DNA of 64,000 bases from a virus, in the IMG/VR virus record IMGVR_UViG_3300018080_006015, positions 1-64,000 of that record. One strand, given 5' to 3'. Shown piece after piece: positions 1-64,000 of the stretch (position 1 is the first letter of the stretch; every line of letters starts with the position of its first letter). A program made the position numbers and the translations under genes. The notes beneath the pieces are model-generated. The model was not told the origin of the DNA. It did not search any database and was given only the letters and a program-made list of their open reading frames with translations.

Positions 1-117
1 GAAATTACTACTGTTTTAGAACATTTTGAAAAAAAACTAATTAATATTTTATCGTTTGCAGATAAAGAATTGGCAAAAAGACTAGCAAATGCAGTAGATC
101 AGGAAGGATCTGATTAG
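1..117 (+). CDS. 3' end of a hypothetical protein (partial)
   Basis: Frame 1 is open from base 1 (EITTVLEHFEKKLINILSFADKELAKRLANAVDQEGSD) to TAG at 115-117. Confidence 0.6.
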   Translation, partial: EITTVLEHFEKKLINILSFADKELAKRLANAVDQEGSD

Positions 118-192
118 TGTTTAGGTGGTTAAATGAACTAATAATTTGCCTTATTAGTGAGGAATGTTAATTATTTACAAAAAAACAGAATA

Positions 193-636
193 ATGTCGTT
201 TGATTTTAAAATATTAGATGGTGATTTTGTACTTGGCTCTAATGGGGATTTGGAGCGAGTGGAGAATACTGAGAAGTTAGTTCAAGATATTTTGAAAATA
301 TGTATTACTCCGTTAGGATCTAATGTTTTTTTTCCGTGGTATGGCTCACCAATTGGCAAGAGTCTAATAGGTAATGCTCTAGACATGGAGTTTATGTCTA
401 CTATGGCATCTAGTCAATTAACCAGCGCTTTAGAAGCCTTACAAGCCAATCAACAGGAGCAAGCAAAGGGGCAAAGAGTTACTCCATTTGAGCATATGGC
501 GGCAATTAGTCAGGTTCGTATAGAGCGAAACGATATAGATCCTCGATACTTTTCTGTGTTAGTTCGTGTGCTGACAAGAGCGCTAACTGAGGCCTCTACA
601 GAGTTTACAGTTAAACCTATACAAGGTAGTCTGTAA
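193..636 (+). CDS. Baseplate wedge / sheath initiator protein, gp25/GPW-like
   Basis: L.QDI.K...TPLGSN.F.P.YGS motif typical of the gp25/GPW family; directly upstream of a baseplate J gene. ATG 193 (MSFDFKI) preferred over GTG 157. Confidence 0.75.
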   Translation: MSFDFKILDGDFVLGSNGDLERVENTEKLVQDILKICITPLGSNVFFPWYGSPIGKSLIGNALDMEFMSTMASSQLTSALEALQANQQEQAKGQRVTPFEHMAAISQVRIERNDIDPRYFSVLVRVLTRALTEASTEFTVKPIQGSL

Positions 637-660
637 ATTAGCAATTTTTCAGCATATAAT

Positions 661-669
661 TGATATATA
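661..669 (+). promoter_or_regulatory. Candidate extended -10-like promoter element TGATATATA
   Basis: TG[AT]TATATA recurs upstream of gene starts at 661, 13629, 18520 and 22510. The AT-rich background weakens the call. Confidence 0.35.
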
Positions 670-702
670 TTCTTAACGTAAAGGTTATGATAGGATACAA
701 GT

Positions 703-3700
703 ATGGTACGCATACGCACAGCTAATGAAGTAATTTTAGGGCTGATAGATTTTTATAGAGCAGCTCAGCCATTAATGGATACAAAACCAGGGTCTGCCGC
801 CCGAGATGTCTTTGTGGACGGTTTAGGTACACAAATAGCTAGATTGTACGAAGAATTGAATGCGGTTTCCAATTTGCAGTCATTAAGATTGTCTATTGGG
901 TCAGATTTAGATAGAATTGCGCAGAATTTCGGTGCAGTTAGGCAGAGAGGAAGTAAATCTACTGGCCCGGCGTTATTAACATTTCAAGGTTTAGATGTAG
1001 ATATTGGGATAAATCAAGGAGATATAATTTACACTAAGAGTGGAATTAGTTTTTCTGTGTTAAATAGTGCTGTTATTAGTACTGTAAATGCCAATGCATA
1101 TAGGGCTACAGCGTCAAAATATCGGTCTGATTTAGATTATGTCGGTATAAGTGATGAATATGCTGCGGAAGTATTGGTAGAGGCTACGTCGTCAGGAATT
1201 CAGGGAAACATAGCAAAATATACATTAAATTCTACTAACATACCAGGTATTCATGGTGTTACAAATGCATTTCCTTTTGGTGGCGGTAGGGATGTTGAGG
1301 ATGATGCAACTTTTCGCAATAGAGTTTTTGCTATATTTGGCGGAGCTAATACAGGTACATCATTAGGATATCGTAATGCAGCATTAACTGACCCATCTGT
1401 TCTTGATGCTATTGTTATTGAGGCCGGAGATCCTTTAATGACAAGGGATGGTACTCAGGTAAGTGTTGCGGCTGATGGTACTAGAACGATTATATCCGAA
1501 GGGACTGGTGGAAAAGTAGATATCATAATTTTCGGGACAAGAATTCAAGAGGTTGTAGATAGTTATGTTTATCAGGATTTAAGTAATACAGGTGATCCTA
1601 CAGATTCCGATAATGATTATGTTTTAGGTCAAATTGAGGGCGATGAATCAAAAACTGTGACCAGAAAACGTTTAGAAAACATTGCCGATGAAGTTTTGCC
1701 CAATCAACCTGCATTTAATATTATTGAGGTGCGAGGGTCATTGAGCGGTGCAAATTTTGTAGAAAAGGATGTTGACGGATTAGGTCGAATCACTGGTAAT
1801 TATGAGTTAATTGATGATTTTGGAGTGTATGGTGGGAGTCCATGGGGCTTTGATAGATTGCACTGGATATCTGATAGAATTAGTGACTTTCCTGAAGATA
1901 AAACCAAAACATTATTTAATGGCCAGGATCCTTTAACATTTACTGATTTATTAGAAGTCACTGAAATTAAACAAGATATTTCTGTGGTAAATGAAAATAG
2001 TGCGGTAGATAGATCTAATAGAAATTACATACAATTATCACATAGCCCTATAAAAAATGTTACTAGAGTATTTAATGTAACAACTGGGGAACGATATGTT
2101 GTTGACGATCAGGCCCCAGATGATGATGGTTCCCTCAATATTTCTGGTAGGATCTTAATTAGTGGTCAAAGTCTCCCATCTGTTTCTGATACACTACAAG
2201 TAGATTATACTTGGGTTTTTAGTTATGATCCGTATTTTGATTTTGATAATAGAACATTAGGAACGAATCCAAGAGATGTACAGGATAGTATTGATTGGGG
2301 ATTTTCAAATGCTGTTCGTAGACAGCGTGTGACATTAATAGCTGCCGGTTCATTTTTAACAGCTACAGTTACACATCCTATTAGTTCTGTAGTTACAGTA
2401 AACGTATTTTCAGAACACTCAACCGATATAACCATAGCATCTCAACGCTTGGCAGTTGTTGTTCCAGTTGATGTGACTAATGTTGTTAGCATTGTGCGTG
2501 ACTCAGATGGTGCTGAACTATGGAATACAAGTCGTGCTGATGGTTCTTTTAGCGCTAAAACAATATATTTACCAACGGATACTGTTGGTGCATTTGGCGA
2601 AGATGTAACAATCGTATATAATGCAGATGATGTTTATAATGCTGATACTCAGGGTAATTTTAGTGGTAATGTAATTAGCATTGTTCCATCGGGAGTAGCC
2701 ACTGCTGGGCGAATTGTTGAGTGTACTTATATTGCAAATATAAACCAATTATTGCCATCAACATTATTGTCATCTCTTCCGGCAATAAGAGATGGAAATT
2801 CATTTGATACTGGCGCCACAAATAATGTCGGTACGCAACCAACCACGCATGTTTTTGATAGTGAAGGCTTAATTGTTAGTAATCTAAGACAAGCCCCCTC
2901 AAATTTGGGGCTGACAATTTCTGGACCTATTTCTTCTGGCACTATTACCGTATCTGGCACTACCATAACTGCTGTTTTTGATGAGGTATTTACCGTAGCG
3001 AATGATGGGCTTAAACATAATTTATCATCAGCGATAAAATCATTTTTGGAATTAAGCTCTGTATCATCCATTCCTTCTAATATTAGAGTTGCAAGGCTTA
3101 TAAGTTTTGAAAAGGTTTCGACATCTATAAATAATGATGTATTAAGTGTTTTGCATGCTTACGATATTAAAGGCTATCATTTAAGAGATAATAGTTTCGT
3201 CAAGGACGAATGTGTTGCTGATGCGACTTTGACGGCAACAGAAGTAACATTACCGTCTACATTTGACAATGATGATAATGCACCAGTTGTCGGTGATAAG
3301 GTAAGGGTACGCTTTTATATTGTAACAACAGAGGATACTGAAAATGTATCATTTAGTAAAAGTGGAACATTATATACTAACAATAGATATGCACTTGTAG
3401 ACACTGTGTCAATATCCAGTGGGTTTACATCTACAGCCTCCTCATCTGCCACTTTAGAAATTACAAATCTAAATCAGCCGATAACCAGAACAAGATACAA
3501 GTCATATTATGATTATTTAGCTCCAAAAGCAAATGAAAGAATTACAATAAAATATAATTACGACAGGTTAATTACTGATACAACATTTTCTGTGGAGGAT
3601 GCGAGACCAGTAAATGCGGACGTACTAGTAAAGGCTGCCATCCCCATTTTGGTAGATGTTACCATGTATATTGTTGTGACCACGTCTTTTGAGAATACAC

Positions 3701-3942
3701 CACAGATTGTTAGACAAAACGTTCAAGATGCCATAACTGCAGAGCTTAACGCGCAAGCATTGGGTACGACAATTGACTCTAGCGATCTAATTAATGCCGC
3801 GTATCAAGTAAACGGTGTGGATCGTGCAAGAATTATATTTTTTAATAAGGCAAATGAAGCAGCATCTGTATTAAGCATTACGGCTCAAAAGAACGAATAT
3901 ATTGTAGCAAACAATGTTGAAATAGAGACGGAAACAAGATAG
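703..3942 (+). CDS. Baseplate J / gp6-like protein with large central insertion
   Basis: N-terminal GSDLDRIAQNFGAVRQRG, G.QGNI, FGGGRDVEDDATFRNR and a C-terminal LGTTIDSSDLINAAYQVNGV segment match baseplate J architecture; 1079 aa. Confidence 0.85.
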   Translation: MVRIRTANEVILGLIDFYRAAQPLMDTKPGSAARDVFVDGLGTQIARLYEELNAVSNLQSLRLSIGSDLDRIAQNFGAVRQRGSKSTGPALLTFQGLDVDIGINQGDIIYTKSGISFSVLNSAVISTVNANAYRATASKYRSDLDYVGISDEYAAEVLVEATSSGIQGNIAKYTLNSTNIPGIHGVTNAFPFGGGRDVEDDATFRNRVFAIFGGANTGTSLGYRNAALTDPSVLDAIVIEAGDPLMTRDGTQVSVAADGTRTIISEGTGGKVDIIIFGTRIQEVVDSYVYQDLSNTGDPTDSDNDYVLGQIEGDESKTVTRKRLENIADEVLPNQPAFNIIEVRGSLSGANFVEKDVDGLGRITGNYELIDDFGVYGGSPWGFDRLHWISDRISDFPEDKTKTLFNGQDPLTFTDLLEVTEIKQDISVVNENSAVDRSNRNYIQLSHSPIKNVTRVFNVTTGERYVVDDQAPDDDGSLNISGRILISGQSLPSVSDTLQVDYTWVFSYDPYFDFDNRTLGTNPRDVQDSIDWGFSNAVRRQRVTLIAAGSFLTATVTHPISSVVTVNVFSEHSTDITIASQRLAVVVPVDVTNVVSIVRDSDGAELWNTSRADGSFSAKTIYLPTDTVGAFGEDVTIVYNADDVYNADTQGNFSGNVISIVPSGVATAGRIVECTYIANINQLLPSTLLSSLPAIRDGNSFDTGATNNVGTQPTTHVFDSEGLIVSNLRQAPSNLGLTISGPISSGTITVSGTTITAVFDEVFTVANDGLKHNLSSAIKSFLELSSVSSIPSNIRVARLISFEKVSTSINNDVLSVLHAYDIKGYHLRDNSFVKDECVADATLTATEVTLPSTFDNDDNAPVVGDKVRVRFYIVTTEDTENVSFSKSGTLYTNNRYALVDTVSISSGFTSTASSSATLEITNLNQPITRTRYKSYYDYLAPKANERITIKYNYDRLITDTTFSVEDARPVNADVLVKAAIPILVDVTMYIVVTTSFENTPQIVRQNVQDAITAELNAQALGTTIDSSDLINAAYQVNGVDRARIIFFNKANEAASVLSITAQKNEYIVANNVEIETETR

Positions 3943-3946
3943 TATT

Positions 3947-6900
3947 ATGGCAAATCTGCGACTATTAAAAATAAAAGTTATAGATAGCACTACCATTCGT
4001 GCTAGATTTACGGACGATCTTGATCCGCTTATTAACACCGCTAACGTTGTGGTAACTCCGAATATACCAAGCGTACCTGAGCCAACAGTGTTAGAGGTAG
4101 AAATTTCTAGTGCCGATATAATAATAACTACACGACCTATGACACCGTATGCGGCTTATTTTGTGGAGTTCCGGTCAACATTGTCAACAAAATTTAAGTC
4201 AAAAGATGGGTCTTCATTTTTATTAGAAGACGGAACTACAAATGTACCATTGGTAATTGGTCCTGAAGATCCGGCAGATCCTATCAGGACATATTTAATT
4301 CATTTATTAAAAGATAATGTTTATAACTTGCAAACCGGAACTATAATTCGTGACGCTATAAATAGTCAATCTAAGGTACTTACTAGGGCGTTGTATGATA
4401 TTAGACAAGCTAAAAATGATAATTATTTGACGGATATTGTGTATGACGAATTAAAAGTTCGCGGTGGTGGTCCTTATGATAGACTACAAGAAGAGGGTGC
4501 ATATGAAATTATTCGTGTAGGCAGACAGCAGGCAGGATCTACGGCATCTACTAGTTTTAGCTTTACAAGTTTTCCACGAGGACCAGTTACACTACTTGCA
4601 ACACCAATAACAAATGAAAGATTAACTATTGGTAGCGGCCCTGGGACATTTGATAAATTAATATTGACGGTTAATAAATTTCCGGTAACTAAATTGAATT
4701 CTGTTGTATTTGAGTATGCGTCTGGCGCTAGAGCAGAATATGATATATCGCAACTAGGGTATCGTATACAGGATTCGCGCTATGATGAAAGTTACGCCTC
4801 AACACTACTAACGCTTGATACTGATCAATTTAAGTTAAGTTCGTCAATTTTAGATGGTGGATATGATATTCCAGCTGCGGGTGATACAATTGTTGTAAGT
4901 TATGAGTATAAGTCTGAGGGTCGAGTAGTTGATGAGGAATCAGTAACAGTGTCTCAAGTCCTAAATGCAACAAGGGAAACGGCACCGGCAATTATTACAG
5001 AGTTTACTACAGATTATTTTCCTATCGTAACTGCTACAGATAAGATTTCAGGGTTTGGTGGTATTGAGTTTTTAGATCCAGAATCTAATCCACCATTTTT
5101 CAGCACTCATCCCGCATTTATAAAGGAACTTCCATTTAAATATGATGGATTACCGGCAAACCCAGGTGAATATACGGTAGATTATGAAACAGGTAGGATA
5201 TTTGTATATGGTGCCGTAACTAGTGACGGTACTGGCAATTATCCACCTGTAATGAACTATAAGTATAGAAACACATTTGACTCAAGGCTTGATTATACAT
5301 ACGATCCTGATACTTCTGATTTGGCGGCAAGTCCGTTAAGAGATTTAACGGGCCAAACCGCAAAGATATCTTTCGATTATGAGCAAGCATTGACACCAGA
5401 AATAGATTACGTCCCTCAAGTTCATGCCGAAGTTTTAGATGAGAGAATAGAAAATCGTATTAACGCATCAAATGCTGTGCGCGTAGCTCATGGGCCAATT
5501 ACAAATGTGTTTCGCATTTATAATGAGACAAGTGGAGAAATTTATAAGGTAACTAGATGGAGTGATGATACGGTCTATTATTCGTATACGGTGTCGCCAA
5601 GAATTATAGACGTTAACCGAGAGCGAGCGGAATTTACAGATATATTAAATGAGACATTAATTGTTGATAATGAGGTTACAAATTCTATAGGCGTAAGAAT
5701 ATTTGTAATAGATCTTAAATATAACAGAATATTTTCTACATCGGAAGATGTTATTGGTTCTAGTTTCAATAGTAGTGTGTCTTTTAGTCGTTCTGATATT
5801 TTCAAAAAAGAACTTTATTTTGATTCACAAATTCTATCTGTATCAGACAATATAGACCGGCTGAAAGTTGGAAGATATCAAGTGGATTATGTTAATGGCG
5901 TTGTATATTTGGGTGTAACGGCAATACAAGACTTTGATTTAGGAACAATAAATTATAAGAATTATAACATTAAACCTCAAAATCCTCATTTAATTAGTGT
6001 GTCAGAAATTTATCATCAGATTAGTGAGATTTCAGTAATAGACAAAAAAATTAATTATACAATATTTGGTGATGATTTTATTACTCCGTCAACATTTGAT
6101 CGATCCGATGAGAGGTTTTTAAATGGTGATACTACATTGCCATATTTTGTAACTGCTGGAACTATCACTGTTTCTGATGATATAAAAAACATTCGTAATA
6201 TTTATGACGTATATGATTTAAATAACAATGAAAATCCCACAAATTTTGCAGAAGGAGCGACATTTTCGGCTAATGTAATCACCTTAGATGCTGATGGTAT
6301 ATTATCTAAGGTTTCTTCTGTTATTGATCCTGGTTTAACAATAGATGTGCCATTTGTATCTGCTGGTGTTGAAATTGCTAGTGTTACTAGTGTGGTAAGA
6401 ATTAGTGATGGTCAAGAGCTATATGATGCTGGTGGTTCGTTTTCCGGGTATACAATAACATTATCTGGAGCTGTAGGCGCTCCAGTTCCCGGACAAGCCG
6501 TGTTTATAACGTATCATTTAAGAATGAATGGTGGTGCGACACCCGTTGTTGATTATAATCGTGGTGATTATTATATTGATTATACTTATTTGGCAGATGA
6601 GATTCTTGTAAGCTACGAATATGGGGATAATGTTTTAGATTTTAGAAATAGTGGCGCATTAGATGAGGGGGACCAATATTTTGTTTCTTATAAAGTTGGG
6701 GCGTTGCGAAGTGGGTTGTTGAAGAACTTTGGTAGTTTGGTGGACGTTCCTGTTCTAAATAATTTTGATACGACATTGCCAAGAGAAAGATATAGAGATG
6801 CGTTAAAAGCGGCATTGCAATCATTTACAAGAGGTCCAACAATTCCATCTATTACAGATATGGTTGCTCATATAACGCATATTGATCCGGAAATTGTCGA

Positions 6901-9900
6901 AGGAGTGTTTGAGGCGTGGTCATTAGGTATAAGCAATTTATATTTGAATGCAATTGATTATACGGAGGGTATATCTTTATTACCCGCAAAGTTTGATTTA
7001 GGTGTACTAATTGATGATGATGGAGAAACAATAACATTTCCGACATCTAGCAATCTTAGATTAGAAGAGGGAACTCTGGAAATGTGGGTAATTCCAGAGT
7101 GGAACGGTCTTGATAATGATGCCACATTAACATTTGAAGTATTTAAAAAAGATGGCACACACGTAGCTGCTGACGATATTTATATTGGTGCGAGCAGTTA
7201 TCATCCAACAATGGATTTAAATAATAGATTTGTTGTAAATCGGAAGGATGTTCCAAGTCCTATTGGGTTGCCTTCTGCTATATTTAATCAGGTTGGATTT
7301 TTCATTTATTACGACGAATATGCCAAGAGATGGAATGTTTTGGCCCGAGCATATGTGGGAAATAAAGCATATGATGGGTATCACATTATGGGTGGGGCAG
7401 TATATTATGGTACTATAGAATCATCCGGCGAAGTATATGATGCAAAATGGATACCGGGCCTTGGTGAAATTGATGACGTTTTGCGCAGTGGAATGGAAAA
7501 AATAGAATTCAAATTCAATTTAGATGGCTATGACGTTTTAAGTCCAGATGGCTATAAAGATGGATACAATGATGGGTATGTGCCCGGATATTCGTTTGAT
7601 GGCATTACATTTATGGCTGATAATGAGCACTATTTGTTTGATTTTGGTAAAACAGAATCAACCAACAGGTTTTCATTATATAAAGACGGCCGTGGTTATT
7701 TAAATTTTAGGGTGTTTGATAATGGTAACGCTGTTACTAATAGAAAAAACCAATTCAAAGTTAGTGCGGATATTTCAGATTGGCTAGCTGGCCAAAAACA
7801 TCATGTAGCCGTATCGTGGAAGCTTAATACATCTGATAGGCAAGATGAAATGCATTTATTTATAGATGGTTTTGAGATGCCTAATATTATGAGATATGGT
7901 GGTAGGCCAGTTGCTACGTCGTCGGATAGATTTAGAACAGTCAAACCAGAAATTGTGGCTGGTGTAGTTCCACTTAATGTCGTAACCAACAATGACATGC
8001 ATACGGTTGCCGGATCAAATATGGTTTATTCCGATAGTGTTAATTTTACATCAGAGGGGATTGTAGTCGGAAATACCATTCACATTTTGGAGCCAGGATT
8101 TACCACTTACAATATACTTGCTGTTATTGGAAATACCTTACAATTAGATTCGGCCATGCCATCCACATTTGATGATGCAAGATTTTCTGTAAACGAATAT
8201 TCTGTAGTTGTGTCAAGTGAAATAAATTTGTTTAACAATATTGCCGTTTCTATTATTAGTGGTGGCGTTGAAACAGAGATTCCAGGCCTTAGAGCTGATA
8301 TTCCAAGTTATTCTATTAGTAAAAATGTTTATAACGAAGATGTGTTGTCTTTATTGGGAAGTGCTAAGGCGGGAGATCAAATTGCAATAAGAACTCTTGG
8401 ATTAAACCATAGGCGAGCAAGGGCCAGACAATATGTTTGGGGCAATACTAGTAGTGTTATAAAAACACAATTGCCACCACCAATTTATTTGGATGAGGCA
8501 AAAATTTATCCTGTATTATACCCTATCGAGTCAATTGGGCCTCATAATTCTGTTCTTATTGGTGGAAGATTTTTTGCTGCTGGATTAACTACAAGTCAGC
8601 CATCAAATGATACGGAAGGAAGGACATTGGCTGTAAGAATGACGGGAGGTAATGTTAATTTTTCAACGCCTCCTGTTGTAACTATTTTTGGAGTAACGCC
8701 ATCGGGCCCATTAGCAGAGGTTTTAACATTTAACTCTCCCTCCATTCAAAATACCACAAATAAGTTTTTGACAGTTGCATCCATCAATATTGAGGCAACC
8801 CCAATAGTTACGACACAAAACAGTGTCTCTGTAGAAATAAAAGAGGCATTTCCAATAACATTTTCTGAAGGAAATTTAATATTCCCTGTATTGAGGTTTA
8901 GTTATAAGACACAGATGGGTAAAACGCTTGAGGGCACAGGAAGCAATGTTGTTACAGATCATGGCGGGTATTTTGTAGATTCTAATGTTGGTCAGAAATT
9001 AGTTATAAACTCTCCGGCCGCGGTTGCCGGAACTTACACAATAACAGGGCGTATAGATACCACAAATATTACTATAACGCCCGCTCCGCCAATAGCATTC
9101 AGTAATGGAAACTATAGTGTGTTTAATGTTACTTTGGGCAGAAGCGGTTTCCAAAATGGATTTTTTACATTTGAGGTTGCTGGAGCTACAAATGAGCCAT
9201 TTCCACTAAAACAAGGGTGGTATGAATTTGATTATTCTGCTCATTTAGAGATTCCGATGGATCCGGTAAATAATATAGAGTCTCATATTGGATCTGATAT
9301 GAATAGTCACAAGCCGGCAAATGCTATTATTGATGAATTTAGAATTTTATCTACACAATTAACAGATGTTCGTGTGGGCGAGTCATTGGCGGAAAACGAA
9401 GATTCTATAACTACAGATTATACCGCATTAAGAGAATTTATTGCAAATAGTGACACTTTAATGTTGTTGCATTTTAATGAACTTCCATTGTCTAATGATG
9501 CAGATTTTTGGGTAACATCTACCAGAGATTATTTGCAGTCTGGCAGTAGCGTTAATAGTAATTTTGATAAAAGTTTAATTGTGGCGGATAAGCCTTTGGT
9601 TTACGATAATAGCGGAAGATTACAAACATTATCTGAAGGTTCTATTGAGTTCTGGGTTAGTCCTAAGTTTGATACGTACAATGATCCTAATTTTAGGTTT
9701 TATTTTGATGCGAGTGGATCATTAGAGGAGGAAACCACAAGTTTAACTAATGGCACTGTACAGTTATCAAGAAGTGCCGCTAGTATTTTCAGTGTAAGAT
9801 TGCAAACAGACGTTGATAATGATGGTGTCGATTATTTTGCTGGTGGTAGGTTATTGTCAGATTTTCAAACAATTAATTTGGGAAAGGCATTGCCAGCCCA

Positions 9901-10645
9901 ACAGACTCCGGTAAAAATAAACTATATACCAAGCGGATTGTCTGGTGATCGCATTTCTATATATAAAGATCAAGAAGGATTTATAACATTTAATGTTAGG
10001 GCCGTTGGCATAGATTATCAGGTGCGACATCCAGTATTTTGGTCACGAGATTCTTGGCATCGTGTTAGAGCCACATATAAATTTAACCGCGCAGATAATC
10101 AGGATGAAATTCGCTTGTTTATAGACGGTGAGGAAAGGGGAGCGGTAAGGTTTGGAGCCGATTTATTATTTGGACAGGGGCTTATTTTCGGTCAAGGATT
10201 TGCTGGAGTTGATAATTCAGTATTAATAGATGATATCAATTTTTCCGATCCAATCAATGAATTTTTTATAGGTTCTGATTATTTAAGAGCCAATACAGCC
10301 CAGGCAAGAATTGATAACTTGAGACTGAGTAATGTTTCTAGAGATCCTTTAGTTATTGCTGGTCAATCTACGGATGTTAACTTTAGTCAAAATTTGAACA
10401 TTGTGTATCCGGTAATTGAAGATGCATTTACTACGTTTTTAATGAATTTTGACACAGTAAAGTTTAAAGCAGATGATTTTGCACTGCTTAAAGATGATGT
10501 CTATGGTATATTTAATTTTACTATAAATATCATAGATTCCTTTAATATAGTTTCTAGCGACGCAAAAGTGCAACAGGTTTTAGAGAGTCTAATAAATGCA
10601 CTAAAGCCGGCGCAAAGCAAAGTAACACTCAATTATATCAGATAG
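3947..10645 (+). CDS. Giant baseplate wedge / tail protein (gpI/gp7-like) with LamG/ConA-like domains
   Basis: Follows baseplate J. RERYRDAL...RGPT segment and C-terminal LKPAQ motif; LamG-like motifs GTLEMW/HHVAVSW/LFIDG/IDEFRI and GSIEFW/WHRV/LFIDG/IDNLRLS; 2232 aa. Confidence 0.7.
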   Translation: MANLRLLKIKVIDSTTIRARFTDDLDPLINTANVVVTPNIPSVPEPTVLEVEISSADIIITTRPMTPYAAYFVEFRSTLSTKFKSKDGSSFLLEDGTTNVPLVIGPEDPADPIRTYLIHLLKDNVYNLQTGTIIRDAINSQSKVLTRALYDIRQAKNDNYLTDIVYDELKVRGGGPYDRLQEEGAYEIIRVGRQQAGSTASTSFSFTSFPRGPVTLLATPITNERLTIGSGPGTFDKLILTVNKFPVTKLNSVVFEYASGARAEYDISQLGYRIQDSRYDESYASTLLTLDTDQFKLSSSILDGGYDIPAAGDTIVVSYEYKSEGRVVDEESVTVSQVLNATRETAPAIITEFTTDYFPIVTATDKISGFGGIEFLDPESNPPFFSTHPAFIKELPFKYDGLPANPGEYTVDYETGRIFVYGAVTSDGTGNYPPVMNYKYRNTFDSRLDYTYDPDTSDLAASPLRDLTGQTAKISFDYEQALTPEIDYVPQVHAEVLDERIENRINASNAVRVAHGPITNVFRIYNETSGEIYKVTRWSDDTVYYSYTVSPRIIDVNRERAEFTDILNETLIVDNEVTNSIGVRIFVIDLKYNRIFSTSEDVIGSSFNSSVSFSRSDIFKKELYFDSQILSVSDNIDRLKVGRYQVDYVNGVVYLGVTAIQDFDLGTINYKNYNIKPQNPHLISVSEIYHQISEISVIDKKINYTIFGDDFITPSTFDRSDERFLNGDTTLPYFVTAGTITVSDDIKNIRNIYDVYDLNNNENPTNFAEGATFSANVITLDADGILSKVSSVIDPGLTIDVPFVSAGVEIASVTSVVRISDGQELYDAGGSFSGYTITLSGAVGAPVPGQAVFITYHLRMNGGATPVVDYNRGDYYIDYTYLADEILVSYEYGDNVLDFRNSGALDEGDQYFVSYKVGALRSGLLKNFGSLVDVPVLNNFDTTLPRERYRDALKAALQSFTRGPTIPSITDMVAHITHIDPEIVEGVFEAWSLGISNLYLNAIDYTEGISLLPAKFDLGVLIDDDGETITFPTSSNLRLEEGTLEMWVIPEWNGLDNDATLTFEVFKKDGTHVAADDIYIGASSYHPTMDLNNRFVVNRKDVPSPIGLPSAIFNQVGFFIYYDEYAKRWNVLARAYVGNKAYDGYHIMGGAVYYGTIESSGEVYDAKWIPGLGEIDDVLRSGMEKIEFKFNLDGYDVLSPDGYKDGYNDGYVPGYSFDGITFMADNEHYLFDFGKTESTNRFSLYKDGRGYLNFRVFDNGNAVTNRKNQFKVSADISDWLAGQKHHVAVSWKLNTSDRQDEMHLFIDGFEMPNIMRYGGRPVATSSDRFRTVKPEIVAGVVPLNVVTNNDMHTVAGSNMVYSDSVNFTSEGIVVGNTIHILEPGFTTYNILAVIGNTLQLDSAMPSTFDDARFSVNEYSVVVSSEINLFNNIAVSIISGGVETEIPGLRADIPSYSISKNVYNEDVLSLLGSAKAGDQIAIRTLGLNHRRARARQYVWGNTSSVIKTQLPPPIYLDEAKIYPVLYPIESIGPHNSVLIGGRFFAAGLTTSQPSNDTEGRTLAVRMTGGNVNFSTPPVVTIFGVTPSGPLAEVLTFNSPSIQNTTNKFLTVASINIEATPIVTTQNSVSVEIKEAFPITFSEGNLIFPVLRFSYKTQMGKTLEGTGSNVVTDHGGYFVDSNVGQKLVINSPAAVAGTYTITGRIDTTNITITPAPPIAFSNGNYSVFNVTLGRSGFQNGFFTFEVAGATNEPFPLKQGWYEFDYSAHLEIPMDPVNNIESHIGSDMNSHKPANAIIDEFRILSTQLTDVRVGESLAENEDSITTDYTALREFIANSDTLMLLHFNELPLSNDADFWVTSTRDYLQSGSSVNSNFDKSLIVADKPLVYDNSGRLQTLSEGSIEFWVSPKFDTYNDPNFRFYFDASGSLEEETTSLTNGTVQLSRSAASIFSVRLQTDVDNDGVDYFAGGRLLSDFQTINLGKALPAQQTPVKINYIPSGLSGDRISIYKDQEGFITFNVRAVGIDYQVRHPVFWSRDSWHRVRATYKFNRADNQDEIRLFIDGEERGAVRFGADLLFGQGLIFGQGFAGVDNSVLIDDINFSDPINEFFIGSDYLRANTAQARIDNLRLSNVSRDPLVIAGQSTDVNFSQNLNIVYPVIEDAFTTFLMNFDTVKFKADDFALLKDDVYGIFNFTINIIDSFNIVSSDAKVQQVLESLINALKPAQSKVTLNYIR
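7547..7582 (+). repeat. Degenerate 12-bp tandem repeat encoding DGYK-DGYN-DGYV
   Basis: gatggctataaa gatggatacaat gatgggtatgtg. The Gly codons differ (ggc/gga/ggg); further DGY copies start at 7373 and 7523. Confidence 0.85.
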
Positions 10646-10652
10646 GTAAACC

Positions 10653-13625
10653 ATGACGATTCGTAAAGATGTATCCATAATTCAAAACAGATGGCATGAT
10701 GCTCAAAGAGTAGATCGTACCGACATGGATGTAGAACAAGAGAAAAACACCCAAACAGAGGGATCAATTATTCAAAATCATTTTGGTTCTGGTGTATTGT
10801 TAGCTACACGAGAGCAAAGGGTTTTATTTGATTCTGATATGCCTGATGCTGAACAGGCTTCGTTTATTGCTGCTCATACATTTGATGGTCGTGGAATTCA
10901 TGTGCATCAACAACCATCTGATATAAACCTTGGAAATCAAATAGAAATAGAATTATCTGGTTCTAATGTTTTCGGTAGATTAAGTGTTAAAGTTGCTATT
11001 GTTGGTTTGGCTTTTGATGGAACGTTACAGCAAGATAAGTTTTATTTTTATAAGAATGGTTCTCAGGTTACTTCTAAACATTATATTCGTATTTTAGCGA
11101 TGTTTTTCAATGATTTTAAGGGTAATAACCAATGCTCTAGGACGAATGGTGGGCGCATTGTAGTTCGAGAAACAGCGTCATTTCAATTGTCTCGTGATGC
11201 TATTATGGTTGCTCAGGACGTAGAACCTGATTTGTTTTGGCGTGATTTTAAGGTAGCAGATCCTACTGTAGCACCCCCTAACCCGACAGTCATATTGTAT
11301 AATATGATTCAGGAAGCTATCGGATCCGAATATAGTGCAAATTCACTTGATATAACTACAACCGGACGGCAACCGGATCGAGAACTTGTACCTGGTGATG
11401 TTACTTCTCAAATTGGGCAAAAATTCCAAGCCACAACTGATAATATACAAAAGATTACATTATTATTGGGAATTAGAAAAGATGAAAACGCTACAGTTGA
11501 GCATTGGTTTGATTGGACTGGAGATTTGGTTATTAGCATTTATCCATTACAAACTACGGTTCAATGTCCAACGGCGATAGTTCCCGAATTGGCTATAGAT
11601 TTTGATCCCGATAGTGAGCCGTTAGTACAACTCACTTATGATAAAGAGGCGTTAGAAGATATTGGATATGTATTAACTGACGTATTACAACCTGTGGATT
11701 TTGTTTTTAGCGCTACGCAGGTGGGGTCAGGAGATACTAGCGAGGTTGTTCCTGGCAATTTTTACGCCATAACAGTGCGTAGAGCAGGTGCAGCTAATGA
11801 TGGCACGGTATTTATTGGCGTAGGTAATGACAGACTAGATGATGCTAGAACAACCGTATTTAGTGGTGTGTGGGTTGATGTGCCAGAAGAAGACATGTGG
11901 TTTCAAGTATGGACAGATGCGGCCAAAATTGCTGATGGTATGGGATATGATTTTGGAAATGGTATTCAATATTCTAAAACAGTTATAGATCCAGAAACTG
12001 GCGCAACTATTGATAATCAGATTAAGAACAAGTCAATGGCAGATACTGGTGAAAATGTTCTTAATATAGGTGTGTTACAGGCAATTACCGAAGAGAGCTT
12101 AACAATACAAAATGAACGCACTGGAAATGATGTTTTTTCTAGGAAACAATTTGTGCCTTCTTTTAGTTTTGTTGATGACGATGGATTAGCAGAACTTACG
12201 GATGTGTCAGAGCCATTGATTATAGGTTGTATGCGCGACACAAATCCAAAACAAAACCCAGAAATTACAGGAGAGTTGATTTTGCCGGGTCTTGTTAAGG
12301 GTGACACTTTCTGTGTTGTTAATCCGGGGCCCGATTTATTGTCAAATAATTTAATAGGTAGTAAATTATTGCCAAATTATCCATGTACAGAACCATATCG
12401 TATATTTAAGGTTGAATATTGTGTTGATGGTTATGGTGACGTTAATGGTGATGGGTATATTACAGAAGCAGATATAGCAGCAGCTGCGTCTTTAATTGGT
12501 GAGAGCATATATTCTAATTCTACCCAGCAAAAAATTATCGATGGATATTTTACAACATTAGAGGTTTTGCGAGCTGATGTTGACGGTGATGGATATATTA
12601 CAGCTCATGATGTTGATTTAATTACCCAATATGTTAATAAAGCGATAAATTCATTTCCTGTTGGAAGTACGTTTAATCACATGTGCTTTACAGTGCAACA
12701 AAGCGTTGGCCGTTATGATGGCTATTTTGATTGTGATGGGTATGTAAGACTAGATGGTTATTATGGAATTAATATAGTATCACCTGATTCATTAAGCCCA
12801 TATGAGTTAGTATATGATGGGTATTTAATGAGTCCGGTAATTGATATTGATCCTGTATTTTCCGCCGTCCCATTTATGGGGGTTACATACAAGGTTATTC
12901 CACAGCCATTTTGGCAAAAATATTTATTGACGCTTAGTAGTAATTCCAGACTTGTGCCGGCAGCTTTCACGGAGTCTGAATCTGTTACAAAATATTCTTG
13001 CGATAATCCGGCGGACTTTTTATGTGAAGAGAGGCCGAGTGCATTGCCAGTATGCGATCCGGGACGCAATGATTTCTTTGTTCCAGGTCATTTAATTATC
13101 GGTGACGGTCAAATATTAAAGCCCGATGGTAGTTTTCATAAGCAAGATATAGAAATAGGCACAATCATATTACAATTACCAGACAGTCCGTTGGAAGAGG
13201 TGTCATTAAATGTTTTTGAAAAATTTGTAGCTGATAGTAATAATACGGGATTTACTGTTGCTGGATATCCCGCAATGAAATATTCTGATTGCTCTACTGT
13301 ACAGCCAGAAGATTTGTTTTTAAACAAAGTTAAATTCAATGTAGCTATTCAAGCTATGGTTCCGGCCATTGATGGATATGACGACGGATATAGTGATGGA
13401 TATAGTGATGGATATGGTATAATTATTGACGATATTATTGGTGTTTATATGGACCATTCTACTGGAATATTAAAACTTACCGCAAAAGACATGTATGTAG
13501 ATAAGGTTTATAAATCGTTAGTAACAAAGATAGAAATAACTGTATATTTAAAGAAAGCTGGGTGGATTACTGGTAACTTTGTATTAGTTGAGCCAAGTGA
13601 AATAATTGGGCTATTATCAACTTAG
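10653..13625 (+). CDS. Putative virion (baseplate/tail-associated) protein with dockerin-like domain and 12 DGY motifs
   Basis: Located in the baseplate operon. GDVNGDGYITEAD and ADVDGDGYITAHD are paired Ca-binding loops; acidic, beta-rich composition. Confidence 0.65.
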   Translation: MTIRKDVSIIQNRWHDAQRVDRTDMDVEQEKNTQTEGSIIQNHFGSGVLLATREQRVLFDSDMPDAEQASFIAAHTFDGRGIHVHQQPSDINLGNQIEIELSGSNVFGRLSVKVAIVGLAFDGTLQQDKFYFYKNGSQVTSKHYIRILAMFFNDFKGNNQCSRTNGGRIVVRETASFQLSRDAIMVAQDVEPDLFWRDFKVADPTVAPPNPTVILYNMIQEAIGSEYSANSLDITTTGRQPDRELVPGDVTSQIGQKFQATTDNIQKITLLLGIRKDENATVEHWFDWTGDLVISIYPLQTTVQCPTAIVPELAIDFDPDSEPLVQLTYDKEALEDIGYVLTDVLQPVDFVFSATQVGSGDTSEVVPGNFYAITVRRAGAANDGTVFIGVGNDRLDDARTTVFSGVWVDVPEEDMWFQVWTDAAKIADGMGYDFGNGIQYSKTVIDPETGATIDNQIKNKSMADTGENVLNIGVLQAITEESLTIQNERTGNDVFSRKQFVPSFSFVDDDGLAELTDVSEPLIIGCMRDTNPKQNPEITGELILPGLVKGDTFCVVNPGPDLLSNNLIGSKLLPNYPCTEPYRIFKVEYCVDGYGDVNGDGYITEADIAAAASLIGESIYSNSTQQKIIDGYFTTLEVLRADVDGDGYITAHDVDLITQYVNKAINSFPVGSTFNHMCFTVQQSVGRYDGYFDCDGYVRLDGYYGINIVSPDSLSPYELVYDGYLMSPVIDIDPVFSAVPFMGVTYKVIPQPFWQKYLLTLSSNSRLVPAAFTESESVTKYSCDNPADFLCEERPSALPVCDPGRNDFFVPGHLIIGDGQILKPDGSFHKQDIEIGTIILQLPDSPLEEVSLNVFEKFVADSNNTGFTVAGYPAMKYSDCSTVQPEDLFLNKVKFNVAIQAMVPAIDGYDDGYSDGYSDGYGIIIDDIIGVYMDHSTGILKLTAKDMYVDKVYKSLVTKIEITVYLKKAGWITGNFVLVEPSEIIGLLST
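13371..13418 (+). repeat. 12-bp tandem repeat x4 encoding DGYD-DGYS-DGYS-DGYG
   Basis: gatggatatgac gacggatatagt gatggatatagt gatggatatggt. Confidence 0.9.
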
Positions 13626-13644
13626 CGCTGTTATATAATAAAAT

Positions 13645-14073
13645 ATGCAGGTGAAAGAATTTCAAGACTACTTGTATGCATTATATACTTTTTCTGTTGA
13701 TGAGTGTCATGTTGAAGTGTATTATATCGGTCAGTGTTTTTGGGAAAGGCGCGCTGAGCTAACGCCCCGACAAGTCATTGATATTATTAATATTTTGTGG
13801 CCCTCAGATGGTGTAGACATCTTTCAATATGATATTCCGTTATGGCTCACGTATGCAAAGTCATTAAATATTGATGATGTATGTGTTAGGGAAGATTTAT
13901 ATTCGAAGTTGTATCGTTATTCTGAGAGATATGTTATTGAAGAGGCGCAAGAGTTAATAGAACTTGCTGATCAGTTTGGTGATAATAATGTGTGTTTTGA
14001 CCGTTTAAAACAAGCGGTTTATGAGTATAATACTGCTTGTGGCAATTTTAACTCGATTAGAGATAGGAAGTAA
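13645..14073 (+). CDS. Hypothetical protein
   Basis: 142-aa ORF tiling between its neighbours; no recognisable motif. Confidence 0.7.
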   Translation: MQVKEFQDYLYALYTFSVDECHVEVYYIGQCFWERRAELTPRQVIDIINILWPSDGVDIFQYDIPLWLTYAKSLNIDDVCVREDLYSKLYRYSERYVIEEAQELIELADQFGDNNVCFDRLKQAVYEYNTACGNFNSIRDRK

Positions 14074-14075
14074 TT

Positions 14076-14597
14076 ATGAAAAAACTTATATTTGTAATAT
14101 TGTTGGCATTATTTTGTTTTTCGTTTGGTTGTGTAAATACAGAAAATCAAAGTGTTAATGTGCAAAAACAAGAGGCCGAACAAGTTAACTGGTATCAGTT
14201 AAGTGATACGCGATTGTGGCTAGCGAAACAAGAAAAGAAATGTGTATTTATATATTTTCATTATCAAAGTTGTGCTGGGTGTGCCTTGTTTAAACATACC
14301 GTGTTAAAAGATCCGAAAATTGTCAAAAAGATCAACAGTAATTTTATGCCAGTTATGGTGAGTAGTTTGGATTCTAATTTTTCATATGCTGTTAAAAAGT
14401 TTGACGTGCATATTGTTCCAAGGTTTGTTATATTAGACTATACTCATGGTAATGAAATTATGCGGGGCGGTTTTCTTGAGGTGGAGCAATTGTCTGTTGC
14501 ATTAGATCTTGCCGTATTAATTAGTAATCTAATAAACACATCACATACGTTGCAAAATAGCGGTGATTCAGTAATAAATCCATTTGTCAAACCATGA
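14076..14597 (+). CDS. Thioredoxin-fold protein with signal peptide (possible lipoprotein)
   Basis: MKK + hydrophobic stretch + FGC (lipobox-like); CAGC CxxC motif followed by a cis-Pro-like VP motif. Confidence 0.7.
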   Translation: MKKLIFVILLALFCFSFGCVNTENQSVNVQKQEAEQVNWYQLSDTRLWLAKQEKKCVFIYFHYQSCAGCALFKHTVLKDPKIVKKINSNFMPVMVSSLDSNFSYAVKKFDVHIVPRFVILDYTHGNEIMRGGFLEVEQLSVALDLAVLISNLINTSHTLQNSGDSVINPFVKP

Positions 14598-15700
14598 AGA
14601 TAAAGATACAACAATTTTTGTTTGGTGGAACCCTTTTTAGCTGGGCTATTGTTGGCCAAAATATTGGTCGTGCTTTATTAGAAAAGGGTCATGAGGTTCA
14701 TTTTGTTTCTACGGATGGTGTGAATAAAAAATATGTGCCAAAAGATTTAGAGTCACACGTTAAGCCAAGACCGATGTGTCAGTATGATTGTCAGATATCT
14801 TATACGGCTATGCATAATTTTCCGCATTATTTGGCGGCAGGCCCAAGAAACAGGTTTGGAATTTGGAATTATGATGGTACTATTATTCCGCCAAATATGA
14901 TCAAATATCATACAGCATGTACTACTCTATGTCCATCATCTGATTTTTCCAAGGAAATATTCATGAAGAATAACATACCACATAAAAAGATTGTGGTTAT
15001 TCCTCATGGAATAAATCTAAATGATTTTACTGTCAAAAGCAAACATCCATTAAAAACAAAAAAGAAGCGCAAAATATTATTGAATTTTGCAACTCCACAT
15101 TTGCGCAAAAACATAAAAAAGACATTGTTTGCATTTGGTGAGGCCTTTACAAAAGATGACGATGTTTGTTTGGTTATAAAGGTCAGTATACCAAAGAAGA
15201 AAGATAGTGAAAGACGCAAAGGTTTTGATATTAATTTTTTTGAAATACTAAATGACTTTAAAAAGAAGTATAAAAACCACGCGGAAATAGAAGTAATCCG
15301 TGATTTTGTTCCAAGTTTAGTGGAATTATACAACGCTTGCGATATTGTTTTTATGATGAGTCATATGGAAATGTGGTGGTTGCCAGGTACAGAGGCTTTT
15401 GCTGCTGGGAAGTTGGTTGTGGCTAGTAATTATGGTGGTCAGTTACATTATTTAAACGAAAATAATTCATTATTAATTGATGGTAAGGTGGTAAGAATGC
15501 CAAAGCATTATCAATATTGGAATCCAAGCGTATATGCTGAAATGTTTGAACCAAGCGTTGAAGATGGTGCGGCCAAATTAAAACAAGCTGTGGACAATTA
15601 CGACGAATTAATTAAAAAATTCGAGCCAAAGATGCAAGAAGCAGTAAAAGAGTTTACTTGGTCTAATGTGGCTGATAAAATATTGTCTATGGTGAGATAG
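14594..15700 (+). CDS. Glycosyltransferase family 4 (GT-B)
   Basis: GHEV, VIPHGI, RKN, LYNACDI...E.W.LPGTEAFAAGKLVVASNYGG, FTWSNVA. Confidence 0.88.
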   Translation: MKIKIQQFLFGGTLFSWAIVGQNIGRALLEKGHEVHFVSTDGVNKKYVPKDLESHVKPRPMCQYDCQISYTAMHNFPHYLAAGPRNRFGIWNYDGTIIPPNMIKYHTACTTLCPSSDFSKEIFMKNNIPHKKIVVIPHGINLNDFTVKSKHPLKTKKKRKILLNFATPHLRKNIKKTLFAFGEAFTKDDDVCLVIKVSIPKKKDSERRKGFDINFFEILNDFKKKYKNHAEIEVIRDFVPSLVELYNACDIVFMMSHMEMWWLPGTEAFAAGKLVVASNYGGQLHYLNENNSLLIDGKVVRMPKHYQYWNPSVYAEMFEPSVEDGAAKLKQAVDNYDELIKKFEPKMQEAVKEFTWSNVADKILSMVR

Positions 15701-15702
15701 TT

Positions 15703-16452
15703 ATGTCTGATATTGAATTAAGCATTGTAATACCTGTGCACAATAATGCAAATTTTACTAAATCTGCTTTAAAAGATTTGATGAAATTACCTGGAGATCA
15801 CGAAATTATTGTTGTTAATAATGGTAGCGATGATGATACAGAAATGGTTGTTTTAGAGGCTCAAAGCAAATGCACTTGTGATACCCCTCATGTAGGTTAT
15901 ATTAAATTTGAAAAAAATAGGGGATTTGGAGGGGCTAACAACGCTGGGTATATGGAATCCCTTGGAAATAATGTATTATTTCTTAATAATGATATTAGAG
16001 TAAAGAGTAATTATCGGTTATGGACATTTGATCTTATTTCGTATGCTAAAAAGGGTTATATTGTAGGCACTCAAGGCGGTCTTTTGGATGATGAGTTAAA
16101 TTTTGTAACAGAGGGCATGGGTTTGCCTCAGACTAATTTGTGGTATATGAGTGGTTGGTGTATGTGTGGCTCTAAGGAAACGTTTGATAAACTAAAATTA
16201 AATCATTATAGGGACTTTTCTACGGGGAAAATGTGTAATGGTATGTCTTTAGGTCCGTGGAATGAGTTGTTTTTTGCATATTTTGAAGATGATGATTTGT
16301 CTTTTAGGGCAAAAAAACTTGGAATAAAATTTAAAGAGGTCAAGATTCCAGTTCATCATTTTGGTCGAATGACAGGTAGACAATTAGATTTACAAAAAAT
16401 GTATATTGAATCTAGAGAACTATTTAGACAAGAATGGTTGGGAAAGATATGA
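15703..16452 (+). CDS. Glycosyltransferase family 2
   Basis: LSIVIPVHN, IIVVNNGSDD, NRGFGGANN, FLNND, YFEDDDL. Confidence 0.9.
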   Translation: MSDIELSIVIPVHNNANFTKSALKDLMKLPGDHEIIVVNNGSDDDTEMVVLEAQSKCTCDTPHVGYIKFEKNRGFGGANNAGYMESLGNNVLFLNNDIRVKSNYRLWTFDLISYAKKGYIVGTQGGLLDDELNFVTEGMGLPQTNLWYMSGWCMCGSKETFDKLKLNHYRDFSTGKMCNGMSLGPWNELFFAYFEDDDLSFRAKKLGIKFKEVKIPVHHFGRMTGRQLDLQKMYIESRELFRQEWLGKI

Positions 16453-16682
16453 AAAATAACGAAAAAAACCCATTTATTGAAGAAATTAAAACGCTTGTAA
16501 TGATTGGCGGAATACCATGTGTCATTTTTTTGCTTAGCTGGTTGTTTACAAAGGCGTTTTTTTCCACAGATTCTGTTACCGGTTTATATTTTATTGGTTT
16601 TTGTGTGGGCGCTGCAACTCTTTATGCTATTTATTTGGTGATTTGTAGAATGATTGAGATTTATAGGAATATGAAAAGATGA
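16449..16682 (+). CDS. Small membrane protein (two hydrophobic helices)
   Basis: ATGA overlaps at both ends; two long hydrophobic segments. Confidence 0.65.
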   Translation: MKNNEKNPFIEEIKTLVMIGGIPCVIFLLSWLFTKAFFSTDSVTGLYFIGFCVGAATLYAIYLVICRMIEIYRNMKR

Positions 16683-17479
16683 TTAGGGTTTTAACATTAT
16701 CTTGGAATGGATTAGGTTTTTTAAACAAGCTTAGGGATGGATTGTTTCGTAATTTGGATAAAACAGGTTGTCCATATGAGTGGTATATTCGCTCAAATGG
16801 CTGTACTGATGGAACTCCCGACGAGGCGATTCGGTGGGAAAATACAAAAGTTCTGGCAAAAAATCATAATCGAGATAGTTTTTCAAAAGGTGTAAATTCT
16901 TTGTTCGATTTGGCGTCTCCCGATGATTCTGATATCATTTTGCTTTTAAATAATGATATCGAATTTATATCGGATAATAATATAAAAATGATGATATCTT
17001 TATTAAAAGATAATGCCGCTGGTATGATTGGTAGTAAATTATATAATGAAGATAAAACAATTTCACATTATGGCATTGTAATTTCACACAAATATGGTAA
17101 TTTACCATGGAATTTTAAATCTGGACAGAAATCTACAAAATATGATTCTTATGACAGAAAATTTCAAGCTGTGACGGCAGCTTGTTGCGTACTAACATCA
17201 AAAATATTTAAAAAAGTTAATAAGTTAAATGAGGATTATAACTGGTGTTTTGAAGATGTAGATTTGTGTTTAAAAATTTCTATTAATGAAAATATGCCAA
17301 TTTTTTGTTGTGGAAATACAAATATAATACATCAAACATCTGCATCTCTTAAAAAAAATCCGGTTAACAAGTTATTTATGTCACACAATGTAAATGTTTT
17401 TAAAAGAAATTGGGGGAATAAATGTATTATAGACCACCAATTGTATTTAAACAATCCAAAATATGGACTTGCAATATAA
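16679..17479 (+). CDS. Glycosyltransferase family 2
   Basis: NGCTDGT, LLLNNDIE, AVTAAC, FEDVDLCL. Confidence 0.88.
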   Translation: MIRVLTLSWNGLGFLNKLRDGLFRNLDKTGCPYEWYIRSNGCTDGTPDEAIRWENTKVLAKNHNRDSFSKGVNSLFDLASPDDSDIILLLNNDIEFISDNNIKMMISLLKDNAAGMIGSKLYNEDKTISHYGIVISHKYGNLPWNFKSGQKSTKYDSYDRKFQAVTAACCVLTSKIFKKVNKLNEDYNWCFEDVDLCLKISINENMPIFCCGNTNIIHQTSASLKKNPVNKLFMSHNVNVFKRNWGNKCIIDHQLYLNNPKYGLAI

Positions 17480-17608
17480 TATTTATTTTATATTATTTTT
17501 TTCTATATTTATTAGCACAGATTGGACACCAAGTTCCATTTTTTATAGAGTTTGGCGTTGCAGACCAAATCTCCAATAGACATGTAAGAGTGTTGGTATA
17601 AAGTTATA

Positions 17609-18583
17609 ATGAGGTCAAGATTTAGTACTAAATATTTTCCCTTTTCGCCTGGTATTCCTTGGACAATAAAATATTCCAAATATATTGTTCCGGAAGTGCC
17701 AGGATCTATTGTGTTGTCTAATTTAAAAGATAAAAACATCATTGTTGCTGCTTATAGTGGTTTTTTGGAATCATTTTTTTCATTGGTGTTGTGTGAGATG
17801 ATGAATTACATGCTGCCAAGTTCTAAGTTATTATGGGCCGGGGATGACAGGTTTGGCTCATTGATTAAAATTAATGGTTTGGCAAAATTATATAATGGAG
17901 ATGTAGATCAGTCTGTTTTAGATCGTTATCCTGTGCCTTTGTTTTTTGACAAGGAAAATAATGCATATTTTAACTGTTTGAATAATTATATTGATGTAAA
18001 AACTTATTATACGACTCATGGATATTTTGATTCTAGGGCGGCTGTAAAACAAATAATTGAAAAATCTTTATTTGATTGGGATATCAGATACATGCCTAAG
18101 TTGCGTAATTTGTATAGAGATCACAGCAAGTTGCGCTCTAAACTTGACGTGTCTAAAATTTCAGAGGAGCGGCCATTTGTGTTGTTGTTACCAGATACGG
18201 ATTGGTCTGTACATAATGAGGATTGTTTAGGTTGGACCCCCACACAAATAAAGTCATTTGGTGCATTATTGTCTCAAGAAAATATTCCTTTAATTGTTTT
18301 AACAAAAAATCCTTCTAAATATTTTTATAGTTTTGTTACTGTTTTGCCAATGGAGATGGAATTATTATTGTATTTAATAATGAAGGCTAAATATATTTTA
18401 TCAAGTACGATAGATTTCTTATTAGTTGGAGGGGCTATTTCGGATGCAACTATAATTTCCCGTCCAGTTAGTGGGGAATTCAAACTATCTAAAAATATAA
18501 GGTATTTGGAGGGGAAAAATGTTATATATACAATAGAGGAAATTTTTCCAACGAAAGTGTATTCTTATATTTCAGGAAATTAA
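17609..18583 (+). CDS. Hypothetical protein, possibly degenerate GT9-like GT-B fold
   Basis: Spacing of the FVLLLP..W and LIMKAKYILSS segments resembles GT9, but the canonical LGD and DSG motifs are absent. Confidence 0.4.
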   Translation: MRSRFSTKYFPFSPGIPWTIKYSKYIVPEVPGSIVLSNLKDKNIIVAAYSGFLESFFSLVLCEMMNYMLPSSKLLWAGDDRFGSLIKINGLAKLYNGDVDQSVLDRYPVPLFFDKENNAYFNCLNNYIDVKTYYTTHGYFDSRAAVKQIIEKSLFDWDIRYMPKLRNLYRDHSKLRSKLDVSKISEERPFVLLLPDTDWSVHNEDCLGWTPTQIKSFGALLSQENIPLIVLTKNPSKYFYSFVTVLPMEMELLLYLIMKAKYILSSTIDFLLVGGAISDATIISRPVSGEFKLSKNIRYLEGKNVIYTIEEIFPTKVYSYISGN

Positions 18584-18584
18584 T

Positions 18585-19340
18585 ATGATAGACTGCGTAG
18601 ATATAATGATTGTTACACACAATCGTTTAAAACTAACAAAAGATACATTACAATGTATTTTTGATAATACTGAATTTCCATATAATTTAATATTTGTGGA
18701 TAATGGCTCAGAGGATGGAACTACTGATTATTTAAAACAAATATGTCAAGAAAAAATAAAAAAAATATCCCAATTTAATAATTTTACAATTAAGGAAAAC
18801 GAAAAGAACAGAGGAATAGCCATTGGTAGAAATCAAGCTCTTTCTTTATCTACCAGTAATTGGTTAGCAACTTTAGATAATGATGTCTGGGTTCCAAGAG
18901 GGTGGCTGTCAGAATGTGTATCTATACTTAAGGCGAATAAGCAGTATGCATCTATAGGGGTAAATATGGAACCAAAGCCATATCCATTAGTGACATTAAA
19001 TGGGAAAACATTTCAGGATAAGCCACGTGGTAATCTCGGAACTGCTTGTATGGTATTTAACAGATCTTTGCATAAAATGCTTGGATGGTTTAATCATTTG
19101 GACTATGGGACTTATGGAGAGGAAGATGCGGACTGGGGGATGAGAATTCGAGTTATTGGTTTGCGTTTAGGTTATATTAAAGAGCAGGGCAAACATATGG
19201 GGGAAGGAGAGTACGATATTGGCGCTTATCGCGATTTTAAAACAGAATCGCACACGAAAAACCTACCCAAATTTAACGAGAATTGCCGAGCTTATGCTGC
19301 CCGCAAAAAATCATTGTTTATACCCTTTAATGATGAGTAG
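18585..19340 (+). CDS. Glycosyltransferase family 2
   Basis: IVTHNR, FVDNGSEDGT, NRGIAIGRN, LDND, YGEEDADW. Confidence 0.9.
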   Translation: MIDCVDIMIVTHNRLKLTKDTLQCIFDNTEFPYNLIFVDNGSEDGTTDYLKQICQEKIKKISQFNNFTIKENEKNRGIAIGRNQALSLSTSNWLATLDNDVWVPRGWLSECVSILKANKQYASIGVNMEPKPYPLVTLNGKTFQDKPRGNLGTACMVFNRSLHKMLGWFNHLDYGTYGEEDADWGMRIRVIGLRLGYIKEQGKHMGEGEYDIGAYRDFKTESHTKNLPKFNENCRAYAARKKSLFIPFNDE

Positions 19341-19343
19341 ATT

Positions 19344-21518
19344 ATGGTTGAAATTAGCGCAAAAGAGCTTGGTGCTTATATAGAAAATAAAAGAAGCTGT
19401 AGGATTTCTGAGTTTGGCTGTAGATTGCAGGCCCGTCATGGAATGCTTGTGTTAAATCTGTCTGATTTTGGGGATGTAATATCATATAAGATATGTGCAA
19501 GGCGATGTTCTGGTAATGGTGCGATATCTGTTAGTGGTTCTAAAGATGAAGTTATTGTAGCTTCAAAGGTATCACAATTAATAGATGTTGATGTGGATCA
19601 AAATAGTCGGATACACCTTGTAAGACCAAAAACATCAACCGGAGATATAGATATATATGGTGTTGTATTAGATATAGAAGACGAAACAGATATTAAAGGC
19701 GAAAATGTGATTAATAAGTGGAAATTATTAATATCTAAGTGTAGCAAGCATAACGGTTTGAGATTGGCCAGAGAAAAATTGTTTGCATCGGAAGGTGCTT
19801 TTATAGATTACAATGGTGTTATTGCATTAAAAACAAAGCCAGAAAATTCATATATTGTTGAAAACAATCGTGTTCGATTTATAGGTCCTTGTGAGATTAG
19901 AGATATTATATTTAAAGACAGTGCAAAAAGACCTCCTGTTACTAAGCAGCAAAATGTACCAATGTTTGCGGCTAGAAATGTACCAGCCCCAGCTGCGATA
20001 CCAGAGGCAAATGATTCTACGGCAGCAGATCTTGCCAGATATGATATAACAAAATATAAGGCTGAAATTCCAATAACAATAGATTCAGCACAGTCAGATT
20101 TGGCACAATATGTATCTTATGATTCCGATGCTGTTGGAGGGTTTGATAAATTTAAGGCCAGTCGCACAAAAATGGTAAAGCATATTCATAGCAATGGAAA
20201 AGACTATGTTTTACTTAAAAGTGGAAGTTCTTGCACTATACCATTATCACCACTTGAAGCCGATACAAGTTATATTTGCATTGTAAATTCTAAAAAAATA
20301 GGGGGCAATGGCAAGATCTTTTTTGGTTTTGTTGCAGATGAGGCAACTCCAAAAGAAATTAAAAATATAATAGCAGATGATCGACTATCTGATAAATACA
20401 TATCTATAAAAACCGGCAAAAAAGCATTTAATAAGCCACATAAACTTTATATATCCATGCCAAAAGAACATTGCTCTGGTGATGTTCTTATTGGTCGTGT
20501 ATTAATTGTTAAGGATATTCATAAAGAAAAAATAGATCCAAGAAAACCAATATCTATTATTGATTCTAGTGGTATATGTGGCCTTCCTCCTGTATATAGC
20601 ATAACTGAAGATTTAGAGATTAATGATAACGCATATAAACTTTCCAAAATGTATTCTAGATATCCATTTACTGCATCTGTAAATGAGAAATACGAAGATA
20701 TCAGCGGGAACATTTCGGCAACAACAGTTTCTGGAATGCGGTGGATTAGTAAAATAGGTGGATTTTTCCCAAACTTAAAAATTATAGATAGTAGAAATGA
20801 TTTTATTAATAACAAGCTTTTAATTTGTAAGGCCGGAGCTGTTAGACCCGCAGATCGAGTGTGGATAGACGTTTTTGATGAAGATAGCTTTTCAGATGAT
20901 GATGTGAAAATTTTAAAAGAATGTAAAATGATTTTTAGCCCATCATTATCGAATGTGCAATTTTTAGAAAATGCGTGTCCAAATGTAACTGTTCATTTAT
21001 CACACCGACCATTACCGGCCGTTCCATTTAGAAAGTCTGCATTTTTTACTAACAAAAATTTCGCATTGACATTTAATAGGAATGATAAAATTACCAAAAT
21101 GTTAATAGATGTGTGGGATCAAAACTGGCCACAACTGGCTGTTGTTGGTGCTCGCGGCATGTATCCTGAAAATGTTATTGCCATAAACGAGTATTTGCCA
21201 TATGAAGAATTGTTATTTATATTTTCAAAGGCAAAATTTATTATTGATATACCTTTAGAACATGATTATCATTCATCATTTTTAAGTTTTGCGTGTATTA
21301 TGGGAGTGCCTGTAGTTAGTTCTAATTGGTTTGTGATGGATAAGAAAAATTGCGAGTATATGTTGCGCGATGGTAATGTGGATAATATTAAGGTTCCATC
21401 AGCAGATACTATTAAATCTGGTATAAATTCAATATTGCGCGTGAAAAGTAATTGTAAAGTTGATTATAAGTTAAACCAAGATATGAAAAAATGTATCAGC
21501 GCCTTCTATTCTGCCTGA
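19344..21518 (+). CDS. Large hypothetical protein; C-terminal degenerate GT-B-like domain
   Basis: 724 aa. C-terminal FSKAKFII...ACIMGVPVVSSN resembles the GT4 EA..G.PVV.S region without the conserved Glu residues. Confidence 0.45.
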   Translation: MVEISAKELGAYIENKRSCRISEFGCRLQARHGMLVLNLSDFGDVISYKICARRCSGNGAISVSGSKDEVIVASKVSQLIDVDVDQNSRIHLVRPKTSTGDIDIYGVVLDIEDETDIKGENVINKWKLLISKCSKHNGLRLAREKLFASEGAFIDYNGVIALKTKPENSYIVENNRVRFIGPCEIRDIIFKDSAKRPPVTKQQNVPMFAARNVPAPAAIPEANDSTAADLARYDITKYKAEIPITIDSAQSDLAQYVSYDSDAVGGFDKFKASRTKMVKHIHSNGKDYVLLKSGSSCTIPLSPLEADTSYICIVNSKKIGGNGKIFFGFVADEATPKEIKNIIADDRLSDKYISIKTGKKAFNKPHKLYISMPKEHCSGDVLIGRVLIVKDIHKEKIDPRKPISIIDSSGICGLPPVYSITEDLEINDNAYKLSKMYSRYPFTASVNEKYEDISGNISATTVSGMRWISKIGGFFPNLKIIDSRNDFINNKLLICKAGAVRPADRVWIDVFDEDSFSDDDVKILKECKMIFSPSLSNVQFLENACPNVTVHLSHRPLPAVPFRKSAFFTNKNFALTFNRNDKITKMLIDVWDQNWPQLAVVGARGMYPENVIAINEYLPYEELLFIFSKAKFIIDIPLEHDYHSSFLSFACIMGVPVVSSNWFVMDKKNCEYMLRDGNVDNIKVPSADTIKSGINSILRVKSNCKVDYKLNQDMKKCISAFYSA

Positions 21519-22456
21519 CCCCTATAAAACGTATTGATCATTGTTCTCCACATTCTTTTATATGATATGTGATGATATAATGCTTGTGGTATCATTATTT
21601 TATTTTTTAATTTTTGTAAATAACGTTCATATTCATTTTCTGAATATGATTTGATACGTTCCATTAACTTTGGGCCCAAAATATTATATTCTTTTCCATC
21701 TCTTTTTGTGAAATTTCGCAGATCTATATAAGATTGACTTGGGAAGCTAAAAGCATCTATATTGTAGCATCCCATATAGAGTGGAACAGCTCCGCCCTTC
21801 CATACTTCCGGTAATTTTTCTGTAAAATAGTTGAACGAATATGCTGGGTGATAACAATTTTCAGTACATATAGAGAATTTTACTTGACGCAAAATGTCAT
21901 GTTTTGATCTTATGGGGCCTTTGTAATATGGTCTTTTTAATTTAAAATGGCCATACCATGATATTTTATATTTTGATTGTTGTTTGCTTAGAAAGTCAGC
22001 CAATTGTAATCTTAATGAATATAGTTCTGAATTGTGTGTAGATGATTTGTTATTTGCGATAAATACGATTTCGTTTTTTCTTTGCTTCCAAGGAACCCAC
22101 CCTTTGCCAACCTTTTCCCGTTCGATTCCTAAACAGCTTGGGTGGTTTATTTCTATGACGCGCTTTTTTATTCTGTGATTAGTTATGGCTTTAGTAGCCC
22201 AAGTAAAAATATATTTAAATCTTTTTAGAAATGGAATATTGTAATCTTTGGGCAATACGCAAAATGGTTCTAATACTAAAATGTTATCTCCTGGCTTTGG
22301 ATCTCTAATCGAATACCAACCCATTCCAATATTGATTTTTTGTGGATGCTTTTTTTTGCTGTGCCAGATTTCTCCATGTTCGTTTTCAAATATTTTGCGA
22401 TCTGGCCCTGGTTGGGGGGCATATACTATATTTAGATTTACTCGGTTATTTACCAT
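21506..22456 (-). CDS. Glycosyltransferase family 10 (alpha-1,3-fucosyltransferase-like)
   Basis: KFSICTEN...YFTEKL...GAVPLYMG is the GT10 fucosyltransferase motif. Start placed at MVNNRV. Confidence 0.82.
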   Translation of the reverse strand: MVNNRVNLNIVYAPQPGPDRKIFENEHGEIWHSKKKHPQKINIGMGWYSIRDPKPGDNILVLEPFCVLPKDYNIPFLKRFKYIFTWATKAITNHRIKKRVIEINHPSCLGIEREKVGKGWVPWKQRKNEIVFIANNKSSTHNSELYSLRLQLADFLSKQQSKYKISWYGHFKLKRPYYKGPIRSKHDILRQVKFSICTENCYHPAYSFNYFTEKLPEVWKGGAVPLYMGCYNIDAFSFPSQSYIDLRNFTKRDGKEYNILGPKLMERIKSYSENEYERYLQKLKNKIMIPQALYHHISYKRMWRTMINTFYRGQAE

Positions 22457-22538
22457 ATTTTCCGTATATATATTTAATAGTATTCGAGTGATTTTTTGTT
22501 CGTATATTCTGATATATAACAAATAAAAAGAGGGTTAT

Positions 22539-23273
22539 ATGAAGAAATTTGTTATAGTCATTCCAAGTTATAAAAATAGTTGTTGGTACAAGAGAAATTT
22601 ATCTTCTGTTTTATCTCAAAATTATGATAAATTTAGGGCCATTTATGTAGATGACAAGTCTCCGGATAATACGGGAAATTTAGTAGAAGAATTTTTATCT
22701 GCGCAAGATAAAAAAGGTTTGTTTAAATTAATTAAGAACCAAACTAGAGTTGGTGCGATGAAAAATCTGTATGATATGATTCATTCGTGTGATGATGATG
22801 AAATAATTGTAACATTAGATGGTGATGATTGGTTGGCGCACCCAAATGTATTAAATAAATTAAATAAAGTATATTCTGACGAAGATGTTTGGATGACATA
22901 TGGTTCGTATCAAGATCATCCAAACAATTCTAGGGGCTGTTGTAGACCATTTGAACCGATGGTGGTACAACAGAATGTATTTCGTAGGGCGCAATGGAGA
23001 GCATCACATTTAAGGACGTTTTATAAATGGCTATTTGCAAAGATTCGGCAGGAAGATTTTTATGATCCAGATGGTAAATGGTTAGACATGGCTTGGGATT
23101 TAAGTTTTATGATCCCAATGCTTGAAATGTCTGGTCCACATTATCGTTATATACATGATATTCTTTACATTTACAATAATGAGAATCCTATTTCAGATTA
23201 TAAAGTCAATATAAAACGACAAGGGTTTCTAGATCATTTTATAAGAACAAAACCTACCTATAAAAGGCTATAA
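22539..23273 (+). CDS. Glycosyltransferase family 2
   Basis: IVIPSY, SVLSQNY, VDDKSPDNT, LDGDDWL. Confidence 0.9.
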   Translation: MKKFVIVIPSYKNSCWYKRNLSSVLSQNYDKFRAIYVDDKSPDNTGNLVEEFLSAQDKKGLFKLIKNQTRVGAMKNLYDMIHSCDDDEIIVTLDGDDWLAHPNVLNKLNKVYSDEDVWMTYGSYQDHPNNSRGCCRPFEPMVVQQNVFRRAQWRASHLRTFYKWLFAKIRQEDFYDPDGKWLDMAWDLSFMIPMLEMSGPHYRYIHDILYIYNNENPISDYKVNIKRQGFLDHFIRTKPTYKRL

Positions 23274-23310
23274 TAATATCAGCCATAAGCATATGTGTTT
23301 GGAGTAGTGA

Positions 23311-24051
23311 ATGTCTATAACTTTTTTGCAATTAGGAAATTATGGTCGAATTGGAAATTCATTATTTCAAGCCGCAACAACTATTTCTCATGCTTTATCT
23401 AACAATACCGATTATATATTTCCAAAATGTCCATTATTAGAATGTTTTGTAAATATTCCAAGAAATAAATTTGTTGATATAAATGAAATTTGTAGTTCTT
23501 TTACGTATGAAGAGCCTCATTTTCATTATTCTAAAATACCATTTAAATCTAATATGAATTTACATGGGTATTTTCAAAGTGAGAAGTATTTTAAAGATTA
23601 TACAGATTTAATTAGAGAAACATTATGTCCAAGATATGATGGGCGAATCAAACCTGGTGTTGCAAGTATACATGTAAGGCGAGGGGATTATATTCAGCCA
23701 CATCTTAGTGGGTGTTATAATATATTGGGAATGGATTATTACACAAAAGCTATGGAGATTATAAAGGCACGAAAATATTTGGTTTTTTCTGATGATATTA
23801 TGTGGTGTAAAAAGAATTTTGTTGGAGATAAGTTTACTTTTGTAGAGAATGATAAAGATTATATAGATTTATATATTATGAGCAAATGCGAAAATAATAT
23901 AATAGCAAATTCTTCTTTTTCTTGGTGGGCAGCCTGGTTAAATAAAAACCCAAGTAAGACGGTAATAGCTCCAAAGAAATGGTTTGGTCCAAAATTATCG
24001 CCAACACATAATACGTCTGATTTAATTCCTAAAGGGTGGGTATTGTTATAG
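23311..24051 (+). CDS. Glycosyltransferase family 11 (alpha-1,2-fucosyltransferase-like)
   Basis: GRIGN.LFQ, GYFQSEKYF, SIHVRRGDY, FSDD, IIANSSFSWWAAWL. Confidence 0.92.
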   Translation: MSITFLQLGNYGRIGNSLFQAATTISHALSNNTDYIFPKCPLLECFVNIPRNKFVDINEICSSFTYEEPHFHYSKIPFKSNMNLHGYFQSEKYFKDYTDLIRETLCPRYDGRIKPGVASIHVRRGDYIQPHLSGCYNILGMDYYTKAMEIIKARKYLVFSDDIMWCKKNFVGDKFTFVENDKDYIDLYIMSKCENNIIANSSFSWWAAWLNKNPSKTVIAPKKWFGPKLSPTHNTSDLIPKGWVLL

Positions 24052-24090
24052 TGTTTTCTGGTAAAATATGGAATACAACCACATTAAGAT

Positions 24091-25170
24091 ATGGGAAAAA
24101 AGAGAATAGATAGAGATTTAGTAGTAAAAACATATAAAAAGCTTGGCAGGGTGAAATTAACTGCAGAACACCTATCAATAAGTGTACGTAGTGTTTCAAA
24201 TATATTAAAAGAGCGAAATATTCCATCAGTACCAAGAAATTTACGAAATAAAAAATATGAAATAAACTGTAATTTTTTCAAAAATATAGACACACAAGAA
24301 AAGGCGTATATTTTAGGATTTTTATATGGTGATGGTTGTATAATTCAACATAAAAGTAAAAAATATTCTATGTCATTGGAAATAAAATCGGAAGATGCAT
24401 ATATTTTAGACGAAATGAAAAAACATATGGAAAGCACACATCCATTATATTACAGAAAGCGAAATAAAAAATGGAGTGAAACGGCAACGCTTGTAATAAC
24501 TAATCAAAAAATGTGTAATGATCTAATTAAGCATGGCATGCATGTTAGAAAGAGTTTTGACCTGGAATTTCCACATAAGATGAACCAGCTTTTATATTCA
24601 CATTTTATAAGAGGATTGTCAGATAGTGATGCTTATATAGGTATTGATAAAAAAAATAGAGCTACCTGGAATTTTATAGGAACGTCAGAAATTTGTCATT
24701 CTATTAAAACAATTTTATTAGAACAAAATATTTCGACACGCTTAAAAGTTGTAAATCGTTATTCTAGACCATTAATGAGGGTGGTTTGTACGCGAAAAAG
24801 TGACATAATAAAGTTATATAAATTTTTGTATAATGAATCTACAATACATTTAACAAGGAAATATGATATATTTTCTAATGTAAAATATAAACCAAGACCA
24901 GATATGTCAGGAAAAAATAATCCGTTTTATGGGCGTAAACATACAATGGAGGCAAAATTAAAAAACCGCTTAGCTCATCTTGGTAAAATATATAAAAAAT
25001 CTAATGTTGATGTAACTGGAGAAAATAATCCCAATTCAAAACTTACAAAAGAACAAGTAATATATATAAGAAATAATAATATAGACACAAAAGAACTTGT
25101 GGGATTGTTTGGGGTCAATGCAAGCACTATAAACAGAGTTAAAAATGGCTCAACTTGGTGTTGTATATAG
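24091..25170 (+). CDS. Free-standing LAGLIDADG homing endonuclease with NUMOD3 and HTH modules
   Basis: KAYILGFLYGDG and HFIRGLSDSDA motifs; GKNNPFYGRKHT (NUMOD3); GENNPNSKLT followed by a C-terminal HTH. Confidence 0.85.
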   Translation: MGKKRIDRDLVVKTYKKLGRVKLTAEHLSISVRSVSNILKERNIPSVPRNLRNKKYEINCNFFKNIDTQEKAYILGFLYGDGCIIQHKSKKYSMSLEIKSEDAYILDEMKKHMESTHPLYYRKRNKKWSETATLVITNQKMCNDLIKHGMHVRKSFDLEFPHKMNQLLYSHFIRGLSDSDAYIGIDKKNRATWNFIGTSEICHSIKTILLEQNISTRLKVVNRYSRPLMRVVCTRKSDIIKLYKFLYNESTIHLTRKYDIFSNVKYKPRPDMSGKNNPFYGRKHTMEAKLKNRLAHLGKIYKKSNVDVTGENNPNSKLTKEQVIYIRNNNIDTKELVGLFGVNASTINRVKNGSTWCCI

Positions 25171-25206
25171 GCGAAATTATTGATATTTTAGCGTTATAGA
25201 GAAATT

Positions 25207-26199
25207 ATGATAAAAGTTTTATTCTTACCTCTTAATTATGGCGAAGTGATTCAACGTGGCGTTTATGATGCTTTCGAACAGGCCGGGTGTGAATTGCAAG
25301 TATTTGATTATTTTGCTGTTTATCATAATCGCAGAAAAAACATAAGGGCTACCAGAAGTGAGTTAATTAAAAGGGCATCAGAGTTTAGGCCAGATTTAAT
25401 ACATATGCAAATTCAGCATACAACAATTATTGATGCCGGAACTATACGTGAGCTGAAGAGATTATTGCCGAATTCTATTGTTACAAATTGGACAGGCGAT
25501 GTTAGAAATTACGTGCCAAAATCTTTTAAAAATATTGCTCAAATTGCTGATTATAATTTAATATCATCTACTGGCCAACTGGAAATGTTCAAAAAACAAA
25601 TAAAAGGAAGACATGTTGGTTATTGGCAAATTGGGTATGATCCTAAATTGTATCATCCGTCATATGAACCGCCTTTAAATTTTGATTATGATATAGTTTT
25701 TATTGCCAATAATAATGTAAAAGAGGGTTATCCGGGGCGACCAGAGAGAGAGAAAGTTTGTCGATTATTGAGAAAAGCATTTGACAGACGATTTGGATTG
25801 TTTGGATCTGGTTGGCCCCGAAATTTTCGTTCAAGCGGAAGTGTAGATCAGAAAAGGGTAGCAAAATTTTATCATAAAAGTTGCTGTCTTTTAAGTGTAA
25901 GTCATTATAATAACTTGTCACATTATTTTTCTGATCGTCTTTTGATGTGTCTTGCGAGTGGTAGGCCGACAATATCTTTAAAATTTCCTAATTGGCAATC
26001 TTATTTTACAAACAACTGTGATTTGGTTATAGCAAATTCTATCGAGGACATAGTAACAAAAACAAAACACATGTTACAGAATCCAGATTTGGCAAATTAT
26101 ATTGGCAAATCGGGTGCAGAAAAAGTATTTGCGGAACATACTTATTTGAGTAGGATCAAAGAATTACTAGATATGGTTGGTTTGTCAGGTAGAATATAG
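25207..26199 (+). CDS. CgeB-like glycosyltransferase (GT-B)
   Basis: GYDPKLYHP, DIVFIA, FGSGW, YFSDRL..CLASG, AEHTY..RI. Confidence 0.8.
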   Translation: MIKVLFLPLNYGEVIQRGVYDAFEQAGCELQVFDYFAVYHNRRKNIRATRSELIKRASEFRPDLIHMQIQHTTIIDAGTIRELKRLLPNSIVTNWTGDVRNYVPKSFKNIAQIADYNLISSTGQLEMFKKQIKGRHVGYWQIGYDPKLYHPSYEPPLNFDYDIVFIANNNVKEGYPGRPEREKVCRLLRKAFDRRFGLFGSGWPRNFRSSGSVDQKRVAKFYHKSCCLLSVSHYNNLSHYFSDRLLMCLASGRPTISLKFPNWQSYFTNNCDLVIANSIEDIVTKTKHMLQNPDLANYIGKSGAEKVFAEHTYLSRIKELLDMVGLSGRI

Positions 26200-26207
26200 G
26201 TAATTTT

Positions 26208-26951
26208 ATGATTATAGGTGAAAATTTTGTTTTTATTCATAACCCACATACCGGCGGGGCGTTTATTAGATCTGCGTTTCGTGAGGCGTTGCCATCTGCA
26301 TTTTCTATGAAGTTGGAGGATTGGCATAAGCCTATAGATAGCTTACAGATAAAATATAGGGATAAGATAAAGTTTGGTATGGTTCGAAATCCTTGGGCCT
26401 GGTATGTTTCTTTTTATTTGCACCAACAGCCAAACGGTCAGTTTCTTAGATTATTTTTGGACGGAAAAAGCAATGAATTTTCTAGATTTTTGAGCAATAT
26501 GCTATCTACAAATTTTATAAAAAAGCGAATTGATAGCAAGTTTCATCCTGTGGGAAATCCTTATTTGCCGGTAGGGGTTCCAAAATTTAAGTATATGCAT
26601 AGCTTAGATGTTGGATTTTTCAGTTATCGGTATATTTATATGTTTTGTTTTAATTATAAAGAAATATTTAACGAAGAAAACAAAACAAATATTATAAGAA
26701 ATCATGATAAGTGGTTATCTTTGGATGTTGTTGGAAAAACAGAAAATCTTGTTGCTGATTTGTCTAATTTTTGTATTAAATACAAATTACCGGTTAATAA
26801 AAAACATATGAGTAAATGGCATAAAAGGCCAAAAGAAAATAGTTATACGAAAAAGCCTTATACAAAATATTATAACTCTGATTTGATTAGGCTTGTGGAA
26901 CAAAAAGATAGAATGATAATAAAAAAATATGGGTACAAATATGGCTCATAA
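26208..26951 (+). CDS. Sulfotransferase-like protein (Sulfotransfer_2 type)
   Basis: FVFIHNPHTGG (cf. HIPKTGG), VRNPW..VS.Y, VGKTENL, Y..YY C-terminus. Confidence 0.75.
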   Translation: MIIGENFVFIHNPHTGGAFIRSAFREALPSAFSMKLEDWHKPIDSLQIKYRDKIKFGMVRNPWAWYVSFYLHQQPNGQFLRLFLDGKSNEFSRFLSNMLSTNFIKKRIDSKFHPVGNPYLPVGVPKFKYMHSLDVGFFSYRYIYMFCFNYKEIFNEENKTNIIRNHDKWLSLDVVGKTENLVADLSNFCIKYKLPVNKKHMSKWHKRPKENSYTKKPYTKYYNSDLIRLVEQKDRMIIKKYGYKYGS

Positions 26952-27918
26952 TGTTCACAAAAACAAATTAGTACCACCTGGTCAATCTTACAAATTACCC
27001 ACCCTTTTAGTTTCGTCTGTACATCGATCTTCTAAGCAGTCGCAGGCTCATGGTGGTGTTTATTTGGTGAATTTGAATACTGGTAAGTATAAAAATTTGT
27101 TTTTAGCTAAGCATGATGTTAGTTTACATGGGCGTGGTGGTGAGCGTGGTTTTCGTGGAATAGCATTTTGGAAAGGTAAAACATATTTGGGATTGCATGA
27201 CGGTGTTCAAATATATAATCAAAAGTTTAAGCATATAGATACAATTAGACAGGATAATTATCTGGGAAGTGTTCATGAAATTTGTATTTTTCAGGGAACA
27301 TTATATGTGGTTTCTACAAATTACGATTCGATTATTGCATTTAATTTACAAAACAATAAAATGATTAATTGTATGACAATAAAACATAAAAATAAGAATC
27401 AGTTTTTTTTATGTAAAAAAAATAATCCACCGATAAAAGCTGATTCACTACATATAAACAATGTATATGCAGATAATCGTGGGGTATTTTGCTCTGGTAC
27501 TAATTTTTCGTCACTTTTGCAAATAAAAAACAATGTACTTAAAGTGTTTTCTAGGGTTTTACCAGGAACACATAATTGTCGTCCTTATATGAATGATAAA
27601 ATTATTTGTAATGATACTCAAAGAGGGCGTTTAGCTATTCTTTCGATTGGTGGACGTTGTGATAAATATGTAAATGTTAGACGAATAGGCCATAACCAAA
27701 TGGTTGGTGCAGATCGTTCTGAGAAAATAGCCAGACAACCATTTGCAAGGGGATTAACATTTGATGATCGGGTAATTATTGGAGGATCTTCGCCGGATAT
27801 GATTTCTGTATATAATAAAAATGATTTATCTCATATTAAAACAATAAATTTGTCCATGAATATTACACATTGTATTCATGGATTAGAGATTTATCCATAT
27901 CAGCAAGACGTGGTGTAA
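26941..27918 (+). CDS. Beta-propeller protein (TIGR03032/DUF4915-like)
   Basis: Repeated blades GFRGIAF, VHEI, LHINNV, THN, FARGL; flanked by sulfotransferase-like genes. Confidence 0.55.
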   Translation: MAHNVHKNKLVPPGQSYKLPTLLVSSVHRSSKQSQAHGGVYLVNLNTGKYKNLFLAKHDVSLHGRGGERGFRGIAFWKGKTYLGLHDGVQIYNQKFKHIDTIRQDNYLGSVHEICIFQGTLYVVSTNYDSIIAFNLQNNKMINCMTIKHKNKNQFFLCKKNNPPIKADSLHINNVYADNRGVFCSGTNFSSLLQIKNNVLKVFSRVLPGTHNCRPYMNDKIICNDTQRGRLAILSIGGRCDKYVNVRRIGHNQMVGADRSEKIARQPFARGLTFDDRVIIGGSSPDMISVYNKNDLSHIKTINLSMNITHCIHGLEIYPYQQDVV

Positions 27919-27919
27919 T

Positions 27920-28717
27920 ATGAGTAAGATTTCCAGATTATTTTTCTGTATAAATTCTGGTCGTTCTGGATCACATTATCTTCAAAAGTTGTTAAGCACT
28001 TCTCCAGAAATAGCATCTTTTGGTGAACAAGCGCCAACAATGAGCGGAAAATATTTACATGCAGTTAATAAATATCCTTATTCTGTCTCTTATGATGATA
28101 GAAAAATAAAAACAGATAAGATAGAAAACATTATTACAAACCTACCCAAATCAAAACTTGTTTATAGTGAAACAAATCATATGTTTATAAAAACGTTTTT
28201 TGATGTGGTTATTGACCATTTTGGACCAAAAGTAGAAGTTATTATTTTACGAAGGAATTTAGCAAATACATTAAAAAGCTTTATAGAGCTAGATTATTTG
28301 GGAAAAAATCACGTGTCTTATGATTGGATGGTTAACACAGATTCTCCCACGGCGGCTACAAGGGCTTTGGGTAAATTCAAGCAGATGAGTCATTATAATC
28401 GTTGTATTGCTTATTTGTTAGATATTGAGGCTAGAGCGTTGCGTTTCCAAAAAGATTATCCTAACATAAAAACACACGAAGTAAGAGTTGAAAATCTTAA
28501 CGACGTTAAAAATGTTAAAATATTTTTTAAACAATTAGGCATCTCATACACAAAGGAAACACAATCTGTATTAGGAAACGCCGTTAATACAAGACAAAGT
28601 AGAAAAAAACATTTTAATAACATAACAACAGTAGATCTTTGTGCGAAAAAATGCAGACAATATATTAATCGCGCTAAAGTTGCTGGAATTGATGTTCCAA
28701 ATGTTAAGATTATTTAA
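27920..28717 (+). CDS. Sulfotransferase-like protein
   Basis: INSGRSGSHYL PAPS-loop-like motif; IILRRN..TLKS. Confidence 0.65.
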   Translation: MSKISRLFFCINSGRSGSHYLQKLLSTSPEIASFGEQAPTMSGKYLHAVNKYPYSVSYDDRKIKTDKIENIITNLPKSKLVYSETNHMFIKTFFDVVIDHFGPKVEVIILRRNLANTLKSFIELDYLGKNHVSYDWMVNTDSPTAATRALGKFKQMSHYNRCIAYLLDIEARALRFQKDYPNIKTHEVRVENLNDVKNVKIFFKQLGISYTKETQSVLGNAVNTRQSRKKHFNNITTVDLCAKKCRQYINRAKVAGIDVPNVKII

Positions 28718-28809
28718 TTGTAGGGACATTATATTATCTGATCAATTTTTGGTTGAGTAATTGTTGTTGTAATATTAAAATGTAAAAGAATTTAATATAA
28801 GGCTTTATA

Positions 28810-29847
28810 ATGATTAATTTTTTGGCAAATAAAAAGTTAGATTATGCAAGAATACAAGATATTTTGTCTGTTTCAGAATCAAAAAACCATTATACAAACG
28901 ATGGTCCCGTAAAACGATTATTAGAAAAAAAATTAGAAGAAATATTAGAAATAGACGAAGACAAATGTGTTGTTTGCGTGAGTAATGGAACTACAGCGCT
29001 ACATACATTGATGTTTTTATGTGAAGAATATTTGGATGTAAATTCTTGGGTTGTGCCTGCATTTACTTTTCCATCACCTGTTGTTGGAACTGGGTGCAAT
29101 GTTTCAATTTTAGATATCGAATATGATACATATACATTAGATTTTGACCAAAATAAATTACACAAATTTGATGGGATAGTATTAACAAATCTTTTTGGCT
29201 CATATGTCGACTTGTATAAGTGGCAAGCATATTGCGATGCAACTGGTAAAATACTAATTTTTGATAACGCTAGTTCTCCATTATCTAAGTGTAACGGGGT
29301 AAATATATGTAATTTTGGCGATTGTTCTTTTGGAAGTTTGCATCACACTAAATATTTGGGTTGCGGCGAGGGAGGTTTTGTTGTTGTTCCAAAGCAGTAT
29401 TATGATAAGGTGTTATCCATTGTAAATTTTGGTTTTTATTTTGATCGTAAGCATAAAAAATTATCTTCTAACTTTAAAATGTCTGACGTATCGGCGGCAT
29501 TTATATTGTGTCATATAGAAAACTATAACATAGATAAACATAAAGAAGTACAAAACAAATTAGTTAATATGATTAAAAGTATTGATGGTGTTAATTTGTT
29601 TAATTACAAGCCAGGAACAGTATATAATAATTTTCCGGTATTGTTCGATCAGCCTATAGGTACAGAAGCATTTGATAATAGTGGAATTGTAGTGCATAAA
29701 TATTATGAGCCGCTGAAGTCTTTGCCATTTTCGAATATGTTATTTGACCATATTATTAATTTCCCATTAAATAATGAGTTTGATGATAATAATATAGATT
29801 GCATAATAGATGCAATTGATGGTATTGTGGTGGGTGATAATGTATGA
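28810..29847 (+). CDS. DegT/DnrJ/EryC1/StrS family nucleotide-sugar aminotransferase
   Basis: SNGTTAL, PAFTF, SLHHTKYLGCGEGG (PLP lysine), NFKMSD. Confidence 0.92.
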   Translation: MINFLANKKLDYARIQDILSVSESKNHYTNDGPVKRLLEKKLEEILEIDEDKCVVCVSNGTTALHTLMFLCEEYLDVNSWVVPAFTFPSPVVGTGCNVSILDIEYDTYTLDFDQNKLHKFDGIVLTNLFGSYVDLYKWQAYCDATGKILIFDNASSPLSKCNGVNICNFGDCSFGSLHHTKYLGCGEGGFVVVPKQYYDKVLSIVNFGFYFDRKHKKLSSNFKMSDVSAAFILCHIENYNIDKHKEVQNKLVNMIKSIDGVNLFNYKPGTVYNNFPVLFDQPIGTEAFDNSGIVVHKYYEPLKSLPFSNMLFDHIINFPLNNEFDDNNIDCIIDAIDGIVVGDNV

Positions 29848-30547
29848 GTTTAACCGGAAGCATAAAGGTGGTTTTAATAAAATATTTGGTATAGGAGAAA
29901 ATAAAACTGGAACTACATCTTTAGGAGTTGCTTTAAATGTTCTTGGGTGTGGACAAATGGCTGCGTGGCCACAGTCTAAGCATATTATTAATGGATTTAG
30001 ATCTAGTTATACGGATATGTTTTCGCAAATGAATGTTGTTTGTAGAATGTATCGTCATTTTAATGATTTTCCTTGGAATATATTAGATTTGTACCAAATG
30101 TTAGATAAAAGGTTTATTAATAGTAAGTTTATATTAACCGTTAGAGATCCTGAATGTTGGTTTAAATCATTAAAAAATTGGTGCACTGTCCCAAGTGGAA
30201 ATTATACTGATTTAATGTGGAGAATTCATAAAAATTTCAGACGAGACAGGCGTTATAGAAGAGTGATAGGATTATTTGAGAAATGTTTTGAGCAGAAATA
30301 TGGAATTAAGTCAAATAATGGTGTATTTCGGGTGAGCGAATATAAGGATAAGTATATAAAAGGATATATTAATCGTAATAAGATGATTAAAAAATATTTT
30401 GAACGTAGACCAAATGATTTATTGGTTGTCAATTGGGAAGATGGTGATGGATGGGAAGAATTGTGTAATTTTTTAAATAGAAAAATACCATCTCGTCGTT
30501 TTCCACATGCATTGAAAAGAAAATTTAATAACAAATATTATGGGTAA
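29840..30547 (+). CDS. Sulfotransferase family protein (Sulfotransfer_4 type)
   Basis: KIFGIG..KTGTTSL..AL..LG, DFPW, SKFILTVRDP..WF.S, GWEELC.FL...P...FPH. Confidence 0.85.
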   Translation: MYEFNRKHKGGFNKIFGIGENKTGTTSLGVALNVLGCGQMAAWPQSKHIINGFRSSYTDMFSQMNVVCRMYRHFNDFPWNILDLYQMLDKRFINSKFILTVRDPECWFKSLKNWCTVPSGNYTDLMWRIHKNFRRDRRYRRVIGLFEKCFEQKYGIKSNNGVFRVSEYKDKYIKGYINRNKMIKKYFERRPNDLLVVNWEDGDGWEELCNFLNRKIPSRRFPHALKRKFNNKYYG

Positions 30548-31190
30548 AACAATGTCAAATCAAAAAAAGCCGGGCGTACAAGGTAAGTTTCCTTTTGGTA
30601 AAGAAATTATTCATAAAGGTTACAAATTAAAGGGTTGGCCGTTAAAAAATGCTTGCTTAAATAAATATCGCAAGATTTTATCTGGAATAAAAAACGGTAA
30701 AATTGTGGAGGTTGGCGTATATGGAGGGGCAAGCATTTTAAGTGTAATAGATATTTGTATAGCAAATAATAATGTAATTTTTGGGATAGATCCTTGGGAG
30801 CGAATTAGCCGAACAAATGGGCAAATACCAGACAAAGATTTTTTAATTGAATGTCAAAAACAAATGAAATCAGCCAGAAAAAACCTAGAAAAAATCGTTA
30901 CTGATTTAAAATATGATAAATATATTAAATTAATTCAGGGTTTTTCTCCGGCAAAAGCTAGTTTATTTGATAATAATAGTTTAGATATGGTTTATATAGA
31001 TGGAGAACATTCATATAATGCCGTATTTTCTGATATGACGGCGTGGCTTCCTAAAATTAAGAAAAATGGCACTCTATGGGGAGATGATTTTGTTTGGAAG
31101 AGTGTTAGTATGGCAGTTAAAAAGTTTTGTAAAGATAATAAATTGAAATTTACAAGCACCGGTAGAAGCTGGTTTGTTCATGTGGTATAA
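30540..31190 (+). CDS. SAM-dependent methyltransferase (Methyltransf_24 type)
   Basis: VEVGVYGG.S, GIDPW, YIDGEHSY, GDD. Confidence 0.88.
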   Translation: MGKTMSNQKKPGVQGKFPFGKEIIHKGYKLKGWPLKNACLNKYRKILSGIKNGKIVEVGVYGGASILSVIDICIANNNVIFGIDPWERISRTNGQIPDKDFLIECQKQMKSARKNLEKIVTDLKYDKYIKLIQGFSPAKASLFDNNSLDMVYIDGEHSYNAVFSDMTAWLPKIKKNGTLWGDDFVWKSVSMAVKKFCKDNKLKFTSTGRSWFVHVV

Positions 31191-31193
31191 AAT

Positions 31194-31880
31194 ATGCGTT
31201 TGGCAATAATGCAACCGTATTTTTTTCCATATATTGGCTATTTTCAATTAATAGCGGCTGCGGATAAATTTGTGTTTTATGATGATGTAAATTACATTAA
31301 AAGAGGGTGGGTTAGTCGTAATCGTATAAATATTCATGGCAAACCATCATATTTTGGCGTACAAACCAGCAAAGCAAGTCAATTTTCTAAAATACGTGAT
31401 ATCAAATTAAATAGTGATTATAAGTGGCGCAAAAAGCTATTAAAGTCTTTAGAGCTTAATTATAAAAAATCAATTAATTTTGATAAAGTATATGATATCG
31501 TAAAAAATGTGGTTATGTTTGAAACTAATAACCTATCAGAAATGAACAAAAAAAGTATAGTTCATTTTTGTAAGTATCTTGGTATTGACACCGAAATAGT
31601 TGATAGCTCTGTTATATTTGACAATTCGGAACTACATGGTCAAGAAAGAATATTAGATATATGCGTACAATGCAATGCAAGCGTGTATATAAACGCTATA
31701 AATGGAAAGGAATTATATTCAGTTAATGATTTTGATAACAAAAATATTAGTTTGAAGTTTATAGAGATGAACAGATCGGCTATAGATTATGATAATATAT
31801 ATTTATCTATTATAGATTTGGTTATGAATACTTCTATGTCGGATTTGTCCGAGATGCTTAATTGTTATACTTTAGTATAG
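31194..31880 (+). CDS. wbqC: WbqC family protein
   Basis: AIMQPYFFPYIGYFQLI...D.FVFYDDV.YIKRGW..RNRI, YINAING..LY, LSIID. Confidence 0.92.
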   Translation: MRLAIMQPYFFPYIGYFQLIAAADKFVFYDDVNYIKRGWVSRNRINIHGKPSYFGVQTSKASQFSKIRDIKLNSDYKWRKKLLKSLELNYKKSINFDKVYDIVKNVVMFETNNLSEMNKKSIVHFCKYLGIDTEIVDSSVIFDNSELHGQERILDICVQCNASVYINAINGKELYSVNDFDNKNISLKFIEMNRSAIDYDNIYLSIIDLVMNTSMSDLSEMLNCYTLV

Positions 31881-32942
31881 TTATTTCTTGCTTTTTCGCG
31901 CGGTGCAGATATAATAGAATTGGTATATTTGATCTACTTGAATTTCTTCAATGTTTTTAGGAAGAAATTCAATTGGACAATGATGAATAACATTATGATT
32001 TGATAATACGAATTTAAAGTAAAGCTTTTCAATAAAAGATGCAGAATTGTATAATTGTTCGTCTAGGAACAGAATCTTACCACCTTTTTTTGTAACTCTT
32101 ACCATTTCCTCTAAAGCAACTTTTGTATTAGCACAACTATTAATTGCGCCATAATTTGTAACGATATCAAATGTTTCAGACTCAAAAGGGAGCTTATGGG
32201 CGTCAGCTAACAAAAGGGTTACAGGAACATGTTGTTGATTCATGATTTTTTGTCCCTTAGTTAACATTTGTTTAGAAAGATCAACTCCTGTATATTCTGC
32301 ATTCAAATTCATCCATCCATGACGAAACAGTGAATTACATGTACCTGTTGCGATGTCTAGCATTTTAAGCTTTGTTGTGGAATTTTGATATTCTTTTTGA
32401 AATTCTGAGTGTATTTGTGTAAATGTTTTGGTTGGTTTGTATTGGTGTTTGAATAGTGATATTTTGGTTGGAATAGCTAAAACTAATAAGTAAAATATGT
32501 ATTTGTGTTTATATAAAATGTATGATGTGCTTATTAATAATATTCCTACAAAAATATCTGTTATAGATACGCAATGTTGTGAATAAACAAGCCAACAAAT
32601 TGAATATCCAACTACAAGCATCAAATATAATACAATAAAAAAATATGCTAACCAGTATTTAATTGATATTTTAATTGGTCTGACCGGAAGGCTTAAAAAT
32701 GGCATGAAAAAATTATAAAATCTTCCAAAAAGATTGTTATAAAAAGAATCCATAAGATGTTTATCGTCATTTCTTATTTTCGATTTAATTGAAAAATCTG
32801 GAATTCCATTTGTACAAACATATTGTTGTTTACAGTGTTTACATTCCCAATATGTTTTGTGTTTTAAGAATTTTGGGTTTTTACATGTTAAGCATATTAT
32901 CGGTGATGTTTTGTTTGTGTTTTTATTGTTATTTTTCGTCAT
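31881..32942 (-). CDS. SAM-dependent methyltransferase (UbiE-like) with N-terminal Cys knuckle and transmembrane insertion
   Basis: CLTC..CKHC..Y...GIP; hydrophobic helices; MLDIATGT, GVDLS..ML, ADAHKLPF, EMVRVTKKGG. Confidence 0.8.
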   Translation of the reverse strand: MTKNNNKNTNKTSPIICLTCKNPKFLKHKTYWECKHCKQQYVCTNGIPDFSIKSKIRNDDKHLMDSFYNNLFGRFYNFFMPFLSLPVRPIKISIKYWLAYFFIVLYLMLVVGYSICWLVYSQHCVSITDIFVGILLISTSYILYKHKYIFYLLVLAIPTKISLFKHQYKPTKTFTQIHSEFQKEYQNSTTKLKMLDIATGTCNSLFRHGWMNLNAEYTGVDLSKQMLTKGQKIMNQQHVPVTLLLADAHKLPFESETFDIVTNYGAINSCANTKVALEEMVRVTKKGGKILFLDEQLYNSASFIEKLYFKFVLSNHNVIHHCPIEFLPKNIEEIQVDQIYQFYYICTARKSKK

Positions 32943-32971
32943 TTTTCTTACCAGTCTAATTTATATAATTA

Positions 32972-33901
32972 TTATTTTGAAATCGCATAACCAAAACCAG
33001 ATTGTCCAAAACCGTTTCCATTATAAAACATATATTTTAGACCATTATATGAAATTACATATGGATATGCCATCATTGAAGAATCCCAATTAGCATCAGA
33101 AACAGAAAAATTAATTTGATCGTCTTTTCTAATCCATTTTTTTCCATTGATAGATTCTGCATAGCCAATTTTATAGCTGTTTTGTAATGTGCTACGATAA
33201 TGTGTGATATTGCGAAAAGAATACCACATTTTATATAATTTATTTTCTTTGATTATTGAGGCGCGAACAATGCCCCCTTCTTTATTGGATTTATAATCAA
33301 TTGCAACGTTGTTATTGCGTTGCCAGTTTATTCCATCATTTGATTCTGCGTATTTTATGTGATAATATGGTTCTGGTTTATTGTTTATCATTTTCCATTT
33401 TGTACATGACATATACCAGTTTTTCCATACATCATTCTCAATCATTACCCATGATGTTCCAGTAAAATGAGGCTCGGTGTGTGTTGTTCCAAATATTGGG
33501 CCATTAGAATATCTTTCGAAGGATTTTCCGCCGTTATAGCTTATGGCCAATCCTATAGAGTTATGATATGGTACTGTTTTTCTTGTTGTCCACCCGGTAT
33601 AATATAGGTATTTTTTGTTTCCATTAGATATTACGCATGATGGCATAACGCCACTGTCATCAAACGTTCCTAATTCGCCAAGATCCAGTACCGGTTTGTG
33701 ATGTTCATATAGTATATTTTGTGGATTTCCGGCTTCTACATCTATAAAGCTTATTCTGCTTTTACCTAAGGCATCTCTTGTAGAAAAATATATTCTCCAA
33801 CGATTTTTTGATATACTATCTATTGTAGGTAGCTGTGCATGTGTCTGATTCCATCGATATTTACCAGATACATTATATATATGGTCTATTTTTTGCCACA
33901 T
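32972..33901 (-). CDS. Five-bladed beta-propeller glycoside-hydrolase-like protein (GH32/GH43-like)
   Basis: LG.LG.FDDSGVMP, YLYYTGW, repeated I.YAES..G..W blades, AYP.V, MFYNGNGFG.SGFG. Confidence 0.72.
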   Translation of the reverse strand: MWQKIDHIYNVSGKYRWNQTHAQLPTIDSISKNRWRIYFSTRDALGKSRISFIDVEAGNPQNILYEHHKPVLDLGELGTFDDSGVMPSCVISNGNKKYLYYTGWTTRKTVPYHNSIGLAISYNGGKSFERYSNGPIFGTTHTEPHFTGTSWVMIENDVWKNWYMSCTKWKMINNKPEPYYHIKYAESNDGINWQRNNNVAIDYKSNKEGGIVRASIIKENKLYKMWYSFRNITHYRSTLQNSYKIGYAESINGKKWIRKDDQINFSVSDANWDSSMMAYPYVISYNGLKYMFYNGNGFGQSGFGYAISK

Positions 33902-34473
33902 TGTTTAGATTTGTTTTTATGTGGAAATGGATTTTTTGTTGGAACTTCTTTGTTTAAGAAATGATAAAAATCAATCCATGAATTATCTTTGCTTACGTCT
34001 AATATAAAAAAATTGTGATGATTTTCAAAATATTGGATTATCATATTATTTCTACATTTGTAAATTTCGGTATAATATGAATCATTTTTAGGAAAATAGT
34101 TATGACCAAAAATTTTATTATGAAATAAAAAGTAACCAGTATGTATTTTAGGCTTTAATACATTAATTACCATTTTTTTTAATGATAATAACCAATCATT
34201 TTGATCGCGAATGGTTAGTATAAATTTGCTATTTGGAAATTCTTTATTAAGATGGATAAAAAAATCATTTGCCGCCCATGGAATATCTTCGAATGATTGG
34301 TATTGGTTGGCAATTTTGAATAGTTTGTCATATTGATTATTAATCCAATATGGCATTAGTTTATTGGAGTTTTTCCAATGACCTTTTAGGTGTTTATATC
34401 CTAAGTTTTTAAGGGCAAATCCTAAAGAAGATGTTCCTGTTTTTGGCCACCCTATTCCAAATATTTTTTTCAT
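33886..34473 (-). CDS. Sulfotransferase family protein (paralog of 29840..30547)
   Basis: KIFGIGWPKTGTSSL..AL..LG, EDIPW, SKFILTIRD..W..S, FPHKN. Confidence 0.85.
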   Translation of the reverse strand: MKKIFGIGWPKTGTSSLGFALKNLGYKHLKGHWKNSNKLMPYWINNQYDKLFKIANQYQSFEDIPWAANDFFIHLNKEFPNSKFILTIRDQNDWLLSLKKMVINVLKPKIHTGYFLFHNKIFGHNYFPKNDSYYTEIYKCRNNMIIQYFENHHNFFILDVSKDNSWIDFYHFLNKEVPTKNPFPHKNKSKQCGKK

Positions 34474-34488
34474 AATTATATATAAATA

Positions 34489-35166
34489 TTAGAAATCAAT
34501 ATCTTTGCTCAATAAAGGCTCATCATTTTTATTCGTGGCATGTTTTGCTGGCGCACCTTTGTATATGTGCCATGGGTTTGTGTCTTTGGTAATTAATGCC
34601 CCCATAGCAATAAGCGATCCTTCTCCAATTTTTGCGCCATCTCTAATTGTTGCGTTTACTCCGAAAAATGAGTTTGCACCTACGTCACAATGTCCAGAAA
34701 GTACAACATGAGATGTGAAGAATACATTGTGGTCAATTTTGCTGTGGTGACCAATATGATTTCCGCTCCAAAAAACACAATTATTGCCAATTTCTACAAA
34801 TGGTTGTATTGTATTGTCTTCAAGGATAAAATTGTTGTCGCCTATTTTGTCGGTTAGAACTGTGGCGTGAGAACTGATATAATTAACAAACGTATATCCC
34901 TTATTTTTGCCCTGGTCGTAAATTGATTCTCGCAAACGATTTATTGATCTATGTGATAATGGTGCGAACAGACAATATTCGTCCGTACTGTAATGTTTTT
35001 CTATATCTTCGAATGGCACAACAGGTAAGCCTTCAAATACCGCATTGTCTGGCATGTACTCTTTAGACACTGTAAATGCAACGACCTCATGTTTGCTATC
35101 GGTTCTTAAATAATAATGAGCCAAAGATGCAAAATCTAAAACTCCAAAAATTATAACTTTAGCCAT
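34489..35166 (-). CDS. Hexapeptide-repeat sugar acetyltransferase (PglD/NeuD-like)
   Basis: N-terminal Rossmann-like VIIFG; left-handed beta-helix repeats with NHIGHHSKI; G.PA at the C-terminus. Confidence 0.9.
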   Translation of the reverse strand: MAKVIIFGVLDFASLAHYYLRTDSKHEVVAFTVSKEYMPDNAVFEGLPVVPFEDIEKHYSTDEYCLFAPLSHRSINRLRESIYDQGKNKGYTFVNYISSHATVLTDKIGDNNFILEDNTIQPFVEIGNNCVFWSGNHIGHHSKIDHNVFFTSHVVLSGHCDVGANSFFGVNATIRDGAKIGEGSLIAMGALITKDTNPWHIYKGAPAKHATNKNDEPLLSKDIDF

Positions 35167-35181
35167 ATTTAATAGTCTCCA

Positions 35182-35805
35182 TTATTTGTAAATATATGTT
35201 GTATATTCATATAACCCATAGTCTTGTCTAAATGTGAAATTTTTCGATATATTATTTCTCAAAAAATTCGCCAATTTATCAAACGGCAAATGGAAAAGAT
35301 CTTCTCTAGTCCAATCAACATGATGAGACATGAAATTTACGGATAATCCAATTTTGGAATGATTAAATATTTTATTAATCATATTTTTCGTATAATCAAA
35401 CATTTCGGTGAAGGTTAGGTTTTGTTTTTCTGTAAATACCCCATTTGCGATAATGTAATCAAATTTTGGCAGTTGCAATTTGTTTTTCAAGATATCGTAG
35501 CAATAATATGTGTTTTGTGGGTATTTTTGTTTTGATTTGTTGATGAATTTTCTCGAAATATCTAGTCCAGAATATTTTATATTTCGATATTTTTGGACTT
35601 TTATGTAATCATACAAATGAGACAGTCCGCATCCAAAATCCAATAACGTTAAATTATCATTTTTATTTTTAATAACGTCTAGCATAATGCTATGTCTTAT
35701 TTGTGCATCATCAGCATTTGGCCAGTCAACACCTTTTGGTGAATCTCCGTATTTTTCAAAGCAAGCTTCATAGTGTGATACTATATTTAAATATTTTTTC
35801 GTCAT
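35182..35805 (-). CDS. SAM-dependent methyltransferase
   Basis: GVDW, LLDFGCG, YSGLDIS, FDYIIANGVF, DYGLYEYT. Confidence 0.88.
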   Translation of the reverse strand: MTKKYLNIVSHYEACFEKYGDSPKGVDWPNADDAQIRHSIMLDVIKNKNDNLTLLDFGCGLSHLYDYIKVQKYRNIKYSGLDISRKFINKSKQKYPQNTYYCYDILKNKLQLPKFDYIIANGVFTEKQNLTFTEMFDYTKNMINKIFNHSKIGLSVNFMSHHVDWTREDLFHLPFDKLANFLRNNISKNFTFRQDYGLYEYTTYIYK

Positions 35806-35916
35806 TTTAAATATATGTATTTAACCGCGAAAGTCTCGACAAAGATTATTTTTGCTTGTTGTCTTGTGTTATTATTGCATTTAAAGAGGGACTATAAAGC
35901 CGAACTTGGTAACAAT

Positions 35917-36849
35917 ATGACAAAATCAAATAACATACAGAAAGTTCCTATTGCCAAAGGTTCTGGGCTTATGGTGTATAATCCCTCTATTGAGTACTTT
36001 ATAGAAAAAATAGCGGGACGTAAATATTTTTCTTTTGTTAGATTTCAGGTTGAATTTTGGTGTACAGCAAGGATAGCATTACAATTTATGGGGTATCGAG
36101 GTTGGGCATATCCAAATTCTATTGATATCACACCGGAATTTATTAAAACATGGTCTCAAAACATGATTCGAGCATGGGAGGAAAAGCAAAGTTATAAGCG
36201 CCCATGGGTATTTAAGTCAGAAATATTTGAAGAACAATTAAATATGATTGTTAATCCAAAGCCAAATAATTTTAAATTGGCGGTAAGTGATCGGGCATGG
36301 TTTTTTGGTAAATTCCCACCACCACCAGGAAATTGGCCGTGGTCTCCCAGAATGGTAAAGAAAATGATACCGAGTGGTGAAATACCATTTAATGCGATAT
36401 GTTGGAGGCGCTGGGGCTATTTTGGAGAGATTCAAAAATTTTTTAATACTTTCAAAGATAAACGTATTGTGATAGTTGGCCCTTATTATTTTGATAATTT
36501 TGGTGAAAAACTTGGTTTGAAAAATTATACACATATTAAGATAAGTCATACAAACGCAAGTGAGTATGTGTACGATTACTTAGAGGAAATAAAGAAGTTT
36601 CATAATAGCATATCGCCAAGTGATGATGTTATATATTTTTTTAGTGGAGGATCTCCTGGTATATGGTTAATACAACAACTACATAATAAATTGCATAACG
36701 CTTTTATGATTGATATTGGTCGGGCATTTGATGTTTATTATTTTTACGACACAATAAGAAAGGGCGATGCTGCGTGGAAATGGGGTTGTTGGTTGGAGAG
36801 AAATCCTCCTAAATGGATTAAGAACAAACTTAGTAATGTAATAAGATAA
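35917..36849 (+). CDS. Hypothetical protein, possibly GT-D-fold (DUF1792-like) glycosyltransferase
   Basis: FSFVRF near the N-terminus, IVIVGP, and MIDIGRAFD near the C-terminus. Start MTKSNN preferred over 35815. Confidence 0.5.
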   Translation: MTKSNNIQKVPIAKGSGLMVYNPSIEYFIEKIAGRKYFSFVRFQVEFWCTARIALQFMGYRGWAYPNSIDITPEFIKTWSQNMIRAWEEKQSYKRPWVFKSEIFEEQLNMIVNPKPNNFKLAVSDRAWFFGKFPPPPGNWPWSPRMVKKMIPSGEIPFNAICWRRWGYFGEIQKFFNTFKDKRIVIVGPYYFDNFGEKLGLKNYTHIKISHTNASEYVYDYLEEIKKFHNSISPSDDVIYFFSGGSPGIWLIQQLHNKLHNAFMIDIGRAFDVYYFYDTIRKGDAAWKWGCWLERNPPKWIKNKLSNVIR

Positions 36850-36861
36850 TTATAGGTAAAT

Positions 36862-37611
36862 ATGGACTTTATTGTATTGACATATGACGACAGGCTGTCT
36901 TTTACGGAATTAATGATAAGATCGTATTTGGATTTTTTTCCGAAATTTGATATTACATTTAATATTCCATACAATAATGACGAAACATTAAGAAAAATAA
37001 AATTATTGCCAGGAAATATTACCCCAATAAAATGTAAAAAAGAGATGAAACCCACCATGTCTGCTTTATTGGGTAGTATACCAGATAATAAATTTGTTTA
37101 TTGGTGTAGTGATGATCGTTATGTGGCAAGTTTTAAAGATGCACAGCGTTTTCGAAAAATCTCTAAAACATTATCTAACAATGCGTCGGTCAATTTAGAC
37201 GCAGTAAGAACGCTAACTATTCCGGCGCAACACAGGCGAAATGTTAAGATTAAATTAGATAAAAACTTAGTATTGTTTAAGTTTTCAGATTCTGTTGTTC
37301 ATGGGTTTTGGAATCATCACTTTATTAGATGTAAGTGGCTGAAAGATATTTTTATTAATAATAATTTGCCTGAAAATTATGAGTTAAGGGATTTACATAA
37401 GTTGATGGGTAACAGAAATAAACAATATAATCATAGAATATATACTGTTGGATCTTCAATATGTGTGTTTGGTGAAACTACATATCATGACAAAATGACA
37501 ATAAATTGTAGAAAAGCAATGAACAAATATGGCATACAGATACCAGAATATCCTTCAGATAATATAAAAATCTTTTTTGATGGAAGACCTAGACTTACTC
37601 GTGTAAAATGA
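36862..37611 (+). CDS. Hypothetical protein, possible GT-A-like fold
   Basis: FIVLTYD N-terminus and VYWCSDD acidic motif; island context. Confidence 0.4.
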   Translation: MDFIVLTYDDRLSFTELMIRSYLDFFPKFDITFNIPYNNDETLRKIKLLPGNITPIKCKKEMKPTMSALLGSIPDNKFVYWCSDDRYVASFKDAQRFRKISKTLSNNASVNLDAVRTLTIPAQHRRNVKIKLDKNLVLFKFSDSVVHGFWNHHFIRCKWLKDIFINNNLPENYELRDLHKLMGNRNKQYNHRIYTVGSSICVFGETTYHDKMTINCRKAMNKYGIQIPEYPSDNIKIFFDGRPRLTRVK

Positions 37612-37659
37612 TTGGAAATGATGTCAAAAAAAATATTTAAGCAGATATATTAGAAAGAT

Positions 37660-38316
37660 ATGAACTCATCTTATGATCCGCGAATGGAACAATATCCCTT
37701 ATTAATTAGTTATCCGCGAAGCGGTAGTAATTGGCTTAATTGCACCTTAGAACTTTACTATAATAAACCTCGTTTAAGGGGTGATGGTCCTGTTACATTT
37801 TTGAAAAATCGAAGAAAAAGAACGGATTATATGTGGTTTCATGACCATGATATTTTTTCGGACCTTAAAGTTGGTCATGATAACATATTATATTTGTATA
37901 GAAACCCAGATGATGTTATTTATTCGCTTTTAATGGCGGAAAATGGGCACACTACTCAGAAATTAGTAGACGATCAAATATTTAGGTTGAAAAAACATTT
38001 TAGAAAGTATATTTTGAACGGAGTCGCTACGGAATGTGTTAGATATGAGTCTTTAAAAAATATGAAATATAAAGAGTTTGATAAAATAATAAAGTTTTTT
38101 AATAAAATCGATGTTTTGAATAAAGGTAAACTAAATAGTGCTATTAAAATAGTAAAAAAGGGACAAATAATTAATAAGGAAGTTGATAAAAGATATTTTA
38201 ATAAAAACATGCTGTCGAGTTCATATGAGGTTGGCCGTAAAAAATTTAAGGATCAATATTCATCATATATCTATGCAAATTTAATTACAAAAGAGTTGAG
38301 TGATTATTTTGTATAA
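37660..38316 (+). CDS. Sulfotransferase family protein
   Basis: LISYPRSGSNW PAPS loop, LYRNPDDVIYS, VRYESL. Confidence 0.85.
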   Translation: MNSSYDPRMEQYPLLISYPRSGSNWLNCTLELYYNKPRLRGDGPVTFLKNRRKRTDYMWFHDHDIFSDLKVGHDNILYLYRNPDDVIYSLLMAENGHTTQKLVDDQIFRLKKHFRKYILNGVATECVRYESLKNMKYKEFDKIIKFFNKIDVLNKGKLNSAIKIVKKGQIINKEVDKRYFNKNMLSSSYEVGRKKFKDQYSSYIYANLITKELSDYFV

Positions 38317-38334
38317 TTCTTAATATTTATTAGT

Positions 38335-39102
38335 ATGGATAAAAAACAAATTGTTACAATTTTTCAAACTTATGGAAGTATAAGTATAGTAAAGCAAACT
38401 CTTCCATCGGTTATTGAAGAAACTAAAAAAAATGATGCGGCGTTGATTGTTTTTGATTCTACCGAAATTAAAGATGGCAGAAAAGAGAAATGGCAATATT
38501 TGCAAAATTTAAATGTAAATGACGATTTTTTCTTAATATTATCTTCAAATTTGTCAGTTGCAGATTCTAGAAACACTTGTATGTTTTTAGCGCAGAAGTT
38601 ATATGTTCCAGATTATATTTGTATAATGGATGATGATCATGGTTTTAAGTCGGGTTTCATAGCAAAATTAATAGATGCTATGCAGAAATATTATGGAAAA
38701 ATTGCCCCAAATGGTCTTCGTTTTGGTTTGTTTACCGGATGTGGCGAACATAGGCACGGCCCAAGATTAAATATGAAAGATGGACATACATGTCCAGATC
38801 CTACATGTAAGCCAGGCGCTCTTGGTGGAACAAATGGTTGTTTCAGATGTGCTCCAACTTCCCATTGGAACAATGTGTTAAATGGATATGAATCAGACGA
38901 ATATTTAATATCATATTATCAAACAAGTAGTATAAGTAGAAGAAATTACCACAAAGGATTTACCACTTTAATTGTAAAAAATGGTAGTAAAATGTTTTGT
39001 ATTAATTATTCTGGCAGAGGTGGCTCCGCACCTAAGGGCAAAATGTTGTGGGATGATAAATATACCGCTAGTGATAGGCGCTCAAAATATAGGAAACGTT
39101 AA
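38335..39102 (+). CDS. GT2-like glycosyltransferase
   Basis: LIVFD, N.SVA.SRN, YICIMDDD DxD motif. Confidence 0.6.
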   Translation: MDKKQIVTIFQTYGSISIVKQTLPSVIEETKKNDAALIVFDSTEIKDGRKEKWQYLQNLNVNDDFFLILSSNLSVADSRNTCMFLAQKLYVPDYICIMDDDHGFKSGFIAKLIDAMQKYYGKIAPNGLRFGLFTGCGEHRHGPRLNMKDGHTCPDPTCKPGALGGTNGCFRCAPTSHWNNVLNGYESDEYLISYYQTSSISRRNYHKGFTTLIVKNGSKMFCINYSGRGGSAPKGKMLWDDKYTASDRRSKYRKR

Positions 39103-39106
39103 ATTT

Positions 39107-39775
39107 ATGATGAAAAAAAAGAAACAAAAAATAAGAGAAAGGAAAACTTATTTATTGTCGTTTCCCAGATCGGGAAATACGTGGGTACGATATTGTATTG
39201 CGCATATTATTAATCCAATAGTAGCTGGTTCGCGCCAAAAAACTGTAGATTTAAGTGGTAGTGATAAGGTTTTATTAAAGGTTCATCATATAAATAATGA
39301 TAGGGCTCAAAAAACTAAAAAATCTCATAAATTGATACTGCTGGTTAGAAATCCGTATGAAGCTATTGTTAGAACTATGAATAAAAAGAATATAGGACTA
39401 ACAAAAAGACGTTCCCGCAAATATTTTAATTGTTTGGAAATGTATAATGACTGGGAGGCTGATAAAATATTAATATATTATGAAGACTTAATTTTGAATC
39501 CTAAAAAAACTTTAAAAAAAATATTGAAATTTCTAAACATATCTTCTAGAAATTTGGATGATTTTATATCTTCGTATGAGTTTCATCAAAAAAGAAGCCT
39601 CAAATATTACCACAAAGTAGCTGAACGTGGCCGTACAGAGGGTGACGCAAACAAACTAAATTATCATAGTAAACTAACACACAAAGATAATTTATCTGAA
39701 GTGAAAAGATTAGTAAATTGTGAATATAAAGATTTGTCCATAAAGTACTTAAAGCGATATATGAATAGTGTCTAA
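39107..39775 (+). CDS. Sulfotransferase family protein
   Basis: LSFPRSGNTW, LKVH, LVRNPYEA, YYEDLI..P...L..IL.FL. Confidence 0.85.
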   Translation: MMKKKKQKIRERKTYLLSFPRSGNTWVRYCIAHIINPIVAGSRQKTVDLSGSDKVLLKVHHINNDRAQKTKKSHKLILLVRNPYEAIVRTMNKKNIGLTKRRSRKYFNCLEMYNDWEADKILIYYEDLILNPKKTLKKILKFLNISSRNLDDFISSYEFHQKRSLKYYHKVAERGRTEGDANKLNYHSKLTHKDNLSEVKRLVNCEYKDLSIKYLKRYMNSV

Positions 39776-39784
39776 GGCAAATAA

Positions 39785-40444
39785 ATGCCAAAAAATAACA
39801 ATATAATGATTAATATATACGACATACTTAAAGATATTGTGTTTGAAAATCCAATTGTGTTTGAGATTGGTGTGCACAAAGGTCAAGATACCAAAAAATT
39901 ATTGGATGTATTTAAAAATGTAAATTATTATGGTTTTGAGTGTGATCCGCGCAATATAGCAAATATTAAAACAAATTCGGTATACGATAAGATTACTCTA
40001 GTAGAATTCGCCGTTAGCAATAAGAATGGTGTTGCAGATTTCTATATGTCTAATGGTACTCCACAAACGCATTCCATAAATAATACGGCTTCGTCTTCTT
40101 TACATGAGCCAACTGGACATTTAGAACGATGGAAGTGGGTTACATTTGAAAGGCCAATACAAGTAAACACATGTACATTAGATACGTTTTGTCAAGAAAA
40201 TAACATAGACCATATTGATTTTATTTGGGCAGACGTACAGGGTGGTGAATATAATATGATCCTGGGTGCTCAAAATATTTTAAAATTTACACGATATTTG
40301 TATACAGAATATTCAAATGTTGAGCTTTATAAAGATCAAAAACCATTAAATGATTTGTTGAAAATATTGCCTGGGAATTGGAGCGTTGTTAAAGATTTTA
40401 GGTCAGATGTGTTTTTGAAAAATATTGACCTATACTGCAAGTGA
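39785..40444 (+). CDS. FkbM family methyltransferase
   Basis: FEIGVHKG, FECDP, AVSN, TLDTF, IDFIWADVQGGE, LYTEY. Confidence 0.9.
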   Translation: MPKNNNIMINIYDILKDIVFENPIVFEIGVHKGQDTKKLLDVFKNVNYYGFECDPRNIANIKTNSVYDKITLVEFAVSNKNGVADFYMSNGTPQTHSINNTASSSLHEPTGHLERWKWVTFERPIQVNTCTLDTFCQENNIDHIDFIWADVQGGEYNMILGAQNILKFTRYLYTEYSNVELYKDQKPLNDLLKILPGNWSVVKDFRSDVFLKNIDLYCK

Positions 40445-40598
40445 TAAATGAGCAAAATATAGAAAAAAAATAAGTGGGCCGATGGTTAACATATATGATG
40501 TTACAGATAATTGCATTCTTATAAGTTTTTTTGTGTTATATTTATTGGTGTGTTTTGACTTTGTGGGGTTATTTGTTTTATAATTTGGTGGTGTTTTT

Positions 40599-41354
40599 AT
40601 GAAAAAATTTATTATTATGTCACCTGTGCGGTCAGGATCTTCATTGTTGAGAAAAATGTGTCATGAGCCGCCATATAGTCACTTTTTGTTTCAGCCATTT
40701 AATTTGAACCAGCTGAGAAAGTTAGGTATTAATAAGTCACTTAAAGTAGTGCAAAACAGAATGGATAATCCATCCAGATTTTTAAATTTTCTATTTTCTA
40801 AATATCATAACGAGTCTGTTGGGGCAAAAGTTATCATTACCAGTAAGGCAAACCATACGTTGGAAAATATATGTAGAAACAAAAACTTTAAAATTATTTT
40901 ATTATATAGAAAAAATTTAAGCGAATCATTTGTTTCTAGAGAATTAGCAAGAACAACTGGACGATGGGGATTACAATCTGGTGATCCTCTACCTAAAATA
41001 AAAAACACATTGCATTTTAATTATCAGGGCATTGAGAAATTTTCCAACAAAGTGTTTAGAAAATTGTCCGCATGTAAGCGCATTTTAGATGACAGATTTA
41101 CAGATGATTATTTGGTTTTATCGTATGAGGATCTCGTAGACAAGAATTTAAAAATTGATATGAAAAATATAAATATTGTTAGGGAATTTGTGGGAATTTC
41201 TAAATTAAGACAATATAATCCGACATCGCAAAAACAAAATGATGAAAAAACTTATTCTATGATTGAGAATAGGCAAGAATTAGATGAAAAATGTGGCAAG
41301 ATGTATGGGTATTTAGGACAAAGATCTGAACCATTAATTTGGAAAGATTTTTAA
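40599..41354 (+). CDS. Sulfotransferase (Stf0-like)
   Basis: FIIMSPVRSGSSLL, IILLYRKN....VS...A..TG.W, SYEDL, IEN..EL. Confidence 0.75.
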   Translation: MKKFIIMSPVRSGSSLLRKMCHEPPYSHFLFQPFNLNQLRKLGINKSLKVVQNRMDNPSRFLNFLFSKYHNESVGAKVIITSKANHTLENICRNKNFKIILLYRKNLSESFVSRELARTTGRWGLQSGDPLPKIKNTLHFNYQGIEKFSNKVFRKLSACKRILDDRFTDDYLVLSYEDLVDKNLKIDMKNINIVREFVGISKLRQYNPTSQKQNDEKTYSMIENRQELDEKCGKMYGYLGQRSEPLIWKDF

Positions 41355-41366
41355 AGGAGAAAACAA

Positions 41367-42371
41367 ATGAAAACAGCGTGTATTACAGGGATAACTGGTC
41401 AAACTGGATCTTATTTGGCGGAACTATTATTAAACAAAGGATATAAAGTATATGGTCTTAATAGGAGAACGAGTACATTTAACACCAGTAGAATAGATCA
41501 TATTTATAAAGATCCTCATATATCAAAACAGTTGGAGTTAGTATATGGGGATATGTCTGATTATTCTTCGTTGGCAAGTTTTGTTGGAGATGCAAAGCCT
41601 GATATTTTCTTTAATCTTGCGGCCCAATCTCACGTGAGAGTTAGTTTTGATATTCCTGAATATACGATGGATATAGTTGCTACAGGTGCTTTGAGGTGTT
41701 TAGAGGCCATACGGAAAAATAGTCCAACAACAAGGTTTTTAAATGCCTCAACATCTGAATTGTTTGGAGATCAACCAGCTCCTCAGAATGAAAAAACACC
41801 GTTTAAATCACGATCACCTTATGCGTGTGCTAAATTGGCAGCTCATAGCGTGACGGTTAATTATAGAGAGGCTTATAATTTATTTGCGGTAAATAGCATA
41901 TCATTCAATCATGAATCTCCAAGAAGAACAGAGAATTTTGTTACACGCAAAATAACCAGGGCCGCAACAAGAATATATTTGGGATTACAAGAAAAGTTAT
42001 ACTTAGGTAATTTAGACTCGAAACGAGATTGGTCTGATGCGCGTGATGTTGTTAGGGGAATGTATAAAATTATTACCGCAAATGAACCCGATGATTTTTG
42101 TATAGCAACTGGTGAAACCCGTTCTGTTAAAGAATTTTTAGAAACGGTATTTTCTAAGCTTAATATGGATTGGAAGGATTATGTTGAGTTTGATCCAAGA
42201 TATTTGCGCCCAACAGAAGTTCCTGAACTATGTGGAGACGCATCAAAAATTAAGGAAACACTTGGGTGGCAACCGGAATATTCTTTTGATGATTTGGTAC
42301 AATCCATGATAGATCACGATCTTGATTTGGCATATAAAGAGCGAGTTACCGGGGAGGAAATAAAAATATGA
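41367..42371 (+). CDS. gmd: GDP-mannose 4,6-dehydratase
   Basis: [62 protein letters not shown]; AAGGAG SD upstream. Confidence 0.96.
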
Positions 42372-42586
42372 AAATAAAAATAATTAGTGACGGAACAATA
42401 GAGGGCACAAAAGTCGTCAGCGCTAAAACTGGCGAAGAAATAGAGTCTGTTACTAAAATAGGTTGGATGGCTGAGTCCGGTGAAATATATTCAAGAGCTA
42501 TAATAGAAATAATAAATGTGCCTGTCGAGATAGAATCAGATGCAGAATTACAAATAAACGTTCCAATAAATGTGTCTGGAGAATAG
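42368..42586 (+). CDS. Small hypothetical protein
   Basis: 72 aa, ATGA-coupled to gmd; KIISDGT..GTKV motif. Confidence 0.7.
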
Positions 42587-42588
42587 AT

Positions 42589-43032
42589 ATGGTAAATCCA
42601 AGCGAAAATATTAACTTATTAGATGTTATTGAAAATCGCGTTATTATGCCTGATGGAAATAGTATAAGCGGAATTAGTTTTTTGGAATTAGAGGTAAGTT
42701 CGGACGAATTATTACCATCATTAATAATAAATGTTATACCAAATAAGGTAGATATTAAGGGTGATGCTACGATAAAGCTTTTAGAATGGTCGGAAAAGGA
42801 TGAAAGATTCGAATTTCGTGGAAAAGAAAAGCAAACTAAAGTACACATATATAATGACAGTTTTAACGCTTCTAAAAGAGTTCCATCGTCTGCTGGTTAT
42901 ATTATAGAGGATATAGATAATGATGAAGTTATAGGGGCGTGTCAAAGAGTTAGAATAGAACAAACCTCTACATCAAAATGGATTGAAATCGAACAAATAG
43001 ATTTGAGTTCTTGTCCAGAGGAGCGAAAATGA
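42589..43032 (+). CDS. Hypothetical protein
   Basis: 147 aa, tiles between its neighbours; its stop overlaps the fcl start. Confidence 0.7.
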   Translation: MVNPSENINLLDVIENRVIMPDGNSISGISFLELEVSSDELLPSLIINVIPNKVDIKGDATIKLLEWSEKDERFEFRGKEKQTKVHIYNDSFNASKRVPSSAGYIIEDIDNDEVIGACQRVRIEQTSTSKWIEIEQIDLSSCPEERK

Positions 43033-43979
43033 TCAGTGTTTTGTGTACAGGGGCAACTGGGTTTTTAGGAAAGCATGTTCAAGATACCTTTGAGCCATAT
43101 ATTGTAAATAATGATTATTTCGTTGCGTTTTTAGGCTCTAATGGTGGTCGTGGTGATTTGGCAAGTCCGGCGTTGGCTTATGATGTTTTTTCTCGTTATG
43201 AACCAGATGTGGTTGTTCATATGGCTGCTGTTTGTGGTGGTATTTTAGCTAATAAAAATGCCCCCGCTAAATTTCTATCTACCAATTTACAAATGGGTTT
43301 AAACATTTTTGAGCTGGCAGTACAGTTTAAAGTAAAATATGTGTATACGCTTGGTAGCGTGTGTAGTTATCCGAAATATTGTCCAGTACCATTTAAAGAA
43401 GATGATATTTGGAATGGTTATCCAGAAGAAACAAATGCCCCATATGGATTTGCTAAAAAGGGTTTGTTGATGCTGGGTAACACATATCGTGAGCAGTATG
43501 GGGTTAGAGGCGCGCATCTTATACCTGTTAATTTATATGGACCTTATGATCATTTTGATTTAGTAAACAGTCACGTAATTCCCGCTCTTATTAATAAGTT
43601 TACAGATGCAATACAAAATAATAAAGATACGGTATATTGTTGGGGTACCGGGGCTGCGTCTAGAGAATTTTTATATGCAGGAGATGCTGCCAAGGCTATT
43701 GTTCAGGCTGTTACAACAGGGCTTGATACAGAATTGCCAATTAATATTGGAACGGGTGATGAGATAACAATTAAAGATTTGGCATATTTAATTGCTAAAC
43801 TTACAGGATTTGAGGGTAATATAGAGTTTACTGGTGAGGTTTCAGATGGCCAGCCAAAACGCAGATTGGATGTGTCTCGCGCAAAAGAGATTATGGGATT
43901 TGAAGCTAAAACAAAATTATTAGAGGGGTTGGTAAGGACAATCTCTTGGTACCAGGATAATTTGGAGAAAACAAAATGA
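43029..43979 (+). CDS. fcl: GDP-L-fucose synthase
   Basis: GATGFLG, AAVCGGILAN, SVCSYPK, YGFAK, PVNLYGP.D.F...SHVIPAL, WGTG...REFLY, DGQP.R.LD. Confidence 0.95.
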   Translation: MISVLCTGATGFLGKHVQDTFEPYIVNNDYFVAFLGSNGGRGDLASPALAYDVFSRYEPDVVVHMAAVCGGILANKNAPAKFLSTNLQMGLNIFELAVQFKVKYVYTLGSVCSYPKYCPVPFKEDDIWNGYPEETNAPYGFAKKGLLMLGNTYREQYGVRGAHLIPVNLYGPYDHFDLVNSHVIPALINKFTDAIQNNKDTVYCWGTGAASREFLYAGDAAKAIVQAVTTGLDTELPINIGTGDEITIKDLAYLIAKLTGFEGNIEFTGEVSDGQPKRRLDVSRAKEIMGFEAKTKLLEGLVRTISWYQDNLEKTK

Positions 43980-44950
43980 CTAATAATAAAAAGAAAGACA
44001 ACAATAAAAAAACATCAGATTATACACAAAAAGAAAAAGATACTAAACTAGAAGTGGTAGAAGATGTTATGCGCGACCCTGAAAAAATTCAGGAACAAAT
44101 TGAAGCTTTGCAGAAGATTGGTCAGGATTATACTGATGAAATTTTAAGTGGTAAGGTTATTGAAAGTACAGAAGACGTAGTTACACATCCGGTAGAATAT
44201 AAAGATCCGAAAGATTCTAAAAAGCTTGAGCAACCATTAGGCGTAGCAATAGATTTAGCTATTGAAATGCGAAATAAAAATATGTTGGATGATGATGCAT
44301 TTATTAGTCAAATAAAGGAAATAAGAAGATGGGATGATGATTTGATTTCTGGGTTTCGTAATAATATAATGAGTGATGATGCTTTTATAGATAACACTTC
44401 TAATTCCGATGATACTGATGTTGTGCCCCCTGTTAGTTCTAGTAAATTATCTGAGGCCAACGCATTAATGATTGGTTTTGATAAGAAATACGCAATGTCT
44501 AAGGCGAATTATATTTATTCTAGAACAGTAATGAAACAATACGAAAAAGACTTGCGCAGTAAGGGTGAGTTTAGCATGAAAGAACAATATTATAAAGCCA
44601 CTTGTGAGTTTTTGGCGGCAGAGCGTAATTATAAGATTTATGATAAAGTATATAATATTGTTGTAAAAAACTTAGATGAATTGTCGATTAATTTAGAAGA
44701 CGTTACTCTGCTAATAGAGAAAAACAATCAGGATCCTGATTTGTCGCCTGAGACATTATCTGCATTATTTGCACACTTAATGCCAACAGAAGAGCAGTTA
44801 AAAAAAGAAAAAGAGCGTCGTAATAGAGTTGTCGTAACTGATGACTTATTTGTAAGATATGAAAAGGAAAAACAAAAAAGTAAAAAAGCAATAGAAAAAG
44901 ACACTGATGTTTCAAGCGCTTTTAATAAAACATGCTCACAGAAAGAATAA
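43976..44950 (+). CDS. Hypothetical acidic/charged helical protein
   Basis: 324-aa ORF coupled to fcl; no motif recognised. Confidence 0.7.
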   Translation: MTNNKKKDNNKKTSDYTQKEKDTKLEVVEDVMRDPEKIQEQIEALQKIGQDYTDEILSGKVIESTEDVVTHPVEYKDPKDSKKLEQPLGVAIDLAIEMRNKNMLDDDAFISQIKEIRRWDDDLISGFRNNIMSDDAFIDNTSNSDDTDVVPPVSSSKLSEANALMIGFDKKYAMSKANYIYSRTVMKQYEKDLRSKGEFSMKEQYYKATCEFLAAERNYKIYDKVYNIVVKNLDELSINLEDVTLLIEKNNQDPDLSPETLSALFAHLMPTEEQLKKEKERRNRVVVTDDLFVRYEKEKQKSKKAIEKDTDVSSAFNKTCSQKE

Positions 44951-44953
44951 AAT

Positions 44954-45916
44954 ATGAGTAAAAAGAAAATATTAGTAACAGGATCTTGCGGATTTATATT
45001 TTCAAATTTCGTAAGACATGTCTTATATCATCAAAAAGAGTATGATATTGCCAGTATAGATAAGGTTGTTGCTCCAAATAGCCTTCACAATATTTACGCT
45101 AACAAGGGTCACATTTTTTATGTTGGAGATGTGGCTGATCCTCATTTTATAGATGTTGTATTTCAAATAGAGCGTCCAGATATTGTTGTGCATGGTGCGG
45201 CAGAGACCCATGTAGACAATTCAATTAGTGGTGCGGTTCCTTTTATTAAGTCAAATGTTTTAGGAACTCAAGTTATTGTTGATGCATGTGTCAAATATAA
45301 TGTAGAGCGTTTGATTTATATTTCAACTGACGAAATTTATGGGCAGTTATCTAGTGAGTCAGATAAGGCATGGTCTGAAACTTCTCCACTAGATCCAAGA
45401 AACCCATATTCTGCCTCAAAAGCAGCGGGAGAGCTTATTGTACAAGCTGCAAATAAAACCCATAACTTGCAATATAATATTACAAGATGTTGTAATAATT
45501 TTGGACCACGACAATCTGCAGATAAGTTAATGCCAAAGATAATTAACAACATCATACACGGGGAAAAGGTGCCAATATATGGTCAGGGAAAGCAGTTAAG
45601 AGAGTGGATTCACGTTTTCGATAATTGTGAGGCCATTATGACAATTTTGCGCTCCTCTCCACCAAATGAAATATACAACATATCGTCTGGGTATGAGTTT
45701 TCTAATGTGGAAGTGTTCCAAGAGATTTGTAATGTTATGGAAAAGGGTTATGATTTGTTAAACTTTATTAAAGATCCCAGACCAGGACATGATTTTAGAT
45801 ATTCCGTGGACTCTTCTAAGATAAGAAGTCTGGGGTGGAAACCAAAATTTAGGTTTCGAGAAGGGTTAAAACAGTGTGCGGCCTGGTATATAAATAATCA
45901 GTGGATTTTAAGGTAA
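44954..45916 (+). CDS. rfbB: dTDP-glucose 4,6-dehydratase
   Basis: LVTG.CGFI.SNF, AAETHVDNSI, ISTDEIYG, PYSASKA, NNFGPRQ, REWIHV.D, RPGHD.RY. Confidence 0.93.
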   Translation: MSKKKILVTGSCGFIFSNFVRHVLYHQKEYDIASIDKVVAPNSLHNIYANKGHIFYVGDVADPHFIDVVFQIERPDIVVHGAAETHVDNSISGAVPFIKSNVLGTQVIVDACVKYNVERLIYISTDEIYGQLSSESDKAWSETSPLDPRNPYSASKAAGELIVQAANKTHNLQYNITRCCNNFGPRQSADKLMPKIINNIIHGEKVPIYGQGKQLREWIHVFDNCEAIMTILRSSPPNEIYNISSGYEFSNVEVFQEICNVMEKGYDLLNFIKDPRPGHDFRYSVDSSKIRSLGWKPKFRFREGLKQCAAWYINNQWILR

Positions 45917-45918
45917 TA

Positions 45919-45970
45919 TTGTCAAAATCATTGCATAAAATAACATATATGTAATGCAAAATGATATAGT
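45919..45970 (+). promoter_or_regulatory. Candidate promoter/operator upstream of the tubulin-replication block
   Basis: TTGTCA-N16-TAACAT; palindrome ACATATATGT (45943-45952) flanked by TTGCAT/ATGCAA; TGATATAG at 45962. Confidence 0.3.
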
Positions 45971-46007
45971 GTAAGTTTTTGTAATTATTTAGAAAATAGG
46001 AAGAATC

Positions 46008-47372
46008 ATGTCAGTGAAAACAGATGTAGTTGAAGGTAAAAAAGAAGAAATTATAGATGATATTTCTGAGCATGTAGTTACGTCTGCGCCGGAGGTGGAT
46101 GATGATAAATTACAGGCTTTAAAAGAACAATTTGCATCTAAGAATAAGGAACAGGATAAGATGCCCCCTAGAATATTAGAAGAAAAGACAAGAAGTATAA
46201 AGTTTGGTATAATCGGTAGCGGGCAGGCTGGATCGCGTATTGCTGAAACGTTTCATTCATTGGGTTATGAAGCAATTGCAATAAATACCGCCACACAAGA
46301 TTTAGAGCATATAAACATTCCCCAGTCGAATAAGTTGCTTCTGGATTATGGTCTTGGTGGTGCGAGTAAAGATAGAAGTTTAGGAAATGAGGCGGCAGAA
46401 ACACATAAAGACGCAATTTATGCGTTGATTAAAGATAAGTTAGCTGATACTCAAGTGTATGTATTTTGTACGTCTTTGGGGGGCGGTAGCGGTAGTGGTT
46501 CTGTAAATACCATTATCGATATTTTAGCTTCTATTGGAAATCCTATTGTTGTTATTACTGTATTGCCAATGACCAATGAAGATGCGCAAACAAAAAGTAA
46601 CGCACTTGAGTCTTTGTCAGAGCTTGCTGTTAAAGCTAAAGAAAAAATTATTCATAACCTAATTGTTGCCGACAATGCAAAGATTGAATCAATTTTTAGT
46701 GATGTTGGCCAAATGGATTTTTATAATGTTAGCAATAAGGCTATTGTTGAACCATTAGATGTGTTTAATACGTATTCCTCTCAGCCCTCCTCAATTAAAG
46801 GTTTGGATCCAATGGAATTTTTGAAGGTTTTGATTGATGGCGGTGGTTTGAGTTTATATGGCTGTATGAATGTGGCTAATTATGAGGCAGATACAGCTAT
46901 AGCTGAAGCTATAATTACTAATTTGGATTCAGGATTACTTGCCAGCGGGTTTGATCTAAAACAGACTCGTTATGTTGGGGCCATGGTTTTGGCAAACAAG
47001 GATGTTTGGAATAAAATCCCGAGTTCTAGTATAAATTATGCCATGAGTATGGTGCAAGATACCGCTGGAACTCCACTTGGTGTGTTTAGAGGAATTTATA
47101 CGGCAGATATCGAGGAAGATGTTGTGAAGGTTTATTCGTTTTTTAGTGGTTTAGCACTTCCCGAGCCTCGAATCGAAGAGCTTAAAAAGGAAGTTTCATT
47201 ACATCGAACGACTCTTAAAACAAAAGATGTTTCTAGAGATTTAAAGCTTAATATAGATACTGGCGAAAGTGAAACTGTGTCTGCTGTCGAAAAAATTAAA
47301 CAAAAGATTGAAAAGAAAAAGTCAAAATTTGGTCAGTTTACACAAAAGCTAGTAGATAAACGTAATAAATAA
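46008..47372 (+). CDS. Tubulin/FtsZ-family GTPase (PhuZ/TubZ-like)
   Basis: GIIGSGQAGSRIA, AINTA..DL, signature LGGGSGSG, ADN, LDPMEF; charged helical C-terminal tail. Confidence 0.9.
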   Translation: MSVKTDVVEGKKEEIIDDISEHVVTSAPEVDDDKLQALKEQFASKNKEQDKMPPRILEEKTRSIKFGIIGSGQAGSRIAETFHSLGYEAIAINTATQDLEHINIPQSNKLLLDYGLGGASKDRSLGNEAAETHKDAIYALIKDKLADTQVYVFCTSLGGGSGSGSVNTIIDILASIGNPIVVITVLPMTNEDAQTKSNALESLSELAVKAKEKIIHNLIVADNAKIESIFSDVGQMDFYNVSNKAIVEPLDVFNTYSSQPSSIKGLDPMEFLKVLIDGGGLSLYGCMNVANYEADTAIAEAIITNLDSGLLASGFDLKQTRYVGAMVLANKDVWNKIPSSSINYAMSMVQDTAGTPLGVFRGIYTADIEEDVVKVYSFFSGLALPEPRIEELKKEVSLHRTTLKTKDVSRDLKLNIDTGESETVSAVEKIKQKIEKKKSKFGQFTQKLVDKRNK

Positions 47373-48847
47373 TGGCTAAAATTGTAGTAAAAGACAATAT
47401 CTGTTACATAAAAGAAGAAACAGATATTAATTTTGTGCGCATATTAGATGATGAATTGTCCTTTAGAGTGCAGGGGGCGGAACATACCCGAGCATATAAA
47501 GGCTATTATGTTGGTGGTCAATTTATTCGATGGGATGGAGTTCATCGTATCTTGTCGAATAATTTAACTTTTCCGTATGGATTATTATCTAGAGTTTGTG
47601 AATTATATGAGCGATATGGTAAAGAGATAACAATTCATGAAGAGGAGCTTGAAAGAACTCCAATAAACTCAATAGAAATACTTGGCGCATTAAAGAGAAT
47701 TAATAAATATCCATATCCATATCAGCTAGAAGTTTTAGATACCGTAAAAGAAAGTTATAATGGCATTATACGTATGGCAACCGGATCAGGAAAGTCGATC
47801 ATTGCCGCTTTAATTACCGCATATTTTGGAAAAAAGTCTGTTATTTACGTTATTGGAAAAGATCTTTTGCATCAAACTAAAAGATTTTTTGACGAAATAT
47901 TTGATGATCCCGTGGGCATTATTGGTGATGGCTTATGCGATATTCATGATATTAATATTGCTAGCATATGGACAGTTGGACAGGCATTAGGGCTTAAAAG
48001 CAACAAAATTATTGATGATGTATCAGATGGTGAAAAGAAACTTGATGAGACGAAATATAAATACATCAGAGATATGATGAAAACAAGCAAGGTGCATATT
48101 TTTGACGAGTGTCATTTGGCCGCTTGTGATACAATACAAGAAATATCAAGAAACATAAATCCCGAAAATGTTTATGGAATGAGTGCATCACCATGGAGAG
48201 ATGATGGGGCTGACCTATTAATTGAATGTGTGTTTGGTGGAAAGATTGTAGATATTTCTGCTTCTTATTTGATAAGAAACGGATATTTAGTTAAACCGAT
48301 AATAAAGTTTTTAGAAGTTCCAAAATATCATGAATCATTAAAGAAAAGCTATCCAACAATCTATAAGCATTATGTAATAGAGAATGATATACGTAATAGA
48401 AAAGTCATAATGGGAGCTATTAAACTTGTCGAGCAAGGATATTCTCCATTAGTGTCATATACTCGCATATCACATGGCAAGAAATTATATAAAGAAATTT
48501 CTAAACATATTCCTTGTGTATTATTAAGTGGTAAAGATTCTTCTGATACTAGAATAAGAGCCAAAGATGATTTAGAGAGTGGTAAAATTAAATGTATTTT
48601 AGCATCAACAATATTTGATATAGGTGTTGATTTGCCTTCTTTATCTGGCTTGGTTATTGCCGGTGGTGGAAAATCATCTGTGAGGTCATTGCAGAGAATT
48701 GGAAGGGTGATCCGAAAATTTCCCGGCAAAACACAATCGGCAATTATTGATTTTTTGGATAATGCGCATTTTTTGAGAAAACATTCTCTTGCTAGAAAGA
48801 AAATTTATTCCATTGAAGATGAATTTCATATTATATGGCCGAAATAA
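47372..48847 (+). CDS. Superfamily 2 helicase (UvsW/XPB-like)
   Basis: YQ, ATGSGKS, DECH, SASP.R.DG, GVDLP, QRIGRVIR. Confidence 0.92.
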   Translation: MAKIVVKDNICYIKEETDINFVRILDDELSFRVQGAEHTRAYKGYYVGGQFIRWDGVHRILSNNLTFPYGLLSRVCELYERYGKEITIHEEELERTPINSIEILGALKRINKYPYPYQLEVLDTVKESYNGIIRMATGSGKSIIAALITAYFGKKSVIYVIGKDLLHQTKRFFDEIFDDPVGIIGDGLCDIHDINIASIWTVGQALGLKSNKIIDDVSDGEKKLDETKYKYIRDMMKTSKVHIFDECHLAACDTIQEISRNINPENVYGMSASPWRDDGADLLIECVFGGKIVDISASYLIRNGYLVKPIIKFLEVPKYHESLKKSYPTIYKHYVIENDIRNRKVIMGAIKLVEQGYSPLVSYTRISHGKKLYKEISKHIPCVLLSGKDSSDTRIRAKDDLESGKIKCILASTIFDIGVDLPSLSGLVIAGGGKSSVRSLQRIGRVIRKFPGKTQSAIIDFLDNAHFLRKHSLARKKIYSIEDEFHIIWPK

Positions 48848-48860
48848 CGGAGAAATTATT

Positions 48861-49466
48861 ATGATTGATTTGAACGAACAAAGGCGAGAGGCTATTCGCT
48901 TTCTTTCTAAACCCTGGCAAAGATTTTTTAATAGATTCGAAGAGATAGAATCATTAAAAGTTTCTCAGTGGAAACCAATTCATTTGTTGGGATATTTTGA
49001 TAAGAGATATCGTGAACATTATAATAAAAATTTTGCATATAGTTGTAAAAAGGCACCAATGAAATGTACTGAGATAGTTTTAATTAAAAAGATGTGTGCT
49101 ATGTTGGCTACCACGAATATGAGAACTGTCAAAGATTATATTGATTGGGTTTTTGATTGTAAAATTATTCCGCAAAAAATGAAAATAAGAACTTTAGCTT
49201 TTTTTGGTACTCCAGGGTTGGGGAATGAATTCTATGAATATAAATCTGAGCATGATAAAATAAAGCGTACGACAGATTTACCAAAAAAGTTTAAAGACAT
49301 AGGTAATAAATTGGGTTTTCCAATTAATACTTTTGGTGATTTGGCGTTTGCAAAAATGGCACTTGATAAGTATGATAATGATGAGATTCGTGCTCCATAT
49401 AAGGCGCTTTTTGACCAATTGTATTCGGTTGGATTTGAGTTTGAGATGATAAAGGACTTAAAATGA
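48861..49466 (+). CDS. Hypothetical protein (possible replication initiator/organiser)
   Basis: GGAGA SD before ATG 48861; sits among replication genes upstream of the loader. Function is inferred from context only. Confidence 0.55.
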   Translation: MIDLNEQRREAIRFLSKPWQRFFNRFEEIESLKVSQWKPIHLLGYFDKRYREHYNKNFAYSCKKAPMKCTEIVLIKKMCAMLATTNMRTVKDYIDWVFDCKIIPQKMKIRTLAFFGTPGLGNEFYEYKSEHDKIKRTTDLPKKFKDIGNKLGFPINTFGDLAFAKMALDKYDNDEIRAPYKALFDQLYSVGFEFEMIKDLK

Positions 49467-49741
49467 TCGATCCTAAGCTGTTTGATGATGATATAGATAT
49501 GTGGGACCAATTTGATTTTGATGACGATGATATAGACATATTAGATAGATTGTTTGAAGAAATGATCGATGAAGATGAAGATGATTCAAATACATCATCA
49601 TCGGCTAGAAAAAAAGTTATACCAAAAGGAAAGTTTAAAGATGGTATGATTTGCGCTAAATGCAAAGAATATTACCCATATGCAGTGCCGAATCAGAATG
49701 ATGGGTCAATGGTATGTTATAAGTGTAGGAATAACCTATGA
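49463..49741 (+). CDS. Small acidic protein with C-terminal CxxC...CxxC zinc finger
   Basis: Asp-rich N-half; CAKC...CYKC. Confidence 0.7.
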   Translation: MIDPKLFDDDIDMWDQFDFDDDDIDILDRLFEEMIDEDEDDSNTSSSARKKVIPKGKFKDGMICAKCKEYYPYAVPNQNDGSMVCYKCRNNL

Positions 49742-50127
49742 ATTCTATTATAGGAAAAAAGGCTAGAATAACATTTCAAAATGGAACTACAGCAGAGGGT
49801 GTTATTATTGATTGGTCGGATGAACAGTCAATATTGAAGTCCGAAGGTGGCGAAGATTTGTTGATAATAAATAATACACGAAATAATGTTGTGTTTATTC
49901 ATGTGTTCTTTGATAGTCATAATGTGTTTGGCGTCGATGGGGTTATAGAGCCAGATCCTCCTGTATTAGATCATAATGAAACAAATTGGTCCAAACGCAC
50001 CAATAAATTATCTCAAGCAAAAGCTAGGCAAGTACAAGATCTTAAAAGACAGGTGGCCATGCATTTAAAGCGTGGTCCTAGGGCAATAACGGGTAATAAT
50101 TATGTCTTTCCGAATTTCCAGAAGTGA
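49738..50127 (+). CDS. Hypothetical protein, N-terminal Sm/Hfq-like pattern
   Basis: IGKKARITFQNGTTAEGVIIDWSD resembles the Sm1 motif. Confidence 0.45.
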   Translation: MNSIIGKKARITFQNGTTAEGVIIDWSDEQSILKSEGGEDLLIINNTRNNVVFIHVFFDSHNVFGVDGVIEPDPPVLDHNETNWSKRTNKLSQAKARQVQDLKRQVAMHLKRGPRAITGNNYVFPNFQK

Positions 50128-50833
50128 TTCATTAATAACTATTCCTCAAAGAAAAGTCGTTGAAGCTCTTGGCAACACATTAAAAGATTGTCCAACATGT
50201 AGTGAGGCCAACGCGCAGCTCGATACGGCTTGTGAAAAATGTAGATTTATCAATACTGCTTTGCAACGATATGCCGCGAGTAATATTCCTATTAGATATT
50301 GGTCTTTAGATATGAACCGAGATTTTAAGGGTAACAAGGCATTATTAGATAAATACAATGAAATTGTTGATGATTTGGAGGGGGCATATAGTCGCGGAAT
50401 TTGTTTGTGTTTTGCAGGCTCACATGGGGTTGGAAAAACACTAATAACAACTAACATTTTAAAAAGAGCGTGCGAAAAAGGTTATAATTGCTTGTATGTT
50501 ACTCTTACAGATATTGTTGAAACAGCAATAGCTAGCCAGTATTCAGATAAAAACATTATTCGCAGAGAATTATTAATGGTTGATTTTTTGGTAATTGATG
50601 AGTTTGATCCTCGATATATGGCAACTGATTCTGCGTCTGATTTGTTTGGAAGAACTTTAGAAAATATATTTCGCACAAGATCACAGAATTGTTTGCCTGT
50701 TTTTATGTGTACAAATTCTCCAAATGTTATTGATTCTTTTGTGGGTTCGATTAAGCTTAGTATTGAGAGTTTGATGAATTATGTGGACATCGTTCCTGTG
50801 GTTGGTTCGGATTTTAGAAAGCATATGAAGTAA
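50102..50833 (+). CDS. DnaC/IstB-like AAA+ helicase loader
   Basis: N-terminal CPTC..CEKC, Walker A GSHGVGKT, Walker B LVIDEF, TN, VG.DFR; directly upstream of DnaB. Confidence 0.88.
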   Translation: MSFRISRSDSLITIPQRKVVEALGNTLKDCPTCSEANAQLDTACEKCRFINTALQRYAASNIPIRYWSLDMNRDFKGNKALLDKYNEIVDDLEGAYSRGICLCFAGSHGVGKTLITTNILKRACEKGYNCLYVTLTDIVETAIASQYSDKNIIRRELLMVDFLVIDEFDPRYMATDSASDLFGRTLENIFRTRSQNCLPVFMCTNSPNVIDSFVGSIKLSIESLMNYVDIVPVVGSDFRKHMK

Positions 50834-50844
50834 GTATGGTGTAA

Positions 50845-52380
50845 ATGATGACTGATATGCATGATATTGCTAGTTTTGATGTTGAAGCTTCAGAAGATGA
50901 TGATATTCGCGTAGAAAGGCAGGATCTTAGACTGCTAAAAGCAATTGTTACAGATAAAACGGTAGCTAGAGAGTTCGTCAGTACATTTGATTATACTTTA
51001 TTTATGTATGATGCCAAGCCATTTGCTAAGTTGGCTATGGATCATATAAAAGCATATAAATCGCCACCAACTAGACGTACAATGCTAGAGTCTGCCTCGG
51101 GCCCTAATGAGCTAAAGGAAAAATTAAATCTTATTTGGGATCAATTAGATGAGGCTGAGTTTAATAGAGATGAATTCGAATATGATCTTGAAAAAGTAAA
51201 ATCTAGATATACAAAAACAGAAATATTAAGCCTTAAAGATAGTTTAGATAATTTTGATTTTGATAACGCCAATCATGAGCGCATTATCAGACAAATACGC
51301 AATAAAGTAGACCTGGCAGATACTGTAAGGCGGGGTCAAAGGCAAGTATATGTTCAAAAAACTATGAAGGATTATATGCCCGAGTTTTTTGAAGAATATA
51401 AGAGAAAGGCTGAGGATCCTGACATTGATGCGGGTATTAATACTGGTTATTCATATTTAGACTATGCTACTGGTGGTTTGCGAAACGCTCAAATGTTGAT
51501 AATTGCAGCAGAATCAAGCGCTGGAAAATCAATGTTACTGAATAATATGGCTATTCAGATTTGGATGCAGAAAAACACCGTATATACAAACAAAGAACAT
51601 TTTGGTAAGGGCTATAATATATTGTATTTTTCTTTAGAGATGCCATTCAAAGCCTGTGTAAGAAGATCTATTGCTAGATTGTCTGAACTTCCGATTTATG
51701 GCATTAGAGATTGTAATATTAAATCAGAATATATTAAAAACTTAAATCGCGCAGTTAATTTTATTAATCAATATCCGTATCATTTTGAGGTTGTTGATAT
51801 TCCTCGCGGTGTTACTGTTGAGCAAATTGAGGCGCGATATGACGAAGCTGTTTCCAATGGTCGTAAGCCTGATGTTGTGGTTGTAGATTATTTGGGATTA
51901 ATGGAGTGTAATGATATAGATGGCGATGATTGGCTTAGATTAGGATATATTTCTGCAAAGTTACATGAATTTGCTCGTGCTTATGATACAATTGTTTTAA
52001 CGGCGGTGCAGCTAAATAGACCCGGAAAAACAATTAAAGACTCTGCCGATCTTATTGGTATGCATAGAATTGGGCGCTCCTCATTAATTATTCATCATGC
52101 GGATATTGGTATACAGATTGAATCGAGAAAAGGTGAAAAAAACTTTCCAGACATGGTGTATCATATTATTAAAAATAGAGACGGTGAGCTTGGAAAACAT
52201 GTATTAAGTAAAAAGTTTTATATGGCTACTATTAAAGATATGGATGAGCCGTATAAACCACCAGAAGGCGATGGTATAGGCTCTTTTATTACAGCTAATG
52301 CCGAAGAAGATATTTCTACGGCACTTCAAAAATATGATTGGTATGGTAAAAAAGAGGATGACGATGGATCCGAAAAATAA
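50845..52380 (+). CDS. dnaB: Replicative DNA helicase, DnaB-like
   Basis: TGYSYLD..TGGL, AAESSAGKS, FSLEM, VVDYLGL, QLNR, KNRDG. Confidence 0.92.
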   Translation: MMTDMHDIASFDVEASEDDDIRVERQDLRLLKAIVTDKTVAREFVSTFDYTLFMYDAKPFAKLAMDHIKAYKSPPTRRTMLESASGPNELKEKLNLIWDQLDEAEFNRDEFEYDLEKVKSRYTKTEILSLKDSLDNFDFDNANHERIIRQIRNKVDLADTVRRGQRQVYVQKTMKDYMPEFFEEYKRKAEDPDIDAGINTGYSYLDYATGGLRNAQMLIIAAESSAGKSMLLNNMAIQIWMQKNTVYTNKEHFGKGYNILYFSLEMPFKACVRRSIARLSELPIYGIRDCNIKSEYIKNLNRAVNFINQYPYHFEVVDIPRGVTVEQIEARYDEAVSNGRKPDVVVVDYLGLMECNDIDGDDWLRLGYISAKLHEFARAYDTIVLTAVQLNRPGKTIKDSADLIGMHRIGRSSLIIHHADIGIQIESRKGEKNFPDMVYHIIKNRDGELGKHVLSKKFYMATIKDMDEPYKPPEGDGIGSFITANAEEDISTALQKYDWYGKKEDDDGSEK

Positions 52381-52564
52381 ATATAATGTTGTTGCGAAAG
52401 CCGTTAGAATAGAACATGTCCAACAAGAAGATCGTGTCTTTATTGTGTTTGAGGTTATTGATGAAAAATTTAAAAAACGCATAAAAGAAGATTGGACACA
52501 GGATATAGATCTAAAAGTAGTGGATAAGAAACTTGTCGAATTTACAGATGATACAGAGGAATAA
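52364..52564 (+). CDS. Small hypothetical protein
   Basis: GAGGA SD then MDPKNKY...; overlaps the dnaB end. Confidence 0.65.
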   Translation: MDPKNKYNVVAKAVRIEHVQQEDRVFIVFEVIDEKFKKRIKEDWTQDIDLKVVDKKLVEFTDDTEE

Positions 52565-52566
52565 TT

Positions 52567-52887
52567 ATGCCCACATACGAACACATATGCACACACTGTA
52601 GTTATGAGTGGGAGGAATTTTATAGCATCAAGGCAGATCCTCCTACGGTATGTCCCAAGTGCAAAACAGAGGGAAAAGTAAAGCGTTTAATTTCTGGCGG
52701 ATCTGGAAAAGGTATAGTAACATTAACTGGGCATGAGCTTAATGCTAAAATTAAGTCTGATGCAAAGAAGCTAAAAAGAGCAGCCGGTAAAAACGAAAAA
52801 ATGCTTGCAAATTTAGTAGGCGAGGAAAGATATCATCAAAATAAATTATTGCAAAGCGAAATAAAGAAAGATTTGAAAAATAAATAA
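52567..52887 (+). CDS. FmdB-family zinc ribbon protein
   Basis: MPTYEHICTHC...CPKC...VKRLIS. Confidence 0.88.
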   Translation: MPTYEHICTHCSYEWEEFYSIKADPPTVCPKCKTEGKVKRLISGGSGKGIVTLTGHELNAKIKSDAKKLKRAAGKNEKMLANLVGEERYHQNKLLQSEIKKDLKNK

Positions 52888-52888
52888 T

Positions 52889-53038
52889 ATGGCCCAGCGA
52901 ATAACCATAGATTATTTAATTAGAATTTTGAAAGTATTATTAAAAATTGATAATATTGAAATATTGAAATTAACTATAGAATCTATTATCGAGGAATTAG
53001 AAGAAAAGAAAACAAATAATGGTTATCAAGACATTTAG
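52889..53038 (+). CDS. Small hypothetical protein (49 aa, below the ORF-track cutoff)
   Basis: MAQRITIDYLIRILKVLLKIDNIEILKLTIESIIEELEEKKTNNGYQDI; starts 1 nt after the upstream stop and fills the gap. Confidence 0.55.
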   Translation: MAQRITIDYLIRILKVLLKIDNIEILKLTIESIIEELEEKKTNNGYQDI

Positions 53039-53055
53039 TTTATGAAAGGATAACT

Positions 53056-53700
53056 ATGAAATGTTTAGTCAAGGAAGAACTAGATTCTTTGTCACATGAT
53101 TATATTTGCTTTAAGAGGGTTGTTGAAAAGTTTGATTCAAAAGAATTACGCAAAGTTTTTTTAACATATCAGAAGTCTTGTATTAAGAAATTGGAATATT
53201 TGGTTTTTATGAAAACTTATAAATATAAGTCATTTCCAAATTATTTTGATTTACGGCAAGAAGCTTTTGAGGCTCTTTTGTTGGCGTTTAATACATACGA
53301 TCCTAACAAGGGATCTTTTACGTGGTGGGCAAATCAGTATATTAAAACAAGGGTGTCGAGGGCAGCCAATGCGCACTCTACTATAAGGTTTCCGCTTCAC
53401 AAAACAAAGGAAATGACACCATATAAAACCAATAAAATGCCGATCATGGTCGATAAGCGGCCAGATCCTTTGCAATTAGCCGAATCTTCTGAAGATAGCC
53501 AAAACATACAAGAGGCAATAAAATCATTACCAGAAAAACATCAGGCTGTAGTTAATATGACGTTTGGTTGTAATAATGTTAGACAACAATCGATTAACAA
53601 TATACTTGGAATATTAGATTTGACAAGATCTCAATACATAAAAATATTAAAAGAATCAAAATATAAAATAAAAGAACACATTTTACACTTAGAGAGATAG
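53056..53700 (+). CDS. Sigma-70 family RNA polymerase sigma factor
   Basis: Region 2 DLRQEA...L..A..TYDP.KG.FT.WA..YI...TIRFP; region 4 AI.SLPEK...V....FG. Confidence 0.85.
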   Translation: MKCLVKEELDSLSHDYICFKRVVEKFDSKELRKVFLTYQKSCIKKLEYLVFMKTYKYKSFPNYFDLRQEAFEALLLAFNTYDPNKGSFTWWANQYIKTRVSRAANAHSTIRFPLHKTKEMTPYKTNKMPIMVDKRPDPLQLAESSEDSQNIQEAIKSLPEKHQAVVNMTFGCNNVRQQSINNILGILDLTRSQYIKILKESKYKIKEHILHLER

Positions 53701-53712
53701 ATAAGCTTAAGG

Positions 53713-56700
53713 ATGATAAGAATGGGAGATAAGACATATACGTACGACGAAGCTATGGCGCGTTCTACAGAATATTTTCATGGCGACTCTTTTGTTGCCA
53801 GTGTATTTGTTGATAAATATGCGCTAAAAGATAGTTATGATAATATTTATGAAATAAGTCCTGTTGATATGCATAAAAGACTCGCCACGGAGTTTGCAAG
53901 AATAGATTCGGATAAATACGGGTTAGATTTTAATGAAAGATATGAGGTATATTTTTCTGCATTAGATAAATTCGCGAGAATTGTTCCAAGTGGTGGTGTA
54001 ATGTCTGCCGTTGGTAATAATTTTCAGTATATGTCTGCTTCCAATTGCGTTGTTGTTGAGCCTCCTAAGGACAGTATTGGTGGAATTTTTGATACTGCCA
54101 AAGCGCTTGCGCAATTATATAAGAGACGTGCAGGGGTCGGAACTGATTTATCTACACTAAGACCTGAAAAAGCTGCAGTAACTAATGCTGCTAAAACGTC
54201 TAGTGGTGCATGGTCTTTTGCTGATTTGTATTCAAGTGTTACTGGAATGATCTGCCAGTCAGGTCGCAGAGGAGCGCTTCTATTATCATTAGATGTTCAT
54301 CATCCTGATGTTTTACAATTTGCACGTATGAAATCTGATCGAACCAAAGTTACAAATGCTAATGTTTCTGTGCGTTTAAGTAATGAGTTTTTAAATGCTG
54401 TAGAAAAAAACATCGAATACGAACAACGCTGGCCGTGCGATGGAAAACCAAAAATATCTAAAATGGTAGATGCAAGAACAGTGTGGAAAGAAATTGCCAC
54501 GAGGGCAGCAGAAGATGGCGATCCTGGAATAATGTTTTGGGATAATGTCTGTGATTATCTACCAGCTCACTGTTATGAACAATTTCGCACAGTTAGCAGC
54601 AATCCCTGTGGTGAAATTAATTTAAGCAGTTATGATTCTTGTCGCTTAATATCAATTAATTTAACAGCTTATGTTAAAAATCCGTTTAAAGATAATGCAT
54701 CATTTGATTTTAAATCATTTTCCGAGGATGTAAAAATCGGAATGCAAATGATTGATAATTTGATTGATCTTGAGTTGGAATTAATTGATCGTATAAAAAC
54801 TATTTGTGACGAAGGGTTTGAAACCGAAATTTGGAATAAGCTTCAAAAATCTGGAGAATTGGGTCGTAGAACAGGCCTAGGAACTCATGGCTTGGCAGAT
54901 GCGCTGGTTCAACTTGGTATTAAATATGACTCAGATGAAGCTTTAAATGCTGTAGATAAAATTTATAAGGCATTAAGAGATAACGCATATCAGATGTCTG
55001 TAGATTTGGCAAAAGTTCGTGGTCCGTTTCCTATTTTTGACTGGGAAAAAGAAAAAAATAACAAATTTATTAAACGATTACCCAGGAAAATTCTTAAGGA
55101 TATGGAAAAATATGGTAGAAGAAATATTTCTTTATTGACGCAGGCGCCTACTGGATCTGTTGCTATAGTTAGTAAGCTTGGCGGATTTGATGCATATAAT
55201 ATTTCATCAGGAATTGAGCCAATATTTCAGATTTCCTATATAAGAAAACGAAAAGTAGATGCTACCAGTGATAATATTGATCATTATGATGAGCAGGGTA
55301 ATGCGTGGAAAAAATATAAAGTATTTCACTCTAATGCAAAGTGTTATTTGGACATGTTTGGTATAAAAGATGATGCTTTACCAGATTATTTTGTAACATC
55401 AGATAATATTGATTGGAAAAAACGTGTAGAAATTCAAGGTGTAGAACAAAAATACATTTGTCATAGTATTAGTTCATGTCTATCCGTTGGTAATCATTTG
55501 GTACATACATCGGATGGTCTATCTTATATAGAAGATATTGTAGGGAAAAGATCAGAGAAGGGGTTTTATAATTTAGCTGAAAGCACAAATACTATTAATC
55601 ACGAAAACCAGCAGGCTAATATTTCTGAGGGCTTTTATAATGGCAAAAGTTATTGTTATCAGATTTCTTTTACTGGTGGCAGGAAAATTATAGGAACTCC
55701 AAATCATAAATTACTTATATTAGGAAATAATCTTGGGACTTTTCGATGGGCTCAGTTGGAGGATATAAAGCCTGGCGATTTTGTAGTTGGAAGAATTGGC
55801 CTGGGTTGTTTTGGGAATAGTCAAAAACATTTTTCTACTACATTGGGGAATTTCAAATCTAGTATTTCTGGAGGAAATACAAAAAAGGTTAAATTACCCA
55901 ATAGAATGAGTAAAAAATTAGCTAGGTTACTTGGGTATTTGACTTCTGACGGATCTGTATCTGATAATGGTATTCGGTTATCACAGTTGCGTAATAATGT
56001 GGTGGATGATTTTATAAATATCATAAAAGATATATTTGGTATTGAATGTTATGTGTGTCCAGACAATCGTGTGGAAGGATTGGTTTCTGTTCAGGTTAAT
56101 AGTCGTATTGTTCGTGATTTTGTGCGTTACTTAGGAATAAACGGTAAAGCTCATGAAAAAACTGTTCCCAGATCTATTTTTAAATGCGCTGGTAGACAGC
56201 AAACAGCTGAATTTATTAAGGGATTAACGTTGGATGGATTTGTGTCATGTAAAAAATTAGGTATAATGACATCTTCTAGTAAGCAGTTGTGTGCGGAGAT
56301 TCAAATTATTTTAGATCAGTTTGGAATTGATTCTGGTATTGTCAAGGTAAATAAAGAAGGAACAATAAGAGAGTTTCCCGGTGGTAATAAATATGCTACA
56401 AAGGATGCGTGGACTGTTTATTGTGGCATGAATGAATCTCAAAAATTTATAGAAAAGATAGGCTTTGCTGAAGACCGAAAAATAGATGAGGCGACAAAAA
56501 AACTTAGAGGACCATCTAGGAAATCTTTGGTAGGTCATATTCCTGATTTGAATGTTAGAAATGTATTTAGAAAGAATATTCTTCCGTCAATAAAATCAAA
56601 CAAATTGTATGAAATGTTTTATTCAATGACATGTTATAATAAACAAGGTATGGATATTACAAGAGATACATTGTTAATGTTATGTGATATGGGTTTAGAT

Positions 56701-57525
56701 GTGTCAAAATATAAATCTGAAATATTTGATGAGACTTTTGTTTTTAGAAAAGTTGTTAGCTCTGATTTTGTGTGGGAAAAAGATACGTATGATTTATCAG
56801 TTGAACATGGCCGCTCTTATGTTGTTAATAATTTTGTATCTCATAATACAATAAATTTGCCGAGAAACACAAAACCACAGGTAATTGCTGATATTTATTG
56901 GTATGCGTGGAAAAATAATTTAAAAGGAATTACCGTGTATGTAGAGGGAACAAAAGATGGTGTTCTTGTTCCAGATGTTGATGAATGTGGAAGGCCATTG
57001 AAGATTATTCCCTCAAATGCTCCTAAAAGGCCCAAAGAGTTAAATTGTGAAATTCATTACGCAACAATTAAGGGAACAAAATGGGCAATTTTGATAGGAT
57101 TACTGCATAATTACCCATATGAGATGTTCATGGGGAAAGCGGAAAAATTCGATATTCCCAATAAATTCAAGGAAGCAAAAATTGTAAAAATTAAAAAGGG
57201 AGTATATAATTTATTAACAAATAGCAATGAATTGTTGGTAGGTGATATAGTTAAAACATCTGACAATGATGATGGAGCATGGACATCTAGAGTTATGTCC
57301 ATGGCATTAAGACATGGTATTCCTGTTGATTATTTGGCAGATCAATTATCAAAGGATGGTAGTGTTGTAGATATAAATAATGTATTAGCCAGGCTTTTAA
57401 GAAGATATATAAAGGTAAGAGATAAGAGTCGCCAGGAAACATGTCCGCAATGTGGTAGTCCTGAACTTATTTATTCCGAAGGTTGTAAAAAGTGTGGTGG
57501 TTGTGGTTGGACAGGATGTGGCTAA
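53713..57525 (+). CDS. nrdJ: Class II (adenosylcobalamin-dependent) ribonucleotide reductase with intein
   Basis: SNC, GVGTDLS.LRP, GRRGA, NPCGEI, RRTGLG, APTGS, SGIEP, KGITVY; C-terminal CPQCG..EGC..C..CG Zn ribbon; no beta-subunit gene adjacent. Confidence 0.9.
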   Translation: MIRMGDKTYTYDEAMARSTEYFHGDSFVASVFVDKYALKDSYDNIYEISPVDMHKRLATEFARIDSDKYGLDFNERYEVYFSALDKFARIVPSGGVMSAVGNNFQYMSASNCVVVEPPKDSIGGIFDTAKALAQLYKRRAGVGTDLSTLRPEKAAVTNAAKTSSGAWSFADLYSSVTGMICQSGRRGALLLSLDVHHPDVLQFARMKSDRTKVTNANVSVRLSNEFLNAVEKNIEYEQRWPCDGKPKISKMVDARTVWKEIATRAAEDGDPGIMFWDNVCDYLPAHCYEQFRTVSSNPCGEINLSSYDSCRLISINLTAYVKNPFKDNASFDFKSFSEDVKIGMQMIDNLIDLELELIDRIKTICDEGFETEIWNKLQKSGELGRRTGLGTHGLADALVQLGIKYDSDEALNAVDKIYKALRDNAYQMSVDLAKVRGPFPIFDWEKEKNNKFIKRLPRKILKDMEKYGRRNISLLTQAPTGSVAIVSKLGGFDAYNISSGIEPIFQISYIRKRKVDATSDNIDHYDEQGNAWKKYKVFHSNAKCYLDMFGIKDDALPDYFVTSDNIDWKKRVEIQGVEQKYICHSISSCLSVGNHLVHTSDGLSYIEDIVGKRSEKGFYNLAESTNTINHENQQANISEGFYNGKSYCYQISFTGGRKIIGTPNHKLLILGNNLGTFRWAQLEDIKPGDFVVGRIGLGCFGNSQKHFSTTLGNFKSSISGGNTKKVKLPNRMSKKLARLLGYLTSDGSVSDNGIRLSQLRNNVVDDFINIIKDIFGIECYVCPDNRVEGLVSVQVNSRIVRDFVRYLGINGKAHEKTVPRSIFKCAGRQQTAEFIKGLTLDGFVSCKKLGIMTSSSKQLCAEIQIILDQFGIDSGIVKVNKEGTIREFPGGNKYATKDAWTVYCGMNESQKFIEKIGFAEDRKIDEATKKLRGPSRKSLVGHIPDLNVRNVFRKNILPSIKSNKLYEMFYSMTCYNKQGMDITRDTLLMLCDMGLDVSKYKSEIFDETFVFRKVVSSDFVWEKDTYDLSVEHGRSYVVNNFVSHNTINLPRNTKPQVIADIYWYAWKNNLKGITVYVEGTKDGVLVPDVDECGRPLKIIPSNAPKRPKELNCEIHYATIKGTKWAILIGLLHNYPYEMFMGKAEKFDIPNKFKEAKIVKIKKGVYNLLTNSNELLVGDIVKTSDNDDGAWTSRVMSMALRHGIPVDYLADQLSKDGSVVDINNVLARLLRRYIKVRDKSRQETCPQCGSPELIYSEGCKKCGGCGWTGCG
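55477..56847 (+). mobile_element. Intein (457 aa) with LAGLIDADG endonuclease in nrdJ
   Basis: Starts CLSVG after HSISS and ends YVVNNFVSHN before TINLP; TPNHKL block B; LLGYLTSDG and FIKGLTLDG motifs. Confidence 0.92.
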
Positions 57526-57555
57526 TTTTTTTGTTAAATAAATAAAAAAAAGTTA

Positions 57556-57930
57556 ATGAAGAGTGTTATATTAGCTAACAGGGATACATGTCGTATTGTC
57601 GAAGAGGAGGCAAAATACGAATTTACCATACATATTTTAGAAAGTATGGGTATCCCTGAGGACGTGTTGGAAGAATGTTTTCCAGAAGGTGGTTTTAATG
57701 ATTTTTCTGTAAATCATAAAATTAAACTTAGAGATATATTAAGAAAATTTGATATAACTATATTGGGAAATGGTGATGGGGGATTTAAGATATACGTTGA
57801 TAAAGAGGTTGTGGCTGAATGGAAAAAAAGTATTTATTATCTAAAAAAAGATATGTCAAAACTTAAACCATCAGACCAATTGTATGTAGAAGTCCATGTC
57901 GAATATTGGACTATTTTTGAGGAGGAATAA
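57556..57930 (+). CDS. Hypothetical protein
   Basis: 124-aa ORF in a tiling arrangement. Confidence 0.7.
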   Translation: MKSVILANRDTCRIVEEEAKYEFTIHILESMGIPEDVLEECFPEGGFNDFSVNHKIKLRDILRKFDITILGNGDGGFKIYVDKEVVAEWKKSIYYLKKDMSKLKPSDQLYVEVHVEYWTIFEEE

Positions 57931-57931
57931 T

Positions 57932-58237
57932 ATGGATAAAGATAATGTAACCGAAGAAACAAAAACAGAAGAGACCGAAACAGAAGCGGTTGTTGAAGAA
58001 AAAGCACGATTTGTGTCTAGCGAAGACCTTGAAAAGATTCGTAATGCTAGAGCAAATCTTGGATTTATGACAATGCAGCTTGAAAAGGTAACTACCGATA
58101 AGCGTAGCGCTGAATTGGTATACGAGAACCTTATGCTTCGTGTTTATATGAAGTATGGTCTTGGAGAGATGCATTTTGTGAATGAGGAAACTGGTGAAAT
58201 TCAGGTGCGTAAAGTAGTAGAGGATCAAACGGGATAA
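57932..58237 (+). CDS. Hypothetical acidic coiled-coil protein
   Basis: GGAGGA SD before ATG 57932 (MDKDNV). Confidence 0.7.
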   Translation: MDKDNVTEETKTEETETEAVVEEKARFVSSEDLEKIRNARANLGFMTMQLEKVTTDKRSAELVYENLMLRVYMKYGLGEMHFVNEETGEIQVRKVVEDQTG

Positions 58238-58243
58238 TCAATT

Positions 58244-58522
58244 ATGAAGCACACTATAAATGATTTGGCTGATATGGTAGTAGTACGTAATCATTTGCAA
58301 TTATTGGCAAATGGGCCTCGTGGTGGTCCCGTAAGTAGAGATGAAGAAAAGGCTATTCGGGAATTTATAGAAAAACTAGATCGCAATATAATTAATTGCG
58401 CACTTAGTGATAAGTGTCTTTGTGGCGGATCTGGTTGTTGTAAAAAGTCAGCAAAAAAGAAAACAACAAAGAAAACGACTACAAAAGTTGTTAGGAAAAG
58501 CCAAGATAACGCCGATGAATAA
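58244..58522 (+). CDS. Hypothetical protein with Cys cluster and Lys/Thr-rich tail
   Basis: 92 aa; CLCGGSGCC then KKSAKKKTTKKTTTK. Confidence 0.65.
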   Translation: MKHTINDLADMVVVRNHLQLLANGPRGGPVSRDEEKAIREFIEKLDRNIINCALSDKCLCGGSGCCKKSAKKKTTKKTTTKVVRKSQDNADE

Positions 58523-59306
58523 AGACAGATTTGCTGAGAACCAATTTATTGTATTAAAAGACGATAAGTGGTTAGAAAGACAGCGATATGCCGGCTCGGT
58601 TGTGGCGAAGTGTTTATATCAAGCAAGACAAATGATAGAGCAAAAAACTCCTAATTTGTCATTAAAAGATATTGAGCATGAGTGTGTTAAAATAATAAAA
58701 GACAAAGATTGTTATCCTACCTTCTTGAATTATAAGGGGTTTCCCGGGGCTATATGTGCGTCTGTTAACAAGCAATTAGTCCACGGGATTCCCTCTAATT
58801 ATAAATTAAAAAATGGTGATATTGTAAAAATTGATATTGGCGCTACTTTTGAAGGTGCTATAGGAGATGCTGCAATAACTGTTATTTATGGCGATCCCAT
58901 TTTATCTAAACATACAGAAATGATTGAAGTTTGTAAAAAATCATTATATTTGGCAATATCATCTATTGAAGTTGGAAAAAGGTTGGGCATAATCGGCGAA
59001 ACTATAGATAAATATGTAAAATCATCGGGTTTTAAGCTGATAGCCTCATATGGTGGTCATGGAATTTCATACAATACCCCACATGCGCAACCTTTTGTAT
59101 CGAATCGTGCAAATAAAGATAGTGGCGTTAGAATACAGCCGGGAATGTCTATTACTATAGAACCAATGGTAACTATTGGTAGTGACAAGACAAAAGTAGA
59201 ACGAGATGGTTGGACAGTTACTACAAAAGATGTATCCTCACATTTTGAGCACTCTTTATTTATACGTGAAGATTCAGTAGAAATTCTTACTAAATTGGAA
59301 AATTAA
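58515..59306 (+). CDS. map: Methionine aminopeptidase type I
   Basis: CASVN..LVHGIP, IVKIDIG, GDAA, GGHGI, TIEPMV, DGWTV.T.D..S.HFEH. Start MNKDRF at 58515. Confidence 0.93.
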   Translation: MNKDRFAENQFIVLKDDKWLERQRYAGSVVAKCLYQARQMIEQKTPNLSLKDIEHECVKIIKDKDCYPTFLNYKGFPGAICASVNKQLVHGIPSNYKLKNGDIVKIDIGATFEGAIGDAAITVIYGDPILSKHTEMIEVCKKSLYLAISSIEVGKRLGIIGETIDKYVKSSGFKLIASYGGHGISYNTPHAQPFVSNRANKDSGVRIQPGMSITIEPMVTIGSDKTKVERDGWTVTTKDVSSHFEHSLFIREDSVEILTKLEN

Positions 59307-59307
59307 A

Positions 59308-59484
59308 ATGAGAATAGAATTCGATGAAAAAGGTAATAATTTTATTGAAATAAGGGAAGTGGGGGAGAATATCGCTGTAATATTATCTTCTCAAGACGGA
59401 AATAATATTTCAAAAACAATTGTAAATTCGGTATATTTAACAAAGGAGCAATTTTCGAATATTATTAAAGAGCTAGGGTTATAA
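59308..59484 (+). CDS. Small hypothetical protein (58 aa, below the ORF-track cutoff)
   Basis: MRIEFDEKGNNFIEIREVGENIAVILSSQDG...KELGL; starts 1 nt after the map stop. Confidence 0.6.
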   Translation: MRIEFDEKGNNFIEIREVGENIAVILSSQDGNNISKTIVNSVYLTKEQFSNIIKELGL

Positions 59485-59589
59485 TCAGATTTTATCTATT
59501 TGTCGAGTAGTAATGTTTAAGTTATATTGTGTTGTAATCGTGTAACTAGTACAAATTATAGGAGAAATTAAAATTGTAGGAGAATATTT

Positions 59590-59925
59590 ATGAAAGCCAG
59601 ACTAAATAAAGTAAAAGTTGATATTTTAGTTAATAGAATAAATAGGCGTAAGCTTACAAATAATACTCAGCGCGCATTGTTGTCATTGTTGATTCGTAAG
59701 GGACAATGGATGTCAAGAACTACGTTACGTATGCCAAATGTAGGTTCTCGTATTCGTGATCTGCGAAAATCAGAGTTTGGCGCCTTTAAAGTAGATTGTG
59801 TAAATGCAAATAAACTTAGTCGTAAGCGAGGAAGTAAGATTACGACACGTCCAACTTATTATAGGTTGGATCCTAAATCAATAACACTAAAGGCCTTAAA
59901 ACGAGCGTTTAAGGGGGTGATATAG
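59590..59925 (+). CDS. Basic winged-HTH-like DNA-binding protein
   Basis: Very Arg/Lys-rich; GSRIRDLRK...YYRL pattern; two TAGGAGA SD-like sites upstream. Confidence 0.6.
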   Translation: MKARLNKVKVDILVNRINRRKLTNNTQRALLSLLIRKGQWMSRTTLRMPNVGSRIRDLRKSEFGAFKVDCVNANKLSRKRGSKITTRPTYYRLDPKSITLKALKRAFKGVI

Positions 59926-59960
59926 AGACTAAAATTAATATTTAGCAGACCGTTGTGTAT

Positions 59961-60000
59961 AAAACCCGGTGACGATTTCGTCACCGGGTTTTTTGTTTTT
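59961..60000 (+). terminator. Rho-independent terminator, probably bidirectional
   Basis: aaaacccggtgacg-attt-cgtcaccgggtttt, a perfect 14-bp inverted repeat followed by a T-tract; separates the replication block from the tail-fibre block. Confidence 0.9.
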
Positions 60001-60116
60001 ACACAACCCGTGTTTCCATTATCTAATTATTTTTACAGGCATATTTGAGCATACTTGTGAGATCGTACAGAAATACCTGTAATATATGTTTTTTAACAAC
60101 AAAGTAAAGCTGAAAT

Positions 60117-60686
60117 ATGGGTTATAGTAGTTATCCAAATAAAGTAGATGGTTCAATTGAGCTTCCACCAACTGTTGACAATGTTACACCTGTTAAAGGC
60201 GAAGTTGTTAACAGATTAAGAGATGCCATTATTGCTATAGAATCTGAACTTGGTGTGTTGCCTAGTGGGACATATGGTACCGTTAGAGCCAGGTTAGATG
60301 CTATGGAGGCTCTATTAAGCTGGTTAATTAAAAAAGTTACCGGTGGTGGTACGGGTGCAGCTGGTGGAGTTCCAACACATAAAGATAAGGCGCTAAGTCC
60401 GTTTGTCACTGCTGGAGATGGTTCTTGGACCGGATTGTCATTAACAAAGACTCCTGCAAAAGCGACAAACGGAAATGCCTATGTAACCGTTACCATTAAT
60501 GGATTATCAAGTGTTGTTGGTAATGGTGCGATAAATAGAGAGTGTTATTTTTCCGGTGATGGTGGGGCTACGGCAAGAACTTATAAGCAATTACAAGCCG
60601 GAGATCGTTTATATTGGAATGGTATTATTGCTAATATGGAGCTGGATCCTAATGATACAGTAGATTTTCATTATGACGTTGTTTAA
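60117..60686 (+). CDS. Putative virion structural protein (fibre-associated)
   Basis: N-terminal SSYP..VD...VNRLRDAIIAIESELG..P.G...TV.ARL helical anchor-like segment; C-terminal beta domain shared with the ORF at 63346. Confidence 0.6.
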   Translation: MGYSSYPNKVDGSIELPPTVDNVTPVKGEVVNRLRDAIIAIESELGVLPSGTYGTVRARLDAMEALLSWLIKKVTGGGTGAAGGVPTHKDKALSPFVTAGDGSWTGLSLTKTPAKATNGNAYVTVTINGLSSVVGNGAINRECYFSGDGGATARTYKQLQAGDRLYWNGIIANMELDPNDTVDFHYDVV

Positions 60687-60701
60687 TTTAGTAGGGCAAA
60701 T

Positions 60702-63287
60702 ATGAGCGGCAAAGTAAATCTAAAACAACTATTTCAATCTGATGCGGTTGGAGGCGGAATTATCCATTATGATGGTGATAATTGGGCGTCTTTTAATTCA
60801 ATGTGCGTATTTGATCATATTGCCGGCCTCGGGGATGGTTATTGTGATTCAATTGTGTGGATATTTAATGATGATCAACAACCTGTATTAGGTCAGCTTG
60901 GGTCTCTAAGTGGTGATGGTTACGATTTTATTATTCAAGCACAACCAACTACAGCTCCTGGATCACGGGGTGGTCATTTGGTTTTATCTCCTGGTGTTGG
61001 GGATGCATCTAATGGAGAGGTTATTTTTGTAGTTGGAGCAATTGGTGGACCAGCAGCTGTTGATATGGCCGTTTTAGGTCGTGATGTTGATGGTCCATAT
61101 TTTGAATTTACAGAAGATGCTGATGTGTGGCTTGGTCATGGCATAAGAGAATCAGCTGGTAATGGAAGATTATTACATTTTGAAGCGCAAGAGTCTATTT
61201 CAGCTTTTTCACGTGGTGGAGAACTAAGGTTAAGTGGTGGTGTAGGTGAGGCAACCGCAAATTGGCACGGCCCTGTTACAATTTATAGTGGTTCAACTCA
61301 GGCGGCATCTTTTGATTATTATCATGCCGATATAGATGTTAGGGTTGAGATTGAGCCGGCAGGTCTTGTTGCTACTGGAGAAAGTGCGGTAGATGTAGAT
61401 TTAAACATTGCTGATGTTGATGATGTTTTTGCCGTAAGTGCCACATATACTCGTGGGACAACAATAAGTGGAGATAAATTATACGGATGTTACGCGGGTA
61501 CACCTGGTGATTATTCTGCGGCTGGCGGTGATAGCAGAGAGGTGAGAGTTGCTGCCTATACAGCTAAAACGCCATTTAATGCTCAGTCAGCTGCAACAAT
61601 ATCAGCATTTTATATTGTTGGAGATTCTTCTGGTACAAATACTTATGATTATGGATTGTTCTGTCGTGATGAAACTCTTAGAATTGGCACAGAAGCTATT
61701 AATGTAAATAACGGCCCTGATATTGAGATCATAGCGGGAGATGGAGAAGAAAGTGGAATTACTAATGGCGGTGATATTATTTTAATAGCCGGTGATGGTT
61801 ATGGAGGTGGAAATGATGGTGTTGTTTATATTCCTGGAAAGCTGACGGTTGACGGTGCTTTAGATCCTATTTCTGTAATTATTCAAGACAAGGTGGCCGG
61901 TGATAGTGCATATTTACAAAGTTATGATGGTTACGCTGTGTCATTCGTTAATCCCGGTGATAATTTTGGCCGAATAAGATACAATGATTTAACGCAGGAT
62001 TGGGAGTATTCAACGCCAAATACTGCTGGTTGGCTGTCTATAGGTACTGGTGGTGGTGCTGGAGAATGGACACAATCGGCTAATACTTTATATCCAACAA
62101 CTGCCACAGTAGATACGTGGCAATTCCAAGAAGATCCGGCTTTGGGTGGAGTATTAATAACTCAAGAAGACAACACTTTGAGTAGTGGTTCGGGAGAGAC
62201 TTTTACCATTAGGGCTCAGGCGGCTACTGGCGGTGGTGGTCGTGGTGGAACATTAGTGTTACAGCAGAGTGCTGGTGCATTTGTTGATGGCAGTGTAGAT
62301 GTTTGGGATGCGGCTACGCCTACACCAAATGTAATAATGAGATGGCTTGATGATGGCCCGTATTGTCATGTTCCAAAATTTGCATTTTTATCTAGCGTAG
62401 TTAATCCGACCATTATTCATGAAGCGATTGCTACTGCGGGGACCGATTTAACCATTCAGGCACAACCATCCGAAGACAATGCTGGTGGAGCATTAATTCT
62501 TAACGGTGGTGGTGGAAGTGTAGTTTCTGGCTCATTTGATGGCGGAAATGTTGAAATAAATGGTGGTGATGCAAATGGAACTGGTGGTAATGGTGGCGAT
62601 ATTCAGTTAACCCCAGGAGGAGGGGGATCGGCGAGTGGTGATGATGGTGAAGTAATAATGATTTTTGGCTCATCAATTGTAAATACAACCTTTACAACTG
62701 ACGTTACTGGATATGTTGGCAGTATAGGAATTGTATTTTCACAAGCATCTACTAATCCAATAATTACGCAAGATGGGGGTGGTTTAAGCGGCGATCCTGG
62801 AGATCCACTGACAATAAAGGCTCAAACAGGAGCTAGCGATGCACAAGGCGGAGAACTTAGGTTGTTTGGTGGAAATGGCACAACTACATTTGCTGGCGGT
62901 GATGTGGTAGTTCACGGCGGTACTTCTTCACTTGGTTCTGGGGGAGAGGTACAATTACAAAGCGCAGCAGGTGCGAGCAGAATAAGAGTAGATGATAGTC
63001 ATTCATATTTGGATGAAGATCTTGAGGTAACAGATGATTACGATATTTATCCCACCACTGATGGACAAGGTAGTGTTGGAACAAATGCCAATAGGTTTGG
63101 GCTTATACGTGGAGTTACTGTTACTTCTGGTGACCTGGCGTTTGACGATAGAAAATGCCCAGTGTGTAATCAAGAGTTTCAGGTAGATGACGAGTTAGCA
63201 TTAAAGGTTATCTGTGTTGAGGATGATGATGTAGGACACAGAATTACAAAGACCGTACCAATGCATCAAACATGTTGTAAATCATAA
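60702..63287 (+). CDS. Glycine-rich tail-fibre-like protein
   Basis: About six I.AQ...GG.L.L.GG.G repeats, GRIRYN...WE motif, C-terminal CPVC...HQTC; 4 DGY motifs. Confidence 0.7.
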   Translation: MSGKVNLKQLFQSDAVGGGIIHYDGDNWASFNSMCVFDHIAGLGDGYCDSIVWIFNDDQQPVLGQLGSLSGDGYDFIIQAQPTTAPGSRGGHLVLSPGVGDASNGEVIFVVGAIGGPAAVDMAVLGRDVDGPYFEFTEDADVWLGHGIRESAGNGRLLHFEAQESISAFSRGGELRLSGGVGEATANWHGPVTIYSGSTQAASFDYYHADIDVRVEIEPAGLVATGESAVDVDLNIADVDDVFAVSATYTRGTTISGDKLYGCYAGTPGDYSAAGGDSREVRVAAYTAKTPFNAQSAATISAFYIVGDSSGTNTYDYGLFCRDETLRIGTEAINVNNGPDIEIIAGDGEESGITNGGDIILIAGDGYGGGNDGVVYIPGKLTVDGALDPISVIIQDKVAGDSAYLQSYDGYAVSFVNPGDNFGRIRYNDLTQDWEYSTPNTAGWLSIGTGGGAGEWTQSANTLYPTTATVDTWQFQEDPALGGVLITQEDNTLSSGSGETFTIRAQAATGGGGRGGTLVLQQSAGAFVDGSVDVWDAATPTPNVIMRWLDDGPYCHVPKFAFLSSVVNPTIIHEAIATAGTDLTIQAQPSEDNAGGALILNGGGGSVVSGSFDGGNVEINGGDANGTGGNGGDIQLTPGGGGSASGDDGEVIMIFGSSIVNTTFTTDVTGYVGSIGIVFSQASTNPIITQDGGGLSGDPGDPLTIKAQTGASDAQGGELRLFGGNGTTTFAGGDVVVHGGTSSLGSGGEVQLQSAAGASRIRVDDSHSYLDEDLEVTDDYDIYPTTDGQGSVGTNANRFGLIRGVTVTSGDLAFDDRKCPVCNQEFQVDDELALKVICVEDDDVGHRITKTVPMHQTCCKS

Positions 63288-63345
63288 ACAACAAAAACAA
63301 CCAACAAAATAGAGAGTCTGACAATAGAAATAACAGGTTAAAATC

Positions 63346-64000
63346 ATGACAAAGGTTGATCTAAAACAATTTGCTCAAAGTGGGGCCGTTGACCAAAACG
63401 TTATTCGGTATAATGCAACTACAGGTTTGTGGGAACCTGGTGTGGCAGCTTTTTCTGGTGGTGGTGGTGCCCCTACAGCAGAAGACAAAAACCTTATACC
63501 ATTTGCTACCGGACCTGGTAATGGACAAGATACCGGAATTGAAATTAGCGAAGAACCAATAGGAGATCGTTATGTTACGGTAATTGTTAATGGTATTTCT
63601 TCTAGTATAGGAGATGGATATACCTCGTTGGACTGTTATTTTTCTATAGATGGTGGTCTTACAGCTTTAAATCTGTCTGCGATCACTACTGGTGCTAGGT
63701 TATATTGGAATAGTACGATTGCTGGGTTTCAGTTGGCTCCCACGGATGTAGTTGATTTAGATTACGATGTGTTAGATGGTTACAGTCCGGGCCCAGGCCC
63801 TAGTGGCGATTGTGGTTGGACAGATGATGGCGCTGTGGTTCGTTTGACAACTATTACTGATTTTGTTGGTGTTGGTACTGTTGCCCCTAATTTGAAGTTT
63901 GATGTTGTTGGTGATATTGGCGTTTCTAGTTCTCTAGTTGTTGGTCCATTAGCCACCGCTGCAACTGTTGGTGAAATTCGATTAAATACTGATAACTGGG
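63346..64000 (+). CDS. Tail-fibre-like protein, 5' part (runs off the window)
   Basis: Open from MTKVDLKQFAQSGA to the window end. Shares its N-terminus with the 60702 ORF and a domain with the 60117 ORF; WTDDG.VVRL...VGVGTVAP..KFDVVG fibre-like motif; 2 DGY. Confidence 0.75.
   Translation, partial: MTKVDLKQFAQSGAVDQNVIRYNATTGLWEPGVAAFSGGGGAPTAEDKNLIPFATGPGNGQDTGIEISEEPIGDRYVTVIVNGISSSIGDGYTSLDCYFSIDGGLTALNLSAITTGARLYWNSTIAGFQLAPTDVVDLDYDVLDGYSPGPGPSGDCGWTDDGAVVRLTTITDFVGVGTVAPNLKFDVVGDIGVSSSLVVGPLATAATVGEIRLNTDNW

Follow-up and report, generated by a model that had tools for sequence, protein, structure and literature searches.

Asp-Gly-Tyr, a strict word of baseplate and fibre proteins in an uncultured huge-phage clade and a candidate sequon for tyrosine glycosylation

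Tyrosine O-glycosylation is rare; on S-layer proteins it is carried out by an oligosaccharyltransferase, outside the cytoplasm. The acceptor is the tyrosine hydroxyl, as it is in sulfation by TPST and RaxST, and acidic or flexible neighbours are favoured; an acidic residue and a flexible glycine beside the tyrosine are in keeping with known sulfation sites. Giant bacterial adhesins are subject to sequon-directed glycosylation in the cytoplasm: HMW1C modifies HMW1 at N-x-S/T, and heptosyltransferases modify autotransporters. T4 fibres are known to have metal sites on their axes. To our knowledge, no tyrosine-specific glycosyltransferase of family GT4 has been described. Mycobacteriophage virions are glycosylated by phage-encoded glycosyltransferases, with the glycans at the C-termini of capsid and tail-tube subunits, as outlined in a passage of PMC12619734 that cites Freeman et al. 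2023; passages of that article mention both DNA hypermodification and host surface glycans as roles of phage glycosyltransferases.

Here we present an analysis of the tripeptide Asp-Gly-Tyr (DGY) in the virus record IMGVR_UViG_3300018080_006015. The window is the stretch of 64,000 nucleotides at positions 1 to 64,000 of this record, which in full comprises 119,629 bp; the features discussed are listed in Table 1. A first-pass annotation had placed DGY in four proteins of the window and regarded it as confined to virion proteins. All 23 DGY sites of the window were present at the coordinates that it gave, and 56 of the 60 non-overlapping window ORFs (at least 60 aa) are free of DGY. The full record holds 100 in-frame DGY, 99 of them inside eight baseplate or fibre proteins (15,226 aa together). 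In this sense the confinement holds, but it does not extend to all virion proteins: the Baseplate J-like protein (0 DGY among 9 DG, and likewise 0 in its L004-L007 orthologues) and two fibre-like proteins of the same record (569 aa and 1260 aa, the latter with tyrosine after 0 of 18 DG) are untagged, and capsid and tail-tube genes are absent from the fragment analysed.

Table 1. Coordinates of the features discussed (positions in the window)
Feature	Position	Strand	Basis or content
Baseplate J-like protein, 1079 aa	703..3942	+	Pfam Baseplate_J, E 3.7e-19
Giant wedge-like baseplate protein, 2232 aa	3947..10645	+	5 DGY: 7373, 7523, 7547, 7559, 7571; weak Laminin_G_3 match
Tandem DGY loop in wedge protein	7523..7579	+	DGYDVLSPDGYKDGYNDGY, then VPGY
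990-aa baseplate-distal protein	10653..13625	+	12 DGY between 12426 and 13407
GT4/GT1-type glycosyltransferase, 368 aa	14594..15700	+	Pfam Glycos_transf_1 and Glyco_transf_4
Variable glycan island	15703..45916		Pfam; content differs between relatives
189-aa protein	60117..60686	+	domain common to ORF 63346
861-aa fibre protein	60702..63287	+	4 DGY: 60834, 60915, 61794, 61926
Start of 519-aa fibre protein	63346..64000 (ends 64905 of record)	+	2 DGY: 63613, 63775

DGY is the most frequent tripeptide of the eight tagged proteins. The enrichment corrected for composition, a check that the first-pass annotation had proposed, confirmed the observation for the whole record, and more strongly than first described: 6.7 DGY were expected from composition and 18.7 from a first-order estimate, against 99 seen, and within-protein shuffling (2000 shuffles) yielded a mean of 6.4, a standard deviation of 2.5 and a maximum of 18. 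The density in these outer baseplate and fibre proteins is about 15 times that of chance. Ranked as first-order outliers, the words of the tagged proteins are headed by DGY (z 18.6); the next repeat-borne word, LYP, reaches 8.3, and WYR, with two occurrences, 9.2. Regarding the remaining 86 ORFs of the record (23,670 aa), one DGY was found against 4.3 expected, a non-significant dip. Avoidance of DGY in non-virion proteins was not seen on pooling the relatives, in a count whose lysine cut-off for sorting proteins misfiles one wedge protein. The gaps between DGY along the giant proteins have a coefficient of variation of 0.73-0.87, only slightly more even than random.

The word is strict. In the tagged proteins the residue after DG is tyrosine in 99 of 257 cases, and near-miss words are scarce (DGF 3, DGW 0, EGY 0, NGY 2, DAY 6, DSY 2, YGD 6). 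It is encoded by 12 different 9-mers, with a synonymous usage that resembles the general usage of the same proteins; because the codons vary synonymously, selection acts on the protein. A motif at the DNA level was ruled out by the varied codons together with the strand and frame of the matches (103 on the plus strand, 100 of them in frame; 1 on the minus strand). DGY stands in at least five unrelated settings, namely GKLTV-DGY-[IL]DP, G-run-DGY-W..LYP, xG-DGY-GGG, dockerin loops and tandem (DGYx)n, and some 16 of the 100 sites belong to the repeated module with GKLTVDGY. As first annotated, GDGYIT is the sequence of both dockerin-like loops, which match Pfam Dockerin_1 (E 6.6e-9); the calcium-loop frame D-x-[DN]-x-D-G fits these 2 sites of 100 and is missing from the other 98. 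These data support DGY as a strict, context-independent word under protein-level selection that marks a subset of distal virion proteins.

The Baseplate J-like gene anchors the first block of genes as baseplate. Orthologues of the wedge protein that follows it hold 4-16 DGY against 0.3-0.7 expected, and the loop with the tandem sites is, in relatives, an array of DGY units of variable length, from about 3 to more than 10. In the protein encoded next, DGY sites are clustered at 12426-12824, where two dockerin/EF-hand-like loops lie, and recur in tandem as DGYDDGYSDGYSDGY at 13371-13415; orthologues of this protein have 13 and 5 DGY, and those in L048 and L022 have 8 and 4. Among the fibre genes, the pairing of GNGA in ORF 60117 with GDGY in ORF 63346, pointed out in the first reading, is real (BLASTP, 47% identity, E 6e-30), and the copy of the fibre module in the 861-aa protein reads GKLTVDGALDP. 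Beyond the window, the record encodes four further tagged fibre proteins of 3245, 412, 1648 and 5319 aa with 26, 2, 10 and 38 DGY, respectively. Three 270-aa paralogues between the giant fibres have 0 DGY and no match in Pfam or PHROG. Pfam, PHROGs, the sequences of the PDB and GenBank phages contained no match to the fibre proteins of the clade, and tblastn against GenBank phages gave no match for the 2232-aa protein or the fibre module. Searches for related loci with the 412-aa, 1648-aa and P0005 proteins found nothing, a search for homologous proteins with the 412-aa protein returned only itself, and the cluster names of 10 distant homologues were not informative. Literature searches found nothing on a DGY motif in phages or phage baseplates; of the papers listed for the spelled-out tripeptide, none was relevant as judged by title and abstract.

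The tag spans a clade. Coding-strand DGY patterns number 29 in G001 and 40 in G002, against 1-7 in controls, and further unrelated low-lysine proteins are tagged in G002. In 10 more IMG/VR loci, both the wedge protein and the protein encoded next are tagged, and non-repetitive proteins that are not glycine-rich are tagged in G000, G002 and other relatives. G003 and G004 (both 100% complete by CheckV's estimate) have DGY-rich baseplate proteins with local clusters, and a genome-wide excess that is only about two-fold. Outgroup genomes, Bacillus phage G and LR745208, show neither DGY enrichment nor GT4. A scan of IMG/VR for GKLTVDGY gave 11 loci, all of them unrelated chance contexts such as the peptidoglycan-binding-like LTVDGYFG. 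A scan for the tandem DGYxDGYxDGY gave at least 118 loci, among them at least 11 wedge-protein homologues; most of the matches listed are small Gly-X low-complexity proteins unrelated to the tag.

Among 150 homologues of the fibre module listed, at least three DGY occur in 7 (P0001-5, P0014 and P0015), some of which are this record's own proteins. The 135 homologues ranked below the DGY-rich ones (84,840 aa) have 11 DGY against 16.6 expected. Of 94 distant copies, none has DGY at the GKLTV site, the readings there being TGA (30), TGV (13), TGS (9), TGL (7) and DGA (7), among others, as against DGY in 13 of 21 within the lineage; where the tyrosine would sit the distant copies have A (49), V (18), S (9), L (7) or I (5), and the glycine is nearly invariant (91/94). 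An intrinsic feature of the fibre fold was ruled out, as distant homologues build the module without DGY. Copies with and without DGY also coexist inside one protein, so that the word appears optional for folding. By these comparisons, the tag is specific to this lineage.

Within the lineage, DGY sites are about three times better conserved between orthologues than DG followed by another residue: in eight orthologue pairs, 62 of 112 DGY sites were retained as compared with 36 of 173 DG[^Y] sites, and with 15-30% for all tripeptides. Inside DGY, Y, D and G are kept in 76, 85 and 88% of cases, against 57, 59 and 76% in other parts of those proteins. Phenylalanine makes up 2 of the 21 replacements of tyrosine inside DGY and 60 of the 223 outside, and this scarcity suggests that the tyrosine hydroxyl matters.

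Three copies of a 150-aa fibre module were predicted as an intertwined homotrimer with a score of 0.89 (best control 0.00). In the calibration of this prediction, with two copies and its own alignments, 20 of 30 solved same-chain pairs came up to the mark, as did 1 of 23 single chains. Contact agreement between runs was at least 82% and partner pLDDT at least 79. Residues 1-32, with the first DGY at 20-22, and residues 87-89, which take in part of the second DGY, are among the predicted contacts between chains. The suggestion made at first that DGY marks exposed turns is not borne out by this prediction: because DGY is among the predicted contacts and distant homologues have small or hydrophobic residues at the tyrosine position of the first site, the tyrosines of the module may be partly buried. 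The best Foldseek match of the module was weak, to the N-terminal part of CBA120 TSP4 (E 0.42, prob 0.96, TM 0.41), and the module matched nothing among PDB sequences, PHROG or Pfam. In an AF2 model of the wedge protein, which is poor as a whole (mean pLDDT 58.9), the tandem DGY loop has a pLDDT below 50 and lies between two strands.

In G000, G001 and the records that contain L048 and L022, the DGY-rich baseplate genes are immediately followed by a glycosyltransferase cluster whose first gene is GT4, with several GT2 genes besides. Copies of GT4 with 39-50% identity were found near the baseplate block in 5 of 5 relatives, in 0 of 2 outgroup genomes, and it is the only island gene found conserved across the clade; GT4 is a candidate reader of the tag. 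GT4 and the tag are both found in 6 genomes and both missing from 2, which amounts to a single evolutionary event, since one clade is set against two outgroups. The island itself encodes five GT2, a GT10, a GT11 and a Glyco_trans_1_2 glycosyltransferase, DegT, WbqC, a hexapeptide acyltransferase, five methyltransferases, gmd, two epimerases and four Pfam-supported sulfotransferases. Neither a flippase, a polymerase nor an initiating phosphoglycosyl transferase was recognised among the island ORFs by Pfam, and hydropathy revealed no multi-pass membrane protein; because recognised export and lipid-carrier genes and such membrane proteins are missing, a cytoplasmic acceptor would fit. None of the 37 island ORFs scanned has a GT41-like or heptosyltransferase-like Pfam match, and those at 17609, 19344, 26208-28717, 35815 and 43976 are examples that belong to no Pfam family. 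Of the proposal that enzymes of the adjacent island use DGY as acceptor, the glycosyltransferase part gains from this synteny, whereas the sulfotransferase part fared badly: G003, G004 and the G002 fragment carry DGY-rich proteins and have no match to Sulfotransfer_1, _3 or _4 (PF00685, PF17784, PF13469). By the first-pass annotation, related phages that lack the island but keep the same DGY density would speak against its proposal; this is partly what was found, as G003 and G004, with no match to these three families, keep DGY-rich baseplate proteins. The link between DGY and sulfotransferases is weak.

What the sequences show is the enrichment, strictness, lineage restriction and conservation of DGY and the synteny of GT4. 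We tentatively propose, as the best of the readings considered though less than probable, that DGY is a candidate acceptor sequon for tyrosine-directed glycosylation that is read by GT4. The uncultured huge-phage clade would have inserted the word many times in some of its distal virion proteins, namely the giant wedge protein, the protein encoded next and the majority of the long fibres. GT4 would place the first sugar on the DGY tyrosine hydroxyl in the cytoplasm, and the downstream island (GT2, GT10, GT11, methyl-, acetyl- and sulfotransferases) would extend and decorate the glycan phage by phage, with fibres coated in glycan as the outcome. Modification of the tyrosine, reading of the tag by GT4 and action of the island on protein are what we infer; the full version, a sequon new to science at which GT4 starts an O-linked tyrosine glycan at about 100 sites per virion and the island adds fucose, methyl, acetyl and sulfate to give a strain-specific coat, is doubtful. 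The proposal draws on the excess over composition of a strict word, on protein-level selection at conserved sites in many unrelated contexts that are no property of a fold, and on a tag that spans the clade with glycosyltransferase genes adjoining the tagged baseplate genes. It has to contend with a co-occurrence that is a single event, with module DGY among the predicted inter-chain contacts, with untagged fibre-like proteins of 1260 and 569 aa, with the low genome-wide excess in G003 and G004, with enzymes that show no avoidance of DGY, and with an island whose enzymes could instead act in DNA hypermodification or on host surface glycans, for example.

The scarcity of phenylalanine at the tyrosine position (DGF 3 against DGY 99), which points to a need for the hydroxyl, would also suit a ligand-binding unit, in which the carboxylate of Asp and the phenol(ate) of Tyr provide numerous weak sites where a host surface sugar or a hard metal ion (Ca2+, Fe3+) could bind. 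Three DGY would meet around the axis of trimeric fibres, and in the monomeric wedge loop the ligands would come from the tandem array. Two DGY within true dockerin/EF-hand loops, a predicted intertwined trimer with both module DGY among its contacts, the varying array length, the dispensability for folding and the metal sites of T4 fibre axes agree with this, but the frame D-x-[DN]-x-D-G suits only 2 of 100 sites, the strict central glycine and the exclusion of E and N have no obvious need, and the conserved GT4 synteny is left unexplained; we consider binding unlikely. The same contact zone, the strict requirement for glycine (already near-invariant at the GKLTV site of distant homologues), and the high conservation of sites could instead reflect a lineage-specific structural staple, a tight Asp-Gly turn whose tyrosine hydroxyl hydrogen-bonds across chains or strands and stiffens very long fibres. 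This is improbable: distant homologues and paralogous copies in the same protein build the module without DGY, the 1260-aa and 569-aa fibre-like proteins are untagged, DGY is present in unrelated folds, and tandem arrays in a loop modelled with low confidence are unlike a staple. Restriction of the tag to a subset of virion proteins is also what would be expected if DGY were a docking site for a partner protein, whether a fibre chaperone in common use, a decoration protein or the contacts at which a multi-fibre network branches; the weak likeness of the fibre module to the N-terminal branching domains of CBA120 TSP4 and the three 270-aa paralogues between the giant fibres lend this some colour. 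Three residues are, however, very short for specificity between proteins, and about 100 sites per genome demand a very abundant partner, which makes docking quite improbable. Tyrosine sulfation by the island sulfotransferases, the idea of the first-pass annotation, could call on the four Pfam-supported enzymes and on a borderline Sulfotransfer_3 match of one of them, ORF 38981-39775 (27.2 bits at a cut-off of 27, 28.1 with its in-frame neighbours; the Sulfotransfer_1 match is stronger). It is very improbable, given two genomes, complete by CheckV's estimate, that keep DGY-rich baseplate proteins and show no match to the three families, a G002 fragment that shows none either, and the simpler view of sulfotransferases in a glycan island as sugar sulfotransferases. 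The tagged proteins are rich in G and D, and one repeated module holds a share of the sites; an artefact of composition or of duplicated modules is nonetheless ruled out for practical purposes by the shuffles and expected counts, the unrelated contexts, the varied codons and the tagging of non-repetitive proteins that are not glycine-rich.

If an enzyme reads DGY, this would be a new sequon and a case of a virus that modifies the tyrosines of its own particle on a large scale with its own enzymes, and it would explain the large sugar-pathway islands without export genes in huge phages; a strain-specific sugar coat would then shield the fibres or mediate the first contact with the host. A word so short and strict should be transferable to other proteins and thus easy to test. 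If a metal or sugar is bound, DGY would represent a new kind of minimal adhesion unit in phage fibres. In both cases, outward-facing proteins of a large clade of uncultured phages can be recognised by a simple sequence mark.

As in mycobacteriophage virion glycosylation, phage glycosyltransferase genes adjoin structural genes and the proposed target is the phage's own virion proteins; unlike the C-terminal sites there, the candidate sites here are about 100 internal words in baseplate and fibre proteins, and the residue would be tyrosine. With HMW1 and the autotransporters the locus shares long repetitive surface fibres with dozens of copies of a short word, and a soluble enzyme encoded nearby would act before export or assembly, whereas the word, the residue and the enzyme family differ, the island having no GT41-like or heptosyltransferase-like Pfam match. 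The tyrosine hydroxyl, here a candidate acceptor, and its acidic or flexible neighbours recall S-layer tyrosine glycosylation and TPST/RaxST; in contrast to the former, no oligosaccharyltransferase gene or membrane machinery was found by Pfam and hydropathy, and in contrast to the latter, the sulfotransferases are not conserved along with the tag. For two of the 100 DGY, the tripeptide is the D-G-x of a genuine DxDxDG loop of EF-hand/dockerin type (DVNGDGYITEADI and DVDGDGYITAHDV; Dockerin_1), unlike the other 98, which are outside any D-x-[DN]-x-D frame. Finally, the fibre module resembles the shaft modules of trimeric tail fibres and tailspikes in that it is predicted to form an intertwined homotrimer.

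An ORF scan of the whole record (G000) returned 100 in-frame copies of the tripeptide Asp-Gly-Tyr (DGY), 99 of them in eight proteins (2232, 990, 861, 519, 3245, 412, 1648 and 5319 aa) and the remaining one in an ORF of 114 aa; no copy was seen in the other 85 ORFs. The positions listed for the window by the first-pass annotation were all correct (23 copies, with 5, 12, 4 and 2 in four proteins), and the other 56 window ORFs lack DGY. The expected number in the eight tagged proteins is 6.7 from composition and 18.7 from a first-order estimate, and within-protein shuffles (n = 2000) gave a mean of 6.4 (sd 2.5, maximum 18). DGY is the commonest tripeptide of these proteins and by far the top first-order outlier (z 18.6), compared with 8.3 for LYP, the next repeat-borne word, and 9.2 for WYR, which occurs only twice. 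All three positions of the word are strict: DG is followed by Tyr in 99 of 257 cases, by Phe in 3 and by Trp in 0, and GY is preceded by Asp in 99 of 149 cases, by Asn in 2 and by Glu in 0; regarding near-variants, DAY occurs 6 times, DSY twice and the reversed YGD 6 times. DGY is encoded by 12 different 9-mers, with a synonymous usage resembling the general usage of the tagged proteins, and the coding strand has 103 matches to the degenerate DNA pattern, 100 of which are in frame, against one match on the opposite strand; the peptide is therefore what selection acts on.

G000 (an IMG/VR virus record of 119,629 bp, with the window as its first 64 kb) is about 21% complete by the CheckV estimate. 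Its genes include those for a Baseplate_J protein, a TubZ-like tubulin, helicases and an intein-bearing ribonucleotide reductase, together with a sugar-pathway island of roughly 31 kb and a series of very long proteins, rich in Gly and poor in Lys, that extends past the window end. TubZ/PhuZ-like tubulin genes occur in some jumbo phages. Baseplate J is 56-63% identical in two fragments, G001 (94 kb) and G002 (153 kb), and farther relatives include the complete genomes G003 (472 kb) and G004 (428 kb); G000 is therefore a piece of a huge phage. Among isolates, Bacillus phage G has the closest baseplate J (32% identity across 27% of the protein).

The 100 DGY contexts sort into several unrelated classes, which are listed in the table with further features of the record. 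The array of the wedge protein (2232 aa) is a variable-length insertion that separates two conserved strands within a conserved domain; in relatives its DGY units range in number from three to over ten. In the AF2 model it forms a loop (pLDDT <50), a placement that is weak evidence because the model is poor as a whole (mean pLDDT 58.9). The proposed confinement to virion proteins held for the 99 copies in the eight tagged proteins but does not describe the structural proteins as a whole: baseplate J, three 270-aa paralogues and two fibre-like proteins (569 and 1260 aa) contain no DGY, and the tag thus marks a subset. The 1260-aa protein has the fibre module, the recurring unit of the long fibres, and 18 DG, none followed by Tyr; at the rate of the tagged proteins (99/257) the chance of this is about 2e-4 by our own arithmetic. 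The three paralogues, for which no Pfam or PHROG match was found, could serve as accessory factors or as chaperones of the fibres. A Cys-rich C-terminal tail (CPxC ... C..C) ends the 861-aa fibre (window 63150-63287), recurs at the ends of the fibre-family proteins P0005, P0014 and P0018, and may be a zinc-binding tip.

DGY context classes and other features of G000
Feature	Position	DGY sites	Sequence form or basis
DGY opening the recurring fibre module (~110-140 aa)		~16	..GDVxIxGKLTV-DGY-[IL]DP..EGRIRYN..W..LYP..
DGY after a glycine run, just ahead of the module's conserved Trp		~10	GGG-DGY-W
DGY in glycine-rich rungs		~12	xG-DGY-GGG
DGY as D-G-x of true dockerin-like calcium loops		2	
Tandem DGY arrays		two tracts	DGYKDGYNDGY (wedge protein); DGYDDGYSDGYSDGY (990-aa protein)
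Thioredoxin-like protein, N-terminal hydrophobic segment, between 990-aa protein and GT4	window 14076-14597		Pfam
Free-standing LAGLIDADG/NUMOD3 homing-endonuclease-like gene within the glycosyltransferase island	window 24091-25170		Pfam
TubZ/PhuZ-like tubulin gene	window 46008-47372		
Ribonucleotide reductase large subunit, split by an intein with LAGLIDADG domain	window 53713-57525		
Three tandem ~270-aa paralogues between 1648-aa and 5319-aa fibres	G000 80957-83415 (beyond window)		
Single uninterrupted 5319-aa ORF, N-terminus common to 3245-aa protein	G000 83558-99517 (beyond window)	38	
Two fibre-like proteins (569 and 1260 aa), rich in Gly and poor in Lys, without DGY unlike their neighbours	G000 99739-101448, 101500-105282 (beyond window)		

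Homologues of the fibre module were collected with HMMER, using 1150 aa of the 1648-aa fibre as query against 1.84 billion representatives, and the best 150 of 156 relatives were examined. Only seven of these have at least 3 DGY, namely the record's own proteins and four independent close relatives (P0002, 9; P0003, 23; P0005, 21; P0014, 7). The 135 lower-ranked homologues among the best 150 of 156 (84,840 aa) contain 11 DGY against 16.6 expected. The first site of the module is DGY in 13 of 21 copies of the close lineage, and in 94 copies from 78 distant proteins it reads TGA (30), TGV (13), TGS (9), TGL (7) or DGA (7), with DGY at 0; ahead of the conserved Trp, distant copies have AGP, GSG, SSP and similar. 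Paralogous copies inside G000 likewise differ, some having DGY and others STSPW, GSVEW, DGA or VGE. DGY as an inherent property of the fold is thereby ruled out, the motif is unnecessary for folding, and pre-existing turn positions have been changed into DGY many times in the lineage.

The AF2 model of the module (24-row alignment) has a mean pLDDT of 75.8. In it, an extended segment modelled with confidence holds the first DGY (residues 20-22), and the second (86-88) lies at a strand start, right after a floppy glycine run. Simple strand alternation would place L17, V19, G21 and I23 on one face and T18, D20, Y22 and D24 on the opposite one, so that Asp and Tyr would be adjacent and Gly would point to the core. 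The best PDB match, the N-terminal part of CBA120 TSP4, is weak (E 0.42). A three-copy prediction gave an intertwined trimer (score 0.89; best control 0.00) with at least 82% contact agreement between runs and partner pLDDT of at least 79; in a calibration with two copies and its own alignments, 20 of 30 solved same-chain pairs and 1 of 23 single chains attained this mark. The predicted inter-chain contacts include residues 1-32 and 87-89, so both DGY would touch neighbouring chains.

Constraint was assessed in eight pairs of orthologues sharing about 49-64% identity, which are incompletely independent as two G000 proteins each enter two pairs. DGY sites were retained in 62 of 112 cases, versus 36 of 173 for DG followed by another residue and 15-30% for all tripeptides. 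Regarding single residues, retention inside DGY versus elsewhere in the same proteins was 66/87 versus 290/513 for Tyr, 75/88 versus 636/1081 for Asp and 76/86 versus 1130/1493 for Gly. Replaced Tyr became Phe in 2 of 21 cases inside DGY and in 60 of 223 outside. Turnover to DGS, DGT, DGA, DGF, NGY or EGY was seen as well.

Coding-strand DGY patterns number 29 in G001 and 40 in G002 (controls 1-7). A further block of G002 encodes four unrelated proteins, poor in Lys but not rich in Gly, with 3, 1, 7 and 4 DGY (each at most 0.4 expected). A scan of IMG/VR for tandem DGYxDGYxDGY yielded, among the matches listed, eleven wedge-protein homologues on low-GC contigs; at ten of these loci the wedge protein, with the next protein where present, has 2-16 DGY versus 0.15-0.74 expected, and baseplate J has 0. 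G003 and G004 contain 71 and 66 patterns genome-wide versus 33-50 in controls, only about a two-fold excess, with local clusters, and the extreme load of G000 is therefore attributed to its giant fibres. The baseplate blocks of the outgroups show no enrichment (Bacillus phage G, 2 in 10 proteins with ~1.6 expected; LR745208, 1 in 19 ORFs). Separately, small ORFs built almost wholly of Gly-X dipeptide repeats (GDGYGDGYGYGSG...), mostly of about 40-350 aa, were observed in more than 100 viral contigs (IMG/VR loci L021-L137, e.g., L031, L044, L046 and L108; GC 0.28-0.73); the tag of the huge phages has no relation to them.

Pfam assigned to the 37 ORFs between 13645 and 45916 one GT4/GT1, five GT2, GT10, GT11 and Glyco_trans_1_2, four sulfotransferases (two Sulfotransfer_4, two Sulfotransfer_1), DegT, WbqC, a hexapeptide acyltransferase, five methyltransferases, gmd and two epimerases; 12 ORFs have no Pfam family. 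Among these ORFs no flippase, polymerase or initiating phosphoglycosyl transferase was recognized by Pfam, and no multi-pass membrane protein by hydropathy. In G000, in G001 and in the records from which loci L048 and L022 come, glycosyltransferase genes lie directly 3' of the gene for the tagged baseplate protein of ~1000 aa. GT4, the first gene of the cluster, has 39-50% identical copies near the baseplate block in 5/5 relatives and no match in the two outgroup genomes. The remaining content differs between relatives, with four GT2 and one sulfotransferase in G001, an additional GT6 in the L048 record, only one distant GT2 in the 153 kb of G002, and 2 and 5 GT2 matches in G003 and G004; a possible arrangement is a conserved initiating transferase combined with tailoring enzymes that vary.

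DGY behaves like something that is read: it is a strict word in many unrelated contexts, kept by selection, expanded in tandem within a loop, limited to some of the distal virion proteins and not found in distant homologues. The candidate ranked first, though tentatively, is a tyrosine-directed glycosylation sequon, which the conserved GT4 would read. DGY and GT4 occur together in six records and are both missing from two, a co-occurrence that counts as a single event because it opposes one clade to two outgroups. For the suggestion that the adjacent glycosyltransferase/sulfotransferase island uses DGY as its acceptor motif, the sulfotransferase part was not upheld, since profile searches with Sulfotransfer_1, _3 and _4 found no match in G003 and G004 and G002 has no sulfotransferase, yet all three carry a DGY excess. 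Sulfation by phage enzymes is thus no general explanation, the evidence being that sulfotransferases can be dispensed with and GT4 is kept, and a tyrosine sulfation site, ranked fifth, is improbable.

That DGY is a sugar- or metal-binding unit (compare the dockerin-like loops in the table) is ranked second and considered doubtful. A lineage-specific structural staple, ranked third, is unlikely. A docking word for a protein partner comes fourth and is less likely still, and an artefactual enrichment, ranked last, is scarcely credible. Literature searches found no paper on a DGY motif in phages. The closest published system is the virion glycosylation of mycobacteriophages, which is mentioned in PMC12619734.
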